A DNA stretch of 64,000 bases from a virus. Taxonomy: Duplodnaviria; Caudoviricetes. Under the pieces are notes generated by a model. The model was not told the DNA's origin. It made no database searches and was given only the letters and a program-made list of their open reading frames with translations. The translations under genes and the position numbers were made by a program. The stretch spans positions 8,776 to 72,775 of IMG/VR virus record IMGVR_UViG_3300021430_000864; one strand, given 5' to 3'. Below are positions 1-64,000 of this stretch, in pieces. Within the stretch, counting starts at the first letter, position 1. Each line of letters starts with the position of its first letter.

Positions 1-2
1 CG

Positions 3-494
3 GTTGAGGGTATTTTCTTTTCGGGCTCATTTTGTTCCATTTTTTGGCTCAAAAAACGTGGTTTAATGCCAGGATTGACGTTCTCAAATGAGCTGATTTC
101 TCGTGATGAGGGAATGCACTGTGATTTTGCGTGTCATTTACACAATAACCATATCACTAAAAAATTGAGTGAAAAGAAGATTAAAGAAATTATCTGTGGA
201 GCACTTGAGATTGAGAAAGAATTTATCCTTGAATCATTACCTGTCAGATTAATTGGTATGAATTCGGATTTAATGTCTCAATACCTTGAGTTTGTTGCGG
301 ACAGATTGTTAGTTTCACTGAATTGTTCAAAAGTATATAACTCCGAAAATCCGTTTGATTTTATGCAAAACATCGCGTTACAAGGAAAAACAAATTTCTT
401 TGAAAAGAGAGTTGCTGAGTATCAAAAAGCGGGAGTAAGTAATAACACCTCTATTGAGGAATTAGGTACGTCATTTGATGACATTGATTTTTAA
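3..494 (+). CDS. nrdB: Class Ia ribonucleotide reductase beta (R2) subunit, 5'-truncated by the window edge
   Basis: The frame is open from base 3: [39 protein letters not shown]. These are the R2 di-iron motifs (EGxFF, DExxH), followed by the NFFEKRV tail. The ORF-track start at 66 is internal. Confidence 0.97.
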
Positions 495-506
495 TATTTA
501 GAAAAG

Positions 507-2927
507 ATGAAAGTAAAAAAAAGAGATGGCTCATTGGAAGAAATGAGGTATGACAAAATCACGAGAAGAATACAAAATTTCTGTGATGATTTAAATATTG
601 AATATGTTGACCCAACATTAATAACATTAAAAGTAACCCAAGGTATCTATGATGGTATTTCAACCACCGAATTAGATGTATTGGCAGCAGAAACCGCAGC
701 ATCATTGGTTACAAGTCATTCTGATTATGCAAAGTTAGCAGGTAGATTAGCGGTTTCTAATTTACACAAAACAACACCTAAGAAGTTCTCACAAGCAATC
801 AAAGAACTTCATTCTTTTATTGAACCAAAGACAGGTAAAGAATCATCATTAATTTCTGATGAAGTTTATCAATTTGTTCACCAAAATAAAGAAGTTTTAG
901 ATGGTGCTATTGTACAAGAAAGAGACTTTGATTTTGATTATTTTGGATTCAAAACACTTGAACGTTCTTATCTATTAAGAATAGGTAAACGAATTATTGA
1001 AAGACCTCAATATATGTACATGAGAGTTGCTGTTGGTATATGTAATGGTGACTTGGACATGGCTTTAAGAATTTATGATGATTTGTCATCACATTTTTAT
1101 ACACATGCAACACCAACATTATTCAATGCCGGTACACGTAGACCACAAATGTCATCTTGTTTCTTAATCGGAAATAAAGGTGATGATATTGATGGTTTAT
1201 TCGACACTATTAAGGATGTTGCTAAGATTTCAAAATGGGCTGGTGGTATTGGATTACACGTTCATGATGTAAGGTCAAAAGGTTCATACATTAAAGGAAC
1301 AGGAGGTGAATCTGACGGTTTACTACCAATGATGAAGACATATAATGAGGTTGCTCGTTGGATTAATCAAGGTGGTAAAAGAAAAGGGTCATTTGCGGTA
1401 TATCTTGAACCGTGGCACTCAGATGTTTTTGAATTCATTGATTTGAGAAAAAATCACGGTAAAGAGGAATTAAGGGCGAGAGATTTATTCTTAGCAATGT
1501 GGGTTCCGGATTTATTCATGGAAAGAGTTGAAAAAGATTTGGAATGGTCACTATTTTCTCCTGATGAAGCGCCGGGTCTTTCCGATGTGTACGACACACC
1601 TGAAGAAAAGAACTTTACCAAACTTTACGAACAATACGAACAAGAAGGTAGGGCACGTAAAGTTGTGAAAGCAAGAAAATTAATGGATGCGATTTTAACA
1701 TCACAAATCGAAACGGGTACTCCTTACATGTTATATAAGGATGCTGCAAACTATAAATCAAACCAAAAGAACTTAGGTACAATCAAATCATCAAACTTAT
1801 GTACTGAGATTATTGAATACTCAAGTCCCGAAGAACAAGCGGTTTGTAACTTAGCATCGATTGCATTACCAAAATACATTATAAGTGAAGAATTTAATCA
1901 TGAATTGTTATATGAGTACACTTATCAAGTGGTTAAAAACTTAAATAATGTTATTGATTTAAATTTTTACCCAACACCTGAAACTGAACTTTCAAACTTT
2001 AAACACAGACCAATAGGTTTAGGTGTTCAAGGTTTGGCCGACATTTTCTGTATGTTAAAGTTACCATTTGAAAGTGACAATGCGGATAAATTACAAACTG
2101 AGATTTTTGAAACGATTTATTTTGCAGCATTAACATCATCAAAGGATTTGGCAAAAGAACACGGTTCATATTCAACATTTGATGGTTCACCATTATCAAA
2201 AGGTATTTTCCAATATGAATTATGGGGTAAAACCGACGAAGATACGAGTGGTAGATGGGATTGGAAAAACCTAAGACAAGAGATTTTAAAATACGGTGTA
2301 AGAAATTCATTATTAGTTGCACCTATGCCGACAGCATCTACCGCACAAATATTGGGTAATAACGAAGCGTTTGAACCATTTACCTCAAACCTTTACTCAA
2401 GAAGAACATTAGGTGGTGAATTTATTGTCATCAATAAACACTTAGTTAATGAATTACTTGAAAGAGGGTTGTGGTCAGATGAGTTAAGAAAAAAATTAAT
2501 CATGGAGAACGGTTCAGTTCAGAACATCCCTGAAATTCCTGTTGATGTGAAAGAAATTTACAAAACAGTTTGGGAAATGTCTCAGAAGAGAATCCTATCA
2601 ATGGCGGCAAATAGGTCTGTTTATATCGACCAATCACAATCGTTAAATTTATTTATTGATAATGCTAACAAAACAAAAGTTTTAGCAGCACATTTATACG
2701 GTTGGAAACTCGGTTTAAAAACAGGTATGTATTATCTAAGAACAAGAGCAGCGGTTGACCCATTGAAAGGTTTGGGTATCGATACAAGTACCACTAAACC
2801 GGTTGCTGAAGTACAAGAAACTAACATTCACGTTGTAAATAATAATAGTGAGGAAAAAATAATTGAAATGGTATTATCATCTAGACCAAGTGACTCACCA
2901 TTTGAATGTGAAGGGTGTGGTTCATAA
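507..2927 (+). CDS. nrdA: Class Ia ribonucleotide reductase alpha (R1) subunit with N-terminal ATP cone
   Basis: ATP cone (MKVKKRDG), SSCFL, SNLCTEI (thiyl Cys), VCNLAS, APMPTASTAQILG, TGMYY and C-terminal CEGCGS. No intein-sized insertion. Confidence 0.98.
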   Translation: MKVKKRDGSLEEMRYDKITRRIQNFCDDLNIEYVDPTLITLKVTQGIYDGISTTELDVLAAETAASLVTSHSDYAKLAGRLAVSNLHKTTPKKFSQAIKELHSFIEPKTGKESSLISDEVYQFVHQNKEVLDGAIVQERDFDFDYFGFKTLERSYLLRIGKRIIERPQYMYMRVAVGICNGDLDMALRIYDDLSSHFYTHATPTLFNAGTRRPQMSSCFLIGNKGDDIDGLFDTIKDVAKISKWAGGIGLHVHDVRSKGSYIKGTGGESDGLLPMMKTYNEVARWINQGGKRKGSFAVYLEPWHSDVFEFIDLRKNHGKEELRARDLFLAMWVPDLFMERVEKDLEWSLFSPDEAPGLSDVYDTPEEKNFTKLYEQYEQEGRARKVVKARKLMDAILTSQIETGTPYMLYKDAANYKSNQKNLGTIKSSNLCTEIIEYSSPEEQAVCNLASIALPKYIISEEFNHELLYEYTYQVVKNLNNVIDLNFYPTPETELSNFKHRPIGLGVQGLADIFCMLKLPFESDNADKLQTEIFETIYFAALTSSKDLAKEHGSYSTFDGSPLSKGIFQYELWGKTDEDTSGRWDWKNLRQEILKYGVRNSLLVAPMPTASTAQILGNNEAFEPFTSNLYSRRTLGGEFIVINKHLVNELLERGLWSDELRKKLIMENGSVQNIPEIPVDVKEIYKTVWEMSQKRILSMAANRSVYIDQSQSLNLFIDNANKTKVLAAHLYGWKLGLKTGMYYLRTRAAVDPLKGLGIDTSTTKPVAEVQETNIHVVNNNSEEKIIEMVLSSRPSDSPFECEGCGS

Positions 2928-2937
2928 AAAATAGGTG

Positions 2938-3007
2938 ACTCCCTTAATGGTTCGCGGCCGACCGCAAGCATCTATTATTTGATTATACAGGGGGTGAAAA
3001 TCAAATA
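2938..3007 (+). ncRNA. Candidate structured RNA element (hairpin inside a possible pseudoknot)
   Basis: GC-rich intergenic island. Pairings are ACTCCCT 2938-2944/AGGGGGT 2989-2995, TAATGG/CTATTA, GCGG-ccga-CCGC, and a crossing TATTTGATT 2976-2984/AATCAAATA 2999-3007. Confidence 0.3.
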
Positions 3008-3012
3008 CTAAT

Positions 3013-3041
3013 AGTCCCGACCTAATAAGTCGGGATTTTTT
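3013..3041 (+). terminator. Rho-independent terminator after nrdA
   Basis: TCCCGAC-ctaataa-GTCGGGA stem followed by TTTTTT. Confidence 0.85.
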
Positions 3042-3067
3042 ATTTATTAGTATTTATTGTTTCATTA

Positions 3068-3075
3068 TATTTATA
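3068..3075 (+). promoter_or_regulatory. TATTTATA motif (putative late promoter element)
   Basis: Exact motif 3 nt before the gp25-like ATG. It recurs before many virion genes. Confidence 0.6.
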
Positions 3076-3078
3076 AGT

Positions 3079-3531
3079 ATGGCAGTAACATATGGTATAG
3101 ATTTCCCGTTTAGAGTTAGTCAAAAAGGTGATTTTTTGGTTATGACCGAAACACCCGAAAGAGAGATTAGGGCTAACTTAATTCACCTTCTTTTAACAAG
3201 AAAAGGTTCAAGATATTATCTACCTGATTTTGGTACTAGATTGTATGAGTTCATTTTTGAACCAAATGACGCAGTTACTTGGGGACAAATCGAAGATGAA
3301 ATAAGAACATCTGTTAGGACATATATACCAAATTTAGAAATAAAAAGTATTACCGTTACAAGTGCGGAAGATGACCCTGAAGAACCAACAAGTCCACAAG
3401 AAGATGAAGATTCAAGACTATTTAGGGTTTCCGATTATTCAACCAAACCATATACCGCGAAGGTTAGGATTGATTATGATATAAACAACGAACCGTTTGT
3501 TTCTTCAGATTTTATAATTATTAACATATAA
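3079..3531 (+). CDS. Baseplate wedge protein, T4 gp25/GPW-like
   Basis: GIDFPF...NLIHLLLTRKGSRYYLPDFGTRLYEFIFEP matches the gp25 family pattern. It lies directly before a gp6-like gene. Confidence 0.9.
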   Translation: MAVTYGIDFPFRVSQKGDFLVMTETPEREIRANLIHLLLTRKGSRYYLPDFGTRLYEFIFEPNDAVTWGQIEDEIRTSVRTYIPNLEIKSITVTSAEDDPEEPTSPQEDEDSRLFRVSDYSTKPYTAKVRIDYDINNEPFVSSDFIIINI

Positions 3532-3532
3532 C

Positions 3533-5365
3533 ATGGCTAAAAAAATATCATACGCAGTTAGGGATTTTGCAAGTTTAAGACAAGAACTTGTTAATTTAAC
3601 AAGAGAGTATTATCCCGATTTAATTAAAAACACCAACGATGCCTCGATTTATTCGGTATTATTGGATTTAAACGCTGCAGTGGCGGATAATTTACATTTC
3701 CACATTGATAGAGTTTGGCAGGAGACGATGTTGGATTTTGCACAACAAAGACAGTCTCTTTATCATATCGCAAAAACATACGGTTTTAAAATACCGGGTA
3801 ATAGACCTTCAGTTGCATTATGTGATTTTACAATTCAGGTACCGGTAAGAGGTGATAAAGAAGATGAACGTTACTTAGGTACAATCAAATCGGGTGCTCA
3901 AGTATCGGGTGGAGGTCAAGTTTTTGAAACTATTGAGGATATTGACTTCTCAAACCCATTCAACAGTAGAGGTGAACCAAACAGATTAAAGATACCAAAT
4001 TTTGACGGTAATAACAGGTTGATTTCATATTCTATTGTAAAAAGGGAAGCAATTGTTAATGGTGTCACAAGAATCTATAGAAGAGTAATTACAGAAACCG
4101 ACCAAAAACCTTTTTTAAAATTATACCTACCCGAACAAAACGTTTTGGGTGTTACGTCAATAATTCACAAGGAAGGAACTAGTTTTGCTGCTAACCCATC
4201 AAATTCAGAGTTTTTAAATTCACCAAATAAATGGTATGAAGTAAAAACATTAATACAAGACAAAGTATTCATTCCTGACCCAACAACCGCATCTGATTCT
4301 GAAAATTTCATTGCGGGAAATTATCTTTCAGTTTCAAATAAATTTGTTACCGAATATACACCCGAGAATTACTTCTCAATAACTTTTGGTTCAGGTAATG
4401 TAAATCCATTAGACAATTTGGATAATTTCAATACCGGTAATTTAAGAGTTAGTTTAGGTACGTATTTAAATAATTTATCATTAGGTGCGTTACCTAAATC
4501 AAATACCACCATTTTCGTAAAATATAGAGTTGGTGGTGGTAGGGATAGTAATTTAGGTATTAACGTAATAACAAGTGTAGACGATGTTGATTTTGTAATT
4601 ACAGGTCCCAATGCATCAACTAACGTACAGGTTCAAAATTCATTAACCGTAACCAATGTAACACCAGCTGTTGGTGGTTCTGACCAACCAACAATTGAAG
4701 AGGTTAGAAATATGATAGCATATAACTTCGCAGCACAAAATAGGGCAGTTACGTTAAATGATTACAAGTCATTAATTGAAACGATGCCATCAACATACGG
4801 AGCTCCGGCTAAAGTCAATGTCATGGAAGAAGACAATAAGATAAAAATTAAATTATTGTCATATGATGAAAATGGTAATCTAATTGATACAGTATCAAAT
4901 ACATTAAAGAATAACATTATTACATATCTGTCAGAGTACAGAATGGTTAATGATTTCTTAGAGATTGAAAGCGGCGAGGTTATTGATTTAACACTAGAAA
5001 TGGATGTTGTAATTGATAAGAACGGCAACCAAACTGATATAATTAGAACGATTATTGAAAATACCGTAGATTACTTCTCTATTGAAAAAAGAAAAATGGG
5101 TGACCCTCTTTTTGTTGGTGACCTATATAGAATAATCGGTGATGTTAATGGTGTGGTAAACGCTGTTGATGTTAGAGTTTTCAACAATATTGGTGGTGAA
5201 TATTCTTCAGCTGAAGTTGCTCAATCGTATGTAAATGATTCAACTAAAGAAATATCACAATCAGATATGACCATTTACATGAAATCCAATCAAATATATC
5301 AAATAAGATTTCCTGAAAAAGATATTAAAGTTAGGGTTAAAACTTTAGGAACAACTACATTCTAA
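3533..5365 (+). CDS. Baseplate wedge subunit, T4 gp6/baseplate-J-like
   Basis: N-terminal RDFASLRQELV, LDFAQQRQSLYHIAKTYG, KYRVGGG, GGSDQPTIEEVR, AQNRAVTLNDY. Confidence 0.9.
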   Translation: MAKKISYAVRDFASLRQELVNLTREYYPDLIKNTNDASIYSVLLDLNAAVADNLHFHIDRVWQETMLDFAQQRQSLYHIAKTYGFKIPGNRPSVALCDFTIQVPVRGDKEDERYLGTIKSGAQVSGGGQVFETIEDIDFSNPFNSRGEPNRLKIPNFDGNNRLISYSIVKREAIVNGVTRIYRRVITETDQKPFLKLYLPEQNVLGVTSIIHKEGTSFAANPSNSEFLNSPNKWYEVKTLIQDKVFIPDPTTASDSENFIAGNYLSVSNKFVTEYTPENYFSITFGSGNVNPLDNLDNFNTGNLRVSLGTYLNNLSLGALPKSNTTIFVKYRVGGGRDSNLGINVITSVDDVDFVITGPNASTNVQVQNSLTVTNVTPAVGGSDQPTIEEVRNMIAYNFAAQNRAVTLNDYKSLIETMPSTYGAPAKVNVMEEDNKIKIKLLSYDENGNLIDTVSNTLKNNIITYLSEYRMVNDFLEIESGEVIDLTLEMDVVIDKNGNQTDIIRTIIENTVDYFSIEKRKMGDPLFVGDLYRIIGDVNGVVNAVDVRVFNNIGGEYSSAEVAQSYVNDSTKEISQSDMTIYMKSNQIYQIRFPEKDIKVRVKTLGTTTF

Positions 5366-5404
5366 TTTTATTTTTATTTATTATTCTGGAAATCTATAAT
5401 TTTC

Positions 5405-5412
5405 TATTTATA
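5405..5412 (+). promoter_or_regulatory. TATTTATA motif (putative late promoter element)
   Basis: Exact motif 7 nt before the ATG at 5420. Confidence 0.6.
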
Positions 5413-5419
5413 TAGAACG

Positions 5420-8400
5420 ATGCAGAAACATAGAATTTCCACAAATATTGGTTTAGACCAAAAAGTCGTTGTTGAGTTAAAAAATGATTTCGACCTTTTG
5501 GAGATATTGTCTTTAAAGTTTACACAAACTGAGGCATATTCTTCAATGTGTGCCGATTATGGTGTTGTTTGCGGTAGAATTTTTGTTAATAGTGGTTTTG
5601 GAATACCTAACGCTAGAGTATCCATTTTCATACCAATAACAGAAGAAGACTCAAATGACCCGGTTATTTCTTCACTATACCCATTTACAAGTGTTGATGA
5701 TAGAAATGAAGAAGGATATAGGTACAATTTATTACCCTCAAGAAAACAACACGGTGGTCACGAACCCACCGGTACATTTCCCGACCAAAAAGATGTCTTA
5801 ACAAGAGAAGAAGTCTTAGAGGTCTATGAAAAATATTATAAGTACACTGTAAAAACTAACGAAGCTGGTGACTTTATGATTTGGGGTGTACCTGTTGGTA
5901 CACAAACTATCCATGTTGATGTTGATTTATCAGACATCGGATGTTTTTCTCTTAGACCTGATGATTTTATCAGACAAGGTTTGGGTGTTGATAAATTCAA
6001 AAATACATACTCATTTAATTCATCTACTGATTTAGATAGTTTACCTCAAATAGTTTCATTTAATCAAACAATCGAGGTTTATCCTTTTTGGGGTAATGAA
6101 GACCTATGTGAAATAGGAATCACAAGAACGGATTTTGATTTATCAAGTAGAGGTGTAAAAGTACAACCGAAGGCATATCTATTAGGTTCAATATATTCAG
6201 ACCAAGGTAAAAACACAGTCAATAAGAACTGTAGACCTCGTTCTGCTATGGGTAGAAAATGTGACCTTACCACATTTGCTGCCGATGTTGAAATATTAAG
6301 ATTTACAAGTAAAAAAGATTCTGATGGGAGACCAATTCTAGAAAGATATGAATTCCAAGAGGATATTGATGAAGATGGTTCATTTGTCATCCCCTTACCA
6401 ATGAATATGGATTATGTTTTTACTAATGAATTTGGTGAAAATGAAATTACAAATGATTCAAATAAGGGTATACCAACATCAGCTTGTTACAGATTTAGAA
6501 TCTCAGGAAAAAATCAAACATTAGGAAGGGTTAGATATGTTGGTAGTTATTTAGTACCAAATATCAGAGAATATAGTAGTGATGTCGATGCATCATATGC
6601 ATTCTCATTAAATTGGGACGATTACCCAACACAAGCCACTACTAATTCTGTAATATTTAATCAAGTTTACGGAAGTTATTTCCCTGAAGATTATTTTTAT
6701 AGATTCACATATAATAAAGTTTATACATTATCATCATATATGGGTAGCCACTTTAAAGGTGGTAAAGACAATTATGTGGGTATAAAAGACATATCCCCTA
6801 AAGAGGAAGAAGATTGTGAATCAACAGTACTCACCCCACCCATAAATTACGGTTGGAGAAGATTCAGTTTTGGTATTTTACTTGCAATCATTATAAATGC
6901 ATTCGAAAGAGTAATTTATAGTGCGTTTGTTGGTGCGGTACAAGTAATAATTTTCCCATTTCAAAAACTATGGGAATTTAGAATTTATATACCAGCTTTT
7001 GGGGTAACACTTATAAATTGGAGACCATTTTATTTTTTTGATTCAATAATTGAAGGTTTACAATCGTTAGGTTCAGTGCATTTAAGTACAGTTGTTTATC
7101 CTGAATGTGAATCATGTGATGAAATAACAGTTCAAAATGAAAATACGACAGTTACTGATGACCCGGAGTTATTGTATAATAAAGTTGGTGAGGGTCGAGC
7201 GATTAGAGATACAATAACATTAGAAGTGAGTTGTGAAACTTATAATTTTGCAACACCACCAGCATCAGGAACAACGGTTTATCGATATAGAGATTGTACA
7301 ACCAATTCTTTAAATACATTAACAATACCTTGGAGCGGTACACCCGTTAGTGGTGTTTGTGTAAGAAGTGGAACATTATCATTAAGTGGTGGAACAAATA
7401 CCGCAACGAATGTTGGTACTTGTAACACTACAATAACAGAAACATATGTTTGTAATCCCGATTCTGCTGGTAGGGAATATATTTTAAGTGAAAACCCGTC
7501 ATCGGGTTATACTTTTTATAACTACACAGGATTTACAGGACAAACACTAACCACAGGACAAACACTAACCGAAATTTACAATAATATATTGGCTTACTCA
7601 TATAGTGGAAGAACATATCATATAAAATTAAAATCATATTTACCACATGGAGATGCCACACCATCTGATGTTTTATTATTAAGTGGTTTGACAACTGGTT
7701 TAACTTCAAACGTATTAATGAAAACATATTCATGTAATGCGGGAGCAACTACAGGATATTATGGTGATGATAATACAAATACAAATGGATGGTTAAGATG
7801 GGACGACCCACTAATACCAAAAGATTTTGTTTGGACAGGTTTTACATATGAAATATACGATTCTGATTATCCATTAACCGGCTCATCAATAGGTGGGTTT
7901 AATTCTACATCATTACCTGAAGGTTGTTTATCACAAAATACCATATACGATGATAGTGGTATTGTTAAAATGACATATTGTGCAACGGGAGTTACCGCAA
8001 ATTATGATAATCCCGCAGAAGTTATCGGTGTAATGGGTCCTAGTTGCACATCCTCAAGTTTAATATCTGTGGGTCAAGCCGCTTGGATTGAAAATATTAA
8101 TCCATGCACAAGAAAATGTGACACAAGGAGCGGATTTTCTGAATTTAGATTTGGTGTTTATACTGTGATACCTGCAGCATCTACAAAAAATTGGGATGTT
8201 CAGTTTAAACTAATAAAAGAATATGCTAGAAGAAAATTAGTAAATAAACTTTTCTGTGAAGGGGTTGCTAATTATTCATTTATCGACAATTGGTTGGGTG
8301 GTTCTTTATATATGTTCCCATTCAAAGCAAAAGTTAGATGGAATAATGAAGAAGAATTAGATTTAAACGAAAGAGGAACTGCATATTGTAATAATTTAGT

Positions 8401-9556
8401 TTACTATAAAATAAAAGAAAAAACATCAGAAACTGCGGTTAAAAGGTTTTATTATAGGTCAACGAAATTTAATGGTTCTAATTTTGAAAAAGTTACAATT
8501 GGTGATAGTACCAACGTATTAAGACATCCAACAACAATTATGGATTTAGGACCGAGAGATGAGTTCATCAAAGAAATTTGTGTTGACCCATCATTAGACC
8601 CTAACTGTTCAGTTGTTAGAAATATTGGACAAACATCGTTCCAAAGTTTTAAAGAAATGTTAGGTCTATATATAAATTATAGATTAGATACTGACAATAG
8701 TTATACATATAAAAAGTTTTTCCAAAACACTGGTTTTAACACTCCGGGGGATGTTTTAAATGGTGACCTATTACAACTAATTTCAATTAATAGTGAAGTT
8801 GGTATTGAAGAATTTGATTTACAAAATAGATATTACGGTCAATACAACCCAACAATACTTGACCCCGATGAATATACCGAATTATTTAAATCACAAAACG
8901 GTACACCAAATGGACCGATGCCAATTAATTTTGTTTTGGATGATGAAGGATATAGAGTTAGAGTTTGTTTAAATGAACCGGGTAGATTAACCGAATCGTC
9001 TCAATTAGTACCATTCTTTTATTGGGACAAAAAGGGGCCGGGTTTTGGTGAAGGGTATGAACAATCATGGGATTATGCAACTGTCGTTTCTCAGAGATTA
9101 CAAGGTATGACCTATAATTATGCATTTACCGGCGATTCAAGTTACAATTACGTACTGTTCCCTATGACAAAAGACTATTCAGGTAACACATTTACAATTG
9201 GTGGTGTCGATGTTAATGACGGTTCATTTGATGTAGAAGACACAACTGATGTTCATTTGAATTATGATAATCAAGAAGAAGGGTTTACTGTTCTACACAT
9301 CACATCTGGAGATACTGAAACCCCATTAGGTGGAACATTATGGATTAGAGTTGGTGATGCAGGAAATTGGGATTCACAGAGTTGGAATTCTGACATTGAT
9401 TTTATTTTAAAACCAACAGAAACCAACTATACAGGTGATAAACAAATATTATCCACACCATTCTTATTTTATTTTGGATTGAGACCGGGTAACACTGCGG
9501 TTGATAAATTTATAAAATTATTTGGACCGAAAGGTGCTTTCACTTCTGCTGAGTAA
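5420..9556 (+). CDS. Large baseplate-associated virion protein (1378 aa) with an N-terminal beta-sandwich (carboxypeptidase-regulatory-like) region and an internal hydrophobic segment
   Basis: GVVCGRIFVNSGFGIPNARVSIF and TNEAGDFMIWGVPVGTQTIHVDVD. Position in the baseplate operon. Thr/Gly/Ser-rich middle with paired Cys. Confidence 0.6.
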   Translation: MQKHRISTNIGLDQKVVVELKNDFDLLEILSLKFTQTEAYSSMCADYGVVCGRIFVNSGFGIPNARVSIFIPITEEDSNDPVISSLYPFTSVDDRNEEGYRYNLLPSRKQHGGHEPTGTFPDQKDVLTREEVLEVYEKYYKYTVKTNEAGDFMIWGVPVGTQTIHVDVDLSDIGCFSLRPDDFIRQGLGVDKFKNTYSFNSSTDLDSLPQIVSFNQTIEVYPFWGNEDLCEIGITRTDFDLSSRGVKVQPKAYLLGSIYSDQGKNTVNKNCRPRSAMGRKCDLTTFAADVEILRFTSKKDSDGRPILERYEFQEDIDEDGSFVIPLPMNMDYVFTNEFGENEITNDSNKGIPTSACYRFRISGKNQTLGRVRYVGSYLVPNIREYSSDVDASYAFSLNWDDYPTQATTNSVIFNQVYGSYFPEDYFYRFTYNKVYTLSSYMGSHFKGGKDNYVGIKDISPKEEEDCESTVLTPPINYGWRRFSFGILLAIIINAFERVIYSAFVGAVQVIIFPFQKLWEFRIYIPAFGVTLINWRPFYFFDSIIEGLQSLGSVHLSTVVYPECESCDEITVQNENTTVTDDPELLYNKVGEGRAIRDTITLEVSCETYNFATPPASGTTVYRYRDCTTNSLNTLTIPWSGTPVSGVCVRSGTLSLSGGTNTATNVGTCNTTITETYVCNPDSAGREYILSENPSSGYTFYNYTGFTGQTLTTGQTLTEIYNNILAYSYSGRTYHIKLKSYLPHGDATPSDVLLLSGLTTGLTSNVLMKTYSCNAGATTGYYGDDNTNTNGWLRWDDPLIPKDFVWTGFTYEIYDSDYPLTGSSIGGFNSTSLPEGCLSQNTIYDDSGIVKMTYCATGVTANYDNPAEVIGVMGPSCTSSSLISVGQAAWIENINPCTRKCDTRSGFSEFRFGVYTVIPAASTKNWDVQFKLIKEYARRKLVNKLFCEGVANYSFIDNWLGGSLYMFPFKAKVRWNNEEELDLNERGTAYCNNLVYYKIKEKTSETAVKRFYYRSTKFNGSNFEKVTIGDSTNVLRHPTTIMDLGPRDEFIKEICVDPSLDPNCSVVRNIGQTSFQSFKEMLGLYINYRLDTDNSYTYKKFFQNTGFNTPGDVLNGDLLQLISINSEVGIEEFDLQNRYYGQYNPTILDPDEYTELFKSQNGTPNGPMPINFVLDDEGYRVRVCLNEPGRLTESSQLVPFFYWDKKGPGFGEGYEQSWDYATVVSQRLQGMTYNYAFTGDSSYNYVLFPMTKDYSGNTFTIGGVDVNDGSFDVEDTTDVHLNYDNQEEGFTVLHITSGDTETPLGGTLWIRVGDAGNWDSQSWNSDIDFILKPTETNYTGDKQILSTPFLFYFGLRPGNTAVDKFIKLFGPKGAFTSAE
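7535..7570 (+). repeat. Perfect in-frame 18-bp tandem duplication (TGQTLT x2)
   Basis: ACAGGACAAACACTAACC occurs twice in tandem. Confidence 0.9.
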
Positions 9557-11316
9557 TGGATAAAAAAAGAATTATATTACCATCTAAAAAATTTTTTGGT
9601 TCGATTAATCAAGACCAAAATATTAGAATTGGTTTAGAAGAGACCGAAAACTTATTAAGGGAGGGTGACAGAACCATCATATTGAATAATGCGGAATTGT
9701 TCAATAAAGAAAGAAATGAAAGTAACAATTATAAGATACATGGGAAACTTAGAATGGTTTTCAGAAATCTATATAGTGGAACATCCGAATACGAACCTTT
9801 ACTTGAAAAACTTTATTTGGTTGGTGATGGTGGAAATAATGATTTTACTGGATTTTTACCTTATAGTGAGTTTGCGTTTTTAAGAAAAGATGTTGTAAGA
9901 CAAACTAATCCAATACAAACAGTGTCATCACTAAGTTTATATTCGCCGAATATCACATATAGTGGTGAATCTTCACATATTCCAATTTCACCAATCGATG
10001 CACCATATCACAATTGGAACATTTATCTATCATACGTTTACGGTCATGATGAAAACTTCCCAATGAAATATACATTAAGTGGTGGAACTGTTTTTGATTT
10101 TGTATCGGGTGATGGAATTCCATTCAGAGTTGAGGATAATGGTTCATCTTATAAATTAACAAGTCCCGTTGAACATGGAATTTCTGCTGGTGAATACATC
10201 ACATTAAGTGGTGGAACATTAGATAATAGTGTTAATATTTCAGGTAGAACGTTTTCAGTTATAAGTGTTGGTGATGCGATTTACAGGTCTGAAAAATTTG
10301 TTTTAGATATTAATAAATCTGAATTACCATCAGGAACAACATTATCAACTGTTGTTTTTGGTAAAAGATGTATCGACATTAATAACATTACGGGTACCTC
10401 ATCAACATATTATGTTCACAAACACAAAACACTAACATCAAAAGAAGATTACATTCTTGACAAGATAGGATTTGAATCTTCAATATGGGAAAATGAAAGA
10501 AAACTACTTCTTGAAAATAGTGCAGGTGTTAACGATTTTTTAGTTGAAAGAAATATGATGGAAACAATGGTTTACGATTTTAAAGAACCATTTGTTTTAA
10601 CCGGTTTAACAAATAATTTAGGTTATCTACCGACGGAAGTTTACGTTAGTGTTATTCTAATGAACAAAAACGGATTTTTTGAATATCCACCGAAAGTTGG
10701 TTGGAAATTTAATTTCCACGATAGATGGGTTGATGAACAATTTGATGGAGTAACAAGTATTGAAACTTCAATACCAACAACTGCATTTACAAAAACAGTA
10801 AATTTAACTTCATATTCATTCACCGGCGGAACTGAATTACCTTTAGGTACGGAATTAACAGGTGGATTTATTGAATACAATCATTCTGAATTAAAAGAAA
10901 GAACAATAAGTGATGCGTATCATAGATTTTCAAATCCATTGTATGTTTTTGATTATGGTCAAACGGGTAGTACCGCATCATTCTCAGGTGGTTCGTCAAC
11001 AAATATGTTTGGATTGTATTATCAACCACATCACAAAGTTAAATTAAGAGAATTATCACCGTATGTGGAAACTTCAGTCACAAATCAAGTTTACGGTTTA
11101 CCACAAAACGCAAGATATTTTGAAGACGAATTATTATGGAAATGGAGAGACCTTTATGACCATGGTTATATAGACCCCGATGGGTTTGGGACAAACTATC
11201 CTTTTATTAACAATATTCATTATGTAAAAAGTGACATAAACTTCTATTTACGTAATGAGAACCTATATAACAATAAACAAGATTTAATTGCTGCGGTGAA
11301 TAGATTTAAATGTTAA
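9556..11316 (+). CDS. Putative virion structural protein (586 aa)
   Basis: Long ORF coupled to the previous gene (stop/start overlap) in the baseplate block. Beta-rich, T/G/S-rich. No recognised family. Confidence 0.55.
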   Translation: MDKKRIILPSKKFFGSINQDQNIRIGLEETENLLREGDRTIILNNAELFNKERNESNNYKIHGKLRMVFRNLYSGTSEYEPLLEKLYLVGDGGNNDFTGFLPYSEFAFLRKDVVRQTNPIQTVSSLSLYSPNITYSGESSHIPISPIDAPYHNWNIYLSYVYGHDENFPMKYTLSGGTVFDFVSGDGIPFRVEDNGSSYKLTSPVEHGISAGEYITLSGGTLDNSVNISGRTFSVISVGDAIYRSEKFVLDINKSELPSGTTLSTVVFGKRCIDINNITGTSSTYYVHKHKTLTSKEDYILDKIGFESSIWENERKLLLENSAGVNDFLVERNMMETMVYDFKEPFVLTGLTNNLGYLPTEVYVSVILMNKNGFFEYPPKVGWKFNFHDRWVDEQFDGVTSIETSIPTTAFTKTVNLTSYSFTGGTELPLGTELTGGFIEYNHSELKERTISDAYHRFSNPLYVFDYGQTGSTASFSGGSSTNMFGLYYQPHHKVKLRELSPYVETSVTNQVYGLPQNARYFEDELLWKWRDLYDHGYIDPDGFGTNYPFINNIHYVKSDINFYLRNENLYNNKQDLIAAVNRFKC

Positions 11317-11317
11317 T

Positions 11318-12142
11318 ATGAAAATTTTAGTAAAAGATAACGACCAAAGTATCATTGTTTCATCAAATCAACATTTTAAGACGGATTTGGGGTGGTCAGA
11401 CAGTGCTCAACAAATGGAGCAAGAAATCCTTTATGACATTATAAATCCCACTGAAAATTATGAAACAGTAAGGTACATACATTCACCATATTCAGTAACT
11501 TCAACTTCAGGTACAACATTTAATCAGACAGATATTTGGTATAGTTTCTATTTTTTAAATGATACAGGAAACTATGTTCAAAATTATGAGGCGGTCGGTA
11601 TAACACTTGAAGAAAATTCTAAAATGTTGAGACAATCAACAGAAAGTTTTTTTAGGTTGGAATTCTATAAAACAAGTAATGATGAATCACCCAATCAAAC
11701 AAATAGGAGATTGGTTTTTTCAAAAAATTTAATTTTACCATTAGGTGAAAAAGTTTATTTCACGGGAACTCCAAGTGGTTCAACATATCCATTAAATGAT
11801 TTCGTTTATGTTCCGGTGTACAATGGTTCTAATTATAGAAATACCGAGAATATGTACCTATTTTGGTTTGCGGATGACTCACCTTTTAGTGAGACAAACA
11901 TCACGGGTAACACGTTTTACATGACCGCAAAATATTATAATGCTAAGGATGGTACTGTTTTGGATTTTGTAAATAAATCATTGACGTTAGCTGAAGATAT
12001 TGTAGAAGAAGAAGATGTTTATTACAAAGTAATTATAGATAGGACAGATTATTCATATATTATTTATGAATATGATGGAACATTAGGTTCAAGAAGAGGA
12101 CAAGTTGTGAATCCGATAAACTTTTATGAAAGGAAAAAATAA
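11318..12142 (+). CDS. Putative virion structural protein (274 aa)
   Basis: Tightly coupled ORF in the structural operon. Confidence 0.5.
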   Translation: MKILVKDNDQSIIVSSNQHFKTDLGWSDSAQQMEQEILYDIINPTENYETVRYIHSPYSVTSTSGTTFNQTDIWYSFYFLNDTGNYVQNYEAVGITLEENSKMLRQSTESFFRLEFYKTSNDESPNQTNRRLVFSKNLILPLGEKVYFTGTPSGSTYPLNDFVYVPVYNGSNYRNTENMYLFWFADDSPFSETNITGNTFYMTAKYYNAKDGTVLDFVNKSLTLAEDIVEEEDVYYKVIIDRTDYSYIIYEYDGTLGSRRGQVVNPINFYERKK

Positions 12143-13308
12143 TGGATATTAAACCACCATTAAAATATGAAATACGTAGGAAAAACATTCCTAACCTGAA
12201 GTTATATTCTTCTGATGGACCATATTGGTACAACAGTTTTGGTAGTTTAATTAAGTGGTCAACATCTCAATATTTAGACCCCTTAGATGGATTCATTGTT
12301 TATAATGTTACCGGTAGTACTTTACCTTCGGGATATTATATTTGGACAGGAACAACCATTCCAACAAATTCATATGGTGATGAGGGTTGTGATTTAACAC
12401 TAGAACTGTTTGGGTGGGAAAGTATCACCAAAGCAGATGCATACGACGATAATCAACTACCTGTTTATTTAGAAACTTCGATTGATGAAATGGGTGTTAT
12501 GGTTGGTTTTGATGGTGAATTAGAACAAGTTGAACAAATTTGTAATTTTTCATACACACAAACAGGTAACACAGTTCAAGTTTATAATACTGTTGACACT
12601 TCGAAAGTTTCTGAATTACATTCAGTAGATTTTGTGGTTGATTGGGGTGACGGAACAACTTCTATTTTAAGTACAACAGGTATTACTGCAACCAAAGTAT
12701 ATTCAACAACAGGTGAGACAACAATTTCGATATCAATCGACACACCGTGGACTCAATTTGAAACTAAAAAAATTGTACAAGTTCCCGCTGATGTTACGGT
12801 ATTAAACCCACTTGGAACATTCTCAGGATTCACCATACCATACACAACAATAACAGGACAATCACAAAACTACCTAAACGATTACGATTACAACGGAACA
12901 TATACCGGTTATACCACATTCACATATGCCGCACTTGGTAAGAGTAGAATTAGTGAAAAGAAACTTTACGGTTCAAACACATATACCGGTGTCACAACAG
13001 GTACACTAAATGGGGTATCTTATAGTGCATATACTATAGATGATTTATACTATCAAGATTTCCAAGACGGTGTAACAACAATAACCGGAACAACTTCAGG
13101 CTTTACAAAAGAAGAAGTTATTAATACATTAATAACAAGAAATGAACATTTCTTAGGATTTATAGATGAACCTGTAATCTATTCTGATATTTTCGTTGAG
13201 AGAGGAAAACAAGGTGTACTTGAAAAAACACTGAGATTATCTGAAATAGACAATACGGGTGAACTATCATTTTATGGAAATGGATATTTCAATATAAGAA
13301 AACAATAA
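12142..13308 (+). CDS. Putative virion structural protein (388 aa) with a PKD-like segment
   Basis: FVVDWGDGTT resembles the PKD WDFGDG signature. Coupled to neighbours. Confidence 0.5.
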   Translation: MDIKPPLKYEIRRKNIPNLKLYSSDGPYWYNSFGSLIKWSTSQYLDPLDGFIVYNVTGSTLPSGYYIWTGTTIPTNSYGDEGCDLTLELFGWESITKADAYDDNQLPVYLETSIDEMGVMVGFDGELEQVEQICNFSYTQTGNTVQVYNTVDTSKVSELHSVDFVVDWGDGTTSILSTTGITATKVYSTTGETTISISIDTPWTQFETKKIVQVPADVTVLNPLGTFSGFTIPYTTITGQSQNYLNDYDYNGTYTGYTTFTYAALGKSRISEKKLYGSNTYTGVTTGTLNGVSYSAYTIDDLYYQDFQDGVTTITGTTSGFTKEEVINTLITRNEHFLGFIDEPVIYSDIFVERGKQGVLEKTLRLSEIDNTGELSFYGNGYFNIRKQ

Positions 13309-13314
13309 TTTTCA

Positions 13315-13322
13315 TATTTATA
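13315..13322 (+). promoter_or_regulatory. TATTTATA motif (putative late promoter element)
   Basis: Exact motif 10 nt before the ATG at 13333. Confidence 0.6.
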
Positions 13323-13332
13323 TTAAAAAAAC

Positions 13333-14253
13333 ATGGCAGTAGGAAGTTACGGTATAATTAGACCATCAGATGTTTCTCCAGAGGACGTTGAAATTTATTT
13401 TCACTACGTTCCTGATAGAAATGCAACATCTACGGTAACACTGAAAAGACTCAATTCCTTAGATGTCTTAACACCTGTGTATCATAATTCTGATACTACG
13501 GATGATGTTAGTGCACCTAATGTTGAGATTTTAGGCGGTTTATATAATTTAAAATTAGGTTCAGATGATTTTTCTGATTTAGGTGTATACACATTACACA
13601 TTAGACCAAAACAAATAAGAACCACAATTACCGATTGTGGTATTTTAGCATCTTTACCTTCTGTTAGAGGTTTAGTAATCGACCTTTCAAATGTCCCTGC
13701 GGATGATAGAAATAAATTCACACCACAAGGATTGGTTGGATATAGAATTGAATATATAAACTCATCTGATAATAAAAAAATACCTAATTTCTATAGAATC
13801 GTAACATCATCTTTCTATTGTACACCTATAGTTTCGAATTTAACAAGCACATCACAAAAGGCAATAAGATATCAATATAGTGAACAAGCAACTAACTTGA
13901 TGTTTTTAACCGTAACACCGTCGTCAGCACCAACAAACAAACCTAACACAGTACCGTTTATTGGTGTTCCGTCTCAAAAAATTATACTTACAAACACATT
14001 TTTAAACCCAACCACACTTGAAATCGAGATGGTTGAACATGACGCATCTACGTTAGCATACGCATTGTATGGTAATCAAAGTAAAGCGGTTTCACAAGGT
14101 ATTTACACCATTTACGACAATAACAACAATATCTATAGACAGTATAATCTTTATGAGGTTAAAGACGAATTTAATGAAACACTATATGAAATTCGTGAAG
14201 AAAGAGGTGATATTGATGAAACCCTAAATTTTGATACTATTACAGAAGTATAA
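13333..14253 (+). CDS. Putative virion structural protein (306 aa)
   Basis: Structural-operon position and a TATTTATA leader. No recognised family. Confidence 0.5.
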   Translation: MAVGSYGIIRPSDVSPEDVEIYFHYVPDRNATSTVTLKRLNSLDVLTPVYHNSDTTDDVSAPNVEILGGLYNLKLGSDDFSDLGVYTLHIRPKQIRTTITDCGILASLPSVRGLVIDLSNVPADDRNKFTPQGLVGYRIEYINSSDNKKIPNFYRIVTSSFYCTPIVSNLTSTSQKAIRYQYSEQATNLMFLTVTPSSAPTNKPNTVPFIGVPSQKIILTNTFLNPTTLEIEMVEHDASTLAYALYGNQSKAVSQGIYTIYDNNNNIYRQYNLYEVKDEFNETLYEIREERGDIDETLNFDTITEV

Positions 14254-17200
14254 TGGCAAGAAGGAAAGTACCAAGTCAAGCGGCTAGTGGAGCAGAAACA
14301 TTTAATGATTTTTTAGTTGGTAGACAAATCACTGACGGAACATCCGCGCTTACCAACACTGTTTTTGCACTTGATAAAGTAATTCCACAAAAAGATTCAA
14401 AAACATTTAGAACAAATCCATTTTCTGAGTTTCTAACATTAGAAACTTTAAAAGAAAACGAAAGTGTTCAAACTACAACGACAACATCAAAAAAAAGAAG
14501 TGATGAAGTAAGATTTAGAGGTAATAAAAAATATGCCGATAAATCTTTATTTGGTTCATTAAAAAGTAGAATCTTAGTTTCAATAACAAGAATTATTGAA
14601 AAATTCCCTGCAGCACTTTCGGTTGTTGCAAATACACCTATTGGTAATTCACCATATAGTGCAAAAGATATTATTTATGACGATAGTTCAAATATCACCA
14701 CATTCTTTATAGAAAGAAGTAAAATTTTTAACCCATTCGACATATCTTTAATTGAACCGGTTTCATTAATAAAACCGGAAACGGAAAATGAGTTAAGAAA
14801 TTTTTATTCTTCATTCACAAAATATGTGTTAGAGGTTAATAAAACACCCTATCCTATTTTAGAATATAGTGAACCAAACACGTTAAATTTAATTCAACTT
14901 AGAGTATTTGGTAAACCATTTACCGGTTCAACCTATTCAGAAAATATTTTAATTAGACCAAATGACGGTTTAGTTGAAGAATTTTTCTTAGGATTAGATG
15001 ATTTAGAAGAATCGGTTTTAAACAGAGAAACCGACCCAATATATACATCAACATTTAAAGTACCAAAAGATAGTTTAGATGGTTCTAAAACATCGTTAGT
15101 GGATGTTAGTTATTCGTGGCCAATTGCTAGTGATGGTTACAACATACAAATCATAGGTATCGACTTTGATGACTATGTGACAAAATTAAAAGACATTGCG
15201 GATGAAATTGACAATTATAAATCTAATTTAACTGTTAGATTTTTAGCAGCACCTCAATTATTTGAATTTGACACCGAAGATAAAAGAGCTGAGAGTGTTT
15301 TCCAATTATATGGACAAAGTTTCGATAGTGTAAAAAAGTACATCGATAACATTGCTTATATGAGGAATGTTAGTTATGACAAAATTAATAACATTCCCGA
15401 TGTTTTATTAAAAAACTTAGCAGAAAACCTTGGTTTATCAACAATCAATTTATTTGACGAAAAGAGTTTAGATGAGGTACTATATTCAAGGATTGAATCG
15501 AACTACGGTGGTGTCCCAACAGGAACAAACTTAGTTGAGGCGGAATATGAATTCTACAGAAGATTATTAGTTAATTTAGCGTACATATATAAATCAAAAG
15601 GTACAAGAGCATCTATTGATTTCTTTTTAAGATTCTTGGGGGCACCTGAACCTTTAATTAAAATTGATGAATACATTTATCGTGTAACATCAATGCCGGC
15701 TAGTTTTAATTTACAACAAGACATCTATGATGTAATCCAAGGTAATAAGGTCTATTATTATGCAACTTTTGACCCTACAGGGTTCACATATACACAAGTT
15801 TCATATACTGCAACAACAACATACAATAGAGATGGTTATCCTGTTGATGAAATTACAGGACTACCAAGAAGAGCATACAACGAAACTGAGGGTATTTTCT
15901 ACCAAAAAGGTTCGGGTTGGTATGATATAACCTTAAATCATCGTTCACCATTGGTTTTAGATGATAGTAATTCGGATTTAACAGGTAGAACAAAAACAAT
16001 TATCACCAAAAACAAATCGTATAGTTATGGTGAGGAATATTTTGACCAATTTAGGACTTTACCAGGTTTAGATACGGGTTATAATCTTGTATTAGATATT
16101 GACAACAAAAAAGGTGGACAAATTGAAGATGATTCAATTTTAATCCTAAATAGAAAAAACATAGGTATCTATATTTCACCGGCAAAAGGTGTTGATTATG
16201 ATATTTTCAGACAATCAAGAGAACTTGAAATTTCTTTTGGTAGTAACACCCTATATCCACAAACAGGTAAAACTTTCGCAGAGTTCTTAAATACGTTTAT
16301 ACATACTCTTGTAACAAATTCAAATAAGATTCGTTACAAGAAAAATTATATACAACTTGAGGATGTTTATAGAGATTACCTTTCTCAAACAACAGGATTC
16401 ACCCCTTATCATCAAATAGATGTTACAGAATTCGTTAACAGAGTTTCACCATATTGGCCACAACTTGTGGAACAATTAGTTCCGTCAACAACACTTTGGA
16501 CAGGAGGTAATTTAATTGAGAATAATGTCTTTGGTAGACCAAAATATCAGTACAAATTCGATTGTCAACCACTCGAATTTATTGAATCATTATATCCTAA
16601 TTTTGAATCGGTAATTGAAGAAGACCTAGAAAACATTTTGGGGGAGGAAGTGAACTTTAGAGCACTATTAAATTTAACAGGAATGACTTATTATCCTGTT
16701 ATTGAAATTGATGGTGTTATTTATGGAGGTGCAGACTATTCAGGATTAACACCTTCAATGTATGTTGTGGTGAGTGGTACTTCAAACACATCAACAACCG
16801 CAAAATTGTTTGACCCACAACCATTTACAGGATGTACAAGTGGTGTTACAAGTGGTGACACAACAAACTTATCATTAATCTGTGATTATAAAAATTATTT
16901 ATCACCTGATTCTACTAAAATTAAAGAATTGTGGTTAAGTGCAATAAATGAATTAATTTCAGATATTACAATTACACGAAATAGTGCCGGCTATGAACCA
17001 TATGGACCATTTACAGGAACAACCGGTCAAACGTACTACTCGGAAACTATCCCATTAATAAAATATGGGACATTTACCGACGAAAATGGTGTTGAAAAAA
17101 TTAAATTTTCATCAGTAAAGTTAGGACCAAATGAATGTTCAGTATCCGATTATTTTGATTATCGTTTTGAGGTTGACTATGATATTACAAAAAGTAGTAA

Positions 17201-18491
17201 TGGTATAAGTGTACATGTTTATAGTGATAATCAGGCATATTGTGATACTCCTAGTGGTTGTACAATGATTACTGATTTATTTATTGAGGTAATCGGATAC
17301 AAAACAGGGGTACAACAGGGTTCTGATTGGTCATTCTATATTTACGCAAACTGTGTTAGTGGTAATAACCAAAATGCGGATGTTTATATTGAAAAAGTTA
17401 GTGATTGTATTTTTAAACTAACAGGTGTTAGTGAAAATGATATAATAGATTTTAATGTCATAGATGCAGCAAATAAAGAAGTTAAATTTAGAATTGAAGG
17501 TTTACAAGCAAAAGTTGAACACGACCCATGTCCCGAACCAAATGGTAAAAGTCACGTTGAATTATTCAATATTGCCTCATATCAAGGTAGTATTAGTAAC
17601 CCAATTTCAATAATATCAGGTGCAACGTATTGTGACAACTATACCGGTTACACAATACAACCTAAAGTTGAATATAAATCTAATTTTAATTATGGTTTAA
17701 AATGTGAATCAACTGTTTTAGTTGTTGATAGTGGTTTAACAATAGACAATACCACCACGTACCAAGATATCCAAAATTATATTTCAGGTGGAACTATAAC
17801 AGAAAAAAATGTTTGTGATTTAACAGTTGGTGAATTTGTTTTATCGGCAAATTACTTACCATGTACAAGTTATAGCCACCAACAAATTTTAGATGGTTCA
17901 TCCTCGGGTTATTCGTTCACGTTTGAATATGTAAAACTTGAAATAAGTGATATTGAGTGTTTAGGTTCGGTTAAGAAAAGTATTATTACGGGACAAACAT
18001 CAAGTGGTGATTATGAAATTTTTGAAGTATTACCAACAACACAACTTAGAGTTTATACAAATAAAATTGTTGAAAATTTTGGTGTACCTACGAACAGTAT
18101 TTATTTCTTTGATGATAGATTCCCTGAAGAATTACAAACAAAACCTTTAGATTTTATTGAACCATGCTGTGACCACCCAAAAGAACTATACAATCATGGT
18201 GATTATTTAATAAATCAATACGGTAATCTTATTGAGGTAATAGGTGTTGATTTAAATTATTGTGAATCAAATTTATATTTTAATTTAAATTTCGAATTAG
18301 ATGATAACCCAATTAATGAAGAATATGTTGTTGTTTTCAATGGAAACGATGAACACCAAATATTGATGAGACATAAGTATGAAACTCATCCTAATATGAG
18401 TTTTAATTTAGGTCAATATTATATTGATGAAAACTGGTGTCCTGAAGAACCAACCAATGAAGAACTATCTAACTCAGTTTTTGGTTGCTAA
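14253..18491 (+). CDS. Large baseplate/tail protein with a P2 gpI (phage tail protein I)-like domain
   Basis: IPDVLLKNLAENLG...EFYRRLLVNLAYIYKSKGTRASIDFFLRFLG resembles the gpI/gp7 wedge motif (KGT). The C-terminal half is beta-rich with Cys pairs. Confidence 0.65.
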   Translation: MARRKVPSQAASGAETFNDFLVGRQITDGTSALTNTVFALDKVIPQKDSKTFRTNPFSEFLTLETLKENESVQTTTTTSKKRSDEVRFRGNKKYADKSLFGSLKSRILVSITRIIEKFPAALSVVANTPIGNSPYSAKDIIYDDSSNITTFFIERSKIFNPFDISLIEPVSLIKPETENELRNFYSSFTKYVLEVNKTPYPILEYSEPNTLNLIQLRVFGKPFTGSTYSENILIRPNDGLVEEFFLGLDDLEESVLNRETDPIYTSTFKVPKDSLDGSKTSLVDVSYSWPIASDGYNIQIIGIDFDDYVTKLKDIADEIDNYKSNLTVRFLAAPQLFEFDTEDKRAESVFQLYGQSFDSVKKYIDNIAYMRNVSYDKINNIPDVLLKNLAENLGLSTINLFDEKSLDEVLYSRIESNYGGVPTGTNLVEAEYEFYRRLLVNLAYIYKSKGTRASIDFFLRFLGAPEPLIKIDEYIYRVTSMPASFNLQQDIYDVIQGNKVYYYATFDPTGFTYTQVSYTATTTYNRDGYPVDEITGLPRRAYNETEGIFYQKGSGWYDITLNHRSPLVLDDSNSDLTGRTKTIITKNKSYSYGEEYFDQFRTLPGLDTGYNLVLDIDNKKGGQIEDDSILILNRKNIGIYISPAKGVDYDIFRQSRELEISFGSNTLYPQTGKTFAEFLNTFIHTLVTNSNKIRYKKNYIQLEDVYRDYLSQTTGFTPYHQIDVTEFVNRVSPYWPQLVEQLVPSTTLWTGGNLIENNVFGRPKYQYKFDCQPLEFIESLYPNFESVIEEDLENILGEEVNFRALLNLTGMTYYPVIEIDGVIYGGADYSGLTPSMYVVVSGTSNTSTTAKLFDPQPFTGCTSGVTSGDTTNLSLICDYKNYLSPDSTKIKELWLSAINELISDITITRNSAGYEPYGPFTGTTGQTYYSETIPLIKYGTFTDENGVEKIKFSSVKLGPNECSVSDYFDYRFEVDYDITKSSNGISVHVYSDNQAYCDTPSGCTMITDLFIEVIGYKTGVQQGSDWSFYIYANCVSGNNQNADVYIEKVSDCIFKLTGVSENDIIDFNVIDAANKEVKFRIEGLQAKVEHDPCPEPNGKSHVELFNIASYQGSISNPISIISGATYCDNYTGYTIQPKVEYKSNFNYGLKCESTVLVVDSGLTIDNTTTYQDIQNYISGGTITEKNVCDLTVGEFVLSANYLPCTSYSHQQILDGSSSGYSFTFEYVKLEISDIECLGSVKKSIITGQTSSGDYEIFEVLPTTQLRVYTNKIVENFGVPTNSIYFFDDRFPEELQTKPLDFIEPCCDHPKELYNHGDYLINQYGNLIEVIGVDLNYCESNLYFNLNFELDDNPINEEYVVVFNGNDEHQILMRHKYETHPNMSFNLGQYYIDENWCPEEPTNEELSNSVFGC

Positions 18492-18515
18492 AAATGGTCA
18501 ATAAAAAAAATTACA

Positions 18516-18546
18516 TTGATTTTATGACATTAACTGAGTATATTTT
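18516..18546 (+). promoter_or_regulatory. Putative early-type promoter upstream of the giant repeat gene
   Basis: TTGATT-N17-TATATT(TT). No TATTTATA motif in this leader. Confidence 0.45.
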
Positions 18547-18584
18547 TAAAATAAAAATACATATAGAGAACAGCATATTTTTAA

Positions 18585-21500
18585 ATGGCATTAATAAAGA
18601 TAAACACAGGTAATTTTGATGGTGAGACCGGAATTATAACATTTTATCCTTGCACGGGTGGTACAATAAGTTTAGGTACTGTCGTGATGCCATATTATTA
18701 TGAAACAAATTATTACTTAGGTACATATTCTGTTTTCTTTCCGGCATTAGATAAAACGTGTGTTGCTGAGATACCATGTCCGACACCTTCTTCAACCCCA
18801 ACTCCTACAACAACACCGACTGCCACTCCAACACCTTCAATTACTCCGACACTTACTCCGACACCTACAAGAACCCCTACAAGAACTCCGTCACCTACAA
18901 GAACTCCATCGGTAACGACAACACCATCCCCGTCAGTTACTCCATCAATCACACCTTCAGCATCACCTGAAGTAACACCTACTATTACCCCAACTGTAAC
19001 TCCAAGTACGAGTGTTACACCGACCGAGACTCCAACGGTAACACCGACTGTTACCCCATCGACATCGGTAACGCCAACTGTTACCCCAAGTGAGACACCA
19101 TCTTTAACGCCAACTGTTACCCCATCGACATCGGTAACCCCTACAGTCACACCAAGTGAAACACCAACTGTTACACCAACTGTGACATCTACAGTCACAC
19201 CGACCATAACACCAAGTGAGAGTGTCACTCCTACGGTTACTCCGAGTGAAACACCAACAGTTACACCCACAATTACTCCTAGTGTGTCAGTTACCCCAAC
19301 ATTAACACCTACTGAAACACCAACAAATACACCAACTGTAACCCCAAGCACTAGTGTGACCCCTACAGTCACACCAAGTGAAACGCCAACTATTACTCCT
19401 ACTATTACTCCATCAACATCGATAACTCCAACGGTTACACCGACTGAGACTCCTACTATAACACCAACTGTAACGCCTTCAACAAGTGTTACGCCGACCG
19501 TTACTGCTACTGTCACACCAACCATAACACCAACTATCACACCTAGTACTTCTATAACACCAACGGTAACCCCAAGTGAGACACCCGCTATTACACCGAG
19601 TTTAACTCCAACTACATCTGTAACACCAACAATCACCCCTACAGTTACCGAAACGGTAACACCAACAGTTACACCATCAACAAGTGTTACACCGACCGTT
19701 ACTGCAACAGTAACACCTACTGTTACACCTTCAACTAGTGTAACCCCGACCGTTACATCAACCGTTACCCCAACTATAACACCGACAATCACTCCAAGCA
19801 CATCAGTAACACCAACTGTTACTGCGACTGTTAGTGCAACAGTAACACCAACCATTACACCCACAACGAGTATTACCCCTACGGTAACCCCAACCGAGAC
19901 ACCAACCATTACTCCTACTATTACTCCATCAACATCGATAACTCCAACGGTTACACCGACTGAGACCCCCACTATAACGCCGACAATCACTCCATCAACA
20001 AGTGTTACCCCTACGGTAACACCAACTGTTACTTCAACTGTAACACCAACCGTGACTCCAAGCACATCAGTAACACCAACTGTTACACCCACTGAAACAC
20101 CGACAATCACACCAACTGTTACTCCAAGTAGTTCTGTTACACCGACAATCACACCAACTGTTACTTCAACTGTAACACCGACAATCACTCCAAGCACATC
20201 AGTAACACCCACAACTTCAGTAACTCCAACGGTGACATCGACTATTACCCCTACAGTAACACCTAGTGTTTCTGTTACCCCAACTATTACACCTACTATC
20301 ACACCCACGGTAACACCATCCACTTCTGTTACACCAAGTACCTCAGTTACCCCAAGTTTCACACCGACTGTAACCGCGACCGTTACTCCTACGGTAACAC
20401 CAACACCCGCACCATCATGTGATATTGATTATACAAGATTACCGTCACCAACTCCAACCACAACACCAACACCATCTTTAACACCTACAGTGACACCAAC
20501 AATTACTGCCACTATAACACCAACCATTACACCAAGTACATCAATTACTCCTACCGTAACCTCAACCATCACTCCAACTGTAACACCAAGTACTTCTGTA
20601 ACACCAACGATTACCACTACAGTTACCCCTACGGTAACACCATCAGTATCGGTAACTCCAACTATTACCCCAACCGTAACCGCAACAGTAACACCTACAG
20701 TAACCCCAAGTACTTCAATTACACCAACATTGACATCAACTGTTACTCCGACAGTAACACCAACTATAACACCATCAACAAGTGTTACACCAAGTGTAAC
20801 TCCAACAATTAGTGCAACAGTTACACCAACCATCACACCTACAACGAGTATTACTCCAACAGTAACCCCAACAATTAGTGCAACAGTTACACCAACTGTA
20901 ACTCCAAGCACTTCTATTACCCCTACAGTAACTCCAACATTGACGGCAACTGTAACACCCACTGTTACCCCATCAGTATCAGTAACTCCAACAGTAACTC
21001 CGAGTACATCAGTAACACCAACTATAACATCTACTGTAACTGCGACAATAACACCTACTGTCACTCCAAGTGTATCAGTAACACCTACTATTACTCCAAC
21101 AAGAACAGCATCGGTTACGCCAACTATAACTCCAACTATAACACCATCAACAAGTGTTACCCCAACCATTACACCAACAGTAACTCCAACTATAACTCCA
21201 ACTATAACACCAAGTACTTCTGTAACACCTACAGTAACCCCAACAGTAACACCGTCAAGTTCGGTGACACCTACCATAACACCTACTATTAGTGCTACTA
21301 TAACACCTACAGTAACACCTTCAACAAGTGTCACCCCATCAACTTCAGTTACTGCAACAGTTACACCAACAATTACTCCAACAGTAACACCTAGTGTATC
21401 TGTTACACCAACTATTACAACAACTCAAACGCCAACAGTAACTCCTTCAACTTCAGTTACCCCAACTATAACCCCTACGATAACACCAACTATCACCCCA

Positions 21501-24500
21501 AGTACTTCAGTTACCCCAACGGTGACTGCAACTATTACTCCCACAATCACACCAACCGTTACCCCGAGTAGTTCGGTAACACCAACTATAACGCCAACAA
21601 TTACACCAACAGTAACCTCAACAGTAACACCGACAGTTACTCCATCGGTATCAGTAACACCAACAATTACTCCTACGGTTAGTGCTACAGTTACACCAAC
21701 GATAACCCCAAGCACAAGTGTGACCCCTTCAACGAGTGTAACACCAACAGTAACCCCTACCATTACACCAACGGTAACCCCTACGGTAACCCCAAGTACA
21801 TCTATAACTCCAACTATAACACCAACTATAACCCCTACTCAAACACCATCAACATCGGTAACTCCAACTATTACCGCAACAATTACACCCACAATTACCC
21901 CAACTATAACACCATCAACATCGGTAACTCCCACTATAACACCAACATTAACAGCAACTGTTACACCTACGGTAACCCCAACAGTAACTCCAAGTACTTC
22001 GGTTACACCATCAACATCAGTAACACCTTCAACAAGTGTTACCCCAACCATAACCCCAACAGTTACACCAACCGTAACTGCAACTGTGACTCCAACAAGA
22101 ACACCAAGTACTACAGTAACCCCAACAGTAACTCCAAGTACGAGTGTTACACCATCTATAACTCCAACAATTACACCAACAATCACCGCAACAGTAACAC
22201 CTACAGTAACACCATCAACTAGTGTAACACCATCAACATCAGTTACACCAACTGTTACTGCAACCATTACTCCAACCATTACTCCAACAGTAACACCATC
22301 AACATCGGTTACTCCGACTGTTACTCCAACTATTACTCCTACGATAACACCTACAGTAACACCATCAACAAGTATTACCCCAACCATTACACCAACAATT
22401 ACTCCTACTGTAACATCAACTGTAACTCCCTCAACTTCTGTTACACCAACTATTACCCCTACAGTAACACCTACGGTTACACCGTCAACATCTATTACAC
22501 CAACCATCACACCGACAAGAACGGCATCAGTAACACCTACTATAACCCCTACGGTCACACCAAGTACATCGGTAACTCCATCAACAAGTGTTACTCCAAG
22601 TACTTCTATTACACCAACAGTTACACCTACAAGAACAGCATCAGTAACTCCAACAATTACACCAACGGTTACACCTTCAACTTCAGTAACTCCAACAATT
22701 ACACCTACAATTACTCCTACGGTAACCCCAAGTACTTCGGTAACACCGACAGTGACACCAACGGTGACTCCGACAGTTACATCTAGTACATCAGTTACTC
22801 CTACAATAACACCTACAAGAACCGCAACAGTTACACCTAGTACATCGGTAACACCTACAATAACACCAACAATTACTTCAACTATAACGCCTACAGTGAC
22901 CCCAACGGTGACTCCATCGACTAGTGTTACACCATCAACAAGTATTACCCCAACTGTAACACCATCAGTTACTCCAACAATAACCCCAACAATAACCCCA
23001 ACAAGAACCCCAAGTACATCGGTAACACCGACAGTAACTCCAAGTACATCGGTAACACCTACAAGAACAGCATCAGTAACACCTACTATAACCCCTACGG
23101 TCACACCAAGTACATCAGTTACACCAACAATTACACCTACCGTTACACCATCAACATCAGTAACTCCTACTATCACTCCAACGGTTACGCCAACCATTAC
23201 CCCTACAAGAACACCAAGTACATCGGTAACTCCTAGTACATCTATAACTCCCACTGTTACGCCAACCATTACCCCTACAAGAACACCAAGTACATCAGTT
23301 ACCCCATCAGTTACCTCATCGGTTACACCTACGGTTACACCATCAACTAGTGTTACACCAACTATTACTCCAACAAGAACACCAAGTGTATCCGTTACAC
23401 CAACCATTACACCTACCATAACACCTACTGTAACCCCAACTATTACACCATCAACAAGTGTTACACCATCAACAAGTATAACACCTACTATTACTCCAAC
23501 AAGAACGGCATCAGTAACTCCGACGGTTACGCCAAGTACGTCAGTAACTCCATCAACTAGTATTACTCCAACCATTACACCAACCATCACACCAACAAGA
23601 ACCGCATCGTTAACACCAACAGTTACTCCAAGTACATCTATTACACCGAGTACATCAGTAACTCCATCAACTAGCGTTACTCCAACTATTACACCAAGTG
23701 TTACACCAACCATTACCCCTACAAGAACACCTAGTACATCGGTTACACCAAGTGTGACCCCAACCATCACACCAACAAGAACACCATCAACAAGTGTTAC
23801 ACCAAGTGTAACTCCAACAAGAACAGCATCAGTTACTCCAAGTACTTCTATTACACCATCAATTACACCAAGTAGAACACCATCTATCACCCCAACAGTT
23901 ACCCCAAGTACTTCTATTACACCATCAATTACACCAAGTAGAACACCATCTATCACCCCAACAATCACTCCAACTATCACACCTTCAACAAGTATAACAC
24001 CTACTATTACTCCAACAAGAACGGCATCAGTAACTCCGACGATTACACCAACGGTTACTCCATCAACTTCAATAACACCGAGTGTTACACCATCTGTCAC
24101 ACCAAGTAGAACACCATCTATCACCCCAACAGTTACACCTTCAACAAGTGTAACACCATCCATCACACCAACAGTAACCCCTAGTACATCAGTAACACCT
24201 TCGATTACACCATCTAGAACGCCAAGTATAACACCTACGGTTACACCATCAACATCAATTACTCCAACAGTAACACCTTCAACAAGTGTAACACCTTCGA
24301 TTACTCCATCGAGAACACCAACCATTACCCCTACAAGAACACCATCAACTTCAATAACACCAAGTGTTACTCCATCGAGAACACCATCAATCACACCAAC
24401 GGTTACACCAAGTACGTCAATAACACCATCTATTACCCCATCTATTACCCCAACCATCACACCTAGCACATCAGTTACACCAAGTGTAACCCCATCAAGA

Positions 24501-26798
24501 ACACCATCTATAACACCAACCATAACACCAACACGTTCAGTAACACCATCAACAAGTATAACACCCACAATCACACCTACACGTTCAGTAACACCAACAT
24601 CATCTATTACCCCAACCATAACACCAACACGTTCAGTAACCCCAACACGTTCAGTAACACCCACACGTTCAGTAACTCCGACACCAACAAGAACACCATC
24701 AATAACACCTACACGTTCAGTAACACCAACGATTACACCATCACCAAGTCCACAGTATATAAACGCAATATTCCAATCATGTTGTCCGGGTGACACCACA
24801 CTTTATTACGGTAGAGTTCCAATTGACGCAATGTCGGGTGACATATTTTATTTACCGGATGCTATGATATGTGGTACATTTATTGTTACGGGAGGTCCCG
24901 GTGGTGTGATTGCTCAACAATATTTTGGTACATGTGAAGATTGTATTGCAGAATCTTTAGTATTTTGTCCTTCACCTACACCAACCCCAACATCAACTGT
25001 TACTCGTACACCAACAAGAACACCATCTATCACCCCAACTATTACACCAACACGTTCCGTAACACCTACACGTTCAGTAACACCAACATCATCTATTACC
25101 CCAACCATAACACCTACACGTTCAGTAACTCCGACACCATCTATCACACCCACAATAACCCCAACACGTTCTGTAACACCAACACCATCGGTAACTGCGA
25201 CTCGTTCAGTAACTCCTACACGTTCAGTAACCCCAACACGTTCAGTAACACCTACACGTTCAGTAACTCCGACACCAACAAGAACACCATCAATAACACC
25301 TTCACCATCAATGGCGATTGGTTATGTTTATTTATTACCATGTTGTGATGGTGGTGGTTTCACGGCAAATTCACAATTTTTAAGTGTTACCACTTCATTG
25401 GTGTGGTTACAAGCAACAAATAGACAAGGATATACAATTGTAATAAATGGGTGTTGTTATGTGATTGAGGGTTATTCACCAACATTTAGTGCACCAAATT
25501 TCACAGGTGTTGATGGGTATTTTGATTCTTCATCATTTGTTGCAGAATCATGTCAACAATGTATTGCGGTTAACCCATGTCAATCACATCAATACCAATT
25601 GGAACCATGTGCCGCTTGTTGTGGAATATCTGGACCCCAAACAATTCAGTTTGGTTGTGAAATCGATGACCCAAATACTTTAGTGGGTAGTATAATTTCA
25701 ATAAATGGTTGTTGTTATGTTGTACAAACATATCTTGGACCGGGAGCACCGAATGCGGGTACTATTGCATATGGACCGTTTGACTTATGTAACGATTGTC
25801 AGGTATATTACCCATGTCCGACACCAACACCAACCCCAACACGTTCAGTAACACCAACACCATCAAGAACACCGTCAGTTACACCATCAAGAACACCATC
25901 TATCACCCCAACTAGGACAATAACACCAACTAGGACAATAACACCAACTCGTTCTATAACACCTACATCATCTATTACCCCAACAAGAACTCCTTCACCA
26001 ACTCCTTCACCACTCCCTTGTTATTGTCACACAATTATAATTGACCAAGATGACATTGACCCAGTTTTTGGGGGACCGATTATTGAAGTAATTGAATGTG
26101 ATGGTCAACCAAATAATGAACAATTTAACACTGCAGGAACATATGCTCGTTGTTACATAGAAGTTCAAAATTTCTACGCATTTGATTCATTAGGTCTTAC
26201 TTATGAACCTACATTATCATCATGGACAAACACATTTACACCATGTACAGGTCACGGAGATTGTGTTGTACCTACACCTACTCCAACACCTACTCCAACA
26301 CCAACACCGTCAGTTACACCGGCTTGTAATTGTATAGATTATTCACTTAGTGGATTAGAGGAAGCGACATATATAGAGTACATTGATTGTAACGGAAACT
26401 CTCAAGTTATAAACGACCCAAGTTTTTGGACACTTAGTAGCTCTTCAATCAACTTATGTGCGTGTGAGGATTCAATACAAACAGATACACGTGATATTAG
26501 AATAGGTTCTAATGGTTCGTGTCCTGAATGTACATGTTATGAAATATTTATTGACCCACAAGACATAGCAATTGCGGATGATAATACGGTTTACTTCTAC
26601 TACCAATGTTGTGATGGTTCATGGTACATACAACCATACTATTCACCGGGAATGCAACCAAGTCTTTGTATTACTCGACCAATACATTTCGGTATAGTTT
26701 TACAAGGAACTTTAGTGACAGCATTTAACTCATATTCCGGAGCGGGTTCACCATGTTGTGGAGGACTTAGAAACTGTAACTGTTTTGAAACATGCTAA
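18585..26798 (+). CDS. Giant mucin-like Thr/Pro/Ser-rich protein (2737 aa) with C-terminal Cys-rich modules; putative virion fibre
   Basis: Intact 8.2 kb ORF. Short N-terminal beta domain, ~1990 aa of TPTV/TPTI/TPSTSV repeats, then Cys-rich modules separated by PT linkers. Located in the virion gene block. Confidence 0.8.
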   Translation: MALIKINTGNFDGETGIITFYPCTGGTISLGTVVMPYYYETNYYLGTYSVFFPALDKTCVAEIPCPTPSSTPTPTTTPTATPTPSITPTLTPTPTRTPTRTPSPTRTPSVTTTPSPSVTPSITPSASPEVTPTITPTVTPSTSVTPTETPTVTPTVTPSTSVTPTVTPSETPSLTPTVTPSTSVTPTVTPSETPTVTPTVTSTVTPTITPSESVTPTVTPSETPTVTPTITPSVSVTPTLTPTETPTNTPTVTPSTSVTPTVTPSETPTITPTITPSTSITPTVTPTETPTITPTVTPSTSVTPTVTATVTPTITPTITPSTSITPTVTPSETPAITPSLTPTTSVTPTITPTVTETVTPTVTPSTSVTPTVTATVTPTVTPSTSVTPTVTSTVTPTITPTITPSTSVTPTVTATVSATVTPTITPTTSITPTVTPTETPTITPTITPSTSITPTVTPTETPTITPTITPSTSVTPTVTPTVTSTVTPTVTPSTSVTPTVTPTETPTITPTVTPSSSVTPTITPTVTSTVTPTITPSTSVTPTTSVTPTVTSTITPTVTPSVSVTPTITPTITPTVTPSTSVTPSTSVTPSFTPTVTATVTPTVTPTPAPSCDIDYTRLPSPTPTTTPTPSLTPTVTPTITATITPTITPSTSITPTVTSTITPTVTPSTSVTPTITTTVTPTVTPSVSVTPTITPTVTATVTPTVTPSTSITPTLTSTVTPTVTPTITPSTSVTPSVTPTISATVTPTITPTTSITPTVTPTISATVTPTVTPSTSITPTVTPTLTATVTPTVTPSVSVTPTVTPSTSVTPTITSTVTATITPTVTPSVSVTPTITPTRTASVTPTITPTITPSTSVTPTITPTVTPTITPTITPSTSVTPTVTPTVTPSSSVTPTITPTISATITPTVTPSTSVTPSTSVTATVTPTITPTVTPSVSVTPTITTTQTPTVTPSTSVTPTITPTITPTITPSTSVTPTVTATITPTITPTVTPSSSVTPTITPTITPTVTSTVTPTVTPSVSVTPTITPTVSATVTPTITPSTSVTPSTSVTPTVTPTITPTVTPTVTPSTSITPTITPTITPTQTPSTSVTPTITATITPTITPTITPSTSVTPTITPTLTATVTPTVTPTVTPSTSVTPSTSVTPSTSVTPTITPTVTPTVTATVTPTRTPSTTVTPTVTPSTSVTPSITPTITPTITATVTPTVTPSTSVTPSTSVTPTVTATITPTITPTVTPSTSVTPTVTPTITPTITPTVTPSTSITPTITPTITPTVTSTVTPSTSVTPTITPTVTPTVTPSTSITPTITPTRTASVTPTITPTVTPSTSVTPSTSVTPSTSITPTVTPTRTASVTPTITPTVTPSTSVTPTITPTITPTVTPSTSVTPTVTPTVTPTVTSSTSVTPTITPTRTATVTPSTSVTPTITPTITSTITPTVTPTVTPSTSVTPSTSITPTVTPSVTPTITPTITPTRTPSTSVTPTVTPSTSVTPTRTASVTPTITPTVTPSTSVTPTITPTVTPSTSVTPTITPTVTPTITPTRTPSTSVTPSTSITPTVTPTITPTRTPSTSVTPSVTSSVTPTVTPSTSVTPTITPTRTPSVSVTPTITPTITPTVTPTITPSTSVTPSTSITPTITPTRTASVTPTVTPSTSVTPSTSITPTITPTITPTRTASLTPTVTPSTSITPSTSVTPSTSVTPTITPSVTPTITPTRTPSTSVTPSVTPTITPTRTPSTSVTPSVTPTRTASVTPSTSITPSITPSRTPSITPTVTPSTSITPSITPSRTPSITPTITPTITPSTSITPTITPTRTASVTPTITPTVTPSTSITPSVTPSVTPSRTPSITPTVTPSTSVTPSITPTVTPSTSVTPSITPSRTPSITPTVTPSTSITPTVTPSTSVTPSITPSRTPTITPTRTPSTSITPSVTPSRTPSITPTVTPSTSITPSITPSITPTITPSTSVTPSVTPSRTPSITPTITPTRSVTPSTSITPTITPTRSVTPTSSITPTITPTRSVTPTRSVTPTRSVTPTPTRTPSITPTRSVTPTITPSPSPQYINAIFQSCCPGDTTLYYGRVPIDAMSGDIFYLPDAMICGTFIVTGGPGGVIAQQYFGTCEDCIAESLVFCPSPTPTPTSTVTRTPTRTPSITPTITPTRSVTPTRSVTPTSSITPTITPTRSVTPTPSITPTITPTRSVTPTPSVTATRSVTPTRSVTPTRSVTPTRSVTPTPTRTPSITPSPSMAIGYVYLLPCCDGGGFTANSQFLSVTTSLVWLQATNRQGYTIVINGCCYVIEGYSPTFSAPNFTGVDGYFDSSSFVAESCQQCIAVNPCQSHQYQLEPCAACCGISGPQTIQFGCEIDDPNTLVGSIISINGCCYVVQTYLGPGAPNAGTIAYGPFDLCNDCQVYYPCPTPTPTPTRSVTPTPSRTPSVTPSRTPSITPTRTITPTRTITPTRSITPTSSITPTRTPSPTPSPLPCYCHTIIIDQDDIDPVFGGPIIEVIECDGQPNNEQFNTAGTYARCYIEVQNFYAFDSLGLTYEPTLSSWTNTFTPCTGHGDCVVPTPTPTPTPTPTPSVTPACNCIDYSLSGLEEATYIEYIDCNGNSQVINDPSFWTLSSSSINLCACEDSIQTDTRDIRIGSNGSCPECTCYEIFIDPQDIAIADDNTVYFYYQCCDGSWYIQPYYSPGMQPSLCITRPIHFGIVLQGTLVTAFNSYSGAGSPCCGGLRNCNCFETC
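18780..24752 (+). repeat. ~6 kb coding low-complexity repeat tract (TP[TS][VI], TPSTSV, TPTRSV units)
   Basis: Continuous ACN/CCN/GTN/TCN codon array with mostly synonymous variation between units. One short break (APSCDIDYTRL) near 20405-20445. Confidence 0.95.
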
Positions 26799-26815
26799 TA
26801 AAATGATGATTTAAC

Positions 26816-26823
26816 TATTTATA
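26816..26823 (+). promoter_or_regulatory. TATTTATA motif (putative late promoter element)
   Basis: Exact motif 13 nt before the ATG at 26837. Confidence 0.6.
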
Positions 26824-26836
26824 AAGAGATAATAAA

Positions 26837-28246
26837 ATGCCAACACCAACTCCAACACCTTCAGTTAGTCCGGGATGTAGTAATTACTTATTCAAACTAC
26901 AAGACGTGTATTATGCAACACAAGCTGGTCCCTTTAATTTATCAGGAACAACCGATTTAGGTTCAACTATATTAATAGAATCTGGTGTTACATTAAGTCA
27001 ACTACAATCAGGATTTACCGCGACGATATGTACAACAATAACCGGAGGTACAATACAAAGTATTGGGAGTTGTGACACATTATTCAATTACGTAATATTC
27101 ATACCATCACCAACACCTACCCCATCTATTACGCCAACCCCAACACCATCAGTTTCAATAACACCTACAATCACCCCAACTATAACACCATCAAGCTCAA
27201 GTGTTCAACAAGTTTCAGTAACACCAACACCAACACGAACTGTTACACCAACCCCAACGCGCTCAGTGACCCCAACACCATCTAGTAGTTTACCACCTGT
27301 AGGTGAATATTATTACCGACCAAACAGTTGGGCCCCACCATATATTAATCAAGGTAGTGGGGATAATTACTTAGTAACATCGAATAGTTTATCGACAGAG
27401 ATTAGTACGTCTGTTATTGATTACACAACAACCGATTGGTCATTTTCATTATGGGGTTACCCTCAATTTGATACCACCGTACCACCTTTTGACAATTATG
27501 GTAAAACCTATGTTTCAACCTTAGTTTCAATTTGTGTACCGGGAGCAACACCTCCTTTCCCTGACACAACATTAACCAATCTTACAATTGCAGTTGAATA
27601 TACTTCAGGGGCAACGTTGGTTAACGATTTAGTTGTTTATATGTTGGATGATTTGAATAGAAGTGCGAAATGGACATGGGCGATTAATTCTGACCCAAAT
27701 GCAACCATAACGGGTGTTAGTCCTTTAGAAATGTGGGATAATATTAATTTCGGTAGTACTTTAAATTCGGATAGATTCTCAAATATTGTGATTACACATG
27801 ATAATTCTTTAGTTATTAGTTCACCATCAGGTAGTACAATGGCATATTGGAATGGAGAATTACTTGAATTAAAATCGTACACCGAAAGTGGTCCTGTATA
27901 TCCTCATATTAGTAATTACAATTCATTAAATGATTCTAAATTCTATATAGCACAAGGTAGTTTAATGGGTAATAATGGTGCTTTTCATCCATTGAGCACA
28001 AATATTGATAACCCAATATATTTCCCATCAATAATTTTATCTCCATCCGAATCACTTACAATTTATAATGGTGGTGTTGTACAAACATCAATAACCACAG
28101 GTTTGGGTCAAGCATATATTTGGAATTTTGATAACTTATCGGCATCTCATTTGGAGTGTTTAGACCAAACAAATGTAACAGTTCCACAATTTCTGTTAGA
28201 ACAAAAAAGTGGTGGTGGGGGAATACAAACCTATATTCTTGTATAA
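26837..28246 (+). CDS. PT-linker protein with a C-terminal LamG/concanavalin-A-like domain
   Basis: PT tract, then WSFSLW...NIVITHD...AYWNGEL...IDNPIYF...LSPSESLTIYNGG, which follows the LamG-like pattern. Confidence 0.55.
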   Translation: MPTPTPTPSVSPGCSNYLFKLQDVYYATQAGPFNLSGTTDLGSTILIESGVTLSQLQSGFTATICTTITGGTIQSIGSCDTLFNYVIFIPSPTPTPSITPTPTPSVSITPTITPTITPSSSSVQQVSVTPTPTRTVTPTPTRSVTPTPSSSLPPVGEYYYRPNSWAPPYINQGSGDNYLVTSNSLSTEISTSVIDYTTTDWSFSLWGYPQFDTTVPPFDNYGKTYVSTLVSICVPGATPPFPDTTLTNLTIAVEYTSGATLVNDLVVYMLDDLNRSAKWTWAINSDPNATITGVSPLEMWDNINFGSTLNSDRFSNIVITHDNSLVISSPSGSTMAYWNGELLELKSYTESGPVYPHISNYNSLNDSKFYIAQGSLMGNNGAFHPLSTNIDNPIYFPSIILSPSESLTIYNGGVVQTSITTGLGQAYIWNFDNLSASHLECLDQTNVTVPQFLLEQKSGGGGIQTYILV

Positions 28247-28257
28247 CAATTGAATAG

Positions 28258-28265
28258 TATTTATA
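28258..28265 (+). promoter_or_regulatory. TATTTATA motif (putative late promoter element)
   Basis: Exact motif 11 nt before the ATG at 28277. Confidence 0.6.
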
Positions 28266-28276
28266 AGTAAAAAACA

Positions 28277-29914
28277 ATGGGATTAAACATAAAATTATAT
28301 AATATTATTACCGATGGTAGTTATAGTTTAAGATATAAAACCGGTGATTATCCGTATCCTGAAACTGTGGATTCAACATTTACATTTTATGGTAGTGGGC
28401 TAACCGATTCAAGCATTGTGATTACAGGTTTGACATTTGATACTCAATATTGGGTAAAAATGACCGACGAGACTACCGGAAGATATATAATTAAAAATAT
28501 ATATACAAACGACAGCAAGGCGTTTCCATGTTATGATACAATATGTTTTGATGTTGAGGTTTTATGTTTATCTCAAACCCCAACTCCAACACCATCATCA
28601 ATTCCCGTACAAACTCAAACTCCAACCCCAACACCTACTCTAACTCCAACACCATCATATATTTGTAGTGATAGTGTTAGAAATACTTTAAGTGCAACAA
28701 ATGGATATAGTGCGGTGGGTAGACAAGGTATGGTTTACTCTTCAGTAACCAATAAAGCATATGTTTTAGATTCAGATAGTGTTACCGTAAAATCTTTTGT
28801 TCCAAATTCAACAACATTAACTACTGAATTCACATGGTCAGGAACTTCATTATTATTGGGTTATAACCCAACTGAAAATAAATTATACAGTTGGCGTTCA
28901 ACAATTAGTCCAATTAACATTTTAATCAGAGATTTAGACACTAACACATCAACTTCAGTTTCAATTAGTGGAATAACAGGACAGGGGTTAGGTAAAATTT
29001 TATTCAATTCAACATTAAATAAGATTTATGCATTCTCACAAAGTGTAAATTTCACAACCGCACAGATTAGTGTTATTGATGGTACAACTAATACATTTAC
29101 AAACCAATACACGGGTATAACGTTAACAAATCCAAATGCTGTTGTACATAACCCAAACAATAATAAGTTATACATAGCACAAGGTGGTAGAATCTATTCT
29201 TGTTCAGGTAATGACCTTACTTTAGATGTTGCAACATTACCGGTAACATCGGGTTTAATTGCATTAGATGAGATAAATAATATAATTTATATGGTTGATT
29301 CAACAACTGTTTATAAAATAGATGCGTCAACTAATACCACAATTTCAAACACATCTATAACAGGTAGTTGGGATTCCTCATCTTTAAGGTCAATGACTTA
29401 TAACCCTGACAATGGAAAACTTTACATTAGTAGATATGTAACAGGTTCAGACGGATTTTTAGGTTCTTTAAACCCAACATCCGGTGCGTTTACAGAAATT
29501 ATTGGTGATGGTATATCAGAACCACTTTACGCACCAACAAATACAATTTATGGTATTAACGGCGATGCACTGTACGAAATATGTGGTTCAGAATCAATAC
29601 TACCTCAAACAACTCCTACCCCAACACCAACAAAAACCCCCACCCCAACACCATCAATTTCATATAAAACATGGATAATACAAGAATGTACATCACCATG
29701 TGTTGGGGGACAATGTGGATGTGGTGAACAAATATCAACAACAGTTTATACGGCACCAAATGTTACTGATTTAACAGACCCATCTACCGTTATTTGTATC
29801 AATACAACATTAACATTGGCATTTACAGGATTTTTCGCACAAAGTGGTGAGATATATGATGTGAACTCAGGTACACCAACACAATATTGTACGATTGGTC
29901 TTGACCCATGTTAA
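28277..29914 (+). CDS. PT-linker protein with a YncE/YVTN-like beta-propeller
   Basis: Seven ~40-aa blade repeats (NKAYV, NKLYS, NKIYA, NKLYI, NIIYM, GKLYI, NTIYG) flanked by PT linkers. FN3-like N-terminus (ITGLTFDTQYWVKM) and a Cys-rich C-terminal module. Confidence 0.65.
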   Translation: MGLNIKLYNIITDGSYSLRYKTGDYPYPETVDSTFTFYGSGLTDSSIVITGLTFDTQYWVKMTDETTGRYIIKNIYTNDSKAFPCYDTICFDVEVLCLSQTPTPTPSSIPVQTQTPTPTPTLTPTPSYICSDSVRNTLSATNGYSAVGRQGMVYSSVTNKAYVLDSDSVTVKSFVPNSTTLTTEFTWSGTSLLLGYNPTENKLYSWRSTISPINILIRDLDTNTSTSVSISGITGQGLGKILFNSTLNKIYAFSQSVNFTTAQISVIDGTTNTFTNQYTGITLTNPNAVVHNPNNNKLYIAQGGRIYSCSGNDLTLDVATLPVTSGLIALDEINNIIYMVDSTTVYKIDASTNTTISNTSITGSWDSSSLRSMTYNPDNGKLYISRYVTGSDGFLGSLNPTSGAFTEIIGDGISEPLYAPTNTIYGINGDALYEICGSESILPQTTPTPTPTKTPTPTPSISYKTWIIQECTSPCVGGQCGCGEQISTTVYTAPNVTDLTDPSTVICINTTLTLAFTGFFAQSGEIYDVNSGTPTQYCTIGLDPC

Positions 29915-29943
29915 AAACGGTTTACAATAAACAACATTTTCCA

Positions 29944-29951
29944 TATTTATG
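29944..29951 (+). promoter_or_regulatory. TATTTATG variant of the putative late motif
   Basis: 4 nt before the ATG at 29956. Confidence 0.45.
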
Positions 29952-29955
29952 ATAT

Positions 29956-30306
29956 ATGCCATCAATAAATCAGTATCAAATAACAATATCAAACTTTTCA
30001 GGTAACACACCGTGTGAAGGTTATTATATCTACACAGGTCTTACCCATAATATTGATGATGCGGATTATATAAATGGTTCAGCCACATTAATACCAATAT
30101 CCACAGGATATACATTTAATGTGAATGTATTAGACACATATCCACAAATATTTTTATTTGTTGAACATTGTGATGGACACATAAACCCCATACCGGGTTC
30201 AACACCGAAATTACAAGGTGGATATCAAATGGCGTTACTCGATTTAAGATGTGACGATTGTTTTGTTCCTTGTACGTTTGGTGTGAATGTTATAAAATTA
30301 ATTTAA
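29956..30306 (+). CDS. Small putative virion protein (116 aa)
   Basis: Sits between fibre-like genes. Its sequence style (YTGLT, VEHCDG) is shared with a module of the 1303-aa protein. Confidence 0.5.
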   Translation: MPSINQYQITISNFSGNTPCEGYYIYTGLTHNIDDADYINGSATLIPISTGYTFNVNVLDTYPQIFLFVEHCDGHINPIPGSTPKLQGGYQMALLDLRCDDCFVPCTFGVNVIKLI

Positions 30307-30323
30307 GTAATAGATAATAGTAA

Positions 30324-33300
30324 ATGGCGATATATGTTTTTCAACAATGTAGTAATCCAGCAAATACTGCTGAATTTGACATAGACACCGGAATCTACTC
30401 CGTTGGTGATGTTCTTTTTTCTTTCACTAATGGTGCTACATGTTGGGAAATGACCGCAACTCCAGGTTCGGGACCGGCTAGTGCACCTGACTTTGGTCCT
30501 TATGATAATTGTACCGAATGTACAACAGATACAAATGCATGGGAATTTCAAAGTTGTTGTAACCCATCATCAACCGTATATTTTGGAATAACAAATGGTG
30601 ATTTAAGTAGTTTCGCACCAAGTTCTATTATTGAATATAGTGGTGAATGTTGGCAATTTACTGGTAATTTTTACTCAGGAACAACCGGCACGGTTGGTAC
30701 ACTCATACCGGATGATATTACGGGAACTGATTGTATTGATTGTGAGTTAACTTGTCCAACTCCAACTCCAGCACCTAGCATTACCCCAACTCCAAGTATT
30801 GCGGTAAAGACAAAGAATTTTTATAATTGTTGTGATATTGGTGGTGAAATCTATACAACACTAAGTGATAATGAATATAACGCCGGTGATACCTATTATA
30901 ACGGTACAGGATGTTACATCGCAACTGCAGATGGTCCGGGTGGTGGGTCAAATGTTGATGATACGGGTACATGGACAAAAATAACGGGTTGTTCAAATGG
31001 AGAATGTCCGACATGTCCAACTCCAACTCCAACTCCAACCCCAACACCACCACCAGCATCTTTAACTCCAACCCCAACTCCAACCCCAACTGCGGATGAT
31101 AATTGTGGTTGTTGGACAATAACAATATTACAAATAGATTTAGATGCGGCGACGGGAAATACCGACATTAGTTTGAATGGTAAGGTATTTTTTCCGTACA
31201 CACCTTGTGGTGTTGCTACAACAGAAATAACAGGGTCAACAACCGTTGCAGGAGATTATAGTTTTTGTTTGAATGATGACCAAATACCACCTTCCGGTGC
31301 GTATTATTTTGTTAGTGATTTTCAAGTAAGTGCTAGTAGTTATTGGACTGATAATGAAACCTCTTGTACCACCAATGGTGAATGTACTCCTGAACCTTCA
31401 GTAACACCAACACGTTCAGTAACCCCAACTATAACACCAACACGAACACCAACACCTACCGTTACAGCATCGGCATCGGTAACACCTCAACCATCACCAT
31501 CATTTAATGATTTTCCATCACCAACACCAACAATTTCGGTAACACCATCAATAACTCCTACACCATCTATTACACCATCTATCACCCCAACACCATCTGA
31601 AACACCACCGCTAGAACTTTATACGTGGACTTTCATTGATTGTTGTAGTACTGAACCTGAACCACTTAATTTAGTAAAATTTAATATATTAGGGACACCA
31701 ACAACAATAAGTCTTAGTTCACCAAACACCTATCTTTTTGATGGTAAGTGTTATACCGCACATTCAGGACCTGAATATCCTGCGGGACCATTTCCGGTAC
31801 AAACAGTAGGACCTATTTATCCTGATTGTGAAGAGTGTTCTATTGAAAACCCGTGTCCAACCCCAACCCCGACACCTTCAGAATCGGTAACACCGACACC
31901 AACCGAAACACCGACACCAACCGAAACACCAACAGTTACCCCAACAGTTACCCCAACAGTTACCCCAACCTTTACACCATCAATATCAATAAGTACAACA
32001 CCCAAACCCACCTCAAGTGTAACACCTACTATTACACCCGAACCCACCTCAAGTGTAACACCTACTATTACACCCGAACCCACTTCAAGTACAACTCCGA
32101 CCGTAACCCCAACAGTAACTTCAAGTACAACTCCATCAATTACATCAAGTGTAACACCAACAACAACACCATCGACTTCACCAACACCAACTATTGGCAC
32201 ATCACCTTCAAATACACCAAGTATAACACCTTCTGAAACTCCCAGTAACACCCCAACACAAACATCGAGTGTAACTCCAACTGAAACACCAACATTAACT
32301 CCAACTGAAACACCAACAAATTCAGTTACCCCATCGGTTTCATCAACACCAACACCAACTTTAGGTGCATCACCATCAATTACTCCAAGTACCACACCTT
32401 CTGAAACACCTTCTGAAACACCGTCAACAACACCAAGTGAAACACCATCTGTAACACCATCCGAAACTCCAAGTGTTACACCATCATCCACTTTGGGTGT
32501 GTCACCATCTGTAACACCATCAACAACACCAAGTGAAACACCTTCTGAAACACCAAGTGTTACACCAACAAACAGTTTAACACCAACACCAACAACAACT
32601 CCATCGATTTCTATTACACCAAGTGTAAGTTTAACACCAACATTAACACCAACACCCTCTTCAAGTCCTTTTTCACCATGTGTAAATGATACTGTTACAC
32701 CAAAAGGTGTGAAAATAACATTTAATTCTGGCTCAATTTATACAAATTGTTCGGTTTATACGGGATTAACTTCAACAACCATAACAGGTTCAACTTATTG
32801 TACGTCAATGTCAACAGGTGACATCTGTGATTTAACAGGGATTACTGCAACGTTGATGGAAATGTATGTTAAGATTGTGTGTGAAGGGTGTTGTGAACAA
32901 GTATTTAGAGTTAACTTAGATGAATGTTGTGGGAACACGGGTGTTACACCAACACCAACCCCTACTTTGGGTGTGTCACCATCAATTACCCCAAGTATAA
33001 CACCATCCACAACTCCGAGTGTATCGGTTACACCATCAGCATCTATAACTCCTTCGATTAGTTTAAGTGCAACACCAACAGCAACTCCAAGTTTAACACC
33101 ACCACCATCAGGATTGGCGTGTTATTGTTATGTTTTTGATATTGACCCGAGTGAATTTGGAATATATGGTGGACCAATTGTTGAATATTTAGATTGTACG
33201 TCAACCCCACAAAGCAATTCATTTAGTGGTGCGGGAACATATTCAGGTTTCTGTATTTCAGAAATAACAAATTTCTATTGGTTTGATAATGACGGAAATC

Positions 33301-34235
33301 CTGTCGAGGTATCGGCATCCACATATACTAATACATTAAACCCATGTACCGTTGATGGTGATTGTATACCACCATCCGAACCAAGTTCAACCCCAACACC
33401 TACTCCAAGTTTAACACCAACATCTAGTATTATGGTGTCACCGTCAATCACCCCTACGCCAACACCAACAACATCTTTGGCTCCTTGTTATGAAAATATA
33501 AGTATTAACGTAATTAGTAGTGGTTTAATAGTATATACCGATTGTTGTGATGTTGTAAAAGAAGTTTATTCTGATTCGGGTGAATATATATTAACCGATT
33601 GTGTTAAAACAAATACAATATCAGGTCTAAATGCCACAATAGGTACTGTCGATTATACAACAGGTACACCTTGTGTTTGTTCAACACCCACACCTACACC
33701 AACTGAAACATTAACACCTACACCAACAAACACACCAACCCCAACACCGTCAACATCAACACAAAATGAATTTTGTGAATGTAACACCTATTCAATAGAA
33801 TTTACCCAAAATTGTAATGAAGCAATTAGTTGGATTGATTGTAATGATGGTACACCAATGAGTGAACAAGGATTATACTTTGGTTTACCTACAGAGGAGT
33901 TTACCGACGGAACAATAATTAATGTTTGTTCTTGTTCTACACCTATTGTTGGTTGTCCGGGAGTAACTATAACGTTAATTTCAGCTGGATGTAATCCTTA
34001 CTATTATTACACAGTTAAAGAAGTTATAGATTGCAACACAGGTGACGATTTTGGTGAAACATATGTTGTTAGAAGTACAACACCACTTTCAATTGGTGAG
34101 TTTATAAATGCAACAATAACACCTATACCTGCAACTTGTGCGTGGAAGGTTATTAGTTCAACATCAGGACCATCATATGATGGTACGGTGTCTAGTTCAT
34201 GTGGAACAGGAATACCTGTAACATGTTGTTGTTAA
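30324..34235 (+). CDS. Mucin-like PT-rich protein (1303 aa) with multiple Cys-rich modules
   Basis: Repeated FQxCC...GxC[WY]...CxxC modules and CxC[YW] modules separated by PT/PS tracts. Confidence 0.75.
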   Translation: MAIYVFQQCSNPANTAEFDIDTGIYSVGDVLFSFTNGATCWEMTATPGSGPASAPDFGPYDNCTECTTDTNAWEFQSCCNPSSTVYFGITNGDLSSFAPSSIIEYSGECWQFTGNFYSGTTGTVGTLIPDDITGTDCIDCELTCPTPTPAPSITPTPSIAVKTKNFYNCCDIGGEIYTTLSDNEYNAGDTYYNGTGCYIATADGPGGGSNVDDTGTWTKITGCSNGECPTCPTPTPTPTPTPPPASLTPTPTPTPTADDNCGCWTITILQIDLDAATGNTDISLNGKVFFPYTPCGVATTEITGSTTVAGDYSFCLNDDQIPPSGAYYFVSDFQVSASSYWTDNETSCTTNGECTPEPSVTPTRSVTPTITPTRTPTPTVTASASVTPQPSPSFNDFPSPTPTISVTPSITPTPSITPSITPTPSETPPLELYTWTFIDCCSTEPEPLNLVKFNILGTPTTISLSSPNTYLFDGKCYTAHSGPEYPAGPFPVQTVGPIYPDCEECSIENPCPTPTPTPSESVTPTPTETPTPTETPTVTPTVTPTVTPTFTPSISISTTPKPTSSVTPTITPEPTSSVTPTITPEPTSSTTPTVTPTVTSSTTPSITSSVTPTTTPSTSPTPTIGTSPSNTPSITPSETPSNTPTQTSSVTPTETPTLTPTETPTNSVTPSVSSTPTPTLGASPSITPSTTPSETPSETPSTTPSETPSVTPSETPSVTPSSTLGVSPSVTPSTTPSETPSETPSVTPTNSLTPTPTTTPSISITPSVSLTPTLTPTPSSSPFSPCVNDTVTPKGVKITFNSGSIYTNCSVYTGLTSTTITGSTYCTSMSTGDICDLTGITATLMEMYVKIVCEGCCEQVFRVNLDECCGNTGVTPTPTPTLGVSPSITPSITPSTTPSVSVTPSASITPSISLSATPTATPSLTPPPSGLACYCYVFDIDPSEFGIYGGPIVEYLDCTSTPQSNSFSGAGTYSGFCISEITNFYWFDNDGNPVEVSASTYTNTLNPCTVDGDCIPPSEPSSTPTPTPSLTPTSSIMVSPSITPTPTPTTSLAPCYENISINVISSGLIVYTDCCDVVKEVYSDSGEYILTDCVKTNTISGLNATIGTVDYTTGTPCVCSTPTPTPTETLTPTPTNTPTPTPSTSTQNEFCECNTYSIEFTQNCNEAISWIDCNDGTPMSEQGLYFGLPTEEFTDGTIINVCSCSTPIVGCPGVTITLISAGCNPYYYYTVKEVIDCNTGDDFGETYVVRSTTPLSIGEFINATITPIPATCAWKVISSTSGPSYDGTVSSSCGTGIPVTCCC
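32007..32078 (+). repeat. Perfect in-frame 36-bp tandem repeat (PTSSVTPTITPE x2, partial third copy)
   Basis: CCCACCTCAAGTGTAACACCTACTATTACACCCGAA occurs twice in tandem. Confidence 0.9.
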
Positions 34236-34269
34236 TTTTCTAAACTTATATTGATAATGTATAATAAAG

Positions 34270-34277
34270 TATTTATA
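34270..34277 (+). promoter_or_regulatory. TATTTATA motif (putative late promoter element)
   Basis: Exact motif 8 nt before the ATG at 34286. Confidence 0.6.
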
Positions 34278-34285
34278 ATATAACC

Positions 34286-36433
34286 ATGAGTTTTTTAAGT
34301 AATAATAATTCGGAATTTTTGTCTGTAAGAATCACCCAAAAGGGTAGAAATTCTATTGCGAAAGGTAATTTCGTTATTTCATATTTTCAAATCGGAGATT
34401 CTGAATTTGACTACACATCACCATTTGATAATTTAACAGGTTTAAATTCTGCACCGTTCCAATCGGTATTTGCACCTTTAGATAAAGAAGGTGGTGTCAA
34501 ATATCCATATAAATTGGATAGTTCATCTAATTCAACCGTTTATGGTATTCCGGTACAATCATCGACAACAGATACATTAAGAAACATAATGGGTCCGGCA
34601 GGTTTTGTTGGTCAGTATGTTGAATATGATAGTGATGATTGTACAGGCACAAATATTAAATGTGAAACTCAACAAATATCATTGTCAGCAATGACAGGAA
34701 CTAATACCGTTGTCGTACCAACAGGTTCGAGCTTTAATGATTGTGATTTTATTACAATAGTTTTTGGTGGATTTTGTGGTAACGACCCAAATAATCCGGT
34801 CATCACAGGGGAAACAAATAGTTTAATATATAGAATCACCGGTGTTACGGGAAATACACTTTACTTAGACAGAACAACTCCGAATTTCTCAGGTTGTACA
34901 GGGCCGGCACAAGTGGTTTGTAATTCATGTGAAAATGAATACCCTGTTTCGGTTGAATTCAATCCAAATTGTAGACCCGCAGAAATTGACCCATCACAAC
35001 AACTTAATGCATGGACAATGAATGTTGTTTGGGACATGAAACCAATTGGTTTCGATGTAAACGGTATTGATGAGAATTTAACAGGATTCACATCAAATAA
35101 ACACGTATCAACAAAACAATTTTTAGGTTACACAACTTCAAGTGGTCAAACATTTACAAATATGACAGGAGGAACTATCAGTAACCCAACTTCATATTAT
35201 AATTCATATGATGAACAAATTGAAGTAACACCTGAAGAACAAAGATGTATTGCGGTTATTCATTATTCGGAATTGGGTGATTTAAAAAATGACCCCGAAA
35301 GATTTTTCAAATATGATGATTACATCAGTACAAACAACACAGAAGCAGATGCATTGTTAGAAGATTCTATTGGTAATGCGATTACTGATTTAGAATACTT
35401 TGAGGTATATATTCCTTTTATTCAATATCATAGAAATACAGGAACAACAATAGGTGGTTTATTCACTATGGATACAACTGATTATTATGTTAGTTCTAGT
35501 ATTAATTCGTTTCAGAAAATTAAGTTTAGATATCTTTTAGATGAAACGGGTGCTAAGGTTGGTAAAATTTTTGTAAACAATAAAATAATTGTTATTGACG
35601 ACCAAGAATTGGTTGCGGTAATGGACTATAAATCAAATAGAAAATACACATTACCTTCACCAAAAATCAATTTATTACCAAGTGATTTACCGGCATCGCA
35701 ATCATTCTATTCAGGTTCAACCGAACAGACAATATGGTTAACATATATGTTTAATTACACAGGTGATACACAGTTAAACTCATTACCTTGTAATTACTAT
35801 ACTAAATTTGAAACAACCACAGGTAGTACATATTACAACACACCATGTCAGTTATATGTGAAATTCAATGACGGTTATTTCTCTAAAATGTTAACCGGTA
35901 CAACGTGTGATGCTGCCAATGGTTTTATTGCAAATCAATTTCAATTATTAATACAAGTGACCGATTTAGGTGATTTACCTTCACCAAGTCAATGGAAATT
36001 ACTTGATATGACATCTTATATACCTAATCATACAGTTGGTAACACAATTAACCCAAGTAATTTAGTTAACTATTCTTTCCAAGTAACATTTGACATGTTT
36101 GAAGATGATACGTCAATTTTTGATTTGGAAACGTACATTGGTGAAATACCAAATGAACCATCATCTGACCCACAATTTGGTGATGAACAACCATTTCCTG
36201 GAAGTGTTAAATTAATAAGAGCAACTGACATTGAAAAAATGAATTTCTTGGTTAATTTACCTGCAAGTCAATTCAACACTTCTCAAAACCCGACATACAC
36301 AACAGGACAAGACAAGAGAATAACCGAAGTTGCGTTACTGAATGAAAATAAGGAAGTTATGGTTATTGGTAAAACCGCGAATCCAATTAAGAGAACAGGT
36401 ACTCAAGTTTTTGCCATAAAAATAGATTTCTAA
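34286..36433 (+). CDS. Putative tail-collar/baseplate attachment protein (715 aa)
   Basis: N-terminal ITQKGRNSIAKG...YFQIGDSE and C-terminal RITEVALLNENKEVMVIGK resemble the split tail-collar fibre (DUF3751-like) motif pair. Confidence 0.55.
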   Translation: MSFLSNNNSEFLSVRITQKGRNSIAKGNFVISYFQIGDSEFDYTSPFDNLTGLNSAPFQSVFAPLDKEGGVKYPYKLDSSSNSTVYGIPVQSSTTDTLRNIMGPAGFVGQYVEYDSDDCTGTNIKCETQQISLSAMTGTNTVVVPTGSSFNDCDFITIVFGGFCGNDPNNPVITGETNSLIYRITGVTGNTLYLDRTTPNFSGCTGPAQVVCNSCENEYPVSVEFNPNCRPAEIDPSQQLNAWTMNVVWDMKPIGFDVNGIDENLTGFTSNKHVSTKQFLGYTTSSGQTFTNMTGGTISNPTSYYNSYDEQIEVTPEEQRCIAVIHYSELGDLKNDPERFFKYDDYISTNNTEADALLEDSIGNAITDLEYFEVYIPFIQYHRNTGTTIGGLFTMDTTDYYVSSSINSFQKIKFRYLLDETGAKVGKIFVNNKIIVIDDQELVAVMDYKSNRKYTLPSPKINLLPSDLPASQSFYSGSTEQTIWLTYMFNYTGDTQLNSLPCNYYTKFETTTGSTYYNTPCQLYVKFNDGYFSKMLTGTTCDAANGFIANQFQLLIQVTDLGDLPSPSQWKLLDMTSYIPNHTVGNTINPSNLVNYSFQVTFDMFEDDTSIFDLETYIGEIPNEPSSDPQFGDEQPFPGSVKLIRATDIEKMNFLVNLPASQFNTSQNPTYTTGQDKRITEVALLNENKEVMVIGKTANPIKRTGTQVFAIKIDF

Positions 36434-36437
36434 ATCA

Positions 36438-36470
36438 TTTACATTTTACAAAATATGTCTTATATATTTT
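36438..36470 (+). promoter_or_regulatory. Putative early-type promoter
   Basis: TTTACA-N17-TATATA(TTTT) just before the RuvC-like ATG. Confidence 0.5.
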
Positions 36471-36473
36471 TAT

Positions 36474-37082
36474 ATGAGCACAAAATTTAAAAACGCCCCA
36501 AAAATTCTGGGTTTGGACATATCAACTAAAACCATTGGATGGGCACTCTTTGATGTTAATTCTTCAAAATTATTGGAGTTAACTCACTTCTCACCTAAGA
36601 TAAAACCTCAACCTGAAGATAAGATTGAGGAACTTTTGTTGAAGGCGGCAGCATTCAAGAAACACATCGAGAATTATAAAGATATCGGGATTACAAGAAT
36701 TGTAATCGAAGAACCTTTATTAAATTCTAATAATATCTACACCGTTGGTACACTACTTCGATACAATACGATGATTTTAAAATCGTGTTATGAAATCTTA
36801 GGAATTGTACCTACCTTTATCAGCACATACAATGCCAGAAAATATGCGTTTCCCGGATTAGTAGGTAAGAATGATAAGGGTAAAAATGTTTTATTTGGTG
36901 GATTACCAAAAGACATTGACAAAAAACATATCATTTGGGAAAACGTAAATTCAGTTTGTCCTGAAGTTAAGTGGTTGTATGGTAAAAATGGTAATCTTAA
37001 AAAAGAAAATTACGATATGAGTGACGCAGCCACCGCTGTGATTGGTTTTGTTAATATGCAAAAATTGGGAATTAAAGAATAA
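36474..37082 (+). CDS. RuvC-like Holliday junction resolvase
   Basis: ILGLDISTKTIGWA (catalytic D), IVIEE (E) and DMSDAA (D-x2-D) give the RNase-H-fold active site. Confidence 0.85.
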   Translation: MSTKFKNAPKILGLDISTKTIGWALFDVNSSKLLELTHFSPKIKPQPEDKIEELLLKAAAFKKHIENYKDIGITRIVIEEPLLNSNNIYTVGTLLRYNTMILKSCYEILGIVPTFISTYNARKYAFPGLVGKNDKGKNVLFGGLPKDIDKKHIIWENVNSVCPEVKWLYGKNGNLKKENYDMSDAATAVIGFVNMQKLGIKE

Positions 37083-37552
37083 TGGGAGAGTTTAAATTTT
37101 TAAGAGGTTTTATTGAGGAATTTCAAAATGTTCAAAATCAGAACAGACTAAACATGCCTGTTCAATATGAACCAATGAGAGTAAATAGATTTTTAGTTAC
37201 TTTTCCCGAATCTTTTAATATTTCACCATATTTCGTTAGAATGGTTAATAGACCATCAATGAGAGTACATCCACACGGTTTACATGAATGGGATGATATT
37301 GAGATAACATTGTACGACCCAATATCACCATCAATGTCACAAAATGTATTTGAATTGATAAATTCTGATTTAATTATTCAACCAATGACCTTTCTAATAC
37401 AGATGTTAGACCCAGTTGGTTCTATTGTGTCTGAATGGTCAATTTGGGGTAGAGTATCGTCAATTGACTATGGGATGTTAGATTATAGTGATGACTCAAC
37501 ATCTGAAATCAAAATGACAATTTCGGTTAACAACGCAATTTTGAACTTTTGA
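37082..37552 (+). CDS. T4 gp19-like tail tube protein paralogue
   Basis: YEPMRVNRFLVTF...NRPS...WDDIEITLYDPI...MLDPVGSIVSEWSIWG...GMLDYSDD... Confidence 0.7.
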   Translation: MGEFKFLRGFIEEFQNVQNQNRLNMPVQYEPMRVNRFLVTFPESFNISPYFVRMVNRPSMRVHPHGLHEWDDIEITLYDPISPSMSQNVFELINSDLIIQPMTFLIQMLDPVGSIVSEWSIWGRVSSIDYGMLDYSDDSTSEIKMTISVNNAILNF

Positions 37553-37553
37553 T

Positions 37554-37584
37554 TTTGTTTTTTAAAAATTATTTCCTATATTTT
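37554..37584 (+). promoter_or_regulatory. Putative early-type promoter ahead of an intergenic hairpin pair
   Basis: TTTG-N19-TATATTTT. Confidence 0.4.
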
Positions 37585-37613
37585 AAACGAGGACTGAATT
37601 AACATAAAATAAC

Positions 37614-37642
37614 ATGTCAAAATAGCACTTGTATTTTGACAT
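37614..37642. repeat. Perfect 11-bp inverted repeat with a 7-nt spacer
   Basis: ATGTCAAAATA-gcacttg-TATTTTGACAT. Confidence 0.85.
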
Positions 37643-37680
37643 AAGGTGGGTGATTTTGGTGTAAACACCCACCTTTTTTT
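37643..37680 (+). terminator. Rho-independent terminator
   Basis: AAGGTGGGTG-N13-CACCCACCTT followed by a T run. Confidence 0.8.
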
Positions 37681-37687
37681 ATGCCCG

Positions 37688-37719
37688 TTTGTTTTTGTTA
37701 TTTTTTTTTCTTATAATTT
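37688..37719 (+). promoter_or_regulatory. Putative early-type promoter of the primase gene
   Basis: (T)TTGTTT-N17-TATAAT(TT), ending 4 nt before the ATG at 37724. Confidence 0.55.
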
Positions 37720-37723
37720 AACC

Positions 37724-38662
37724 ATGTTGTCTATTTCCGCAGAATATAAACCAGTAATTGAGATACTCGAAGATATTTTCGGAGATTGTCGTATGCACAA
37801 CAGTTATAAAGGTCAGATTGCGTTCGATTGTCCCGTTTGTTCATACGATATTAAAGAGTTAGACCATGGTGATGGTAAGGGTAATTTGGAAATCAACTAC
37901 AAAAGGTATGTGTTTAAATGTTGGTCATGTGCTGAAAGTCATGACACCCATGGTTCAGTTTATAAACTGATTAAAAAGTATGGTAACGAAAAACACTTAA
38001 AGAGATATGAATTACTAAAACCTGACGAAGTAGAATTTGCGGTTAAACCCAAACAACAAATTGAACTTCCAAAGGAGTTTGTTCCCCTTAATTTAGTTAG
38101 TGATGGATTTAAAATGACACATCACTATAGACAGGTAATGTCTTACCTAAAAAAAAGAAATGTCACCGACAAAATCATAAGAAAATATAATATTGGATTC
38201 GCATATGACGGTCCATTTGCAAATAGGGTTATTATTCCGTCATATGATGAGAAAAGGCAGATAAATTATTTCATTGCTCGTTCTTATTTATCAAAACCAA
38301 AGATTAAATACAAAAATCCCGAGGTACAAAAAGAAACAATAATTTTCAACGAAAGTCTAATTGATTGGACAAAGAAAATTTACTTGGTTGAGGGGGCGTT
38401 TGACTCGATTTTCTTGGATAATGCCATCCCAATGTTAGGGAAATACATAAGTGACTTACTGTTCAATAAGATTTACGATTTGAAATGTGAGGTCACAATT
38501 GTTTTGGACGGAGATGCGTGGAATGATGCAGAAAACTTATACCATAAGATGAATTGTGGTAAATTAATGGGTAAAATTAATATTGTTAAATTACCAAAAG
38601 ATAAAGATATTGCAGATTTGTGTGGTGATTTAACAGGATACGAAGAATTTAAATTAGATTAA
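37724..38662 (+). CDS. DnaG-type DNA primase (Zn-binding domain + TOPRIM)
   Basis: CPVC...CWSC zinc finger, RVIIP, YFIARS, YLVEGAFD, VLDGDA. Start reassigned from GTG 37646 (inside the terminator) to ATG 37724. Confidence 0.85.
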   Translation: MLSISAEYKPVIEILEDIFGDCRMHNSYKGQIAFDCPVCSYDIKELDHGDGKGNLEINYKRYVFKCWSCAESHDTHGSVYKLIKKYGNEKHLKRYELLKPDEVEFAVKPKQQIELPKEFVPLNLVSDGFKMTHHYRQVMSYLKKRNVTDKIIRKYNIGFAYDGPFANRVIIPSYDEKRQINYFIARSYLSKPKIKYKNPEVQKETIIFNESLIDWTKKIYLVEGAFDSIFLDNAIPMLGKYISDLLFNKIYDLKCEVTIVLDGDAWNDAENLYHKMNCGKLMGKINIVKLPKDKDIADLCGDLTGYEEFKLD

Positions 38663-39514
38663 ATGGATTTATTAGGAATTTCACAAGAAATAAGAGAAAC
38701 CCTTGAAGTAAAGAAAAAAGAACTCGAATTGACGTTCTTTGAAGATGAACACATATACTTCATGAGAGATATTGATGGAAAATATAGAAACGATTTCCCT
38801 TCAGTATCGAAAGTTATTAAAAAATTTTATGTTCCGTTTGATGCAGAATCGAAAGCTCTTCAAATGACTGACGGTGATGAAGAAGAAACAAAAATACTAC
38901 TTGAAAAATGGAAAAAATCGGGTGATTATTCCACCAATTTAGGTAGTAGGGTTCACTACATGTTAGAATCGGATTTAGTTGGTCGTTACAATAACTATAA
39001 AGAGGTTAGACAACCAATATTTGAGTGTGATTCACAACAATTGGTTAAGAGTAACAACATGATTACTGCCGGTAAAGAATTTTTGGATTTGATGCACGAA
39101 AGAGGTGCGGTGTTATTAGACACTGAGATGGTTTTGGGTGACCCTGAACTTGGTTATGTTGGTCAACCTGACAAGGCTTGGTTAATGATGAACAGACAAA
39201 GGGATAATTTTGGTATTGTAATTACCGATTGGAAAACGAATCAAGAGAAAAACTTTCAGATTCAACCATATACGGGTAAAATGTTACATCCTTTTCAAAA
39301 TTATCACGACACCGCTTTGACACATTACTTTATTCAATTACCTTTGTACGGTAAATTACTATTGAAAATGTTATCGGGAACTAAATTCGGTGATGTAAAA
39401 TTACTTGGATGTGTAATCACACATCTAAAAGATAACTCCACATTTACCGAGTATAAAGTACCTGCAGACATCACAAATTCAATATTACAAATGGACGTAA
39501 AAAAATACTTATAA
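38663..39514 (+). CDS. PD-(D/E)XK exonuclease (RecB/Cas4-like family)
   Basis: FPSVSKVI, GSRVHYMLE, TEMVL, GQPDK, ITDWKT, IQLPLYG. Confidence 0.8.
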   Translation: MDLLGISQEIRETLEVKKKELELTFFEDEHIYFMRDIDGKYRNDFPSVSKVIKKFYVPFDAESKALQMTDGDEEETKILLEKWKKSGDYSTNLGSRVHYMLESDLVGRYNNYKEVRQPIFECDSQQLVKSNNMITAGKEFLDLMHERGAVLLDTEMVLGDPELGYVGQPDKAWLMMNRQRDNFGIVITDWKTNQEKNFQIQPYTGKMLHPFQNYHDTALTHYFIQLPLYGKLLLKMLSGTKFGDVKLLGCVITHLKDNSTFTEYKVPADITNSILQMDVKKYL

Positions 39515-40320
39515 TGATAAAGAAAATTATACACATCTCTGATTTACATATCAGAACCTTCCAACTACATGATATGTACAGAAGACAATTTAGGTTGTTG
39601 TTAGAAAAACTAAAAACCCAAATTTCTGATTGCAATTATGATGAGGTTAGAGTAGTAATTACCGGTGATATTGCTCACCAAAAAATTAACATTTCAAACG
39701 AACAGATGATGTTAACCTCTTGGTTAATAACTCAGTTGTATGAAAATATTGGTAGTGTTATTATCATCCCCGGTAATCACGATTTCTTGGAAAACAACAC
39801 AAATCGTTTAGATAGTATTACACCCATCGTTGAATTACTCAACAGTGATAAAGTAAAATACTTCAGAGATTCAGGTGTATATGAGGATGACAATATAAAT
39901 TGGATTGTCTACTCGTTATATCAACATAACCAAAAACCTGATTTCCTTAGAGAGGAAGGTAAACTACATGTTGGTCTATTCCACGGACCTATTCAAGGTT
40001 TATCAACGGATTTGGGTTTTGAATTTGAAAACGCATACTCACCATTAAACTTTGTTGGTTTGGATTTATTACTGTGTGGTGATATCCATAAAAGACAGAT
40101 GTTCGCATTACCAAACGGTGGTAAAGCGATTATGATTGGTTCACTAATACAACAAAATTTTGGTGAAACGGTTAATCATCACGGATATGGTATTTATGAT
40201 GTTGAGACAAATGAGTATCAAACATATGATATTGAAAACGAACAACCATTCTTACATTTCTCAATATCAGATATATCAGACATAGAAAATGAGTCAGAAA
40301 AATTACTTAATATTAGATGA
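39514..40320 (+). CDS. sbcD: SbcD/Mre11 (T4 gp47-like) metallophosphoesterase nuclease
   Basis: HISDLHI, TGDIAH, PGNHD, FHG, GDIHK, and GSLIQQNFGE. Confidence 0.88.
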   Translation: MIKKIIHISDLHIRTFQLHDMYRRQFRLLLEKLKTQISDCNYDEVRVVITGDIAHQKINISNEQMMLTSWLITQLYENIGSVIIIPGNHDFLENNTNRLDSITPIVELLNSDKVKYFRDSGVYEDDNINWIVYSLYQHNQKPDFLREEGKLHVGLFHGPIQGLSTDLGFEFENAYSPLNFVGLDLLLCGDIHKRQMFALPNGGKAIMIGSLIQQNFGETVNHHGYGIYDVETNEYQTYDIENEQPFLHFSISDISDIENESEKLLNIR

Positions 40321-40789
40321 TGAATTTTTAAAATATTGTGAATTAAATGAAATTCATGATACTGAAAAATTAGCGAAGGAGATTTTCAGAAAGGGTTTCA
40401 ACATTACAAAATATGGTGAGACCCCCACAACTCTTTATACGCAAAAAATCATCGAAAAAGAAGTGATTAAAGAGGTGCCGGTGGAAAAGATTGTTGAAGT
40501 AATTAAAGAAGTTCCTGTTGAAAAGATTGTTGAGGTGGTTAAGGAAGTTCCGGTCGAAATAAAAGGAGACACCCAAGTTGTAGTAAAAGAGGTAATTAAG
40601 GAAGTTCCTGTTGAAAAAGTCGTTGAGGTTATAAAAGAAGTTGTTAATAACGATGAAATCGTTAAATTGCAACAGGAAAACCAACAACTAAAATCTGAAT
40701 TAGAAACCATAACAAAATCATTAGAATCTCTTGGTAAAAAGGGTAGGTTTATGAAGGATAGTAATCTTTCATCATTATATGGTGAATGA
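40289..40789 (+). CDS. Hypothetical protein with VPVEKIVEVIKE repeats and a C-terminal coiled coil
   Basis: About four KEVPVE units, most followed by KIVEV or KVVEV, around 40470-40640. Confidence 0.65.
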   Translation: MSQKNYLILDDEFLKYCELNEIHDTEKLAKEIFRKGFNITKYGETPTTLYTQKIIEKEVIKEVPVEKIVEVIKEVPVEKIVEVVKEVPVEIKGDTQVVVKEVIKEVPVEKVVEVIKEVVNNDEIVKLQQENQQLKSELETITKSLESLGKKGRFMKDSNLSSLYGE

Positions 40790-40790
40790 T

Positions 40791-40821
40791 TTTGTTTATT
40801 CGGAATTTTTAGTTATATTTT
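40791..40821 (+). promoter_or_regulatory. Putative early-type promoter
   Basis: TTTG-N19-TATATTTT. Confidence 0.45.
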
Positions 40822-40833
40822 AAAGAAAAAAAC

Positions 40834-41181
40834 ATGGCACATATTTTTATTTGGATGATTGCTGCTTATGGTATGAGTACCATATTAGTTTACGGTTCAA
40901 TATTCGAATCGGTAAGAAATTTTATCCATGATTGGGGGAATAACCAACACACACCATTTCAAGGAATCGGTAAGTTTATTTCAGGATTAATAAGTTGCAT
41001 GTTGTGTACATCAACGTGGGTTGGATTCTTTTTTTCACTTACAATTGGTGGTTTATCATCAACACACTTTGATATGCATTGGTTACCATCAATATTTTTC
41101 GATGGTATGTTTACAGCTGGCTCGGTATGGGCAATTAACGCGATAGTTGAATTTTTTGAAGAGAATAGATTCACAAAATAA
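40834..41181 (+). CDS. DUF1360-like membrane protein
   Basis: Three hydrophobic segments and an LISCMLCTSTWVG motif. Confidence 0.6.
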   Translation: MAHIFIWMIAAYGMSTILVYGSIFESVRNFIHDWGNNQHTPFQGIGKFISGLISCMLCTSTWVGFFFSLTIGGLSSTHFDMHWLPSIFFDGMFTAGSVWAINAIVEFFEENRFTK

Positions 41182-41208
41182 TCGCATGAATAACACACAA
41201 TTTTTTGA

Positions 41209-41715
41209 ATGGGCTATATTAAAAGATTCTATGATGACACTGAAGTTAGAGAATTTGCAAAAAAATTTTTAAAAGACGTTTTTAATCTTAACTTTGAATC
41301 TCACAAAAATCTCAGAGGGATAGATTTAATAAATGTTGAAGATAATACCTTTGGGGTTGAACTTGAGAGGGGTGGTTGGATTGGAGACTTTTGGGGGAAT
41401 GAATATTCACTCATTAGTGGTTTGGGGTACAGAACCGTAAACATACCGATAAGGAAAACAAAATATTGGTATGATAAAAAAGAAGGTTCGTTATCACCAA
41501 ATAAGAACAAACATTGGTTTGTTCGAACTAACAAGACATTCACTCAGGTAATTGTGATAAAACCGGCAACCATTAAACACAAGGACAAAATATTGTTTAC
41601 GGAATTTAAACCGAACAATAGTGATGAAGTTGAAAAATGGATGTCATTTAGAAAAGAACACGTAAAAACATACAACCTCAAAAAAGAAAAATGGAGACTA
41701 CAAACAATAAAATGA
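41209..41715 (+). CDS. Hypothetical protein, possibly a PD-(D/E)XK-fold endonuclease
   Basis: Basic protein with GIDL-x8-VELE spacing. Weak evidence for function. Confidence 0.4.
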   Translation: MGYIKRFYDDTEVREFAKKFLKDVFNLNFESHKNLRGIDLINVEDNTFGVELERGGWIGDFWGNEYSLISGLGYRTVNIPIRKTKYWYDKKEGSLSPNKNKHWFVRTNKTFTQVIVIKPATIKHKDKILFTEFKPNNSDEVEKWMSFRKEHVKTYNLKKEKWRLQTIK

Positions 41716-44057
41716 GTACGTATAAAAATCCTTACATTAAAGTAACGTGGCAAGATACACACGAAAACTTCACATCAGAGAAGATTAGTCGTGTTAAGTC
41801 ATATTTCCAAAAGAAGTACAACACGAAGTATGTTCAAATCGTCACCAAAGTAATCTCTAACGAGGACAACACTAAACTAGCATCATTAGATATTTCGGAA
41901 AATATCTCCGACTTTCAATACCAAAAAATCTTAATGAAAGACTTTGTTGAAGAGAACAAAATAGATGTCTCTCTTGACAGGTTGAATAATTTGGATAATA
42001 AGGTAAACGAGGAGTTCCTTAAAAACAATGGTGATAAAATAAAATACAGTAAGTGGTTTGTTAAAAAAGTTGAGTTCTCAAACTTCTTATCTTATGGTAG
42101 GAACAATGAGATTGATTTTACTGAATTACCGGGTATTACTGTTGTTGAATCAACACCGAAAAACTTTGGTGGTAAATCAACTGCAACAGTTGACCTATTG
42201 TTATTCCTATTTTTTAACAAAACAACTAAAACTAAAACAAACTCTGAAATCTTCAACAGATTCAGTAGTGATGATGAGGTTAGGGTTAAAGGTTACATAA
42301 CCATCGATAATGAAGATTACATTATCGAAAGGGTTAGTAATAGAAAAAAAAGTAAGAGTGGTGATTACACAGTAACCAATAAACTTGAATTTTATAAAAT
42401 CAATCCTGACGGTACAACCGAAAATCTAACCGGAGAACAACGTAGAGAAACCGAGGAGTTTATCACACGAGCAATCGGTACGGAAGAGGATTTCTTATCT
42501 ACCATCCTAACTACGGGTTATAATTTAGAGGAGATGATTGAATCTAAACCAACCGCTAGAGGTCTTATCTTGACCAAATTTTTAGGTTTGGAAATCCTAA
42601 AAGAAAAAGAGGAAATTTGTAAAGGAATCCAAAGTGAATGGAGTAAAAAACTTATCTCCAATAATCATAATATTAACGATTTAGAAACTGAAATCGAATC
42701 GTTCAAAGATGCTATTAAAACCAATCAAGAAGAAATTTTAAGATTGGAAAATGAATCACTCAAACAACAAAATTCCTTAGAGAATAACGAGTCTAAGCGT
42801 GATAATCTTCTTTCTAGAAGAAACAATGACATCGACCAAGAATTAATTAGAACAAATGTTGACCAAATCAAAATGGATATCAATGTTCTAAAAAAACAAA
42901 AAGAGTCCGCATCAACTAATGCTAAGTTGGTTGATGTGAAAGAACCTTCACAATATTATTTGGAAGATGAACACCAAGTAATCAAAGATGAAATTAACGG
43001 ATTAATTGTTGAGGGTCGAGTTAATGCGGATACCATAACAAGAAACGAAACGTTAATTAAACAACTTGAAGATGGTCAGATATGTCCAACTTGTAATAGA
43101 GCTTTGGATACTGTTGACCATAGTGGTGAAATAAATAAGTTAAAAGAACTTGTTGAATCAACCAAAAAGATACAGGTTGAAAACCGAAAAAAATACGATG
43201 AACTTAGTGAGAAAGAAAAGACCTATTCTAATCTGAAAAAAGAATTCGATGAGTATGAGAAGAATAAGTTAAGAAAAACTAAGTATGAATTGGAATCCGA
43301 CCAAAAACAAATGGAGATTGATAAGTTACAGATTAAACTTGATAACTACGACCGTAACAAACAAAAATTAGAAGAGAACCAAAAGATTGACGCTGAACTT
43401 ATCGGATTGAAGACACAAATTGAATCTGCAAATTCATACATCAGACAGTGCACCACCAATATTGAGAAATTAAAATCTCAGAACGGTACATTAAATGAAA
43501 AGATTGAAACCAATAAAGAGTTGGTTCGGAAGATTAAAGTTGAGAACGAAACCCAATCAATTTTTAAAGTTTACTTAACCGTGTTTGGTAAAAATGGTAT
43601 TTCTAAAGTAATTTTGAAAAATATGGTACCGTTGATTAACCAAGAACTTTATCGTCTATTGGTGGACAGTTGTCACTTTATCCTTGAGTTGAACATAAAC
43701 GACAAAAATGAGGTAGAATTTATTATGATTGATACTGAGACAAGAATTGTTAAACCTCTAAGTTCTGGCTCGGGTTATGAAAGAACAATATCATCATTAG
43801 CGTTGAGAAGTGTTTTAACAAAAATCTCATCTTTACCTAAACCAAACATTGTGGTTATGGATGAGGTCTTCGGTAAAATTGCGGACGAGAACTTGGAAAT
43901 GGTGGGAGAGTTCTTCAAAAAGATTAAAGATTACTTTGAACATATATTTGTAATTTCACATAACCCATTGATTAGAAATTGGTCAGACAATTTAGTAATG
44001 GTTAAAAAGGAAGATAACATAAGTTCAATTGATTTTATTACACCAAAAATTTCGTAA
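41712..44057 (+). CDS. sbcC: SbcC/Rad50 (T4 gp46-like) SMC ATPase with an N-terminal extension
   Basis: VEFSNFLSYG, Walker A NFGGKST, coiled coil with CPTC zinc hook, signature LSSGSGYE, Walker B VVMDEVFG, H-loop ISHN. Start set at the ATGA overlap (41712) rather than 41691. Confidence 0.92.
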   Translation: MSTYKNPYIKVTWQDTHENFTSEKISRVKSYFQKKYNTKYVQIVTKVISNEDNTKLASLDISENISDFQYQKILMKDFVEENKIDVSLDRLNNLDNKVNEEFLKNNGDKIKYSKWFVKKVEFSNFLSYGRNNEIDFTELPGITVVESTPKNFGGKSTATVDLLLFLFFNKTTKTKTNSEIFNRFSSDDEVRVKGYITIDNEDYIIERVSNRKKSKSGDYTVTNKLEFYKINPDGTTENLTGEQRRETEEFITRAIGTEEDFLSTILTTGYNLEEMIESKPTARGLILTKFLGLEILKEKEEICKGIQSEWSKKLISNNHNINDLETEIESFKDAIKTNQEEILRLENESLKQQNSLENNESKRDNLLSRRNNDIDQELIRTNVDQIKMDINVLKKQKESASTNAKLVDVKEPSQYYLEDEHQVIKDEINGLIVEGRVNADTITRNETLIKQLEDGQICPTCNRALDTVDHSGEINKLKELVESTKKIQVENRKKYDELSEKEKTYSNLKKEFDEYEKNKLRKTKYELESDQKQMEIDKLQIKLDNYDRNKQKLEENQKIDAELIGLKTQIESANSYIRQCTTNIEKLKSQNGTLNEKIETNKELVRKIKVENETQSIFKVYLTVFGKNGISKVILKNMVPLINQELYRLLVDSCHFILELNINDKNEVEFIMIDTETRIVKPLSSGSGYERTISSLALRSVLTKISSLPKPNIVVMDEVFGKIADENLEMVGEFFKKIKDYFEHIFVISHNPLIRNWSDNLVMVKKEDNISSIDFITPKIS

Positions 44058-44093
44058 ATTCACTTTTTTTTCTTACATTATATAAAAATTATC

Positions 44094-44765
44094 ATGAATC
44101 CAAAGGACTACAAAGATTTCGGACTATTCGCTAAAGACAAAGGTGTTAGCGGATTAAACTTACACTATTACAACAAACAGGTTGAGGATAGTTTAACCCC
44201 GTACATTCTCGAAGAGAGACAGATGAATGTTACGGTAATGGATGTTTTCTCCCGACTTATGATGGAGAGAATTATATGGGTGGCAGGTGTTGTTAATGAC
44301 AACATGTCCACAATTGTACAAGCACAGTTAATGTTCTTGGATAGTTTGGATAGTACTGATATTACCATGCACATTGACAGTCCGGGTGGTTCTGTTAAAT
44401 CAGGTTTATCCATGGTTGATGTTATGGAATATATCAAATCTGATATTAGGACCGTAAACACGGGTATGGCAGCATCAATGGGTTCAATATTACTCGGTGC
44501 TGGTACTAAGGGTAAAAGATGTTCATTGAGATTCTCAAGAACAATGTTACACCAATCATCAGGTGGGTTTCATGGAAATATCCAAGATGCAAGAATCAAC
44601 ATGGAAGAATGGGATAAATTGAATAAAACATTATTCCAATTATTAGGTGAGTACTGTAACAAACCAGCCGAACAAGTTATGACAGACGCTACGAGAGATT
44701 TGTGGTTGTCATCTGAAGAGGCGTTAGAGTATGGTATCATCGATGAAATTATCAGAAAAAAATAA
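44094..44765 (+). CDS. clpP: ATP-dependent Clp protease proteolytic subunit
   Basis: DVFSRLMMERII, IDSPGGSV, AASMGS (Ser), MLHQ (His) and RDLW (Asp) give an intact catalytic triad. Confidence 0.95.
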   Translation: MNPKDYKDFGLFAKDKGVSGLNLHYYNKQVEDSLTPYILEERQMNVTVMDVFSRLMMERIIWVAGVVNDNMSTIVQAQLMFLDSLDSTDITMHIDSPGGSVKSGLSMVDVMEYIKSDIRTVNTGMAASMGSILLGAGTKGKRCSLRFSRTMLHQSSGGFHGNIQDARINMEEWDKLNKTLFQLLGEYCNKPAEQVMTDATRDLWLSSEEALEYGIIDEIIRKK

Positions 44766-44813
44766 AATTCTGTTAATATTTATTGGAAATCATAAACAAT
44801 ATAGATAAATCAA

Positions 44814-45155
44814 ATGACTAAAAATCAAATATCTTATTTACTGAACATTGTTTTAATCGGTGTTATTTTGTATCTGTTATTCTTCAATAATTCGGGGGAA
44901 AATAGTAACATTAAAATGTACAATCAAAAGATTGATTCATTGAATAGTATCATTATTTCAAATAATAAAAAACTTGACTCATTATCCATTGTTGAAGGTA
45001 AACAAATGGAAAACGTTCAGAAATTAAAAGATGAGTTATCACAAGTTTCCAATAAAAATAAAGAATTAAAAAGAAAGTATGAAAAAGAATCTGCTCGTTA
45101 CAATAGTATGTCTAATGATGACATTACCGACCTTTTCTCAGAGTCGTTCAAATGA
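44814..45155 (+). CDS. N-terminally anchored membrane coiled-coil protein (possible spanin-like)
   Basis: N-terminal TM segment (YLLNIVLIGVILYLLFF) followed by a coiled coil. Confidence 0.5.
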   Translation: MTKNQISYLLNIVLIGVILYLLFFNNSGENSNIKMYNQKIDSLNSIIISNNKKLDSLSIVEGKQMENVQKLKDELSQVSNKNKELKRKYEKESARYNSMSNDDITDLFSESFK

Positions 45156-45480
45156 TTCAATTAGATGTGTTCCTGTGTCACAACTAAGGAATGCATTGAA
45201 GATGAAAAACGACTTTGAATTATGTAAAATTGCATTAAGTGAATCGAGAGACTCGGTTAACACTTTAACCAAAATTGTCACCACACAAGATAGTGTGATT
45301 GTAACAAAGACGGAGACCAATAAGATACTATCTGAAAACAACAATAATCTCAATCAAACCCTTATCTTAAAAGACAAAATTCTCGGAGAGAAAGATAAGG
45401 AGATTAAAAAAGCAAAGTCTACAAGTAAAAAAATTGCGGGTGGTGGAATCCTCCTAGTTTTGTTAGCGTTATTGATATAA
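45079..45480 (+). CDS. Exported coiled-coil protein with a C-terminal TM anchor (possible spanin-like)
   Basis: Signal peptide MKKNLLVTIVCLMMTLPTFS|Q, coiled coil, C-terminal GGGILLVLLALLI. Overlaps the previous gene by 77 nt. Confidence 0.5.
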   Translation: MKKNLLVTIVCLMMTLPTFSQSRSNDSIRCVPVSQLRNALKMKNDFELCKIALSESRDSVNTLTKIVTTQDSVIVTKTETNKILSENNNNLNQTLILKDKILGEKDKEIKKAKSTSKKIAGGGILLVLLALLI

Positions 45481-45489
45481 TAGTATAAT

Positions 45490-45951
45490 ATGAAAACATA
45501 CTTATTGTTTTTATTTTCAGATTTCCAAGACCATGAAGATGTTGAATTCTTCTGTTTAGATATATTGGGTGCAAGTCCGGTAGTATCTAAGGTTAGATTT
45601 GTAATTGAGGATACGTCTAAAAGTATCATTGTGATATTTGAATCCGAATCATCAAGAAAAGAACTATCAGAAGAATTACATAACATTATATCCATGGAAG
45701 ACGTAAAGTTCTATTTCCTTTTTGAAAGGGAAAGTATCTACAGTGCCAATTTACCTGTACAGATGAAAGATTTTATGTTCAAACCTTCGGAGGAACACAC
45801 CTCTCTTAGATTGGATTACAATAAGAACAAAAAGACAGAAGAATCTGATGTACCAATGGATTTAGATATTATACTAGACAAAATCGAACAACACGGAATT
45901 GAGAGCTTAACACCTGATGAAAAAAAATTTTTGGACGACTTTAAAAATTGA
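45490..45951 (+). CDS. Hypothetical protein with a C-terminal DUF6576-like domain
   Basis: LDIILDKIEQHGIESLTPDEKKFLD resembles the small domain found at the C-terminus of Bacteroidota rhomboid proteins. Confidence 0.55.
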   Translation: MKTYLLFLFSDFQDHEDVEFFCLDILGASPVVSKVRFVIEDTSKSIIVIFESESSRKELSEELHNIISMEDVKFYFLFERESIYSANLPVQMKDFMFKPSEEHTSLRLDYNKNKKTEESDVPMDLDIILDKIEQHGIESLTPDEKKFLDDFKN

Positions 45952-45996
45952 GAAATTTCATTTATTTTTACAAACGAACCACAAATCAATTTTTTC

Positions 45997-46809
45997 ATGA
46001 GTAAAACCATATTAATTAACACCGAAGAGATTCAGAATTACATTAAAGACATCCGTAAAATCAAGGTAATCACACATGACCGACAGGATGTAATCTTTGA
46101 AAAACTCAAAGACCCAACATTACCAAAATCCGAAAGACAAGAATATTTGAATGAACTCGTACTCGGTAATCTTCGTTTCGTAATCACAGTTGCAAAATCT
46201 TATCAAAACAATGGAATGGATTTAATTGACTTAATATCCGAAGGGAATATTGGGTTAATTCGTGCAGCTGAAAGATTCGACCCGAATAGTGGTAACAAAT
46301 TCATATCGTATGCAGTTTGGTGGGTTAAACAATCGATTATGGCATCGTTAAATGATAATGCCAGAACAATCAGACTTCCCTCAAACATCATTCAGGAAAA
46401 TCAAAAGAAGAAAAAGAACGAAAACTTAAATATTGACGACCAACACTACTTTAAAAGTGAAGATACCGATGTTGATGTTACGTTACCACATTGTGTAAAT
46501 TTATTCGATGAAATAAATGAAGATGGTGACCAATTATTCGACACAATTATCAATGTCGATGCTGACAACCCTGAAGATATTCTAAACACAAAAGATGAAA
46601 TTAAAAGGAGAGTATCGGCGATGTTATCAATTTTAGATGACAGGGAAAAGGTAATCATTGAGAAATCATACGGATTAAATGGTGTTGAAATGAATTTAGA
46701 GGACTTAGGTGAAGAATTCGGATGTACCAAGGAAAGAATAAGACAGCTAAGAGATAAAGCATTAAAGAAACTCCGTAACGATAGTTATGGTTTATTAAAC
46801 TATTTATAA
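45997..46809 (+). CDS. RpoD/SigA-family RNA polymerase sigma factor lacking region 1.1
   Basis: NLRFVITVAKSY, DLISEGNIGLIRAAERFDP, KFISYAVWWVKQSI, RTIRLP, and region 4.2 TKERIRQLRDKALKKLR. Confidence 0.92.
   Translation: MSKTILINTEEIQNYIKDIRKIKVITHDRQDVIFEKLKDPTLPKSERQEYLNELVLGNLRFVITVAKSYQNNGMDLIDLISEGNIGLIRAAERFDPNSGNKFISYAVWWVKQSIMASLNDNARTIRLPSNIIQENQKKKKNENLNIDDQHYFKSEDTDVDVTLPHCVNLFDEINEDGDQLFDTIINVDADNPEDILNTKDEIKRRVSAMLSILDDREKVIIEKSYGLNGVEMNLEDLGEEFGCTKERIRQLRDKALKKLRNDSYGLLNYL
46801..46808 (+). promoter_or_regulatory. TATTTATA motif embedded in the last codons of the sigma gene
   Basis: TAT TTA TAA encodes Y-L-stop. It ends 11 nt before the ATG at 46820. Confidence 0.45.
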
Positions 46810-46819
46810 ATAAAAAATT

Positions 46820-47107
46820 ATGAAAAATTTCATTCAAAAAAATTTCACAATCATTGTTTTGGTAATCGCAATTTTGGGGTTATTTAAAAGTTGTGGTGAT
46901 GGTAGGGAACTATCTAAAATGAGAAAAGAAATCGAATCAATTAAAGATTCAACCTACACTAAATCTGAACTTGACGTAAGATTAAAAATTGAAGGTTTGA
47001 GGTCAGAAAAAAGAATGATTCAGGCAACTGATAGAAAAATTTTAGATGTTAACCGTCAAACACAAATTGATGAAGAAATAAATAAATTAGAAAATAGTAT
47101 TAAATGA
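46820..47107 (+). CDS. Small membrane-anchored or lipoprotein-like coiled-coil protein
   Basis: Hydrophobic stretch ending LFKSC (lipobox-like), then a coiled coil. Confidence 0.5.
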   Translation: MKNFIQKNFTIIVLVIAILGLFKSCGDGRELSKMRKEIESIKDSTYTKSELDVRLKIEGLRSEKRMIQATDRKILDVNRQTQIDEEINKLENSIK

Positions 47108-48243
47108 AAAATTGGTTCAACAGGAATTATAAGACAGTAATAATTTTATCGTTTTTAATCCCAATCATTACTGTTGCATTAGTATCAATTTCTCACGTAA
47201 CAAAATGGTATGGGATATCGAATCCATTAACTTGGGCAATATATCTCTCAATTGGTATTGAAATTGCTGCGTTATCTGCGTTAGCTGCAATATCTGCGGA
47301 CATGGGAAAAAAAGTTTACTTCCCATTTGGTATTGTTACCTTGATTCAATTCATTGGTAACATTTATTTCGCATATTCATATATTGACATAAACAGTCAA
47401 TCATTTATATCTTGGGTTGAATTGGTTGCACCTTTATTGGAATTTATGGGTGTTGACCCAACAGACTATGTTGGACATAAACGATTCTTAGCATTCTTTG
47501 CTGGGGGTATGTTACCAATCATCTCACTTTCCTTCCTACATATGTTGGTGAAATTTACACAAGATAATAAGTCACAAACAAAAGAAGAAACAAGTGTAGA
47601 GAAAGAGACACCGGTTGTTGAAGCGAAAGACATTGTTGGTGAAGTTTCAAGAGTTAGATTGAATGATGAACAATTAGTTGCGTTAGAAAAAATATTAACT
47701 AAAAAAACATCCGAAGAACCGATAATTGAGGAAAAAAAAACCTTAATTAAACCCGAACCTGAGACTCAACCACAGATTGTTGAAGAAACTCCAACCAATG
47801 ACGAGGAAATGGTTAACAAGTGGGAGAATAACGAGTCTCTTGAAGGTCTTACACCAATGAATGAAGAGTCTCCTGTTATTGATTTAATACAACCAAACGA
47901 AATCCAAATAATTGAAGAACCAACACCTATTGTTGAGCCCGTTGTGGAAGAACCTGAACCTGTTGTTGAAGATATGGTATCGGTACAACCTGAACCTACT
48001 ATTGTTGAACCAATAGTACCATATGAAGAACCTACACAAGAAATTCAAGAAACTATTATTGAAGAGTCTCCACAAACGGATATTATAGAAGAACCAACAT
48101 CTATTATTGAGCCCGTTGCGGAAGAACCAATTCAAGAGGTAGAAGAAACCCAACCAATGGTTGAAGAACAACCCACCCCACAAGTAGAAGAAACCCCAAT
48201 AGTTGAACTTCCCACAGTTAGTGAGGAAGAAAAAAAAAATTAG
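47104..48243 (+). CDS. Membrane protein with about four N-terminal TM helices and an acidic E/P-rich tail
   Basis: Hydrophobic N-terminal ~150 aa, then EEPTPIVEP-type repeats. Ends at a slippery A run followed by TAG. Confidence 0.75.
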   Translation: MKNWFNRNYKTVIILSFLIPIITVALVSISHVTKWYGISNPLTWAIYLSIGIEIAALSALAAISADMGKKVYFPFGIVTLIQFIGNIYFAYSYIDINSQSFISWVELVAPLLEFMGVDPTDYVGHKRFLAFFAGGMLPIISLSFLHMLVKFTQDNKSQTKEETSVEKETPVVEAKDIVGEVSRVRLNDEQLVALEKILTKKTSEEPIIEEKKTLIKPEPETQPQIVEETPTNDEEMVNKWENNESLEGLTPMNEESPVIDLIQPNEIQIIEEPTPIVEPVVEEPEPVVEDMVSVQPEPTIVEPIVPYEEPTQEIQETIIEESPQTDIIEEPTSIIEPVAEEPIQEVEETQPMVEEQPTPQVEETPIVELPTVSEEEKKN

Positions 48244-48404
48244 AAGAGGTAGAGTCCCCGGAGGAGCAGGAATCGTCGGAAAACTTTGGTTTGGAGATTG
48301 GGGAAGACACAGATAATACCACAGAAGATAGTAGCATTTCTTCTGTTATACGTAAAAAATTAACAAGGAATGTTGGAAATACACAACGTAGAAGGTTTAG
48401 ATAA
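48234..48404 (+). other. Slippery site (A AAA AAT, 48234-48240) and a 54-codon -1-frame extension of the preceding gene
   Basis: The -1 frame from 48240 reads LEEVESPEEQESSENFGLEIGEDTDNTTEDSSISSVIRKKLTRNVGNTQRRRFR, stop at 48402-48404. Confidence 0.55.
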
Positions 48405-48990
48405 TAAAACCCTTAACATTGTTCGAAGAAAGACAAAAAAACATCAAATCTTATTGTATGATACGGGTAGAAGAACTGACGATTTTATCAATAAATTAAA
48501 ATACAGAAAGTGTGGTAAATATGATGAAATACCACACTTTGTTGTTACTAAATTAGGGACAATTTATCAGTTATATAGTACTGACTATTACTCAAATACA
48601 TTTGATGAACCTCTAATTGATAAACAATTTATAAAGATTGCAATTGAGAACCTCGGGTGGTTAAATAAAAATACCATTACGGGGTTTTTAAATAATTGGA
48701 TTGGTGACCCTTATAGGTCAGAACCATTCGTTAGAAATTGGAGAAACTACTACTTTTGGGATAGATATAATGATGAACAAATACAGTCAGTTGTAAACTT
48801 ATGTTACTCTTTGTGTGAAAAACACGACATACCCCCAAAAATCGTACCGTCACAAGGTTATTTAGAAAAAGTAATCAACTTCAAGGGAATTACGTGTAAA
48901 TCCAATTTTTCAAATATTTATACAGATATAAACCCATCATTTAATTTTAGATTATTTTTCAAAAATGAAGAACAAGGTAACAGAATATGA
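48370..48990 (+). CDS. Amidase_2 (N-acetylmuramoyl-L-alanine amidase)-fold protein with degenerate Zn ligands
   Basis: QILLYDT, PHFVVTKLGTIYQL, IKIAIENLG, YNDEQIQSVVNLCYSLCEKHDIP, TDINP. Confidence 0.65.
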   Translation: MLEIHNVEGLDNKTLNIVRRKTKKHQILLYDTGRRTDDFINKLKYRKCGKYDEIPHFVVTKLGTIYQLYSTDYYSNTFDEPLIDKQFIKIAIENLGWLNKNTITGFLNNWIGDPYRSEPFVRNWRNYYFWDRYNDEQIQSVVNLCYSLCEKHDIPPKIVPSQGYLEKVINFKGITCKSNFSNIYTDINPSFNFRLFFKNEEQGNRI

Positions 48991-49495
48991 CCAAATCAAA
49001 GGTATGTTGAACAAAATGAGAAATCTCAATGAAAGTAAACATATCAATAAAATGCAGATTAACGAGAACGAAGAAATTGAGAAGACTCAACCATCATCGT
49101 CCGACTTCGATAAGGAACAATATGACAATGTTGAAGTAATCAACGATGTTGAAGTAAAACTATTATCAACAGATAAAGAAGATATTTCACTTAAACCTGA
49201 TGAAAAAGAATCTATCACACAACTAATCGATTCATTCAGACAACAAGTTTCTCAAATTGCGGAATTAGACCCGGGTTTTACCATTTCTGAAAGACAAATA
49301 AGACTTGATGGTACAATAACTGATTTGGAGATAAACTTTGTTCTAATTGCGGGTGAAGATGCTGGTTTATATATCAATAGTGACATGTTGTCTATTGAAA
49401 ACGAAACAATTCAAATGTTAGAGAAAATTTCTAAGTTTTACCCAACATTTGTTACGGCTATGGAGCCATTAATTAGAGATAGAATGAGTTCATAA
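48965..49495 (+). CDS. Hypothetical acidic protein (176 aa)
   Basis: Coupled ORF with an NE/EE-rich N-terminus typical of huge-phage head-associated proteins. Confidence 0.55.
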   Translation: MKNKVTEYDQIKGMLNKMRNLNESKHINKMQINENEEIEKTQPSSSDFDKEQYDNVEVINDVEVKLLSTDKEDISLKPDEKESITQLIDSFRQQVSQIAELDPGFTISERQIRLDGTITDLEINFVLIAGEDAGLYINSDMLSIENETIQMLEKISKFYPTFVTAMEPLIRDRMSS

Positions 49496-49734
49496 TGGCA
49501 CTTACAAATTCGGACATTAAAGAGATTGAGAAAATTGCAAGAAAAGAAATGAAAGATTTCTTAGAGACGACTCAAGCTCATAATATAGTAATGAAAATAA
49601 TTCAAAAAGAGATTGGTGCGAGGTCTGTGGATGAAAGAATAGTTGATTTATCATCTAAGGTAGTCGTTGAACTATTCAAAACCCTTTGGCAACGCAAATC
49701 TTTTTGGGAAACATCCTTAAAGAGTGTTAGGTAA
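49495..49734 (+). CDS. Hypothetical protein (79 aa)
   Basis: Stop/start coupling on both sides. Confidence 0.6.
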   Translation: MALTNSDIKEIEKIARKEMKDFLETTQAHNIVMKIIQKEIGARSVDERIVDLSSKVVVELFKTLWQRKSFWETSLKSVR

Positions 49735-50447
49735 TGAATAAATTAAAAGGAGGTCTATCGGACAATAAAACTTTGTCTGATATTGCAATTAAACACACAT
49801 ACGACGATAGTAGAGACTCTCTCGATAAAGGGAAATATAATTCCATGTTAAAACATTTAAACAAACAACTTGACATGGGGTTAAATATTGAATCAGAACA
49901 CACCAAAGATAAGTCTAAAGCAAAAGAAATTGCTATGGACCACTTATGGGAAGACCCTAATTACTACACAAAACTAAAAAAGATTGAAGCGACCGAATCT
50001 ACCGGTGCGGATTCAGCTGGTGCATTTGAACCGGCATTTGGTTCAACACCAATCAAGAGAAAAATCAACGTAATTCATAACCTAAAAGAAGAGGAGGAAC
50101 TTGGTGAGGTAACCACAGCGAGCTCTTCAGGTGCATATGATGTTCCTTTTGGTGATGGAGGTAAAAATCCATTAAAAATAGGTGGTCCTGATAGTATAAA
50201 AAATAGTAGAGCGGTAAAAGATAAAAACTTCCCTAAATGGGGTGGTCCTAAAGGTGTTTTTATTAAAATAAAGGAAAAATGTAAGAAATACCCATACTGT
50301 AATCAAGGCGACATCAAAGCCATTGAGATGTTAGAGATAGATGAATTAACAGAAGCGGTTAAAAACGTCTCTAAAAAAACAGGAATACCATACTCTCAAG
50401 TGGAAAAAATAGTAATAAAAGAAATAAATAAGATATTTATTAAGTAA
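49734..50447 (+). CDS. DUF5661-like domain protein
   Basis: KLKGGLSD...ESEHTKDKSKAKEIAMDHLWEDPNYYTKLKKIE. Confidence 0.6.
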   Translation: MNKLKGGLSDNKTLSDIAIKHTYDDSRDSLDKGKYNSMLKHLNKQLDMGLNIESEHTKDKSKAKEIAMDHLWEDPNYYTKLKKIEATESTGADSAGAFEPAFGSTPIKRKINVIHNLKEEEELGEVTTASSSGAYDVPFGDGGKNPLKIGGPDSIKNSRAVKDKNFPKWGGPKGVFIKIKEKCKKYPYCNQGDIKAIEMLEIDELTEAVKNVSKKTGIPYSQVEKIVIKEINKIFIK

Positions 50448-51767
50448 ATGGAAAACCAAATATCAAATATCATTGAAGAATCTCTTTTTAATGAGGTAAA
50501 AAAGACTATTCTTAACGAAAATAAAGAAGGTAAAGAAGTTTATCACATTACATGTGAAGGCGAACCTGTAGACTCTTTTGAATCGGAAGAGATTGCAATG
50601 AAACATTTAGATATTTATAAAAAGAAACATCCCGAAAAGGAGTTCATAATCGAAAAGAAAAAGTACGAATCACCGTCTGAAATGATTGACAAATTAGACC
50701 AGATGGGTGAAGAACTTGAAGAAAATAAAGAAACGAAAAAAATGAAAAAAGTTACAGTATCCGGTTTAGCTGAAGCTGCAATGTTAGCTAAGACTAAAGG
50801 TCTTAAAGAATTTAAATTTAATGGTGAGTCATATAACCTTGACGAATATTGGAAATCACTTGAGGAAGAAGAAATGTGTTCAGAGTGTGGACAAGGATAT
50901 ATGGAAGAAGAATCTGACGTTGAGGAGTCAAACGCATTCATATTAGCGGCAGATGCTGCAAAAGATGCTGGTAAAGAAGAATTTGAATTCCCTAAAGGTA
51001 GTGGAAAAATGCATAAAGTAACTTTGAGTAAAGACATTGACGTTAACGAAGAAAAAATGTGTTCAGAATGTGGGGGCATGATGAACGAAGAAGGTATGTG
51101 CAATGAGTGTGGAAAGTCAGGTATGTACGAATCAAAGAAAGTAAAACTTAAATTAACCGAAAGTGAATTGGTTTCTTTGATTAAGAAAATGGTTGAAAAA
51201 TCAAAAGGAAAAGTTAACGAATCTATACCGGGATTAGCAATGACTAAAAAAGTTCAGTCAGTTTCTAAAAAAGACGGAGATGACCACATGAAAGAAGTTG
51301 AAAAAAAATTAAAAGACATCTCAACCTTTGATGGTAACGATAACCCTGAATTCCCTAAACAAATTGGTAAAGGTGAAAAAATGGCGATAAATCCTACAGA
51401 AGAACAGGATGAAATTATTGCTGATACTAGAGGTGGTGGAATGGAAGATTTAAATTACGATTATGAACCATCTGAAAACTTCAAAAAAAGATTAAAAATG
51501 GCATTAGAGGGTGACCCTAAAATGGGTAACTCACAAGATGCTGGTAATGTTATAAAAACCGACACAGGAAAAAATTTAAGTAAGAAAGCTGAGAGAAAAA
51601 AAGAAAAAGACTCTAAAAACTTTGAAGTTAGTTGGGGTCACAGCTGGAAATCACCTGAAAAAGTTGTTGTTGTAAAAGAATCTGAAAAACCTAAAATGAC
51701 TTCAATTCTCGAAGAGGAAGTAAAGAGAATGAAGAAAATTATAGGTTACGATGATGCAACCCAGTAA
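50448..51767 (+). CDS. Acidic Glu-rich protein with three CxxCG knuckles; putative internal head protein
   Basis: CSECGQG, CSECGG, CNECG, LTESELVSLIKKMVE, ILEEEVKRMKKIIGY. A TATTTATT motif lies at 50434-50441. Confidence 0.55.
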   Translation: MENQISNIIEESLFNEVKKTILNENKEGKEVYHITCEGEPVDSFESEEIAMKHLDIYKKKHPEKEFIIEKKKYESPSEMIDKLDQMGEELEENKETKKMKKVTVSGLAEAAMLAKTKGLKEFKFNGESYNLDEYWKSLEEEEMCSECGQGYMEEESDVEESNAFILAADAAKDAGKEEFEFPKGSGKMHKVTLSKDIDVNEEKMCSECGGMMNEEGMCNECGKSGMYESKKVKLKLTESELVSLIKKMVEKSKGKVNESIPGLAMTKKVQSVSKKDGDDHMKEVEKKLKDISTFDGNDNPEFPKQIGKGEKMAINPTEEQDEIIADTRGGGMEDLNYDYEPSENFKKRLKMALEGDPKMGNSQDAGNVIKTDTGKNLSKKAERKKEKDSKNFEVSWGHSWKSPEKVVVVKESEKPKMTSILEEEVKRMKKIIGYDDATQ

Positions 51768-51818
51768 TCATTCTTTTTCTCCTTTTCTTTCTTTATATTT
51801 TATTATGTTTGAAAATAT

Positions 51819-52274
51819 ATGGAAAAGAGAAATGATTATACTGAGTTTGATATATCTGAAAAATACAAACATCAAATAGATATTTGGTACAGAACCTACA
51901 ATATAAGTCGTGATAAAATTTTATTATTTTACGACTTCCTTTCCTCTTTATATAATTTAATTGATAACACCTTTTTGGGTGAGGATGTTTTATTTAACGA
52001 ATCCGACCAAAGAGGTCATTTTGATTGGTGCTGGAATAAAATAGTTGATGATTTCAGTAAAGAACGTATTTTCTTTAAAGAAAAAGGTAATCACTACGAA
52101 TATTTTTGGAACTTCTTCTATGAAGCATATTATCTAAGTAAGATGGATAATAGAGAACACCGCATAAATGAATACTTCTACAAATTGTTTGATTTTAGAT
52201 ATATTAAATCGAGGTCAGAACTTGATATCCTTACTGAGGTCTATAAATTATTTGACCAAAACTTGAAAAAGTGA
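51819..52274 (+). CDS. Hypothetical protein (151 aa, aromatic-rich)
   Basis: Preceded by TATGTTTG (51804-51811), a perfect Bacteroidota -7 box (TAnnTTTG). Confidence 0.6.
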   Translation: MEKRNDYTEFDISEKYKHQIDIWYRTYNISRDKILLFYDFLSSLYNLIDNTFLGEDVLFNESDQRGHFDWCWNKIVDDFSKERIFFKEKGNHYEYFWNFFYEAYYLSKMDNREHRINEYFYKLFDFRYIKSRSELDILTEVYKLFDQNLKK

Positions 52275-52291
52275 TTTTTTTTCCGTATACT
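52263..52291 (+). promoter_or_regulatory. Putative early-type promoter
   Basis: TTGAAA-N17-TATACT. Confidence 0.6.
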
Positions 52292-52310
52292 ATGTATAAA
52301 AACGGAAAAA

Positions 52311-52493
52311 ATGGAAACTCTAAAGAAAATTAAAGACCTAGTAGAAAAGATGTCAGTTGACACTACTAAGGTATTCGAAAAGGGTAATAGAAGTGCTTCA
52401 ATTCGTGCAAGAAAATATGCACAAGAAGTAAAAGAGTTGATTCCCCAATTTAGAAAAGAATTGTTACAAGAAATAAAGAAACATGATAGTTAA
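52311..52493 (+). CDS. Hc1-family (histone H1-like) small DNA-binding protein
   Basis: VFEKGNRSASIRARKYAQEVKELIPQFRK resembles the Hc1 motif KGNKAAxxRARK...L..FRK seen in Chlamydia and Bacteroidota. Confidence 0.7.
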   Translation: METLKKIKDLVEKMSVDTTKVFEKGNRSASIRARKYAQEVKELIPQFRKELLQEIKKHDS

Positions 52494-52674
52494 CATAGTA
52501 ATATTTTTTACTGTACTGAGTATAGTATATTTAGCTAAATTTTTAATTTCATTTTTAGTTAATTTTTTTTCGGAAGAACCGAAACCAATGACCCTATCAA
52601 AAATAGATACAGTGTTAATATACCTTGCGGTATCATACCTAATAACGTTTATAATCAGGTTACCAAATGTTTGA
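52483..52674 (+). CDS. Small two-TM membrane protein
   Basis: Two hydrophobic segments. Overlaps both neighbours. Confidence 0.55.
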   Translation: MIVNIVIFFTVLSIVYLAKFLISFLVNFFSEEPKPMTLSKIDTVLIYLAVSYLITFIIRLPNV

Positions 52675-53146
52675 TAATATAAGAATTTTAAGACCATATT
52701 TTTTCTCATTAAGAGAAATTGAAAATAATGTTAGTTTAGACATCAAATTACCGGTTACTTGGAAATTTGAAAATATAGTTTCCCCATATAAATCTATTAA
52801 GGTTAAGGTACAAGACAAGAACGAGAAGTTTACTCTAATATCTTTAGTTAGTAGTGCAACTGCTGATGGGTATGAGGTTGTCTTTAGATGTGCTAGAGAA
52901 GTTATTAGTGTTAACAAGGAATACGAAGAGAAACAAAGACTATTACAGTCCAAAATTAAGGAACTTGAAATATTGTTTCAACATGAATCTTTAGATAAAC
53001 TAAGAGAAATATCATTTATCGAAAATGCAAAACAACAAGAGGATACAACAAGCATTAGAATGGTTGAACAGGGAGACAGTGAAGGACTCGAAGGAAGTGG
53101 AGAACCACAAGAACCAGATGATTCAGGAAATCAAAAAATTGGATAA
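52667..53146 (+). CDS. Hypothetical protein (159 aa)
   Basis: ORF in a tightly packed operon. Confidence 0.6.
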   Translation: MFDNIRILRPYFFSLREIENNVSLDIKLPVTWKFENIVSPYKSIKVKVQDKNEKFTLISLVSSATADGYEVVFRCAREVISVNKEYEEKQRLLQSKIKELEILFQHESLDKLREISFIENAKQQEDTTSIRMVEQGDSEGLEGSGEPQEPDDSGNQKIG

Positions 53147-53234
53147 AACAAAAATGTTTTCACAACCCGAAAAGAAAAAAATAACCTTTTTAAAAAGATT
53201 GGCAATTATATTTGGATATGCAAAAAAAGGGTGA
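53025..53234 (+). CDS. Hypothetical basic protein (69 aa)
   Basis: Helical K/E-rich sequence. Overlaps the previous gene by 122 nt. Confidence 0.5.
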   Translation: MQNNKRIQQALEWLNRETVKDSKEVENHKNQMIQEIKKLDKTKMFSQPEKKKITFLKRLAIIFGYAKKG

Positions 53235-53451
53235 TTTAATAAATCAAATAGCGATTATATCTGATTTAATTGAAAAAATGAATTTGGATAAAGAATCAAG
53301 TACAATGGTATTTGATTTAAAAGAAGATGTGTTTTTATCCACATTTGAATATGTTAATAAAAAACACAATAACCGAATGTCAAAACCCGATAAAACATTC
53401 ACAATTAAAATTGGTGAGGTTGATGTAATTTTTAATAAGAGTAGTGTCTAA
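53212..53451 (+). CDS. Hypothetical protein (79 aa)
   Basis: ORF converging on the minus-strand gene. Confidence 0.55.
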   Translation: MDMQKKGDLINQIAIISDLIEKMNLDKESSTMVFDLKEDVFLSTFEYVNKKHNNRMSKPDKTFTIKIGEVDVIFNKSSV

Positions 53452-54070
53452 ATAACTCCGATTTTTTAAATCCTTTAGACTCTAATAATGTGTATAGTAT
53501 TTTTCTTTGTGCCGTAGATACATCTTTCACAAAGATAAAATTACCCCTCTTTTTCTTGAGAACATCTTCTCTAATTAACTCAAATAGTCTCTCAGCGTCT
53601 CGTATGTTCTTATTACCAAAAAGAAGTATATTATCTTCGTTTTGTACAAATAATTTATTGTTCAATGTGAATATCTGACCAACATCGGTAATTGTTAGTA
53701 TCTGTTCCAACACTTCATGATAACGAATTCTTTCTTTTTTCTGAAAGTCATATATCAACTCCTCTTTCCAATACGGAATTATTTCCTTAATTCTGAACTT
53801 ATCATTTTCATACTTGGCCTCTATTAATCTACCTAAACTATCTTTTACAAATGTTTTTGTAGACCATCTTGTATTAGGGAAAATTAATGCCAATTCATAA
53901 ACTACTTCATTACTTCTTCTTCTGTTTTGTATTTTAACAAAACGAGGTTTTTTCTGAGTCTTATACTCATGCCAATAATCGTACACGGTGTTCTTTTTTT
54001 GACACCTGTACAATATCTTAACTCTTTTCTTGTTACAAAAGAGAACTATAAAGTATTTTCCATTTTTCAT
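53432..54070 (-). CDS. Hypothetical basic protein (212 aa)
   Basis: Long minus-strand ORF with an ATGA overlap with the small upstream gene. Confidence 0.65.
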   Translation of the reverse strand: MKNGKYFIVLFCNKKRVKILYRCQKKNTVYDYWHEYKTQKKPRFVKIQNRRRSNEVVYELALIFPNTRWSTKTFVKDSLGRLIEAKYENDKFRIKEIIPYWKEELIYDFQKKERIRYHEVLEQILTITDVGQIFTLNNKLFVQNEDNILLFGNKNIRDAERLFELIREDVLKKKRGNFIFVKDVSTAQRKILYTLLESKGFKKSELFRHYSY

Positions 54071-54231
54071 AGGAAGTTTTTAATGAATGAGTAAATACCG
54101 TATATTGAGAATGCACCCATTATGATGAAAAATATGGTAATATACTTCTGAATCTTTTCCACCATTTTTTCCGCGTCCTCTTTAGTGATAGCGGATTTTT
54201 CCTGTCCTTGTCTACAACTTTTACATGCCAT
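54067..54231 (-). CDS. Small membrane protein (54 aa) with an N-terminal MACKSC motif; absent from the ORF track
   Basis: Manually translated as MACKSCRQGQEKSAITKEDAEKMVEKIQKYITIFFIIMGAFSIYGIYSFIKNFL*. Its stop overlaps the next ATG (ATGA). Confidence 0.65.
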   Translation of the reverse strand: MACKSCRQGQEKSAITKEDAEKMVEKIQKYITIFFIIMGAFSIYGIYSFIKNFL

Positions 54232-54270
54232 AATACATCAAATTTACGTATTTCATAAGTATTTATCAAT

Positions 54271-54438
54271 ATGAAATTAATGGAAATTTTAGAGGACACC
54301 ATTATTGAGAAGTGGTCGATGAAATACAAAAAGACAATAGACTGCACCAACCCAAAAGGGTTCTCCCAAAAAGCACATTGTGCAGCAAGAAGAAAAAGAC
54401 GTGCAGGTGGACACACCAAATCGAAACCCGTAAAATAA
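54271..54438 (+). CDS. Small basic protein (55 aa); absent from the ORF track
   Basis: MKLMEILEDTIIEKWSMKYKKTIDCTNPKGFSQKAHCAARRKRRAGGHTKSKPVK*. Preceded by TATTTATC at 54260-54267. Confidence 0.65.
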   Translation: MKLMEILEDTIIEKWSMKYKKTIDCTNPKGFSQKAHCAARRKRRAGGHTKSKPVK

Positions 54439-54522
54439 ATCTTTCGTTGAGATTTCCATTTTCGACTTTTTTTATTTATATTTTTAGAAGTCTAATCAAT
54501 AACACAGGAATTTTTATAAAGA

Positions 54523-55413
54523 ATGATATCATACATCGGAGGAAAAGCCAGAATCGGTAAATGGATTGTACCATTTATCCCAACAGACATAGAAACCTAC
54601 GTTGAGGGGTTTTCAGGTATGTTCTGGGTATTCTTTAACATGGATTTAAAGAAGTACCCGAACTTAAAAACAGTTGTTTATAACGACTTTAACAGACTAA
54701 ACGCGAATTTATTTAAATGTGCTAAACACTATGACAGATTATGGGAGGAATTATCTAAATACCCTTGTCAACAACTTGGTGTGGAAAATACACCTCCTGA
54801 GTATGAACAAATGTTTCGTCAGTATCAAAAAGAGGTTTTCAGTAATGATTTGGTCATTGGTGACGAACCCAACTTTGAGGTGGCTGCAAAATATGTTTAT
54901 GTCTTAACTCAAGTATTCTCAGGTTCAAAACCTGAAACGTCTAATTATACCGATTATAAAGGAAAGTATAGATGTAAAGTTTTAATATTCATGGATAAAT
55001 TAAAACATCCCGAATATAGAGCACATCTTGACAGGATTACTTTCGTTGAAAATATGGATTTTCAAAAGGTGATTGAGAAATACGATTCACCCACAACCTA
55101 TTTTTATATGGACCCACCATATTGGAAAACGGAAAATTATTATTCAAACCATGATTTTGACAGAGATGACCATGAAAGATTGGCCAACTCTTTAAAAAAT
55201 ATTCAGGGTAAATTTAGTCTTTCATATTATGAATTTAAACAACTACGCGAATGGTTTCCTGAAGAAGACTTTGGTGTAGGTAAAAATGGTCAGTTGTTAA
55301 TGTTTCAACCAACCAAATACAAATGGGCAAGAGAAACATTCAAAAAAGCTGCTGCGGCAAAAAAAGACGGTACTCAAAATGAAGGAGTCGAATTGTTGAT
55401 TATGAATTATTAA
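54523..55413 (+). CDS. D12-class (Dam-family) N6-adenine DNA methyltransferase
   Basis: ISYIGGK, YVEGFSG (motif I), YNDFN, FFYMDPPY-type motif IV (YFYMDPPY), FSLSY. Confidence 0.85.
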   Translation: MISYIGGKARIGKWIVPFIPTDIETYVEGFSGMFWVFFNMDLKKYPNLKTVVYNDFNRLNANLFKCAKHYDRLWEELSKYPCQQLGVENTPPEYEQMFRQYQKEVFSNDLVIGDEPNFEVAAKYVYVLTQVFSGSKPETSNYTDYKGKYRCKVLIFMDKLKHPEYRAHLDRITFVENMDFQKVIEKYDSPTTYFYMDPPYWKTENYYSNHDFDRDDHERLANSLKNIQGKFSLSYYEFKQLREWFPEEDFGVGKNGQLLMFQPTKYKWARETFKKAAAAKKDGTQNEGVELLIMNY

Positions 55414-55415
55414 AT

Positions 55416-55709
55416 ATGAACTATTCTCCCGAAGTTTTAATATATTTGCAAACTATAAAAAATTATTTCAACAACAATCAGGAAGCTAGAAGTTATTTCC
55501 TCTCCAATTTGAATGAAGAGGAATTTTATAAACATGTTTCTGATGTTGCGGAAAATAATTTGAAAAAAAACGGAGAACCTCAACTGAGTAAAGAACAGTT
55601 TGAGTTTCTGAGAGTTAGTTTGATGATTTTTAAACAAGTCGAGGATGAAGAAATTTTAGACACCATATATGAATATACACCAAAAAACATTAAATTTTAT
55701 TTCAAATGA
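55416..55709 (+). CDS. Hypothetical protein (97 aa)
   Basis: Coupled ORF with an ATGA overlap downstream. Confidence 0.6.
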   Translation: MNYSPEVLIYLQTIKNYFNNNQEARSYFLSNLNEEEFYKHVSDVAENNLKKNGEPQLSKEQFEFLRVSLMIFKQVEDEEILDTIYEYTPKNIKFYFK

Positions 55710-56785
55710 AAAATAGAGTACCCCAAAATTATTTTATCTACGAAACATCATACGGTTCTGACATTCCGGTGAGTCAAATATTTGCACATTCTTTCGATAA
55801 GTTACCTTCAATGTATAGATTGAATAAAAAGTACAAACTTGATTTAATAAATTACATTGTAACTAAAGGTTTTAAACATGAATGTGAGATAAGACTTAAA
55901 TCCAAAAGAACCGAAAAAGAGAATCTTGAGACACTTTACATCAATGACAAAAAAGAAATTGCTGCGATGATAAAAGTCATTCAGATTGAGGGTATTGGTG
56001 ACCCGTATTGTGAAATCATATTCCATTACTCATTACTCAATGGTAACTTTGAATCTCAATTTAAAATTGAAGATATATCAAAATTTGAAATCACAACAAA
56101 GAAGAGTGGTATCAACTTAGTAAAGTTAGAAATGGGTCATTTAGATACTGAAGAATATGAATTGAATGTATCTGACATGGATATTGAGTTAAACTATGGT
56201 GAAGAATTTTTGAAAGTTCATGAAACTATAGTTAAGAGGCTTAATAAACCAAACGACAAAGGTATCATTTTATTCCATGGAGACCCCGGTACCGGTAAAA
56301 CATCTTACATTAAATACCTAACAAAGTTGGTTGGTGATAAAGAAATTTTATTCATCCCACCATCAATGGCGGAATCATTATCTGAACCATCTATCATCCC
56401 ATTCTTAATGGAACACAAGGATTCAATTTTAATTATTGAAGATGCTGAGAAAGTAATTGCAGATAGAGAGATGAATGGTTCATCTGCAGGTGTTTCTAAC
56501 ATATTGAATTTAACCGATGGTATTTTAGGTGATTGTTTGAATATACAGATAGTTGCAACCTTTAACATGAAAAGAGAGAAAATTGATTCCGCATTATTAA
56601 GAAAAGGTAGATTAATCGCGGAACATAAGTTTGCACCTTTAAGTGTTGAGAACGCTAACCGTCTTCTAAAAAAATTAGGAAGTGAAAAAACAGTTGACAA
56701 ACCAACATCTCTTGCCGATATTTACAACATTGACGAGGATGTATTCAAAGTCGATAATAAACAACAAATAGGATTTAAAAATTAA
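55706..56785 (+). CDS. AAA+ ATPase (BCS1/ATPase_AAA_core-like)
   Basis: Walker A GDPGTGKT, Walker B LIIEDAE, sensor TFN, and second region of homology DSALLRKGR. Confidence 0.9.
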   Translation: MKNRVPQNYFIYETSYGSDIPVSQIFAHSFDKLPSMYRLNKKYKLDLINYIVTKGFKHECEIRLKSKRTEKENLETLYINDKKEIAAMIKVIQIEGIGDPYCEIIFHYSLLNGNFESQFKIEDISKFEITTKKSGINLVKLEMGHLDTEEYELNVSDMDIELNYGEEFLKVHETIVKRLNKPNDKGIILFHGDPGTGKTSYIKYLTKLVGDKEILFIPPSMAESLSEPSIIPFLMEHKDSILIIEDAEKVIADREMNGSSAGVSNILNLTDGILGDCLNIQIVATFNMKREKIDSALLRKGRLIAEHKFAPLSVENANRLLKKLGSEKTVDKPTSLADIYNIDEDVFKVDNKQQIGFKN

Positions 56786-56787
56786 AA

Positions 56788-57093
56788 ATGGAATTAATTA
56801 CAACACAACAATTAAATGAAATGAAACAGAACGGAGAAAAAGTTCTCGTTGATTTCTTCGCAACATGGTGTGGACCATGCAAAATGTTATTACCAAGATT
56901 AGAATTATTACAACACGATTACCCTAACATCAAGTTTGTTAAAATTGATGTTGACCAAAACAGAGAGGGTTCGGTAGAGTACGGAATTCGTTCAGTACCT
57001 ACAGTTATGATTTTTAATGGTGAAAACGAAGTTTACAGAACATCAGGAGTTAAACCTGATAGCGAATATAAAGAGGTATTAAATTCTTTGTAA
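56788..57093 (+). CDS. trxA: Thioredoxin
   Basis: VDFFATWCGPCK, FVKIDVD, IRSVPT. Confidence 0.95.
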   Translation: MELITTQQLNEMKQNGEKVLVDFFATWCGPCKMLLPRLELLQHDYPNIKFVKIDVDQNREGSVEYGIRSVPTVMIFNGENEVYRTSGVKPDSEYKEVLNSL

Positions 57094-57094
57094 T

Positions 57095-57376
57095 ATGGGA
57101 AATGAACTAGTGGTATTTACATTGGAAGGATGTGGCCATTGTAAAATACTAAAAGAAAAACTAAGTAACCTGTCGATACCATTTAAAGAAATTGAAGTTA
57201 GTAAAAACAAAGAGATTTGGAATAAAGTGGTAGAACAGACAAAAAATGAATTCCTTCCCGCATTTTACATCAAACAAGAAGGTACAAATAAAGGTCCTTT
57301 CTTTTGTCCTGACAAGGATTTTAAAGATGATGATGAAGCAATTCAGATTATCAAAAAATACATCACAGTAAATTAA
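57095..57376 (+). CDS. Glutaredoxin/NrdH-like oxidoreductase with a CGHC active site
   Basis: VVFTLEGCGHCK...FLPAF. Confidence 0.8.
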   Translation: MGNELVVFTLEGCGHCKILKEKLSNLSIPFKEIEVSKNKEIWNKVVEQTKNEFLPAFYIKQEGTNKGPFFCPDKDFKDDDEAIQIIKKYITVN

Positions 57377-57407
57377 AAAAAGGGGGTTAATACCCCCTTT
57401 ATTTTTT
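57375..57407. terminator. Bidirectional rho-independent terminator between convergent operons
   Basis: A7-GGGGG-ttaata-CCCCC-TTTATTTTTT. Confidence 0.85.
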
Positions 57408-58046
57408 CTTTATTATAAATATACTGTTATAGTCCATGTGGGTATATTCGTTTAAAAAATCATACTTTAATAACCCAATTATGTCATATTCATCAGGGTT
57501 CAATCCCTTGACAATATCATCAACAGCACCTTTTACGTCAGGACTATATTGAAAATCCAAATAATCATCAAAACAAATATATCCACCACTGTTTACTAAT
57601 TTTGAATAGTGGTTAAAATCATTAAAAACACCAACTCTACTGTGGTTACCATCGATGAATAAAATATCTAAATTAGTTACCTTCTCATTGACTAATGATA
57701 CTATTTCAGGATTGGACGAGTCACCTTGAATATACTCAAATGTACTTGAACTATTTTTAAATTTGTTTATGTTTCTTTTTACAACATTTGGGTCAATAGG
57801 TGAACCTAAATCCAAACTATAACAATTTGTTGGGTAATCGTGAGATGAAATTAAAGATACCGAACATCCAGCATACGAACCAATTTCTAAATAGTTTATT
57901 GGTTTATCACCAAATTCTGTTCTAATATCATACAATATATGTGTATGTTTATGGAAAGTTTTCCCTTCCATTTCATTTGCAATCTTATTTATTTTGTTCA
58001 AAGATTCTTTAGTTATTTCAAATGAGTAGTTTTTATTTTCGTTCAT
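57399..58046 (-). CDS. Class I SAM-dependent methyltransferase (Methyltransf_24-like)
   Basis: YLEIGSYAGCS, IQGDS, LFIDGNH, GGYICFDDY. Confidence 0.88.
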   Translation of the reverse strand: MNENKNYSFEITKESLNKINKIANEMEGKTFHKHTHILYDIRTEFGDKPINYLEIGSYAGCSVSLISSHDYPTNCYSLDLGSPIDPNVVKRNINKFKNSSSTFEYIQGDSSNPEIVSLVNEKVTNLDILFIDGNHSRVGVFNDFNHYSKLVNSGGYICFDDYLDFQYSPDVKGAVDDIVKGLNPDEYDIIGLLKYDFLNEYTHMDYNSIFIIKKK

Positions 58047-58737
58047 ATCCTTCTTCTAAATGTTTACATGTTATTTTGTTTACCAAACAACCGGGTTTAT
58101 TAATTGATTTTAAATAATTGGAGGTTCTTTCCCATAAATCAGCATCCCCCGGTAAACCAATTCTTCCGGTTTCTTCATACACATTTCTATGTCTTAGGGG
58201 TATTTCTTTAAAGTTTATACATACAGATGAATGAATTAAACCTTGTGGAACGGGATAAAATGGGACGAATAAATCAGAACTGTCAGTTTGTGGTAATATT
58301 CTACCACCAACGTATTGTGATTTAGTACATAACCATAAAGCACCCGTGGCATCAATACCGTCTTTTAAACTAGACAGGTGATTTACTTCCCACTCATCAT
58401 CATGGTCTAAGTGACAAACATAATCATAACCCATTTCTACCGATTTATTTATACCATAATTGTTGGCAGTACCACCGGCATAATTCCATATTAACCACTT
58501 GTCTGTATATTTTTCTCTTTCAGCTGCGAATGGTAAATTTTCGTAATATAGTTTTTCAGAATCATAAGAGGAAAAAATGTTTTTAAACTCATCTTCATCT
58601 TCATAATGGTCACCAATTACAAAAATCATAAAGTCTTTGTAGTCTTGAGCAAATATTGAATCTAATGCCCTTTTTAAGTAAAACGGTGTTTTTAAATCTT
58701 TTCTTTGGTATGTTGTGATAACAATCGAAAATGTCAT
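58033..58737 (-). CDS. GT2-family glycosyltransferase
   Basis: FSIVITTYQR, ALDSIFAQDY, YVCHLDHDDEW (DxD), IHSSV, DADLW. Confidence 0.9.
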   Translation of the reverse strand: MTFSIVITTYQRKDLKTPFYLKRALDSIFAQDYKDFMIFVIGDHYEDEDEFKNIFSSYDSEKLYYENLPFAAEREKYTDKWLIWNYAGGTANNYGINKSVEMGYDYVCHLDHDDEWEVNHLSSLKDGIDATGALWLCTKSQYVGGRILPQTDSSDLFVPFYPVPQGLIHSSVCINFKEIPLRHRNVYEETGRIGLPGDADLWERTSNYLKSINKPGCLVNKITCKHLEEGYERK

Positions 58738-59465
58738 TGTTTTAATGTTGGTTTATATATGTAAGGATTTGGGAATCCTCTATTTATGAAGTCTTCTTCT
58801 AACATATTTGTATATCGATAATGACAAGACCATCTTATTGTGTCATTTAAAATTTCACCCGATGAATGTATTAATAACGTTGAAAAAATTGCGATATCAC
58901 CAACTTCCATTTCTGGTTGTATTGGTTGACCTTTAGTGACCACAGATGCAAATCCACCAATAGTGGTATAAGGTTGTGGTCCTAATTTATGAGTACCCGG
59001 CCACATTAAAATTGAACCATTATCTTTATTTACGTCAACCAACGGCACCCAAACCACTAATGAATCCATACTTGATAACATTGATAACCAATCTTGGTGA
59101 GGTGGTGTTTTATAATAAACCTCTTCTTTTGATAATTTCGGGTGATTGAAAAACAATACAGGTCTAGTACATAGATTAGGAAACTCAACACCTAATGATT
59201 TAATAGTTTCAACTAATTTATCTTCTACAGGTAATTTATACAATTCTATTAAACCAGATTGAATTATTTTACCACAATTAATGAAAATATCTTCATGTTC
59301 ATTGAATAATTTAATCATGTTTTCTTTAAAATCACCATCATATCCAAACTTATTAAATTGAATTTTGAAAATGTTTTCCGCTTTCGATTTTATTTTTTCA
59401 ATATAACCTTTATCAAAAAAATTTTTGAGTATAATATATCCTTCTTCTTTAAGTTGTTGTTGCAT
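58734..59465 (-). CDS. PhyH-like Fe(II)/2-oxoglutarate dioxygenase
   Basis: EEGYIILKNFF, TPPHQD (HxD), VVWVPLVD, NGSILMWPGTH, GDIAIFSTLLIHSS. Start placed at MQQQ (59465); the track gives 59498. Confidence 0.85.
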   Translation of the reverse strand: MQQQLKEEGYIILKNFFDKGYIEKIKSKAENIFKIQFNKFGYDGDFKENMIKLFNEHEDIFINCGKIIQSGLIELYKLPVEDKLVETIKSLGVEFPNLCTRPVLFFNHPKLSKEEVYYKTPPHQDWLSMLSSMDSLVVWVPLVDVNKDNGSILMWPGTHKLGPQPYTTIGGFASVVTKGQPIQPEMEVGDIAIFSTLLIHSSGEILNDTIRWSCHYRYTNMLEEDFINRGFPNPYIYKPTLKQ

Positions 59466-60345
59466 ATCCAATACCTGTTTTTCCAAATTGATTACCATTA
59501 TAAAACATAATTAATTTTTTTTCATTTTCAATTATAAATGGATAACATGTCATTAAATTATCCCAATCAGAATTTTCCGTTATGTCTAAATCAATTTCAT
59601 TATTTTTTAACCAATTTATCCCATCCAATGATGTTGCGGTTTTAATTCTGTATGAATGATTTATATCTTCTCTATAATTTGCTTTATCTCTTATGGAATA
59701 CCACATTTTATAGTGGTCATCAATTTTTATAACTCTACATGATGAAATACCCCCCTCGTTTTTTTCCAATGGTATTGAGACAATTCCTGTTGGAATCCAA
59801 TCAATACCATTTACAGATGTTGCATATTTTATATCATAAATCGGTTCAATTTTTTCATTAACCTCAATCCATTCTGAACATGAAAGATACCACATCTTCC
59901 ATTGGTTATTTTCTATTAATATTTCTACCGTACCGATGTAACCGGGTTCTTTATATGACGTGTGAAATATTGGTCCTTTTGAAAATTTATTCCAACTATT
60001 ACCATTATCTTCACTAATTGCTAAACCTAAATTATTATGATATGGGACATCTTGTCTTAACGACCACCCAATATAGTAGAGGTATTTTTTACCATCATGG
60101 GTCACTATATCGGTTGGCATTATTCCTGCCCAATCAAATAATCCTCTATTACCTAAAGATAAAATAGGTTCAATTGATTCATTTAAAATTATTGATGGGT
60201 CATCTTTCCTCACATCAATAAACATCGGGTTACTCTTACCATTAACTCTTGTTGAATAATAGATACGATAAAATGATTCGTACTCATCAACAACCGGAAC
60301 TTGTGCGTGATGTTTGTTGAAAATATTACCTTTTTTAATCCACAT
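59449..60345 (-). CDS. Five-bladed beta-propeller glycoside-hydrolase-like protein (GH32/43/130-like fold)
   Basis: HAQVPVV, RIYYS, PILSLG.RGLFD, YLYYIG, GLAISEDNGNSW, KYATSVNGIDW, KTATSLDGINW, YPFII. Confidence 0.7.
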   Translation of the reverse strand: MWIKKGNIFNKHHAQVPVVDEYESFYRIYYSTRVNGKSNPMFIDVRKDDPSIILNESIEPILSLGNRGLFDWAGIMPTDIVTHDGKKYLYYIGWSLRQDVPYHNNLGLAISEDNGNSWNKFSKGPIFHTSYKEPGYIGTVEILIENNQWKMWYLSCSEWIEVNEKIEPIYDIKYATSVNGIDWIPTGIVSIPLEKNEGGISSCRVIKIDDHYKMWYSIRDKANYREDINHSYRIKTATSLDGINWLKNNEIDLDITENSDWDNLMTCYPFIIENEKKLIMFYNGNQFGKTGIGYATTT

Positions 60346-60346
60346 T

Positions 60347-61027
60347 TTAATAAACCTCTATTGCCGTTTTATTTTGTTTTTTAGCTGGAAGACCCATATA
60401 AAAACTATTGTCTTCTGTTGATTTTGTTATTAAACTACCCATAGCAATAAGACAACCTTCACCTATTGTTGTATAATCCCTTATTGTTGAATTAACACCG
60501 AACCAAGCCCTATCTTTAACATGACAATGTCCTGATAATACCACATGAGAGGTGAAAAAAACATGGTCATCTATTTGTCCATGATGACCAATATGGTTAC
60601 CACTCCACATTACAACATTATTCCCTATTGTGGTAAACGGTTGAATCGTATTATCTTCTAATATAAAACAATTCTCACCAATCTTATTACCAAAAACCGT
60701 TGCTCTACTTGAAACATACGATATATATTCATAACCTTTATGTTTACCCTCTTCATATATTTTTTGTCTAAGGGTGTTCATTTTAACACCGGTCATTGGT
60801 GCAAAAAACAAAAACTCAGAAGGTGGGTAATGATTTTCTAACTCCTCAAATGGAACAACATCATATTCAATTTCAGACCCTCTTGGTTTAAATTTATTTG
60901 ATGTCATATAACTTTTATTTACAGTAAATGCAACTACTTCATAGTTACTGTCATTGGTTAAATAAAAATGAGCTAATTCCGCTGTGTCCAACACACCAAA
61001 AATTACTACTTTATTTTTTTTACTCAT
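60347..61027 (-). CDS. Sugar N/O-acetyltransferase with hexapeptide repeats (NeuD/PglD-like)
   Basis: N-terminal VIFG Rossmann-like domain, left-handed beta-helix repeats (IGENCFI, IGNNVVM, IDDHVFF, VKDRAWF, IGEGCLI), and GLPAK. Confidence 0.88.
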   Translation of the reverse strand: MSKKNKVVIFGVLDTAELAHFYLTNDSNYEVVAFTVNKSYMTSNKFKPRGSEIEYDVVPFEELENHYPPSEFLFFAPMTGVKMNTLRQKIYEEGKHKGYEYISYVSSRATVFGNKIGENCFILEDNTIQPFTTIGNNVVMWSGNHIGHHGQIDDHVFFTSHVVLSGHCHVKDRAWFGVNSTIRDYTTIGEGCLIAMGSLITKSTEDNSFYMGLPAKKQNKTAIEVY

Positions 61028-61689
61028 ATTAATGTGTATTTTTTTAAATCTTCAATTAACAAATCTTTTGGTTTTGTGTATAAACTATCTAATATCGAGA
61101 CATATGGATTTATAATATTATCACTCATCTTAATGAATGATAATTCAATTCCGTTTTCTAAAAAATACTCTTTATCATAAAGAGATTGACCACCAATCGC
61201 ATTAATGTAGCTATCACCATTAAGTGACTTTGTGATTTCAATTAGACCATCACCTTTCTTCTTATTTGTTAAACCAACTGAAGTGTCAATAAACTCAGTT
61301 TGAATTAAAAGGTATTTAGATATTTTTTTAATCAAATTGAAATTAAAGTCAGAAATATTAATATTATCATCGACAAAACATGGGTTAATAATTTCATCAT
61401 TAACTATATTATAGTTTGGTGACTTTGAATATAATTGATGTAATGTTTTTTTAAATTTATCATTGTAATTTTTTTCAAAATTAACATAAATTTCTCTACA
61501 ATTTTTATTTTGACTTGCAGAATGAACGTGTACACCAACCCTAACGTTGTCCTTGATTATGTTTCGAGTCATGTAACTTCTTTTCATAAAAGAAACGTGG
61601 TCTAAATTAACATAAACGTCAACAGAGTCAATTAATTGAAAATACCCTATATAGGGTAAAAAATATGGTTGCATTATACCGATTTTCAT
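61024..61689 (-). CDS. WbqC-family protein (proposed glycyltransferase)
   Basis: MKIGIMQPYFLPYIGYFQLI...RNII...YSKSP...YINAIGG..LY..VSILD. Confidence 0.9.
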   Translation of the reverse strand: MKIGIMQPYFLPYIGYFQLIDSVDVYVNLDHVSFMKRSYMTRNIIKDNVRVGVHVHSASQNKNCREIYVNFEKNYNDKFKKTLHQLYSKSPNYNIVNDEIINPCFVDDNINISDFNFNLIKKISKYLLIQTEFIDTSVGLTNKKKGDGLIEITKSLNGDSYINAIGGQSLYDKEYFLENGIELSFIKMSDNIINPYVSILDSLYTKPKDLLIEDLKKYTLI

Positions 61690-61702
61690 ATCACAAATAC
61701 TT

Positions 61703-62344
61703 TTATTGTTGATATACTTTGAATTTAGATAAATCAGGATACCTCAGTTCTAAATCTTCATTATGTTTTGGTGTATTTGTATCGGTATCATAAAATTGAG
61801 AAATCAACAGTAAACCTCTTGCAGCTAATTCAGGCATCATATAAAAATTCCAACCAATAACAGGGTTGATATCGAAATTATCTTCATGATAACTACATTC
61901 ATCCCTACCACTAAATCTAGCCTTTTTAAACCATTTGTACGCTTCCTCATTGTCGGTTAAGATTGCACCACCTTTACCTAATTTTAGGTGTTTATATGGT
62001 CCGGTAAATGAAACACACATGTGTGTTCCCGGTATGTACATGTTTGTTGTGAATCGAAGAGCACTATCCCAAACATTTGTTGGATATAATTGGTAAGCAC
62101 CTTTAATTGTTTCACCTTCAACATGTCTAAATTTAACTTTTGCACCAGCGTGTATTATTTCGCAAGGAACAGATGGATATGTTCTTGAGGGTATTTCGAT
62201 TTCCATACCATTAACTTTTTCATACATTAACGCCAAAAATAATGCATTACTTTGATTATCCACCGCCACAACATATTTGGCTCCCGTATAGTCTGATAAT
62301 TTTTTTTCAAATTCTTCGGTAATTTTATGAACTCCTTGTGCCAT
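61703..62344 (-). CDS. DegT/DnrJ/EryC1/StrS-family PLP sugar aminotransferase (short form)
   Basis: FEKKLSDYTGAKYVVAV, ALFLAL, WDSA, SFTGPYKHLKLGKGGAILT (PLP lysine), GWNFYM. Confidence 0.85.
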   Translation of the reverse strand: MAQGVHKITEEFEKKLSDYTGAKYVVAVDNQSNALFLALMYEKVNGMEIEIPSRTYPSVPCEIIHAGAKVKFRHVEGETIKGAYQLYPTNVWDSALRFTTNMYIPGTHMCVSFTGPYKHLKLGKGGAILTDNEEAYKWFKKARFSGRDECSYHEDNFDINPVIGWNFYMMPELAARGLLLISQFYDTDTNTPKHNEDLELRYPDLSKFKVYQQ

Positions 62345-62345
62345 A

Positions 62346-63857
62346 TTAATTTAATTTAACGATTTTATTTTCTATTTTATTGATATTTTGATATATGAAT
62401 GGTAAAAGTGTTTCAAAAAAATCTTTATTTGATTTTTCTGATTTATCATCTGAATCATTTCTTGTTTGTGACTCATAATGATATGCCACCGACTTATTTG
62501 AGATAATGTTTTTATATTTAAGAATAACACATTTTAAATTCAATTCAACATCTTCAAAACAATCAATATAGTTTTCATTAAACATACCTAATGTTTCAAA
62601 TAATTTTTTTCTAATCATTAATAACGCTCCGGTATTACCAATCACCTCTAAATTTTGAACATTAAATCCGTAATATGATTTTAAACCCACATGACTTAAT
62701 TTGATTTTATTTTGATTGTCATTAAATATGACAATACCACCATGTTGAAGGGTGTTGTCTTCAAAGTGAAGTCTGGCACCCACTGTTCCCACATTATTAT
62801 TCTCTTTATAGACCGTCAACATATTGTGAATGACATTATTCATCAACTTAATATCGTTGTTACAAAATAAAATAAATGAGTACTCATCACTTATATGATT
62901 TCTCACAACATCGTTATTTATCTTTCCAAAGTTATAATAATCATATTCGATTAAATTAACATCACCTAAAGAAAGAATATTCTCTTTTATCCATGATTTT
63001 TCTTCATCTGTTGAACCGGTGTCGGCAATAAATACAGAAAACAAATTCGGGTCACAATGTTCATAAAATGATTTAACACAATTATGTAACATTTCGACTT
63101 TACCTTTGGTTAGTATAATAACCGCAACCCTACCAATGTTTTTTAATGGTTTTTCTTTTACATGCTCGATGTATATTTTTTTAGGTTTTAAGTCTAACGG
63201 TAAAACTGATTTATATTTTTCTACAAATTTCTCTTTTGTTTCGAAAAACTCTTCGTTTGGTTGACCTACTGATTGGTGAGTAATATCGAATGATGACGTA
63301 ACACCTATTTTTACACCATCTAAAAAATTTGGTAAACAAAAAGAATGGTCGTAGAAATGGAATTTACCAATTGTTTCATCAAATTGGTGTTTTATTTTTG
63401 TTTTGTCTAATCCGATAAACAGACCATCAATTGAAACAACCGGAATCAATTCAGGTAACTTTGTTGAGTATCTACTTAACCATTTATTTTGTCCATCCGG
63501 ATGGTGGTAAACTTGACCAACCATAGTTTGTCTCATTCTCTCCCAATAAATCCCTGATTCGGGAAAATAACACGTACCGGCCTTACCTATTATACCATAG
63601 TCAGGATTATTTTCAAAATCTCTTAGTATTTTTTTACCCCAACCTGTTTCTAATTTAATGTCGTTGTGTATGCAAACAATGATGTTATTTTTTGATTCTT
63701 TGATACCCCTATTATAAACTTCCGCCAATGAATATTGATTAAAATTCTCGTATTCAAGTATTTCGAAATTTTTAATACCAATACTTTTATTGAGGTGTTC
63801 TTTAAACTTTTTATTGTAATCTGAATCTTTGTGTGTTGAATATATTATTGTAATCAT
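62346..63857 (-). CDS. Two-domain glycosyltransferase (GT2-like N-terminal domain + GT2 C-terminal domain)
   Basis: N-terminal SLAEVYNRG, CIHND, FHFYD. C-terminal ADTGSTD, FCNNDI, GTVGARL, NTGALLMI, EDVELNL, AYHYESQTR. Confidence 0.9.
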   Translation of the reverse strand: MITIIYSTHKDSDYNKKFKEHLNKSIGIKNFEILEYENFNQYSLAEVYNRGIKESKNNIIVCIHNDIKLETGWGKKILRDFENNPDYGIIGKAGTCYFPESGIYWERMRQTMVGQVYHHPDGQNKWLSRYSTKLPELIPVVSIDGLFIGLDKTKIKHQFDETIGKFHFYDHSFCLPNFLDGVKIGVTSSFDITHQSVGQPNEEFFETKEKFVEKYKSVLPLDLKPKKIYIEHVKEKPLKNIGRVAVIILTKGKVEMLHNCVKSFYEHCDPNLFSVFIADTGSTDEEKSWIKENILSLGDVNLIEYDYYNFGKINNDVVRNHISDEYSFILFCNNDIKLMNNVIHNMLTVYKENNNVGTVGARLHFEDNTLQHGGIVIFNDNQNKIKLSHVGLKSYYGFNVQNLEVIGNTGALLMIRKKLFETLGMFNENYIDCFEDVELNLKCVILKYKNIISNKSVAYHYESQTRNDSDDKSEKSNKDFFETLLPFIYQNINKIENKIVKLN

Positions 63858-64000
63858 CCTCTTAGTAATTTGAAATTTTTGAACATGTAACCATCATAAC
63901 TGTAATCTAAATGGTGTAAAATACCTGTCGGTCCCGGTAATGGTTGAACCGGAACTAAATCTTGTGCAATTGTTCTCGCAAAAATTCTCTGCACATTTAA
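63854..64000 (-). CDS. 3' end of a short protein containing a T4 gp23 (major capsid)-like fragment; 5' part outside the window
   Basis: LNVQRIFARTIAQDLVPVQPLPGPTGILHHLDYSY...RG*. This resembles gp23 VRRAIPNLIAFDICGVQPMNSPTG. Its stop overlaps the GT ATG. Confidence 0.65.
   Translation of the reverse strand, partial: LNVQRIFARTIAQDLVPVQPLPGPTGILHHLDYSYDGYMFKNFKLLRG

Follow-up and report, generated by a model that had tools for sequence, protein, structure and literature searches.

The 64-kb stretch of DNA analysed here (the window), part of a 73-kb IMG/VR fragment, carries four genes for Thr/Pro-rich (PT) proteins, one of them giant, and a sugar operon on the minus strand. The PT genes lie within a run of co-oriented genes with a common motif, TATTTATA, 11-21 nt upstream of the start codon. 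Between the last of them, which reaches 34235, and the operon, which begins at 57399, lie 23 kb. The structural region comprises the following features.

3079-3531 and 3533-5365, plus strand: gp25-like and gp6-like baseplate wedge genes (PHROG phrog_261, 4.5e-19, and phrog_6, 9.4e-23), with TATTTATA 11 nt before the start at 3079.
14253-18491, plus strand: conserved structural protein of 1,412 aa, directly upstream of the giant PT gene (98 IMG/VR relatives).
18585-26798, plus strand: giant stalk protein of 2,737 aa, with a 65-aa conserved N-terminal domain, a (T/S)P(T/S)(V/I) tract and then Cys-rich modules.
26837-28246, plus strand: 469-aa protein with a PT linker (73 aa) and a C-terminal LamG/ConA-like lectin-fold domain; TATTTATA at -21.
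28277-29914, plus strand: 545-aa protein with an N-terminal domain, a PT linker, a 7-bladed beta-propeller, a second PT linker and a Cys-rich end; TATTTATA at -19.
29956-30306, plus strand: 116-aa ORF between PT genes, 73% identity in G010 and G006; TATTTAT at -12.
30324-34235, plus strand: 1,303-aa protein with 63 Cys in small modules and six PT linkers (566 aa in all).
34286-36433, plus strand: clade-wide 715-aa protein that closes the appendage module, 85% identity in G006/G010 and 29-31% in distant genomes; TATTTATA at -16.

All four PT ORFs were confirmed as originally predicted, and their placement in a baseplate/tail block is fair in view of the wedge genes at 3079-5365. Pfam and PHROG searches gave no match for the 1,412-aa protein, which is fused to PT-bearing extensions in some distant relatives, and family searches gave none for the 116-aa ORF or the 715-aa protein.

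In the giant protein, ~2,226 aa belong to the Thr/Pro/Ser/Val/Ile tract, which runs almost unbroken through residues 57-2060 and continues in three shorter linkers. We rejected an assembly artefact or a recent expansion as its origin, based on the fact that the repeat units are just 60-80% alike at the DNA level, a shift of GC and skew across the tract as predicted from composition, the 65-aa N-terminal domain and Cys-rich C-terminal modules remaining in frame, and intact orthologues in several independent metagenome assemblies. The orthologues comprise 2,940 aa in G010 and at least 4,267 aa in G006. Together with the window protein, they represent three different repeat dialects and span lengths of 2,000 to over 4,200 aa; the dialect turns over completely between orthologues, while hydroxy-amino-acid and proline content is kept, with hydroxy residues at 47-51% in every dialect.

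We defined a mucin-like or PT-linker domain as a long low-complexity tract, flanked by folded modules, in which Pro makes up 20% or more and Ser+Thr 40% or more, and found such domains in the window PT proteins. Their globular parts have adhesin-like folds in the structural models: the 469-aa protein was assigned a LamG domain (atlas feature score of 0.96 to Laminin_G_3 clusters, structure TM 0.64), and the propeller of the 545-aa protein resembles YncE/lactonase-type propellers (structure TM 0.7-0.8). Based on their late-gene position, the LamG lectin-like domain, the 7-bladed propeller and the Cys-rich beta-sandwich modules, the PT proteins look like virion appendages. As had been noted, no signal peptide was found in them, nor was a TM segment; host periplasmic O-glycosylation therefore cannot reach them.

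The sugar operon and its borders are composed as follows.

57382-57408 (about): bidirectional hairpin with T-runs, read from the sequence, which ends the sugar operon and a convergent redoxin gene.
57399-58046, minus strand: SAM methyltransferase (Methyltransf_24 / rhamnosyl O-methyltransferase CmcI-like; Pfam 2.2e-11, 1.7e-6).
58033-58737, minus strand: single-domain GT2 glycosyltransferase (Pfam PF00535, 1.2e-8).
58734-59498, minus strand: PhyH-family 2OG/Fe(II) dioxygenase (Pfam PF05721, 2.4e-16, full length).
59449-60345, minus strand: weak GH130-like protein (Pfam PF04041, 1e-5; score 25.1 bits, cut-off 26).
60347-61027, minus strand: NeuD/PglB/VioB-family sugar N-acetyltransferase (TIGR03570, 3.9e-41, 140.9 bits against a cut-off of 160.8; Hexapep repeats).
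61024-61689, minus strand: WbqC-family protein (PF08889, 2e-45).
61703-62344, minus strand: half-length DegT/sugar aminotransferase-like protein, 213 aa (PF01041, 6e-18, parts of the profile only).
62346-63857, minus strand: two-domain GT-A glycosyltransferase (PF13712 + GT2), the conserved island anchor (AF2 model, pLDDT 82).
63854-64000, minus strand: small ORF, present with its 3' end and 125 aa long in relatives, which duplicates part of the major head protein; it overlaps the two-domain GT by ATGA.

Pfam and NCBIfam confirmed the predicted set of eight genes, with the correction that the "aminotransferase" is a half-size DegT protein. It has weak PDB matches to perosamine synthetases and a 214-aa homologue in Flavobacterium phage immuto (67% nucleotide identity). 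The eighth gene, unnamed in the original prediction, encodes the GH130-like protein, under the Pfam cut-off; its NCBIfam match to beta-1,2-mannobiose phosphorylase (1.7e-8) is likewise far under the cut-off of that model. The operon does not start at 63857 as proposed: the small ORF overlaps the two-domain GT and runs off the contig end of the window at 64000. This ORF matches the major head protein family phrog_138 (4.9e-17) and is 62% identical over 40 aa to the real head protein (six genomes). The operon dioxygenase was also considered as a Tet/JBP enzyme, an assignment that we rejected in favor of the PhyH family.

The window contains three GT-A domains. The solved structures nearest to the two-domain GT model are GT-A polymerases with two domains (K4CP, PmHS2, LARGE1), and the model is also close to protein-directed GT-A enzymes (LH3, Mimivirus R699, ppGalNAc-T), a fold that does not identify the acceptor. 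It matched a Gordonia phage GT at the fold level, and a search of the window GTs against actinophage records returned no sequence match at 1e-5. Judged by its enzyme classes, the operon would produce an amino-deoxy-sugar glycan bearing N-acetyl and methyl groups, and would also attach it.

Comparison with relatives revealed the operon to be a single allele of a glycan island that is hypervariable, encodes soluble proteins throughout and is located at a fixed locus behind the clade-wide two-domain GT. This anchor GT is a near-universal core gene of the clade (61-81% identity), while the cassettes range from 8 to 18 genes. The window's own cassette occurs in just 5-6 of 80 anchor-GT loci, and any cassette is missing from 23 of 67 loci. 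No TM segment (a hydrophobic 19-residue segment above threshold) was detected among ~90 island ORFs of 8 genomes, and the islands of 8 genomes contained no initiating phosphoglycosyl transferase, flippase, polymerase, ligase or ABC transporter; nor did we find membrane export genes. The island is surrounded by DNA-metabolism genes (N6/N4 DNA methylases, ThyA and GlnA), and the strand leading into it in relatives opens with the same TATTTATA motif at equal spacing.

Stalks and sugar operon vary independently among the relatives, and the specific pairing of the two that had been proposed fails on co-occurrence: in G006 and G010, the giant-stalk genomes closest to the window (stalk proteins of 2,900-4,267 aa), this locus is occupied by another cassette. 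Cassette type does not follow repeat dialect either. Genome G022 combines the largest cassette and the anchor GT with an almost complete absence of PT tracts, and the cultured Flavobacterium phage immuto has a 12-gene sugar cluster and no TPTPTP. A PT ORF within 3 kb of the anchor GT was found in none of the 80 loci.

A second sugar locus, headed by GT60-type enzymes (PF11397), is present in close relatives, outside the window. Genes scoring 180-245 bits were found in G006 and G010 (two copies each) and in 26 further related genomes or contigs, and the colinear relative G041 also has two copies. The family is absent from the assembled 73-kb fragment; because the window's own genome is ~20% assembled, we infer its GT60 locus from the colinear relatives. 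The locus is nearly universal and unrelated to stalk load, with no genome-level correlation, and complete genomes that show 0-8 PT pattern matches also encode GT60. GT60 genes lie directly downstream of a PT-protein gene in G028 and G032 and near one in G025 and G027, and just 3 of 80 GT60 loci adjoin a PT gene. Characterized GT60 members, such as Dictyostelium Gnt1, acting on Skp1, and the protist mucin-type initiators, glycosylate polypeptides. Close relatives of the window resemble these polypeptide alpha-GlcNAc-transferase systems in encoding one or two strong PF11397 proteins, with scores of up to 244 bits, at the head of the second sugar operon, but in this clade, where the family is known from sequence, its presence does not follow PT load.

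The window belongs to an uncultured clade of freshwater jumbo phages, with genomes of 270-324 kb among the relatives. Its source is best explained as a lytic-looking jumbo myophage from fresh water, whose genome would be roughly 300 kb and whose predicted host belongs to the Bacteroidota. The clade fits the "moraphages" described in 2025, aquatic jumbo phages with genomes as large as 307 kb, for which Bacteroidota hosts are predicted (Perez-Hernandez et al. 2025, PMC12619734). This assignment is based on shared features: the Hc1 histone-like protein, glutamine synthetase and core GT orthogroups reported there are matched in the window's relatives (Hc1 in 7 of 7, and also in a window ORF at ~52.3 kb; GlnA; core GTs), together with a gp23-like head protein and an aquatic jumbo genome. 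That GTs are core genes of the lineage is already noted in PMC12619734, which leaves their target open; it does not mention Thr/Pro stalk proteins, the words threonine and proline having no occurrence in it.

We propose, with a probability of roughly 40%, that assembly of the sugars takes place on virion proteins, within the cytoplasm. The hypervariable appendage module after the baseplate genes consists of adhesin-type globular parts strung on extended Thr/Pro spacers, one of which has grown to 2,000-4,200 residues in the window's subclade and would form a flexible tether of perhaps ~0.5-1 micrometre. The glycan island, with the clade-wide two-domain GT-A enzyme followed by an exchangeable cassette, constitutes a second hypervariable module apart from the appendages. 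Since all island proteins are soluble, a phage product would most likely serve directly as the acceptor for glycan assembly in the cytoplasm. Virion proteins would be the most plausible acceptors, and the Thr/Pro stalks the obvious ones; this link between stalks and island, like the identity of the sugar, is one that we infer. Initiation on the polypeptide would more likely be carried out by the GT60-family enzymes encoded elsewhere in the genomes of close relatives, and the island would add or diversify outer sugars. In favor of virion glycosylation we counted the late-gene TATTTATA motif, the adhesin-like folds, the lack of a signal peptide, the soluble island, GT60 in relatives, the Mimivirus-like enzyme classes, the structures nearest to the two-domain GT, the Thr/Ser and Pro content preserved across dialects and the unsupported DNA route, and against it the negative or uninformative co-occurrence tests, the 23-kb distance, the DNA-metabolism genes around the island and a head protein without a Ser/Thr-rich tail.

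Several known systems resemble parts of this arrangement. The exosporium of Bacillus anthracis carries a collagen-like filament, BclA, which has Thr/Pro-containing repeats of variable length and is O-glycosylated by soluble enzymes; a DegT-type aminotransferase and an acyltransferase of the hexapeptide type make its sugar, which is a 4-amino-4,6-dideoxy sugar with methyl and N-acyl groups. By description, the window shares with BclA a predicted repeat filament and enzymes of the DegT and hexapeptide acyltransferase types, whereas the BclA repeats form a GXX collagen triple helix and those of the phage are (T/S)P(T/S)(V/I). According to PMC9614988, which also mentions anthrose on BclA, the Mimivirus fibril cluster encodes an aminotransferase, an N-acetyltransferase, a methyltransferase and several GTs, makes 2-O-methyl-Vio4NAc on the fibrils, and differs in content between clades. 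Compared by enzyme families, the window operon has the same classes (half-length DegT, N-acetyltransferase, SAM methyltransferase and several GTs). However, Mimivirus is a eukaryotic giant virus, and the gene for its fibril protein R135 is part of the cluster; the phage stalk genes are 23 kb away from the island, and the phage cassette has no 4,6-dehydratase.

The original statement that no such system had been described in a tailed phage was too strong. Che8-type mycobacteriophages, which like the window's source are tailed phages with their own GTs, place glycans on virion proteins that are synthesized in the cytoplasm (Freeman et al. 2023, cited in PMC12619734). As the work is cited there, the acceptors are the C-termini of capsid and tail-tube subunits, whereas six genomes related to the window showed no Ser/Thr-rich C-terminal tail on the major head protein, its end being conserved and non-Ser/Thr-rich. 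Neither a 2,000-aa stalk nor an exchangeable cassette of 8-18 genes is described for the mycobacteriophage system in that citing account.

Somewhat unlikely, in our view, is that the Thr/Pro stalks are mere spacers without glycans, irrespective of the function of the island. A Pro at every fourth residue together with beta-branched residues would produce an extended, protease-tolerant tether, free to drift in length and sequence. The three dialects and varied lengths among the three orthologues agree with this, indicating that only composition is constrained; moreover, neither GT system follows PT load in its presence, and short PT linkers are common interdomain spacers. Yet the hydroxy residues are constant in all dialects, and close relatives encode soluble GT60-type enzymes of a polypeptide GlcNAc-transferase family. 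A disordered chain of 2,000-4,000 residues in lake water would also be expected to need protection, as is generally known of cellulase linkers and mucins.

The island may instead remodel undecaprenyl-linked O-antigen, capsule or general O-glycan precursors of the host at the cytoplasmic face, with host flippase and transferases finishing the product and the PT stalks being unrelated spacers. The cell surface would then be altered in infection, for example blocking superinfection or avoiding the trapping of progeny. WbqC, DegT, VioB-type acetyltransferase, nucleotide-sugar tailoring enzymes and GT2s are typical of bacterial O-antigen and capsule loci, as is a hypervariable, exchangeable cassette behind a fixed anchor; the island is kept in genomes nearly without PT tracts, GT2 enzymes acting on lipid-linked acceptors require no TM segment, and the present classification places the GTs of huge phages among envelope-associated AMGs (10.64898/2026.10.24.761521). 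We nevertheless regard this explanation as unlikely. Unlike such loci, the phage-borne island lacks Wzx/Wzy, an ABC transporter and any membrane protein, and the initiating transferase, flippase, polymerase and ligase are absent from 8 of 8 islands. Furthermore, a near-universal core anchor GT is easier to reconcile with a role in the virion or genome than with an accessory role at the host surface, and the upstream leader of the island carries the motif of the structural genes.

Glycosylation of phage DNA, in which the two-domain GT and cassette would put mono- to oligosaccharides on a modified base against host nucleases, appears improbable. A sugar on a modified base is known to protect the DNA of T-even phages from host nucleases, and cassette diversity would suit an arms race with restriction systems. 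DNA methylases flank the island, a ThyA homologue lies ~5 kb away in G006, and that of G027 is divergent. GT clusters documented in phages vary in their sugars, lie close to structural genes in some cases, and decorate 5hmC with mono-, di- and trisaccharides; glycosylated 5-hydroxycytosine initiated by ThyA homologues is also on record (Pyle et al., 10.1101/2023.12.21.572611; Lee et al., PMC13326640). However, these clusters rely on a C5 methylase with a TET-like dioxygenase or on a hydroxylating ThyA homologue, and our search of Tet/JBP, C5 methylase and ThyA found no known route to a hydroxylated DNA base in the genomes covered. Tet/JBP (PF12851) was absent from 8 of 8 genomes, in a search of limited power as the control was equally silent; a C5 cytosine methylase (PF00145) occurred in G022 only, the flanking methylases being of N6/N4 type. 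The ThyA proteins of G006, G022 and G028 are probably dUMP-specific, judged by their canonical motifs PPCH and PFNIASY, and all copies tested fall into PHROG thymidylate synthase families. Finally, cassettes of 8-18 genes with O-methyl, N-acetyl amino sugars exceed the DNA sugar modifications in 10.1101/2023.12.21.572611 and PMC13326640.

Cytoplasmic glycosylation of virion proteins could take a more specific form, which we consider unlikely as a whole: a single Thr/Pro chain of 2,000-4,200 residues would act as a micrometre-long, mucin-like "fishing line" with Cys-rich tips, coated with phage sugars in the cytoplasm, GT60 enzymes starting the glycan and the island adding strain-specific outer sugars. 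If so, phage-borne glycans, beyond receptor-binding proteins, would set encounter rate, stability and perhaps host range.

The four Thr/Pro-rich genes of the tail region are all real open reading frames (ORFs) in the window, encoding probable tail-appendage proteins with Thr/Pro/Ser (PT) tracts:

18585-26798: giant stalk, 2,737 aa; about 2,226 aa of PT sequence, nearly unbroken over residues 57-2060, plus three shorter linkers
26837-28246: PT protein, 469 aa; one 73-aa linker and a LamG/ConA-like lectin fold
28277-29914: PT protein, 545 aa; two linkers and a 7-bladed propeller
30324-34235: PT protein, 1,303 aa; six linkers totaling 566 aa and small modules with 63 Cys

The folded parts of the giant stalk comprise a 65-aa N-terminal domain and about 500 aa of Cys-rich modules (48 Cys). 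As predicted originally, none of the four proteins carries a signal peptide, and transmembrane segments are likewise absent. The repeat units of the PT tract are only 60-80% alike at the DNA level, which points to an old repetition at the protein level and not to a collapsed or recently expanded array. The C-terminal Cys module was modeled as a small β-sandwich (AF2, pLDDT 88.6), and comparison of this model with solved structures returned only generic β-sandwiches (Z ≤3.8) and no clear relative. Just 26 related clusters were found among 1.84 billion proteins, all of them linked to PT sequence. A 93-aa glutaredoxin/NrdH-like ORF with a CGHC motif (57095-57376, plus strand), which converges on the sugar operon and uses the same terminator hairpin, may be relevant to such Cys-rich appendage modules.

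The window was taken from bases 8776-72775 of a 72,775-base IMG/VR virus contig, estimated by CheckV to be about 20% complete. Its GC content is about 32%, with values of 40-43% and a strong negative GC skew across 18-26 kb and 30-34 kb, and nearly all genes lie on the plus strand. Among their products are ribonucleotide reductase, gp25-like and gp6-like baseplate wedge proteins, primase, exonuclease, SbcCD, prohead protease, a sigma factor and an N6/N4 DNA methylase. Among GenBank phages we found neither a DNA match to 20 kb of the window nor a protein match to the 1,412-aa neighbor of the giant stalk (14253-18491), so the structural part has no cultured relative there. In IMG/VR, by comparison, this 1,412-aa protein has about 100 relatives and the two-domain glycosyltransferase (GT) of the sugar operon more than 200. 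Complete or near-complete relatives have genomes of 270-324 kb. The histone H1-like protein Hc1 (PF07432) is encoded in all seven relatives tested, and a small basic ORF of the window (~52310-52490, plus strand) is syntenic with their Hc1 genes. Relatives also carry glutamine-synthetase-like genes just past the sugar operon. Size, habitat, Hc1, glutamine-synthetase-like genes and core GTs are all shared with the moraphages (PMC12619734), to which the lineage of the window therefore probably belongs. Bacteroidota hosts were predicted for that group, and the role of its GTs was left open (Perez-Hernandez et al. 2025, PMC12619734).

Gene order in two close relatives, G010 and G006, matches that of the window, with proteins 60-93% identical. 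Both have an ortholog of the giant gene in which the N-terminal domain is retained and the repeat dialect and length differ:

Window (G000): giant ORF of 2,737 aa, dialect (T/S)P(T/S)(V/I)
G010: giant ORF of 2,940 aa, dialect (SVTP)n
G006: giant ORF of at least 4,267 aa with a frameshift-like tail at its end, dialect (TPTN/TPTV)n

In the G006 region (G006:53915-70077; L239/L240), the hydrophobic tail that ends the 4,267-aa Thr/Pro/Asn ORF is out of character, and the ORF overlaps the next PT ORF at 66646-70077; the end looks like a frameshift or an assembly error within one still longer gene. A classification of this protein as non-PT was rejected, since the ≥75% P/T/S metric had missed its Asn-rich tract. 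The length of the giant stalk is reproducible, as pattern counts in three genomes from other metagenomes (G005, G014 and G041) agree with that of G006 (303-304 versus 291). The tract nevertheless interrupts assembly, with at least six contigs stopping inside it. Distant members of the clade have ordinary PT linkers only, often at the same locus between homologs of the 1,412-aa protein and a 715-aa protein, so that giant stalks are a feature of the subclade and PT linkers one of the clade. An extension of ~0.25-0.31 nm per residue would give the stalks a length of ~0.5-1.3 micrometres.

The sugar operon (57399-63857, minus strand) contains the set of eight genes described originally, with corrections to the DegT gene, the eighth gene, the type of acetyltransferase and both ends:

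61703-62344, minus strand: DegT-like protein, half-size (213 aa)

This half-length DegT (213-214 aa) shares 67% nucleotide identity with a gene of the cultured Flavobacterium phage immuto (MW353175.1 56735-57379), and its conservation points to a functional mini-form and to gene exchange among Bacteroidota phages. The eighth gene encodes a GH130-like protein (a weak match), and the acetyltransferase is of the NeuD/PglB/VioB type. The operon is closed by a bidirectional terminator and extends upstream of the GT, where a further ORF leaves the contig end. The AF2 model of the two-domain GT (pLDDT 82) resembles two-domain GT-A polymerases (K4CP, PmHS2, LARGE1) as well as protein-directed GT-A enzymes (LH3, Mimivirus R699, ppGalNAc-Ts), while a sequence search against the PDB gave no match. 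Such matches between a predicted model and known folds describe architecture without identifying the acceptor.

Among relatives, the two-domain GT is 61-81% identical, and Asp/His columns that look catalytic do not vary in either half. The other seven operon genes of the window occur at only 5-6 of 80 loci anchored by this GT, the next conserved block lies anywhere from 77 bp to at least 9.5 kb beyond the GT, and a cassette is lacking at 23 of 67 loci. The syntenic place is occupied in G006 by a 15-gene cassette that includes FkbM methyltransferases, four GT2s, a GT-D-like protein and a UDP-GlcNAc 2-epimerase, and the cassette of G010 is of the same type. The cassette of the window is found again in a distant clade member (L147/L151), where its genes are 59-92% identical, which indicates movement of the cassette between subclades. 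Transmembrane segments were predicted in none of ~90 island ORFs from eight genomes. The island is exchangeable and entirely soluble, held at a fixed locus with the conserved GT as its anchor.

The observation of PT genes and a sugar operon in one genome segment is solid. It is clear that the clade devotes genes to phage-encoded, soluble glycan synthesis. The original prediction is partly supported: no evidence links this operon to these stalks, and the comparative test was negative or uninformative. The giant PT genes and the operon of the window do not occur together across relatives, as genomes with giant stalks carry other cassettes. Conversely, G022 combines the anchor GT and the largest cassette with ~100 aa of PT sequence in 282 kb, and immuto has a 12-gene sugar cluster but no TPTPTP. 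Cassette type did not covary with repeat dialect (n=3).

Close relatives also encode enzymes of the GT60 family (PF11397), whose known members glycosylate polypeptides. The family is absent from the 73-kb fragment; two copies are present in G006, G010 and G041 and one in most other relatives, where it heads a second sugar operon:

L261:10764-19585 (G006:210764-219585): second sugar operon of G006, with two GT60 paralogs, a HAD phosphatase fused to a nucleotidyl-transferase-like region, a TylF O-methyltransferase, a nucleotidyltransferase and a RuBisCO large-chain-like protein

A PT-protein gene lies directly upstream of GT60 in G028 and G032; adjacency as a general rule was rejected, with 3 of 80 GT60 loci adjoining a PT gene, and PT density is lower around GT60 than around the two-domain GT. 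An association of GT60 with PT load, seen in the first seven informative genomes (6/6 versus 0/1), was gone with 35 genomes. GT60 is kept in complete genomes with 0-8 PT pattern matches, and G022 lacks GT60 yet has as many such matches as GT60-positive genomes. In no other near-complete genome is GT60 missing and PT sequence almost absent. Neither GT system, judged by these distributions, exists only for the stalks. As both are near-universal and PT load is variable, presence or absence cannot show coupling, and the acceptor is not to be settled by such arguments or by neighborhood.

Two weak hints toward virion proteins as acceptor come from the sequence around the island. The motif TATTTATA lies 11-21 nt before the start codons of baseplate and appendage genes, and a 125-aa ORF precedes the GT. 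The motif sites and this ORF are:

3068, 5405, 13315, 26816, 28258 and 34270, plus strand: TATTTATA sites in the window
L085:3358 and L242:~11962 (minus strand): sites in related contigs, before a 62-aa ORF
63854-64000, minus strand (full copy L085:3878-4255): 125-aa ORF immediately before the two-domain GT, the two sharing an ATGA overlap

Overall, TATAAATA/TATTTATA is not over-represented (13 matches versus 10.9 expected), and only where it lies is remarkable; the motif may act as a late promoter giving rise to very short leaders. On the strand leading into the island, relatives show the motif at structural-gene spacing, followed by the 62-aa ORF, a terminator-like hairpin, a 66-aa ORF and the GT. 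The 66-aa ORF is conserved (L085:3647-3847; L242:~11475-11675, minus strand; hairpin immediately before it) and looks, by eye, like a ribbon-helix-helix regulator. Within the 125-aa ORF, 40-60 residues duplicate part of the gp23-like major head protein (phrog_138, 4.9e-17); identity with the real head protein is 62%. The ORF is present in the window, L084, L085 and L089, absent from G006, and translationally coupled to the GT in the subclade of the window.

We tentatively favor the decoration of virion proteins by the island, at a probability of roughly 0.4; that the stalks are among its acceptors is more doubtful. Unlike in mycobacteriophage virion glycosylation, no Ser/Thr-rich C-tail was found on the head proteins. 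Remodeling of host glycans or the host surface would fit the gene families and the behavior of the cassette, but every membrane step is missing from the islands of eight genomes and a core, well-conserved anchor enzyme fits it oddly, which makes it unlikely. Glycosylation of phage DNA, by now well documented (10.1101/2023.12.21.572611; PMC13326640), is still less probable, as none of its usual partners was found in the relatives searched: Tet/JBP matches were zero (a control search was equally silent), a C5 methylase occurs in G022 only, and the thymidylate synthase motifs in the ThyA homologs of close relatives are canonical.

In that one relative, about five C5 cytosine DNA methylase genes form an array (G022:116907-131117). 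The thymidylate synthase genes (G006:116922-118247 and homologs in G028, G022 and G032) are interrupted by large insertions or, in G032, broken into pieces, which suggests inteins, introns or homing-endonuclease insertions.

Virion glycosylation by virus-encoded enzymes is already known; new here are the micrometre-scale Thr/Pro stalks and the exchangeable island behind a fixed two-domain GT. Two results stand independently of the acceptor: single phage ORFs with 2,000-4,200 Thr/Pro-repeat residues, which change dialect between close relatives and break assemblies, and a soluble glycan island at a fixed locus, in a lineage whose GTs had been recorded only as core genes, their target left open. 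If phage enzymes do glycosylate the stalks, these would be the first mucin-like glycoprotein appendages in a tailed phage and a prokaryotic-virus counterpart to the fibril glycocalyx of giant viruses, with implications for host finding by large phages in dilute water.

What the first reader, a model, noticed from the sequence alone, without database searches (positions are those of the whole stretch)
18780..24752. ~1990-residue, almost uninterrupted Thr/Pro/Ser/Val/Ile stalk in one phage ORF
Seen: a 6 kb tract built almost entirely from T, P, S, V and I with a T-P every 4-6 residues. The frame is intact and has one 11-aa break (APSCDIDYTRL). This is far longer than ordinary PT linkers. Inference: as an extended chain it could span several hundred nm, longer than a typical tail. 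It would hold the Cys-rich C-terminal modules far from an N-terminal anchor domain. Keeping 6 kb of repeat in a phage genome implies strong selection on length.
Basis: partly seen in the sequence, partly recalled or inferred. Interest (0 to 1): 0.75.

Follow-up and report, generated by a model that had tools for sequence, protein, structure and literature searches.

The report
Giant Thr-Pro thread in phage fibre protein
An uncultured freshwater jumbo phage really encodes a 2,737-residue protein that is mostly one 1,991-residue thread with Thr or Ser at every second position, joining a small conserved head domain to cysteine-rich end modules; it is probably a very long, possibly sugar-coated, tether in the tail-fibre gene block, a design I found no description of for phages.

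Summary
Window 18780-24752 is a 1,991-aa tract (T 41, P 20, S 14, V 12, I 8 %) inside one intact ORF (18585-26798, 2,737 aa).

The pattern is stricter than the finding says. Every second residue is Thr/Ser, and all Pro, Val and Ile sit in the other phase, with no register slip.

The tract is not an assembly artefact or a dead gene:
- The longest exact DNA repeat is 60 nt.
- Synonymous sites between identical peptide repeats are almost randomised.
- In a relative, 13 independent assemblies agree over the 10.2 kb compared.

Orthologues in about 55 related loci all carry the tract. Where complete it is about 2,500-4,750 aa, so this copy is the shortest. Selection favours the pattern and "very long", not a fixed length.

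The gene follows gp25/gp6-like baseplate genes. Its N-domain is conserved and its Cys-rich end diverges fast. Three longer relatives (two lineages) encode tandem GT60-type polypeptide GlcNAc-transferase homologues.

Best reading: an over-grown PT linker acting as a flexible, probably O-glycosylated tether. Virion location, sugars and ligand are unproven.

The scan found this family before on other DNA, and those notes agree.

The parts
18516..18552 (+). Sigma70-like promoter candidates upstream of the giant gene (TTGATT-N17-TATATT and an overlapping ATGACA-N17-TAAAAT)
   Evidence: The equivalent position in relatives reads TTGACA-N17-TATATT and is conserved. Neighbouring structural genes instead carry TATTTAT(A) next to the start codon. 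No expression data.
18585..26798 (+). Giant ORF, 2,737 aa, about 279 kDa, ending in a double stop TAATAA
18585..18779 (+). N-terminal 65-aa domain: a six-strand beta-sandwich with 3 invariant Cys; inferred virion-attachment module
   Evidence: 75-95% identical in tract-bearing orthologues and about 50% in tract-less distant homologues. AF2 pLDDT 82. No significant fold match. No signal peptide or LPXTG.
18780..20408 (+). Tract segment A, 543 aa, strict (T/S)-X repeat holding all the Glu residues (net charge -11)
20409..20441 (+). Break motif APSCDIDYTRL, with the only Cys in the tract; a conserved short motif
   Evidence: TPAPSCDIDYT[RM][LI]PSPTP is present in 5 of 6 lineages, at variable positions 612-1255. 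Function unknown.
20442..24752 (+). Tract segment B, 1,437 aa, strict (T/S)-X repeat with Arg increasing towards the C-end (net charge +31)
24753..24953 (+). Type-A Cys-rich module 1
   Evidence: Same CC...C[YW]...C..C pattern as the modules at 25278-25808 and in ORF 30324.
24954..25277 (+). PT/Arg linker 2 (108 aa)
25278..25808 (+). Type-A Cys-rich modules 2 and 3 (177 aa, 15 Cys)
   Evidence: AF2 pLDDT 84.5 on 11 sequences. Best PDB matches Z 4.0. Only 9 homologues among 1.84 billion representative proteins.
25809..25979 (+). PT/Arg linker 3 (57 aa)
25980..26255 (+). Type-B Cys module (C.C...DC...C), paralogous to a module in ORF 30324
   Evidence: No Pfam hit.
26289..26795 (+). C-terminal 169-aa Cys-rich region (16 Cys), inferred ligand-binding tip
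   Evidence: Only 31-60% identical in orthologues.
3079..5365 (+). gp25-like and gp6-like baseplate wedge genes that open the structural block
   Evidence: phrog_261 4.5e-19. phrog_6 9.4e-23.
5420..18491 (+). Six large unannotated genes between gp6 and the giant gene, syntenic in all relatives; presumed baseplate or fibre proteins
   Evidence: 65-95% aa identity and same order in relatives. No PHROG, Pfam or PDB match.
26837..34235 (+). Four downstream genes; three (26837, 28277, 30324) have shorter PT linkers, and Cys-rich modules are clear in ORF 30324 (26837 and 28277 carry only scattered Cys); ORF 29956 (116 aa) was not translated

Best explanation
The ORF is a genuine, translated structural-block gene of an uncultured freshwater T4-like jumbo phage, probably with a Bacteroidota host. 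It belongs to a phage-specific family of 'beads on PT linkers' proteins. In this family a conserved 65-aa beta-sandwich N-domain is followed by Pro/Thr linkers and small Cys-rich modules. In one lineage the first linker has been amplified by repeat duplication from about 45 aa to 2,000-4,750 aa. The product is a strictly alternating (Thr/Ser)-X copolymer, with X = Pro about 41% and otherwise mostly Val/Ile. About 60% of residues are beta-branched and 20% are Pro. The tract is almost uncharged and never has more than 11 residues between prolines. Such a chain cannot form helices or long beta strands, so it should behave as an extended, non-globular thread. I infer that the N-domain fixes the protein to the baseplate or tail region. 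I infer that the thread acts as a flexible tether and that the fast-evolving Cys-rich modules bind a host or particle ligand. That would enlarge the capture radius or let the tip reach through capsule or slime. I further infer that the Thr/Ser face is O-glycosylated in the cytoplasm by phage enzymes, which would keep this uncharged Val/Ile-rich chain soluble, stiff and protease-resistant. Shown: the gene, the pattern, its conservation and turnover, the gene context, and the glycosyltransferase genes in relatives. Inferred: virion location, tether function, glycosylation and ligand.
For: Real coding sequence under selection:
- The frame is intact for 8.2 kb, with in-frame homologous domains at both ends.
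- Identical 10-residue peptides within the tract use the same codon only 42% of the time, against 38% expected for random synonymous choice.
- Only 22% of 18-mers recur inside the tract, although 82% of peptide 8-mers do.

Not an artefact:
- The longest exact DNA repeat is 60 nt.
- In the relative G002 lineage, 13 independent metagenome assemblies give an identical first 10.2 kb of the gene.
- Two of those assemblies were read to the end and both give the same 5,472-aa ORF.

Family-wide feature:
- 31 viral-contig and 25 metagenome loci carry the N-domain (the two lists overlap); 52 continue straight into the tract and 4 are the tract-less distant form.
- The register never slips in 4,749 aa of G002.
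- Repeat units are lineage-specific: TITP/TVTP here, TNTVTP in G002, SVTP/TSSVTP in G001/G004.

Origin from a linker: distant homologues L036 and L037 have the same N-domain followed by a linker of about 45 aa and ordinary modules.

Structural context:
- gp25-like and gp6-like baseplate genes lie upstream, followed by six syntenic large genes and then the giant gene.
- Three of the four downstream genes share the PT-linker architecture, and ORF 30324 also shares the Cys-rich modules.

Conserved head, variable tip:
- N-domain identity is 76-95%.
- The upstream 1,412-aa protein is 67-88% identical.
- The C-terminal modules are only 31-60% identical.

Glycosylation candidates:
- A sugar and GT operon lies at 57399-63857.
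- Its two-domain GT is conserved in G002, G003 and G007.
- Two tandem PF11397 (GT60-type) genes, scoring 244 and 164 bits, occur in G002, and also in G004 and G009.
- GT60 enzymes start mucin-type O-GlcNAc on Thr in protists (PMC8724618, PMC3769586).

Analogy: O-glycans extend and protect PT linkers (PMC3490864), and the SRR2 stalks of serine-rich-repeat adhesins project a binding region from the cell (PMC7661464).
Against: - There is no proteomic, EM or expression evidence that the protein is made or sits on the virion.
- The N-domain and the Cys modules have no recognisable fold relatives, so neither 'anchor' nor 'adhesin' is supported by homology.
- The GT60 genes were found only in relatives. 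The window's own record is a 72.8-kb fragment (about 20% complete) and lacks them.
- The GTs in the window could just as well modify DNA or host glycans.
- A gene with a sigma70-like promoter, rather than the neighbours' late motif, may not be a typical late virion gene.
- A 2.4-fold length range argues against a precise spacer role.
Confidence: 0.55

Rival explanations
1. Protective or colloidal coat rather than a reach device. The threads, glycosylated or not, form a brush or 'glycocalyx' around the tail or particle. The brush would limit aggregation, protease attack and grazing, or stick the virion non-specifically to polysaccharide particles where Bacteroidota live. The Cys modules would play a minor role.
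For: At least four neighbouring genes carry PT tracts. A large sugar and GT gene set is present. The length is not fixed, as expected for a brush. Mycobacteriophage virion glycans are reported to shield particles (cited in PMC12619734; the original paper was not read here).
Against: The architecture of a conserved head and rapidly diverging modular tips is the usual signature of specific recognition. One gene with a single N-domain gives few copies per virion unless it binds a repeated site.
Confidence: 0.2
2. Ordered multi-chain fibre. The strict two-residue period encodes a regular structure in which several chains pack their Pro/Val/Ile faces together, for example a parallel extended-chain bundle cross-linked at the conserved Cys of the break motif. 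That would give a stiff filament of up to about 0.6 micrometre.
For: The register is perfect over 1,991-4,749 aa. The pattern alternates polar and non-polar residues. A single conserved Cys sits in an invariant motif. Many phage fibres are trimers (general knowledge).
Against: Pro occurs every 2-12 residues, which removes backbone H-bond donors and limits strands to at most 11 residues. No known fibre fold has this composition. The odd-phase residues change freely between lineages (V/I, N, S), which is hard to reconcile with a packed core. Even-length repeat units alone give the parity.
Confidence: 0.1
3. Not a virion component. The protein acts inside the infected cell or is released at lysis. 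It could be a scaffold, a matrix or slime-like material, or a decoy that binds host defence or surface factors.
For: The promoter is conserved and sigma70-like, unlike the late-type motif of the neighbouring genes. There is no homology to any known virion protein.
Against: The gene sits inside a co-oriented, syntenic baseplate and fibre block. There is no signal peptide or membrane segment. The paralogous PT/Cys genes next to it do carry the late motif.
Confidence: 0.1
4. Assembly artefact or decaying gene. The tract length is an artefact of repeat assembly, or the ORF is no longer functional.
For: Many related contigs end inside the tract. The relative G001 has a run of 20 N, one register slip and a frameshift near the tract end.
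Against: The longest exact repeat is 60 nt. Thirteen independent assemblies of a relative are identical over the first 10.2 kb of the gene. Frames are intact in at least 5 lineages. Synonymous sites are randomised while the peptide is kept. Collapse, meaning the true length is longer, remains possible.
Confidence: 0.03

Closest known systems
Pro/Thr ('PT box') inter-domain linkers of bacterial cellulases and other modular secreted proteins
   Same: Same chemistry and logic: Pro plus Thr/Ser low-complexity spacers between small folded modules, an alternating X-Pro / Thr-X pattern, an extended conformation, and O-glycans that extend and protect (PMC3490864). Tract-less homologues of this very protein have linkers of ordinary size.
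   Different: Length. Cellulase linkers are 30-42 aa on average and at most 75 aa (PMC3490864), against 1,991 aa here and up to 4,749 aa in relatives. This protein is encoded by a phage, has no signal peptide, and half of the non-hydroxyl positions are Val/Ile rather than Pro.
Serine-rich repeat adhesins of Gram-positive bacteria (Fap1, GspB, PsrP, SraP)
   Same: A very long hydroxy-amino-acid tract, cytoplasmic O-GlcNAc glycosylation of Ser/Thr, and a stalk that projects a binding region, with length thought to be adapted to the capsule (PMC7661464). The (Ser)-X dipeptide periodicity of SRR regions is my own recollection, not checked in that paper.
   Different: No signal peptide, no LPXTG, and no SecA2/Y2 context. 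The tract is Thr/Pro-rich rather than Ser/Ala-rich. The binding modules are at the far C-end. The candidate transferases in relatives are GT60-type, not GtfA/B. This is an analogue, not a member.
Mucins and protist mucin-like coats (PTS domains; T. cruzi Thr-rich mucins started by GT60 pp-alpha-GlcNAc-transferase)
   Same: Thr/Pro/Ser tandem repeats flanked by Cys-rich domains. Relatives of this phage encode two PF11397/GT60-type enzymes, the family that adds alpha-GlcNAc to Thr of mucin-like repeats (PMC8724618, PMC3769586).
   Different: No VWD, CysD or cystine-knot domains. The setting is prokaryotic, viral and cytoplasmic. No glycan has been measured. The GT60 genes were not seen on the window's own fragment.
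Phage tail fibres and receptor-binding proteins, and mycobacteriophage virion O-glycosylation (Freeman et al. 2023, as cited in PMC12619734)
   Same: Position after the baseplate wedge genes. A conserved N-terminal part and a variable C-terminal part. A phage-encoded GT alongside a Ser/Thr-rich acceptor on a structural protein.
   Different: Known fibres are folded trimeric beta-structures of about 50-150 nm built from far fewer residues. Nothing like a low-complexity shaft of 2,000-4,750 residues was found in 50,697 deposited phage genomes by homology to this protein's ends.

Membership tests
PT-type inter-domain linker | Pro + Thr/Ser low-complexity segment lying between independently folded modules | tested here: met
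   Composition and segmentation. The flanking domains fold with pLDDT 82 and 84.5.
PT-type inter-domain linker | Length of tens of residues (cellulase sets: mean 30-42, maximum 75) | tested here: not met
   1,991 aa. The longest comparable run in 120 other large PT proteins was 290 aa. Reference lengths from PMC3490864.
Serine-rich repeat adhesins (SRRP) | Long hydroxy-amino-acid dipeptide repeat region | tested here: met
   Thr/Ser at every second residue for 1,991 aa.
Serine-rich repeat adhesins (SRRP) | Extended N-terminal signal sequence for the accessory Sec system, and a C-terminal LPXTG cell-wall anchor | tested here: not met
   The N-terminus starts MALIKINTGNFDGETG with no hydrophobic core. 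No LPXTG.
Serine-rich repeat adhesins (SRRP) | GtfA/GtfB O-GlcNAc transferase pair | not tested
   Only Pfam scans of the window's GT operon and PF11397/PF23452 searches were run.
Mucins (PTS domain proteins) | Cys-rich VWD / CysD / cystine-knot flanking domains | tested here: not met
   No Pfam family at E<=1 for any Cys module. No structural match.
Mucin-type O-glycosylation started by GT60 pp-alpha-GlcNAc-transferase | A GT60 (PF11397) enzyme encoded together with the Thr-rich acceptor | tested here: inconclusive
   Two tandem PF11397 genes occur in the relatives G002, G004 and G009. None is on the window's own 72.8-kb fragment or on four other fragments. The equivalent region lies about 140-160 kb from the giant gene in G002.
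Mucin-type O-glycosylation started by GT60 pp-alpha-GlcNAc-transferase | Glycan actually attached to Thr/Ser of the tract | not testable with these tools
   Needs mass spectrometry or lectin and chemical assays.
Phage tail fibre / receptor-binding protein | Gene located in the baseplate and tail-fibre cassette | tested here: met
   gp25-like and gp6-like genes upstream, with a syntenic block.
Phage tail fibre / receptor-binding protein | Conserved N-terminal attachment part and divergent C-terminal recognition part | tested here: met
   N-domain 76-95% against C-terminal modules 31-60% identity in the same genome pairs.
Phage tail fibre / receptor-binding protein | Presence in the virion and a folded (usually trimeric) shaft | not testable with these tools
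   No proteomics or EM. The composition argues against a folded shaft.
HPAT/SERGT-like (PF23452) phage peptide O-glycosyltransferase system | PF23452 enzyme encoded in the genome | tested here: inconclusive
   No match in G000-G004, but the control genomes were silent too.

The most novel reading that the evidence does not exclude
These phages carry sugar-coated protein threads whose contour length (0.6 micrometre here, about 1.5 micrometre in relatives) exceeds the whole virion several-fold. The thread works as a long-range 'fishing line' whose length is tuned, lineage by lineage, to the thickness of the host's capsule or slime layer or to particle capture. It would be made by a previously undescribed cytoplasmic, virus-encoded mucin-type O-glycosylation pathway (GT60 pair plus sugar operon) in a bacterial virus.
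Probability: 0.25. Interest if true: 0.85.

Novelty: new variant of a known kind. Interest (0 to 1): 0.66.

Why it matters
If the protein is on the virion, it would be an unfamiliar solution to host finding. Instead of a folded fibre, the phage would use a disordered, probably glycosylated polymer of 2,000-4,750 residues. In relatives that is 16 kb of coding DNA, about 5% of the genome.

It gives a natural series of lengths (about 2,000 to 4,750 aa) on an otherwise conserved gene block. That series could be used to test how tether length affects adsorption.

It points to phage-encoded mucin-type protein glycosylation in aquatic Bacteroidota-type phages.

It offers a clean model of how a strictly periodic low-complexity sequence is maintained while its DNA is scrambled. 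The family also explains why these jumbo-phage assemblies often break at this locus.

Tried and rejected
- Assembly inflation was rejected.
- Minus-strand ORFs of 112-986 aa across the tract are composition by-products. Only the + frame joins homologous domains.
- Read-through into ORF 26837, which oddly begins with a PT linker, was rejected. The giant gene ends in TAATAA, and the next gene is in another frame behind its own TATTTATA motif.
- Pfam, PHROGs, PDB sequence search, Foldseek (PDB, BFVD), VIA-align and the ESM Atlas gave no informative match for the N-domain, the Cys modules or the six upstream genes.
- No DNA or protein match was found in 50,697 deposited phage genomes, except a 28% gp6 match.
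- PF23452 (HPAT-type GT) was not found, but the control was silent.
- The window has no tRNA genes. The relative G002 has 23, including Thr-UGU, Pro-UGG, Ser-UGA and Val-UAC. This is a general set and not specific evidence.
- Literature searches found no description of such a phage protein.
- The 'moraphage' paper (PMC12619734) describes freshwater jumbo phages of Bacteroidota with core glycosyltransferases. It does not mention this gene, and I could not verify membership.
- The idea that the break motif is a vestige of a lost type-B module (compare the start of the C-terminal region, ACNCIDYSL) rests on about 6 of 10 matching residues. It is only a suggestion.
Full report
**1. Observation**

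The window holds one + strand ORF, 18585-26798, of 2,737 aa. Residues 66-2056 (nt 18780-24752, 1,991 aa) are T 40.9, P 20.4, S 14.3, V 11.8 and I 7.7 %, with traces of R, A and E. The single interruption, APSCDIDYTRL, is at aa 609-619. The finding's coordinates and description are exact.

The tract is more ordered than reported. It is a strict dipeptide repeat. One phase is Thr/Ser in 46-50 of every 50 positions. All 405 Pro and all 387 Val/Ile lie in the other phase. The register never slips, not even across the break. T-P spacings are always even, and all inter-proline gaps are odd and at most 11 residues. About 60% of residues are beta-branched, and net charge is about +19 over 1,991 residues.

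**2. Is it real?**

Open frames alone prove little here, because the antisense strand is also open for up to 986 codons. Five other lines of evidence settle the question.

- The + frame joins a folded N-domain to folded C-terminal modules, and both have homologues elsewhere.
- DNA repeats are degenerate. TRF reports 60-80% matches, and the longest exact repeat in the gene is 60 nt. That is too short to mislead a short-read assembler into inflating the tract.
- 82% of peptide 8-mers recur in the tract, but only 22% of DNA 18-mers do.
- Identical 10-residue peptides share codons 42% of the time, against 38% expected if synonymous codons were drawn at random. Synonymous sites are therefore nearly saturated while the peptide is kept, which is the signature of a translated sequence under purifying selection.
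- In a relative, 13 metagenome assemblies from several projects give a byte-identical first 10.2 kb of the gene. Two of them were read to the end and both give the same 5,472-aa ORF.

Caveats remain. Many related contigs end inside the tract. One relative (G001) has an N run, one register slip and a frameshift. A collapsed, shorter-than-true assembly of the window's allele cannot be excluded without reads.

**3. Genome and context**

The window is part of a 72.8-kb IMG/VR record judged about 20% complete. A 288-kb relative is 92% complete, so this is a jumbo phage of roughly 300 kb.

Recognisable genes include the following:
- ribonucleotide reductase;
- gp25-like (3079-3531) and gp6-like (3533-5365) baseplate wedge proteins;
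- primase, SbcCD, prohead protease and a sigma factor;
- a tail-tube-like protein.

The giant gene follows gp25, gp6 and six large unannotated genes. That order is kept at 65-95% identity in relatives. Three of the four genes after it (26837, 28277, 30324) have PT linkers of ordinary length, and ORF 30324 also repeats the Cys-rich modules.

GC is 32%, and only 5 of 48 genes have a Shine-Dalgarno motif. The nearest cultured gp6 homologues include Flavobacterium phages, at 28% identity. This fits a Bacteroidota host, but that is an inference. The recently described freshwater 'moraphages' (PMC12619734) may be the same or a neighbouring lineage; I could not test this.

**4. Relatives**

The 65-aa N-domain finds 31 viral-contig loci and 25 metagenome loci; the two lists overlap. 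In 52 of these loci (48 at 75% N-domain identity or more, plus 4 whose match stops at residue 63) the ORF continues straight into the same kind of tract. The other 4 are the tract-less distant form. Orthologues compare as follows.

| Genome | ORF length | Tract length |
|---|---|---|
| this window | 2,737 aa | 1,991 aa |
| G004 | 2,940 aa | about 2,530 aa |
| G005 | 4,989 aa | about 4,480 aa |
| G002 and G003 | 5,472 aa | 4,749 aa, no register slip |
| G001 | about 5,280 aa, with a frameshift | about 4,600 aa |
| G006 | at least 4,673 aa, runs off the contig | not complete |

The window's tract is the shortest and has the least internal DNA redundancy.

Repeat units are lineage-specific. They are TITP/TVTP/STSVTP here, TNTVTP/TNTP in G002, and SVTP/SITP/TSSVTP in G001 and G004. 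Tracts share few 18-mers between genomes but many within a genome. The array therefore turns over by duplication and loss inside each lineage.

Four things stay constant across lineages:
- Thr/Ser at every second residue;
- Pro at about 40% of the other positions;
- a charge gradient, with Glu only in the N-proximal 10-20% and Arg/Lys rising towards the C-end;
- in 5 of 6 lineages, the motif TPAPSCDIDYT[RM][LI]PSPTP, at a variable distance (612-1255) from the start.

Two distant homologues (L036, L037; N-domain about 50% identical) have a first linker of about 45 aa followed by ordinary modules. The giant tract is therefore an over-grown first linker.

**5. The ends**

The N-domain is predicted as a six-strand beta-sandwich (pLDDT 82). 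It has 24 invariant columns, including 3 Cys. It has no significant fold neighbour, and no signal peptide or membrane segment.

The paired type-A Cys modules are predicted confidently (pLDDT 84.5). They match nothing in the PDB (best Z 4.0). They have only 9 homologues among 1.84 billion representative proteins.

The folded modules are acidic and the linkers next to them are basic.

Between the same genome pairs, the N-domain is 76-95% identical and the upstream 1,412-aa protein is 67-88% identical. The C-terminal modules are only 31-60% identical. A conserved head with a fast-evolving tip is the usual pattern of phage attachment proteins. It does not prove the role.

**6. Physical expectations (calculated, not measured)**

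The contour length is 617-677 nm here and about 1.5-1.6 micrometres for 4,749 aa. As a worm-like chain with a persistence length of 1-10 nm, the rms end-to-end distance is about 36-112 nm here and 55-174 nm in the long forms. 'Several hundred nm' is therefore a maximum reach, not the resting size.

An almost uncharged chain with 20% Val/Ile in an alternating polar/non-polar pattern would be prone to beta-aggregation. Two features would counter this. Proline occurs at least every 12 residues. Glycosylation of the hydroxyl face, if it happens, would also help.

**7. Glycosylation**

The window carries a minus-strand operon at 57399-63857. It encodes:
- a two-domain GT and a GT2;
- a DegT aminotransferase and WbqC;
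- a hexapeptide acyltransferase and a methyltransferase;
- a PhyH dioxygenase and a GH130-like protein.

Homologues of the two-domain GT occur in G002, G003 and G007.

Following a lead from earlier notes of this scan, I searched for PF11397. To my knowledge this Pfam family corresponds to CAZy GT60. Two tandem genes, scoring 244 and 164 bits, are present in G002, and also in G004 and G009. These are the three relatives' records long enough to reach that region. The shorter fragments, including the window's own record, lack them.

GT60 enzymes add alpha-GlcNAc to Thr of mucin-like repeats in Dictyostelium and T. cruzi (PMC8724618, PMC3769586). This makes O-glycosylation of the tract plausible. 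No target is shown.

**8. Comparison and novelty**

Functionally the tract is a PT linker, or a mucin- or SRRP-like stalk. It fails the membership tests of those families on length, export signals, anchors and flanking domains. I therefore file it as a new variant of a known kind: an extreme, phage-encoded stalk.

I found no paper describing it and no counterpart in deposited phage genomes. Earlier notes of this scan had already flagged orthologues in other genomes (2,940 aa and 5,331 aa) and reached similar readings. My measurements agree with them.

**9. Verdict**

- The best reading is a flexible, probably glycosylated tether in the tail-fibre block (confidence 0.55).
- The rivals are a protective brush, an ordered multi-chain fibre, a non-virion role, and, nearly excluded, an artefact.

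Noticed in passing
window 18516-18552; L011/L025/L027 about 50-80 nt upstream of the giant gene's ATG: The giant gene has a conserved sigma70-like promoter (TTGACA-N17-TATATT in relatives, TTGATT-N17-TATATT here). Neighbouring structural genes instead have TATTTAT(A) a few bases before the ATG (3079, 5420, 13333, 26837, 28277, 29956, 34286, 46820, 50448). This suggests separate, perhaps earlier, expression of the very long gene.
   Followed up: partly
window 20409-20441 and equivalents in L038, L040, L041, G001: The 11-aa 'break' is part of a nearly invariant motif, TPAPSCDIDYT[RM][LI]PSPTP. It holds the only Cys of the tract, and its distance from the N-terminus varies (612-1255). It is absent in G004. 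It may be a cross-link, docking or cleavage site, or a vestige of a lost type-B module (compare ACNCIDYSL at aa 2569).
   Followed up: partly
L094:63-2592 (G002:C1:265.4-267.5 kb); also G004:C1:158.6-160.8 kb and G009:C1:122.4-124.6 kb: Two tandem PF11397 (GT60-type polypeptide GlcNAc-transferase-like) genes occur in relatives of this phage. The family is otherwise known from protists.
   Followed up: partly
window 57399-63857 (-): An eight-gene sugar operon encodes a two-domain GT, DegT, WbqC, a hexapeptide acyltransferase, a GH130-like protein, a PhyH 2OG-dioxygenase, a GT2 and a methyltransferase. A 2OG-dioxygenase in a genome with a Pro-rich giant protein raises the untested idea of proline hydroxylation.
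   Followed up: no
window, all 48 gene starts: Only 5 of 48 genes have a Shine-Dalgarno-like motif. The leaders are A/T-rich, as in Bacteroidota and their phages.
   Followed up: partly
L045 and L043 (G002:C1:570-5580): The near-complete relative carries a cluster of 23-24 tRNA genes covering 19 amino acids. The window itself has none.
   Followed up: partly
L004 / G001:C1, about 29.0-29.2 kb, plus an N run about 720 nt into the gene: The relative G001's orthologue has 20 N, one single-residue register slip (aa 2747) and a +1 frameshift at a near-duplicate unit close to the tract end. This is either assembly error or a real split gene.
   Followed up: partly
L002:16710-17927 (G001): A separate 405-aa gene in the relative carries a type-A module pair. 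It is closer to the window's modules (67% identity) than the relative's own orthologous copy is (55%), which suggests module exchange between fibre genes.
   Followed up: no
window ORF modules (aa 2057-2737): The folded Cys modules are acidic (net -6 to -14), while the linkers beside them and tract segment B are basic (Arg). Tract segment A is acidic. This charge polarity is conserved across lineages.
   Followed up: partly
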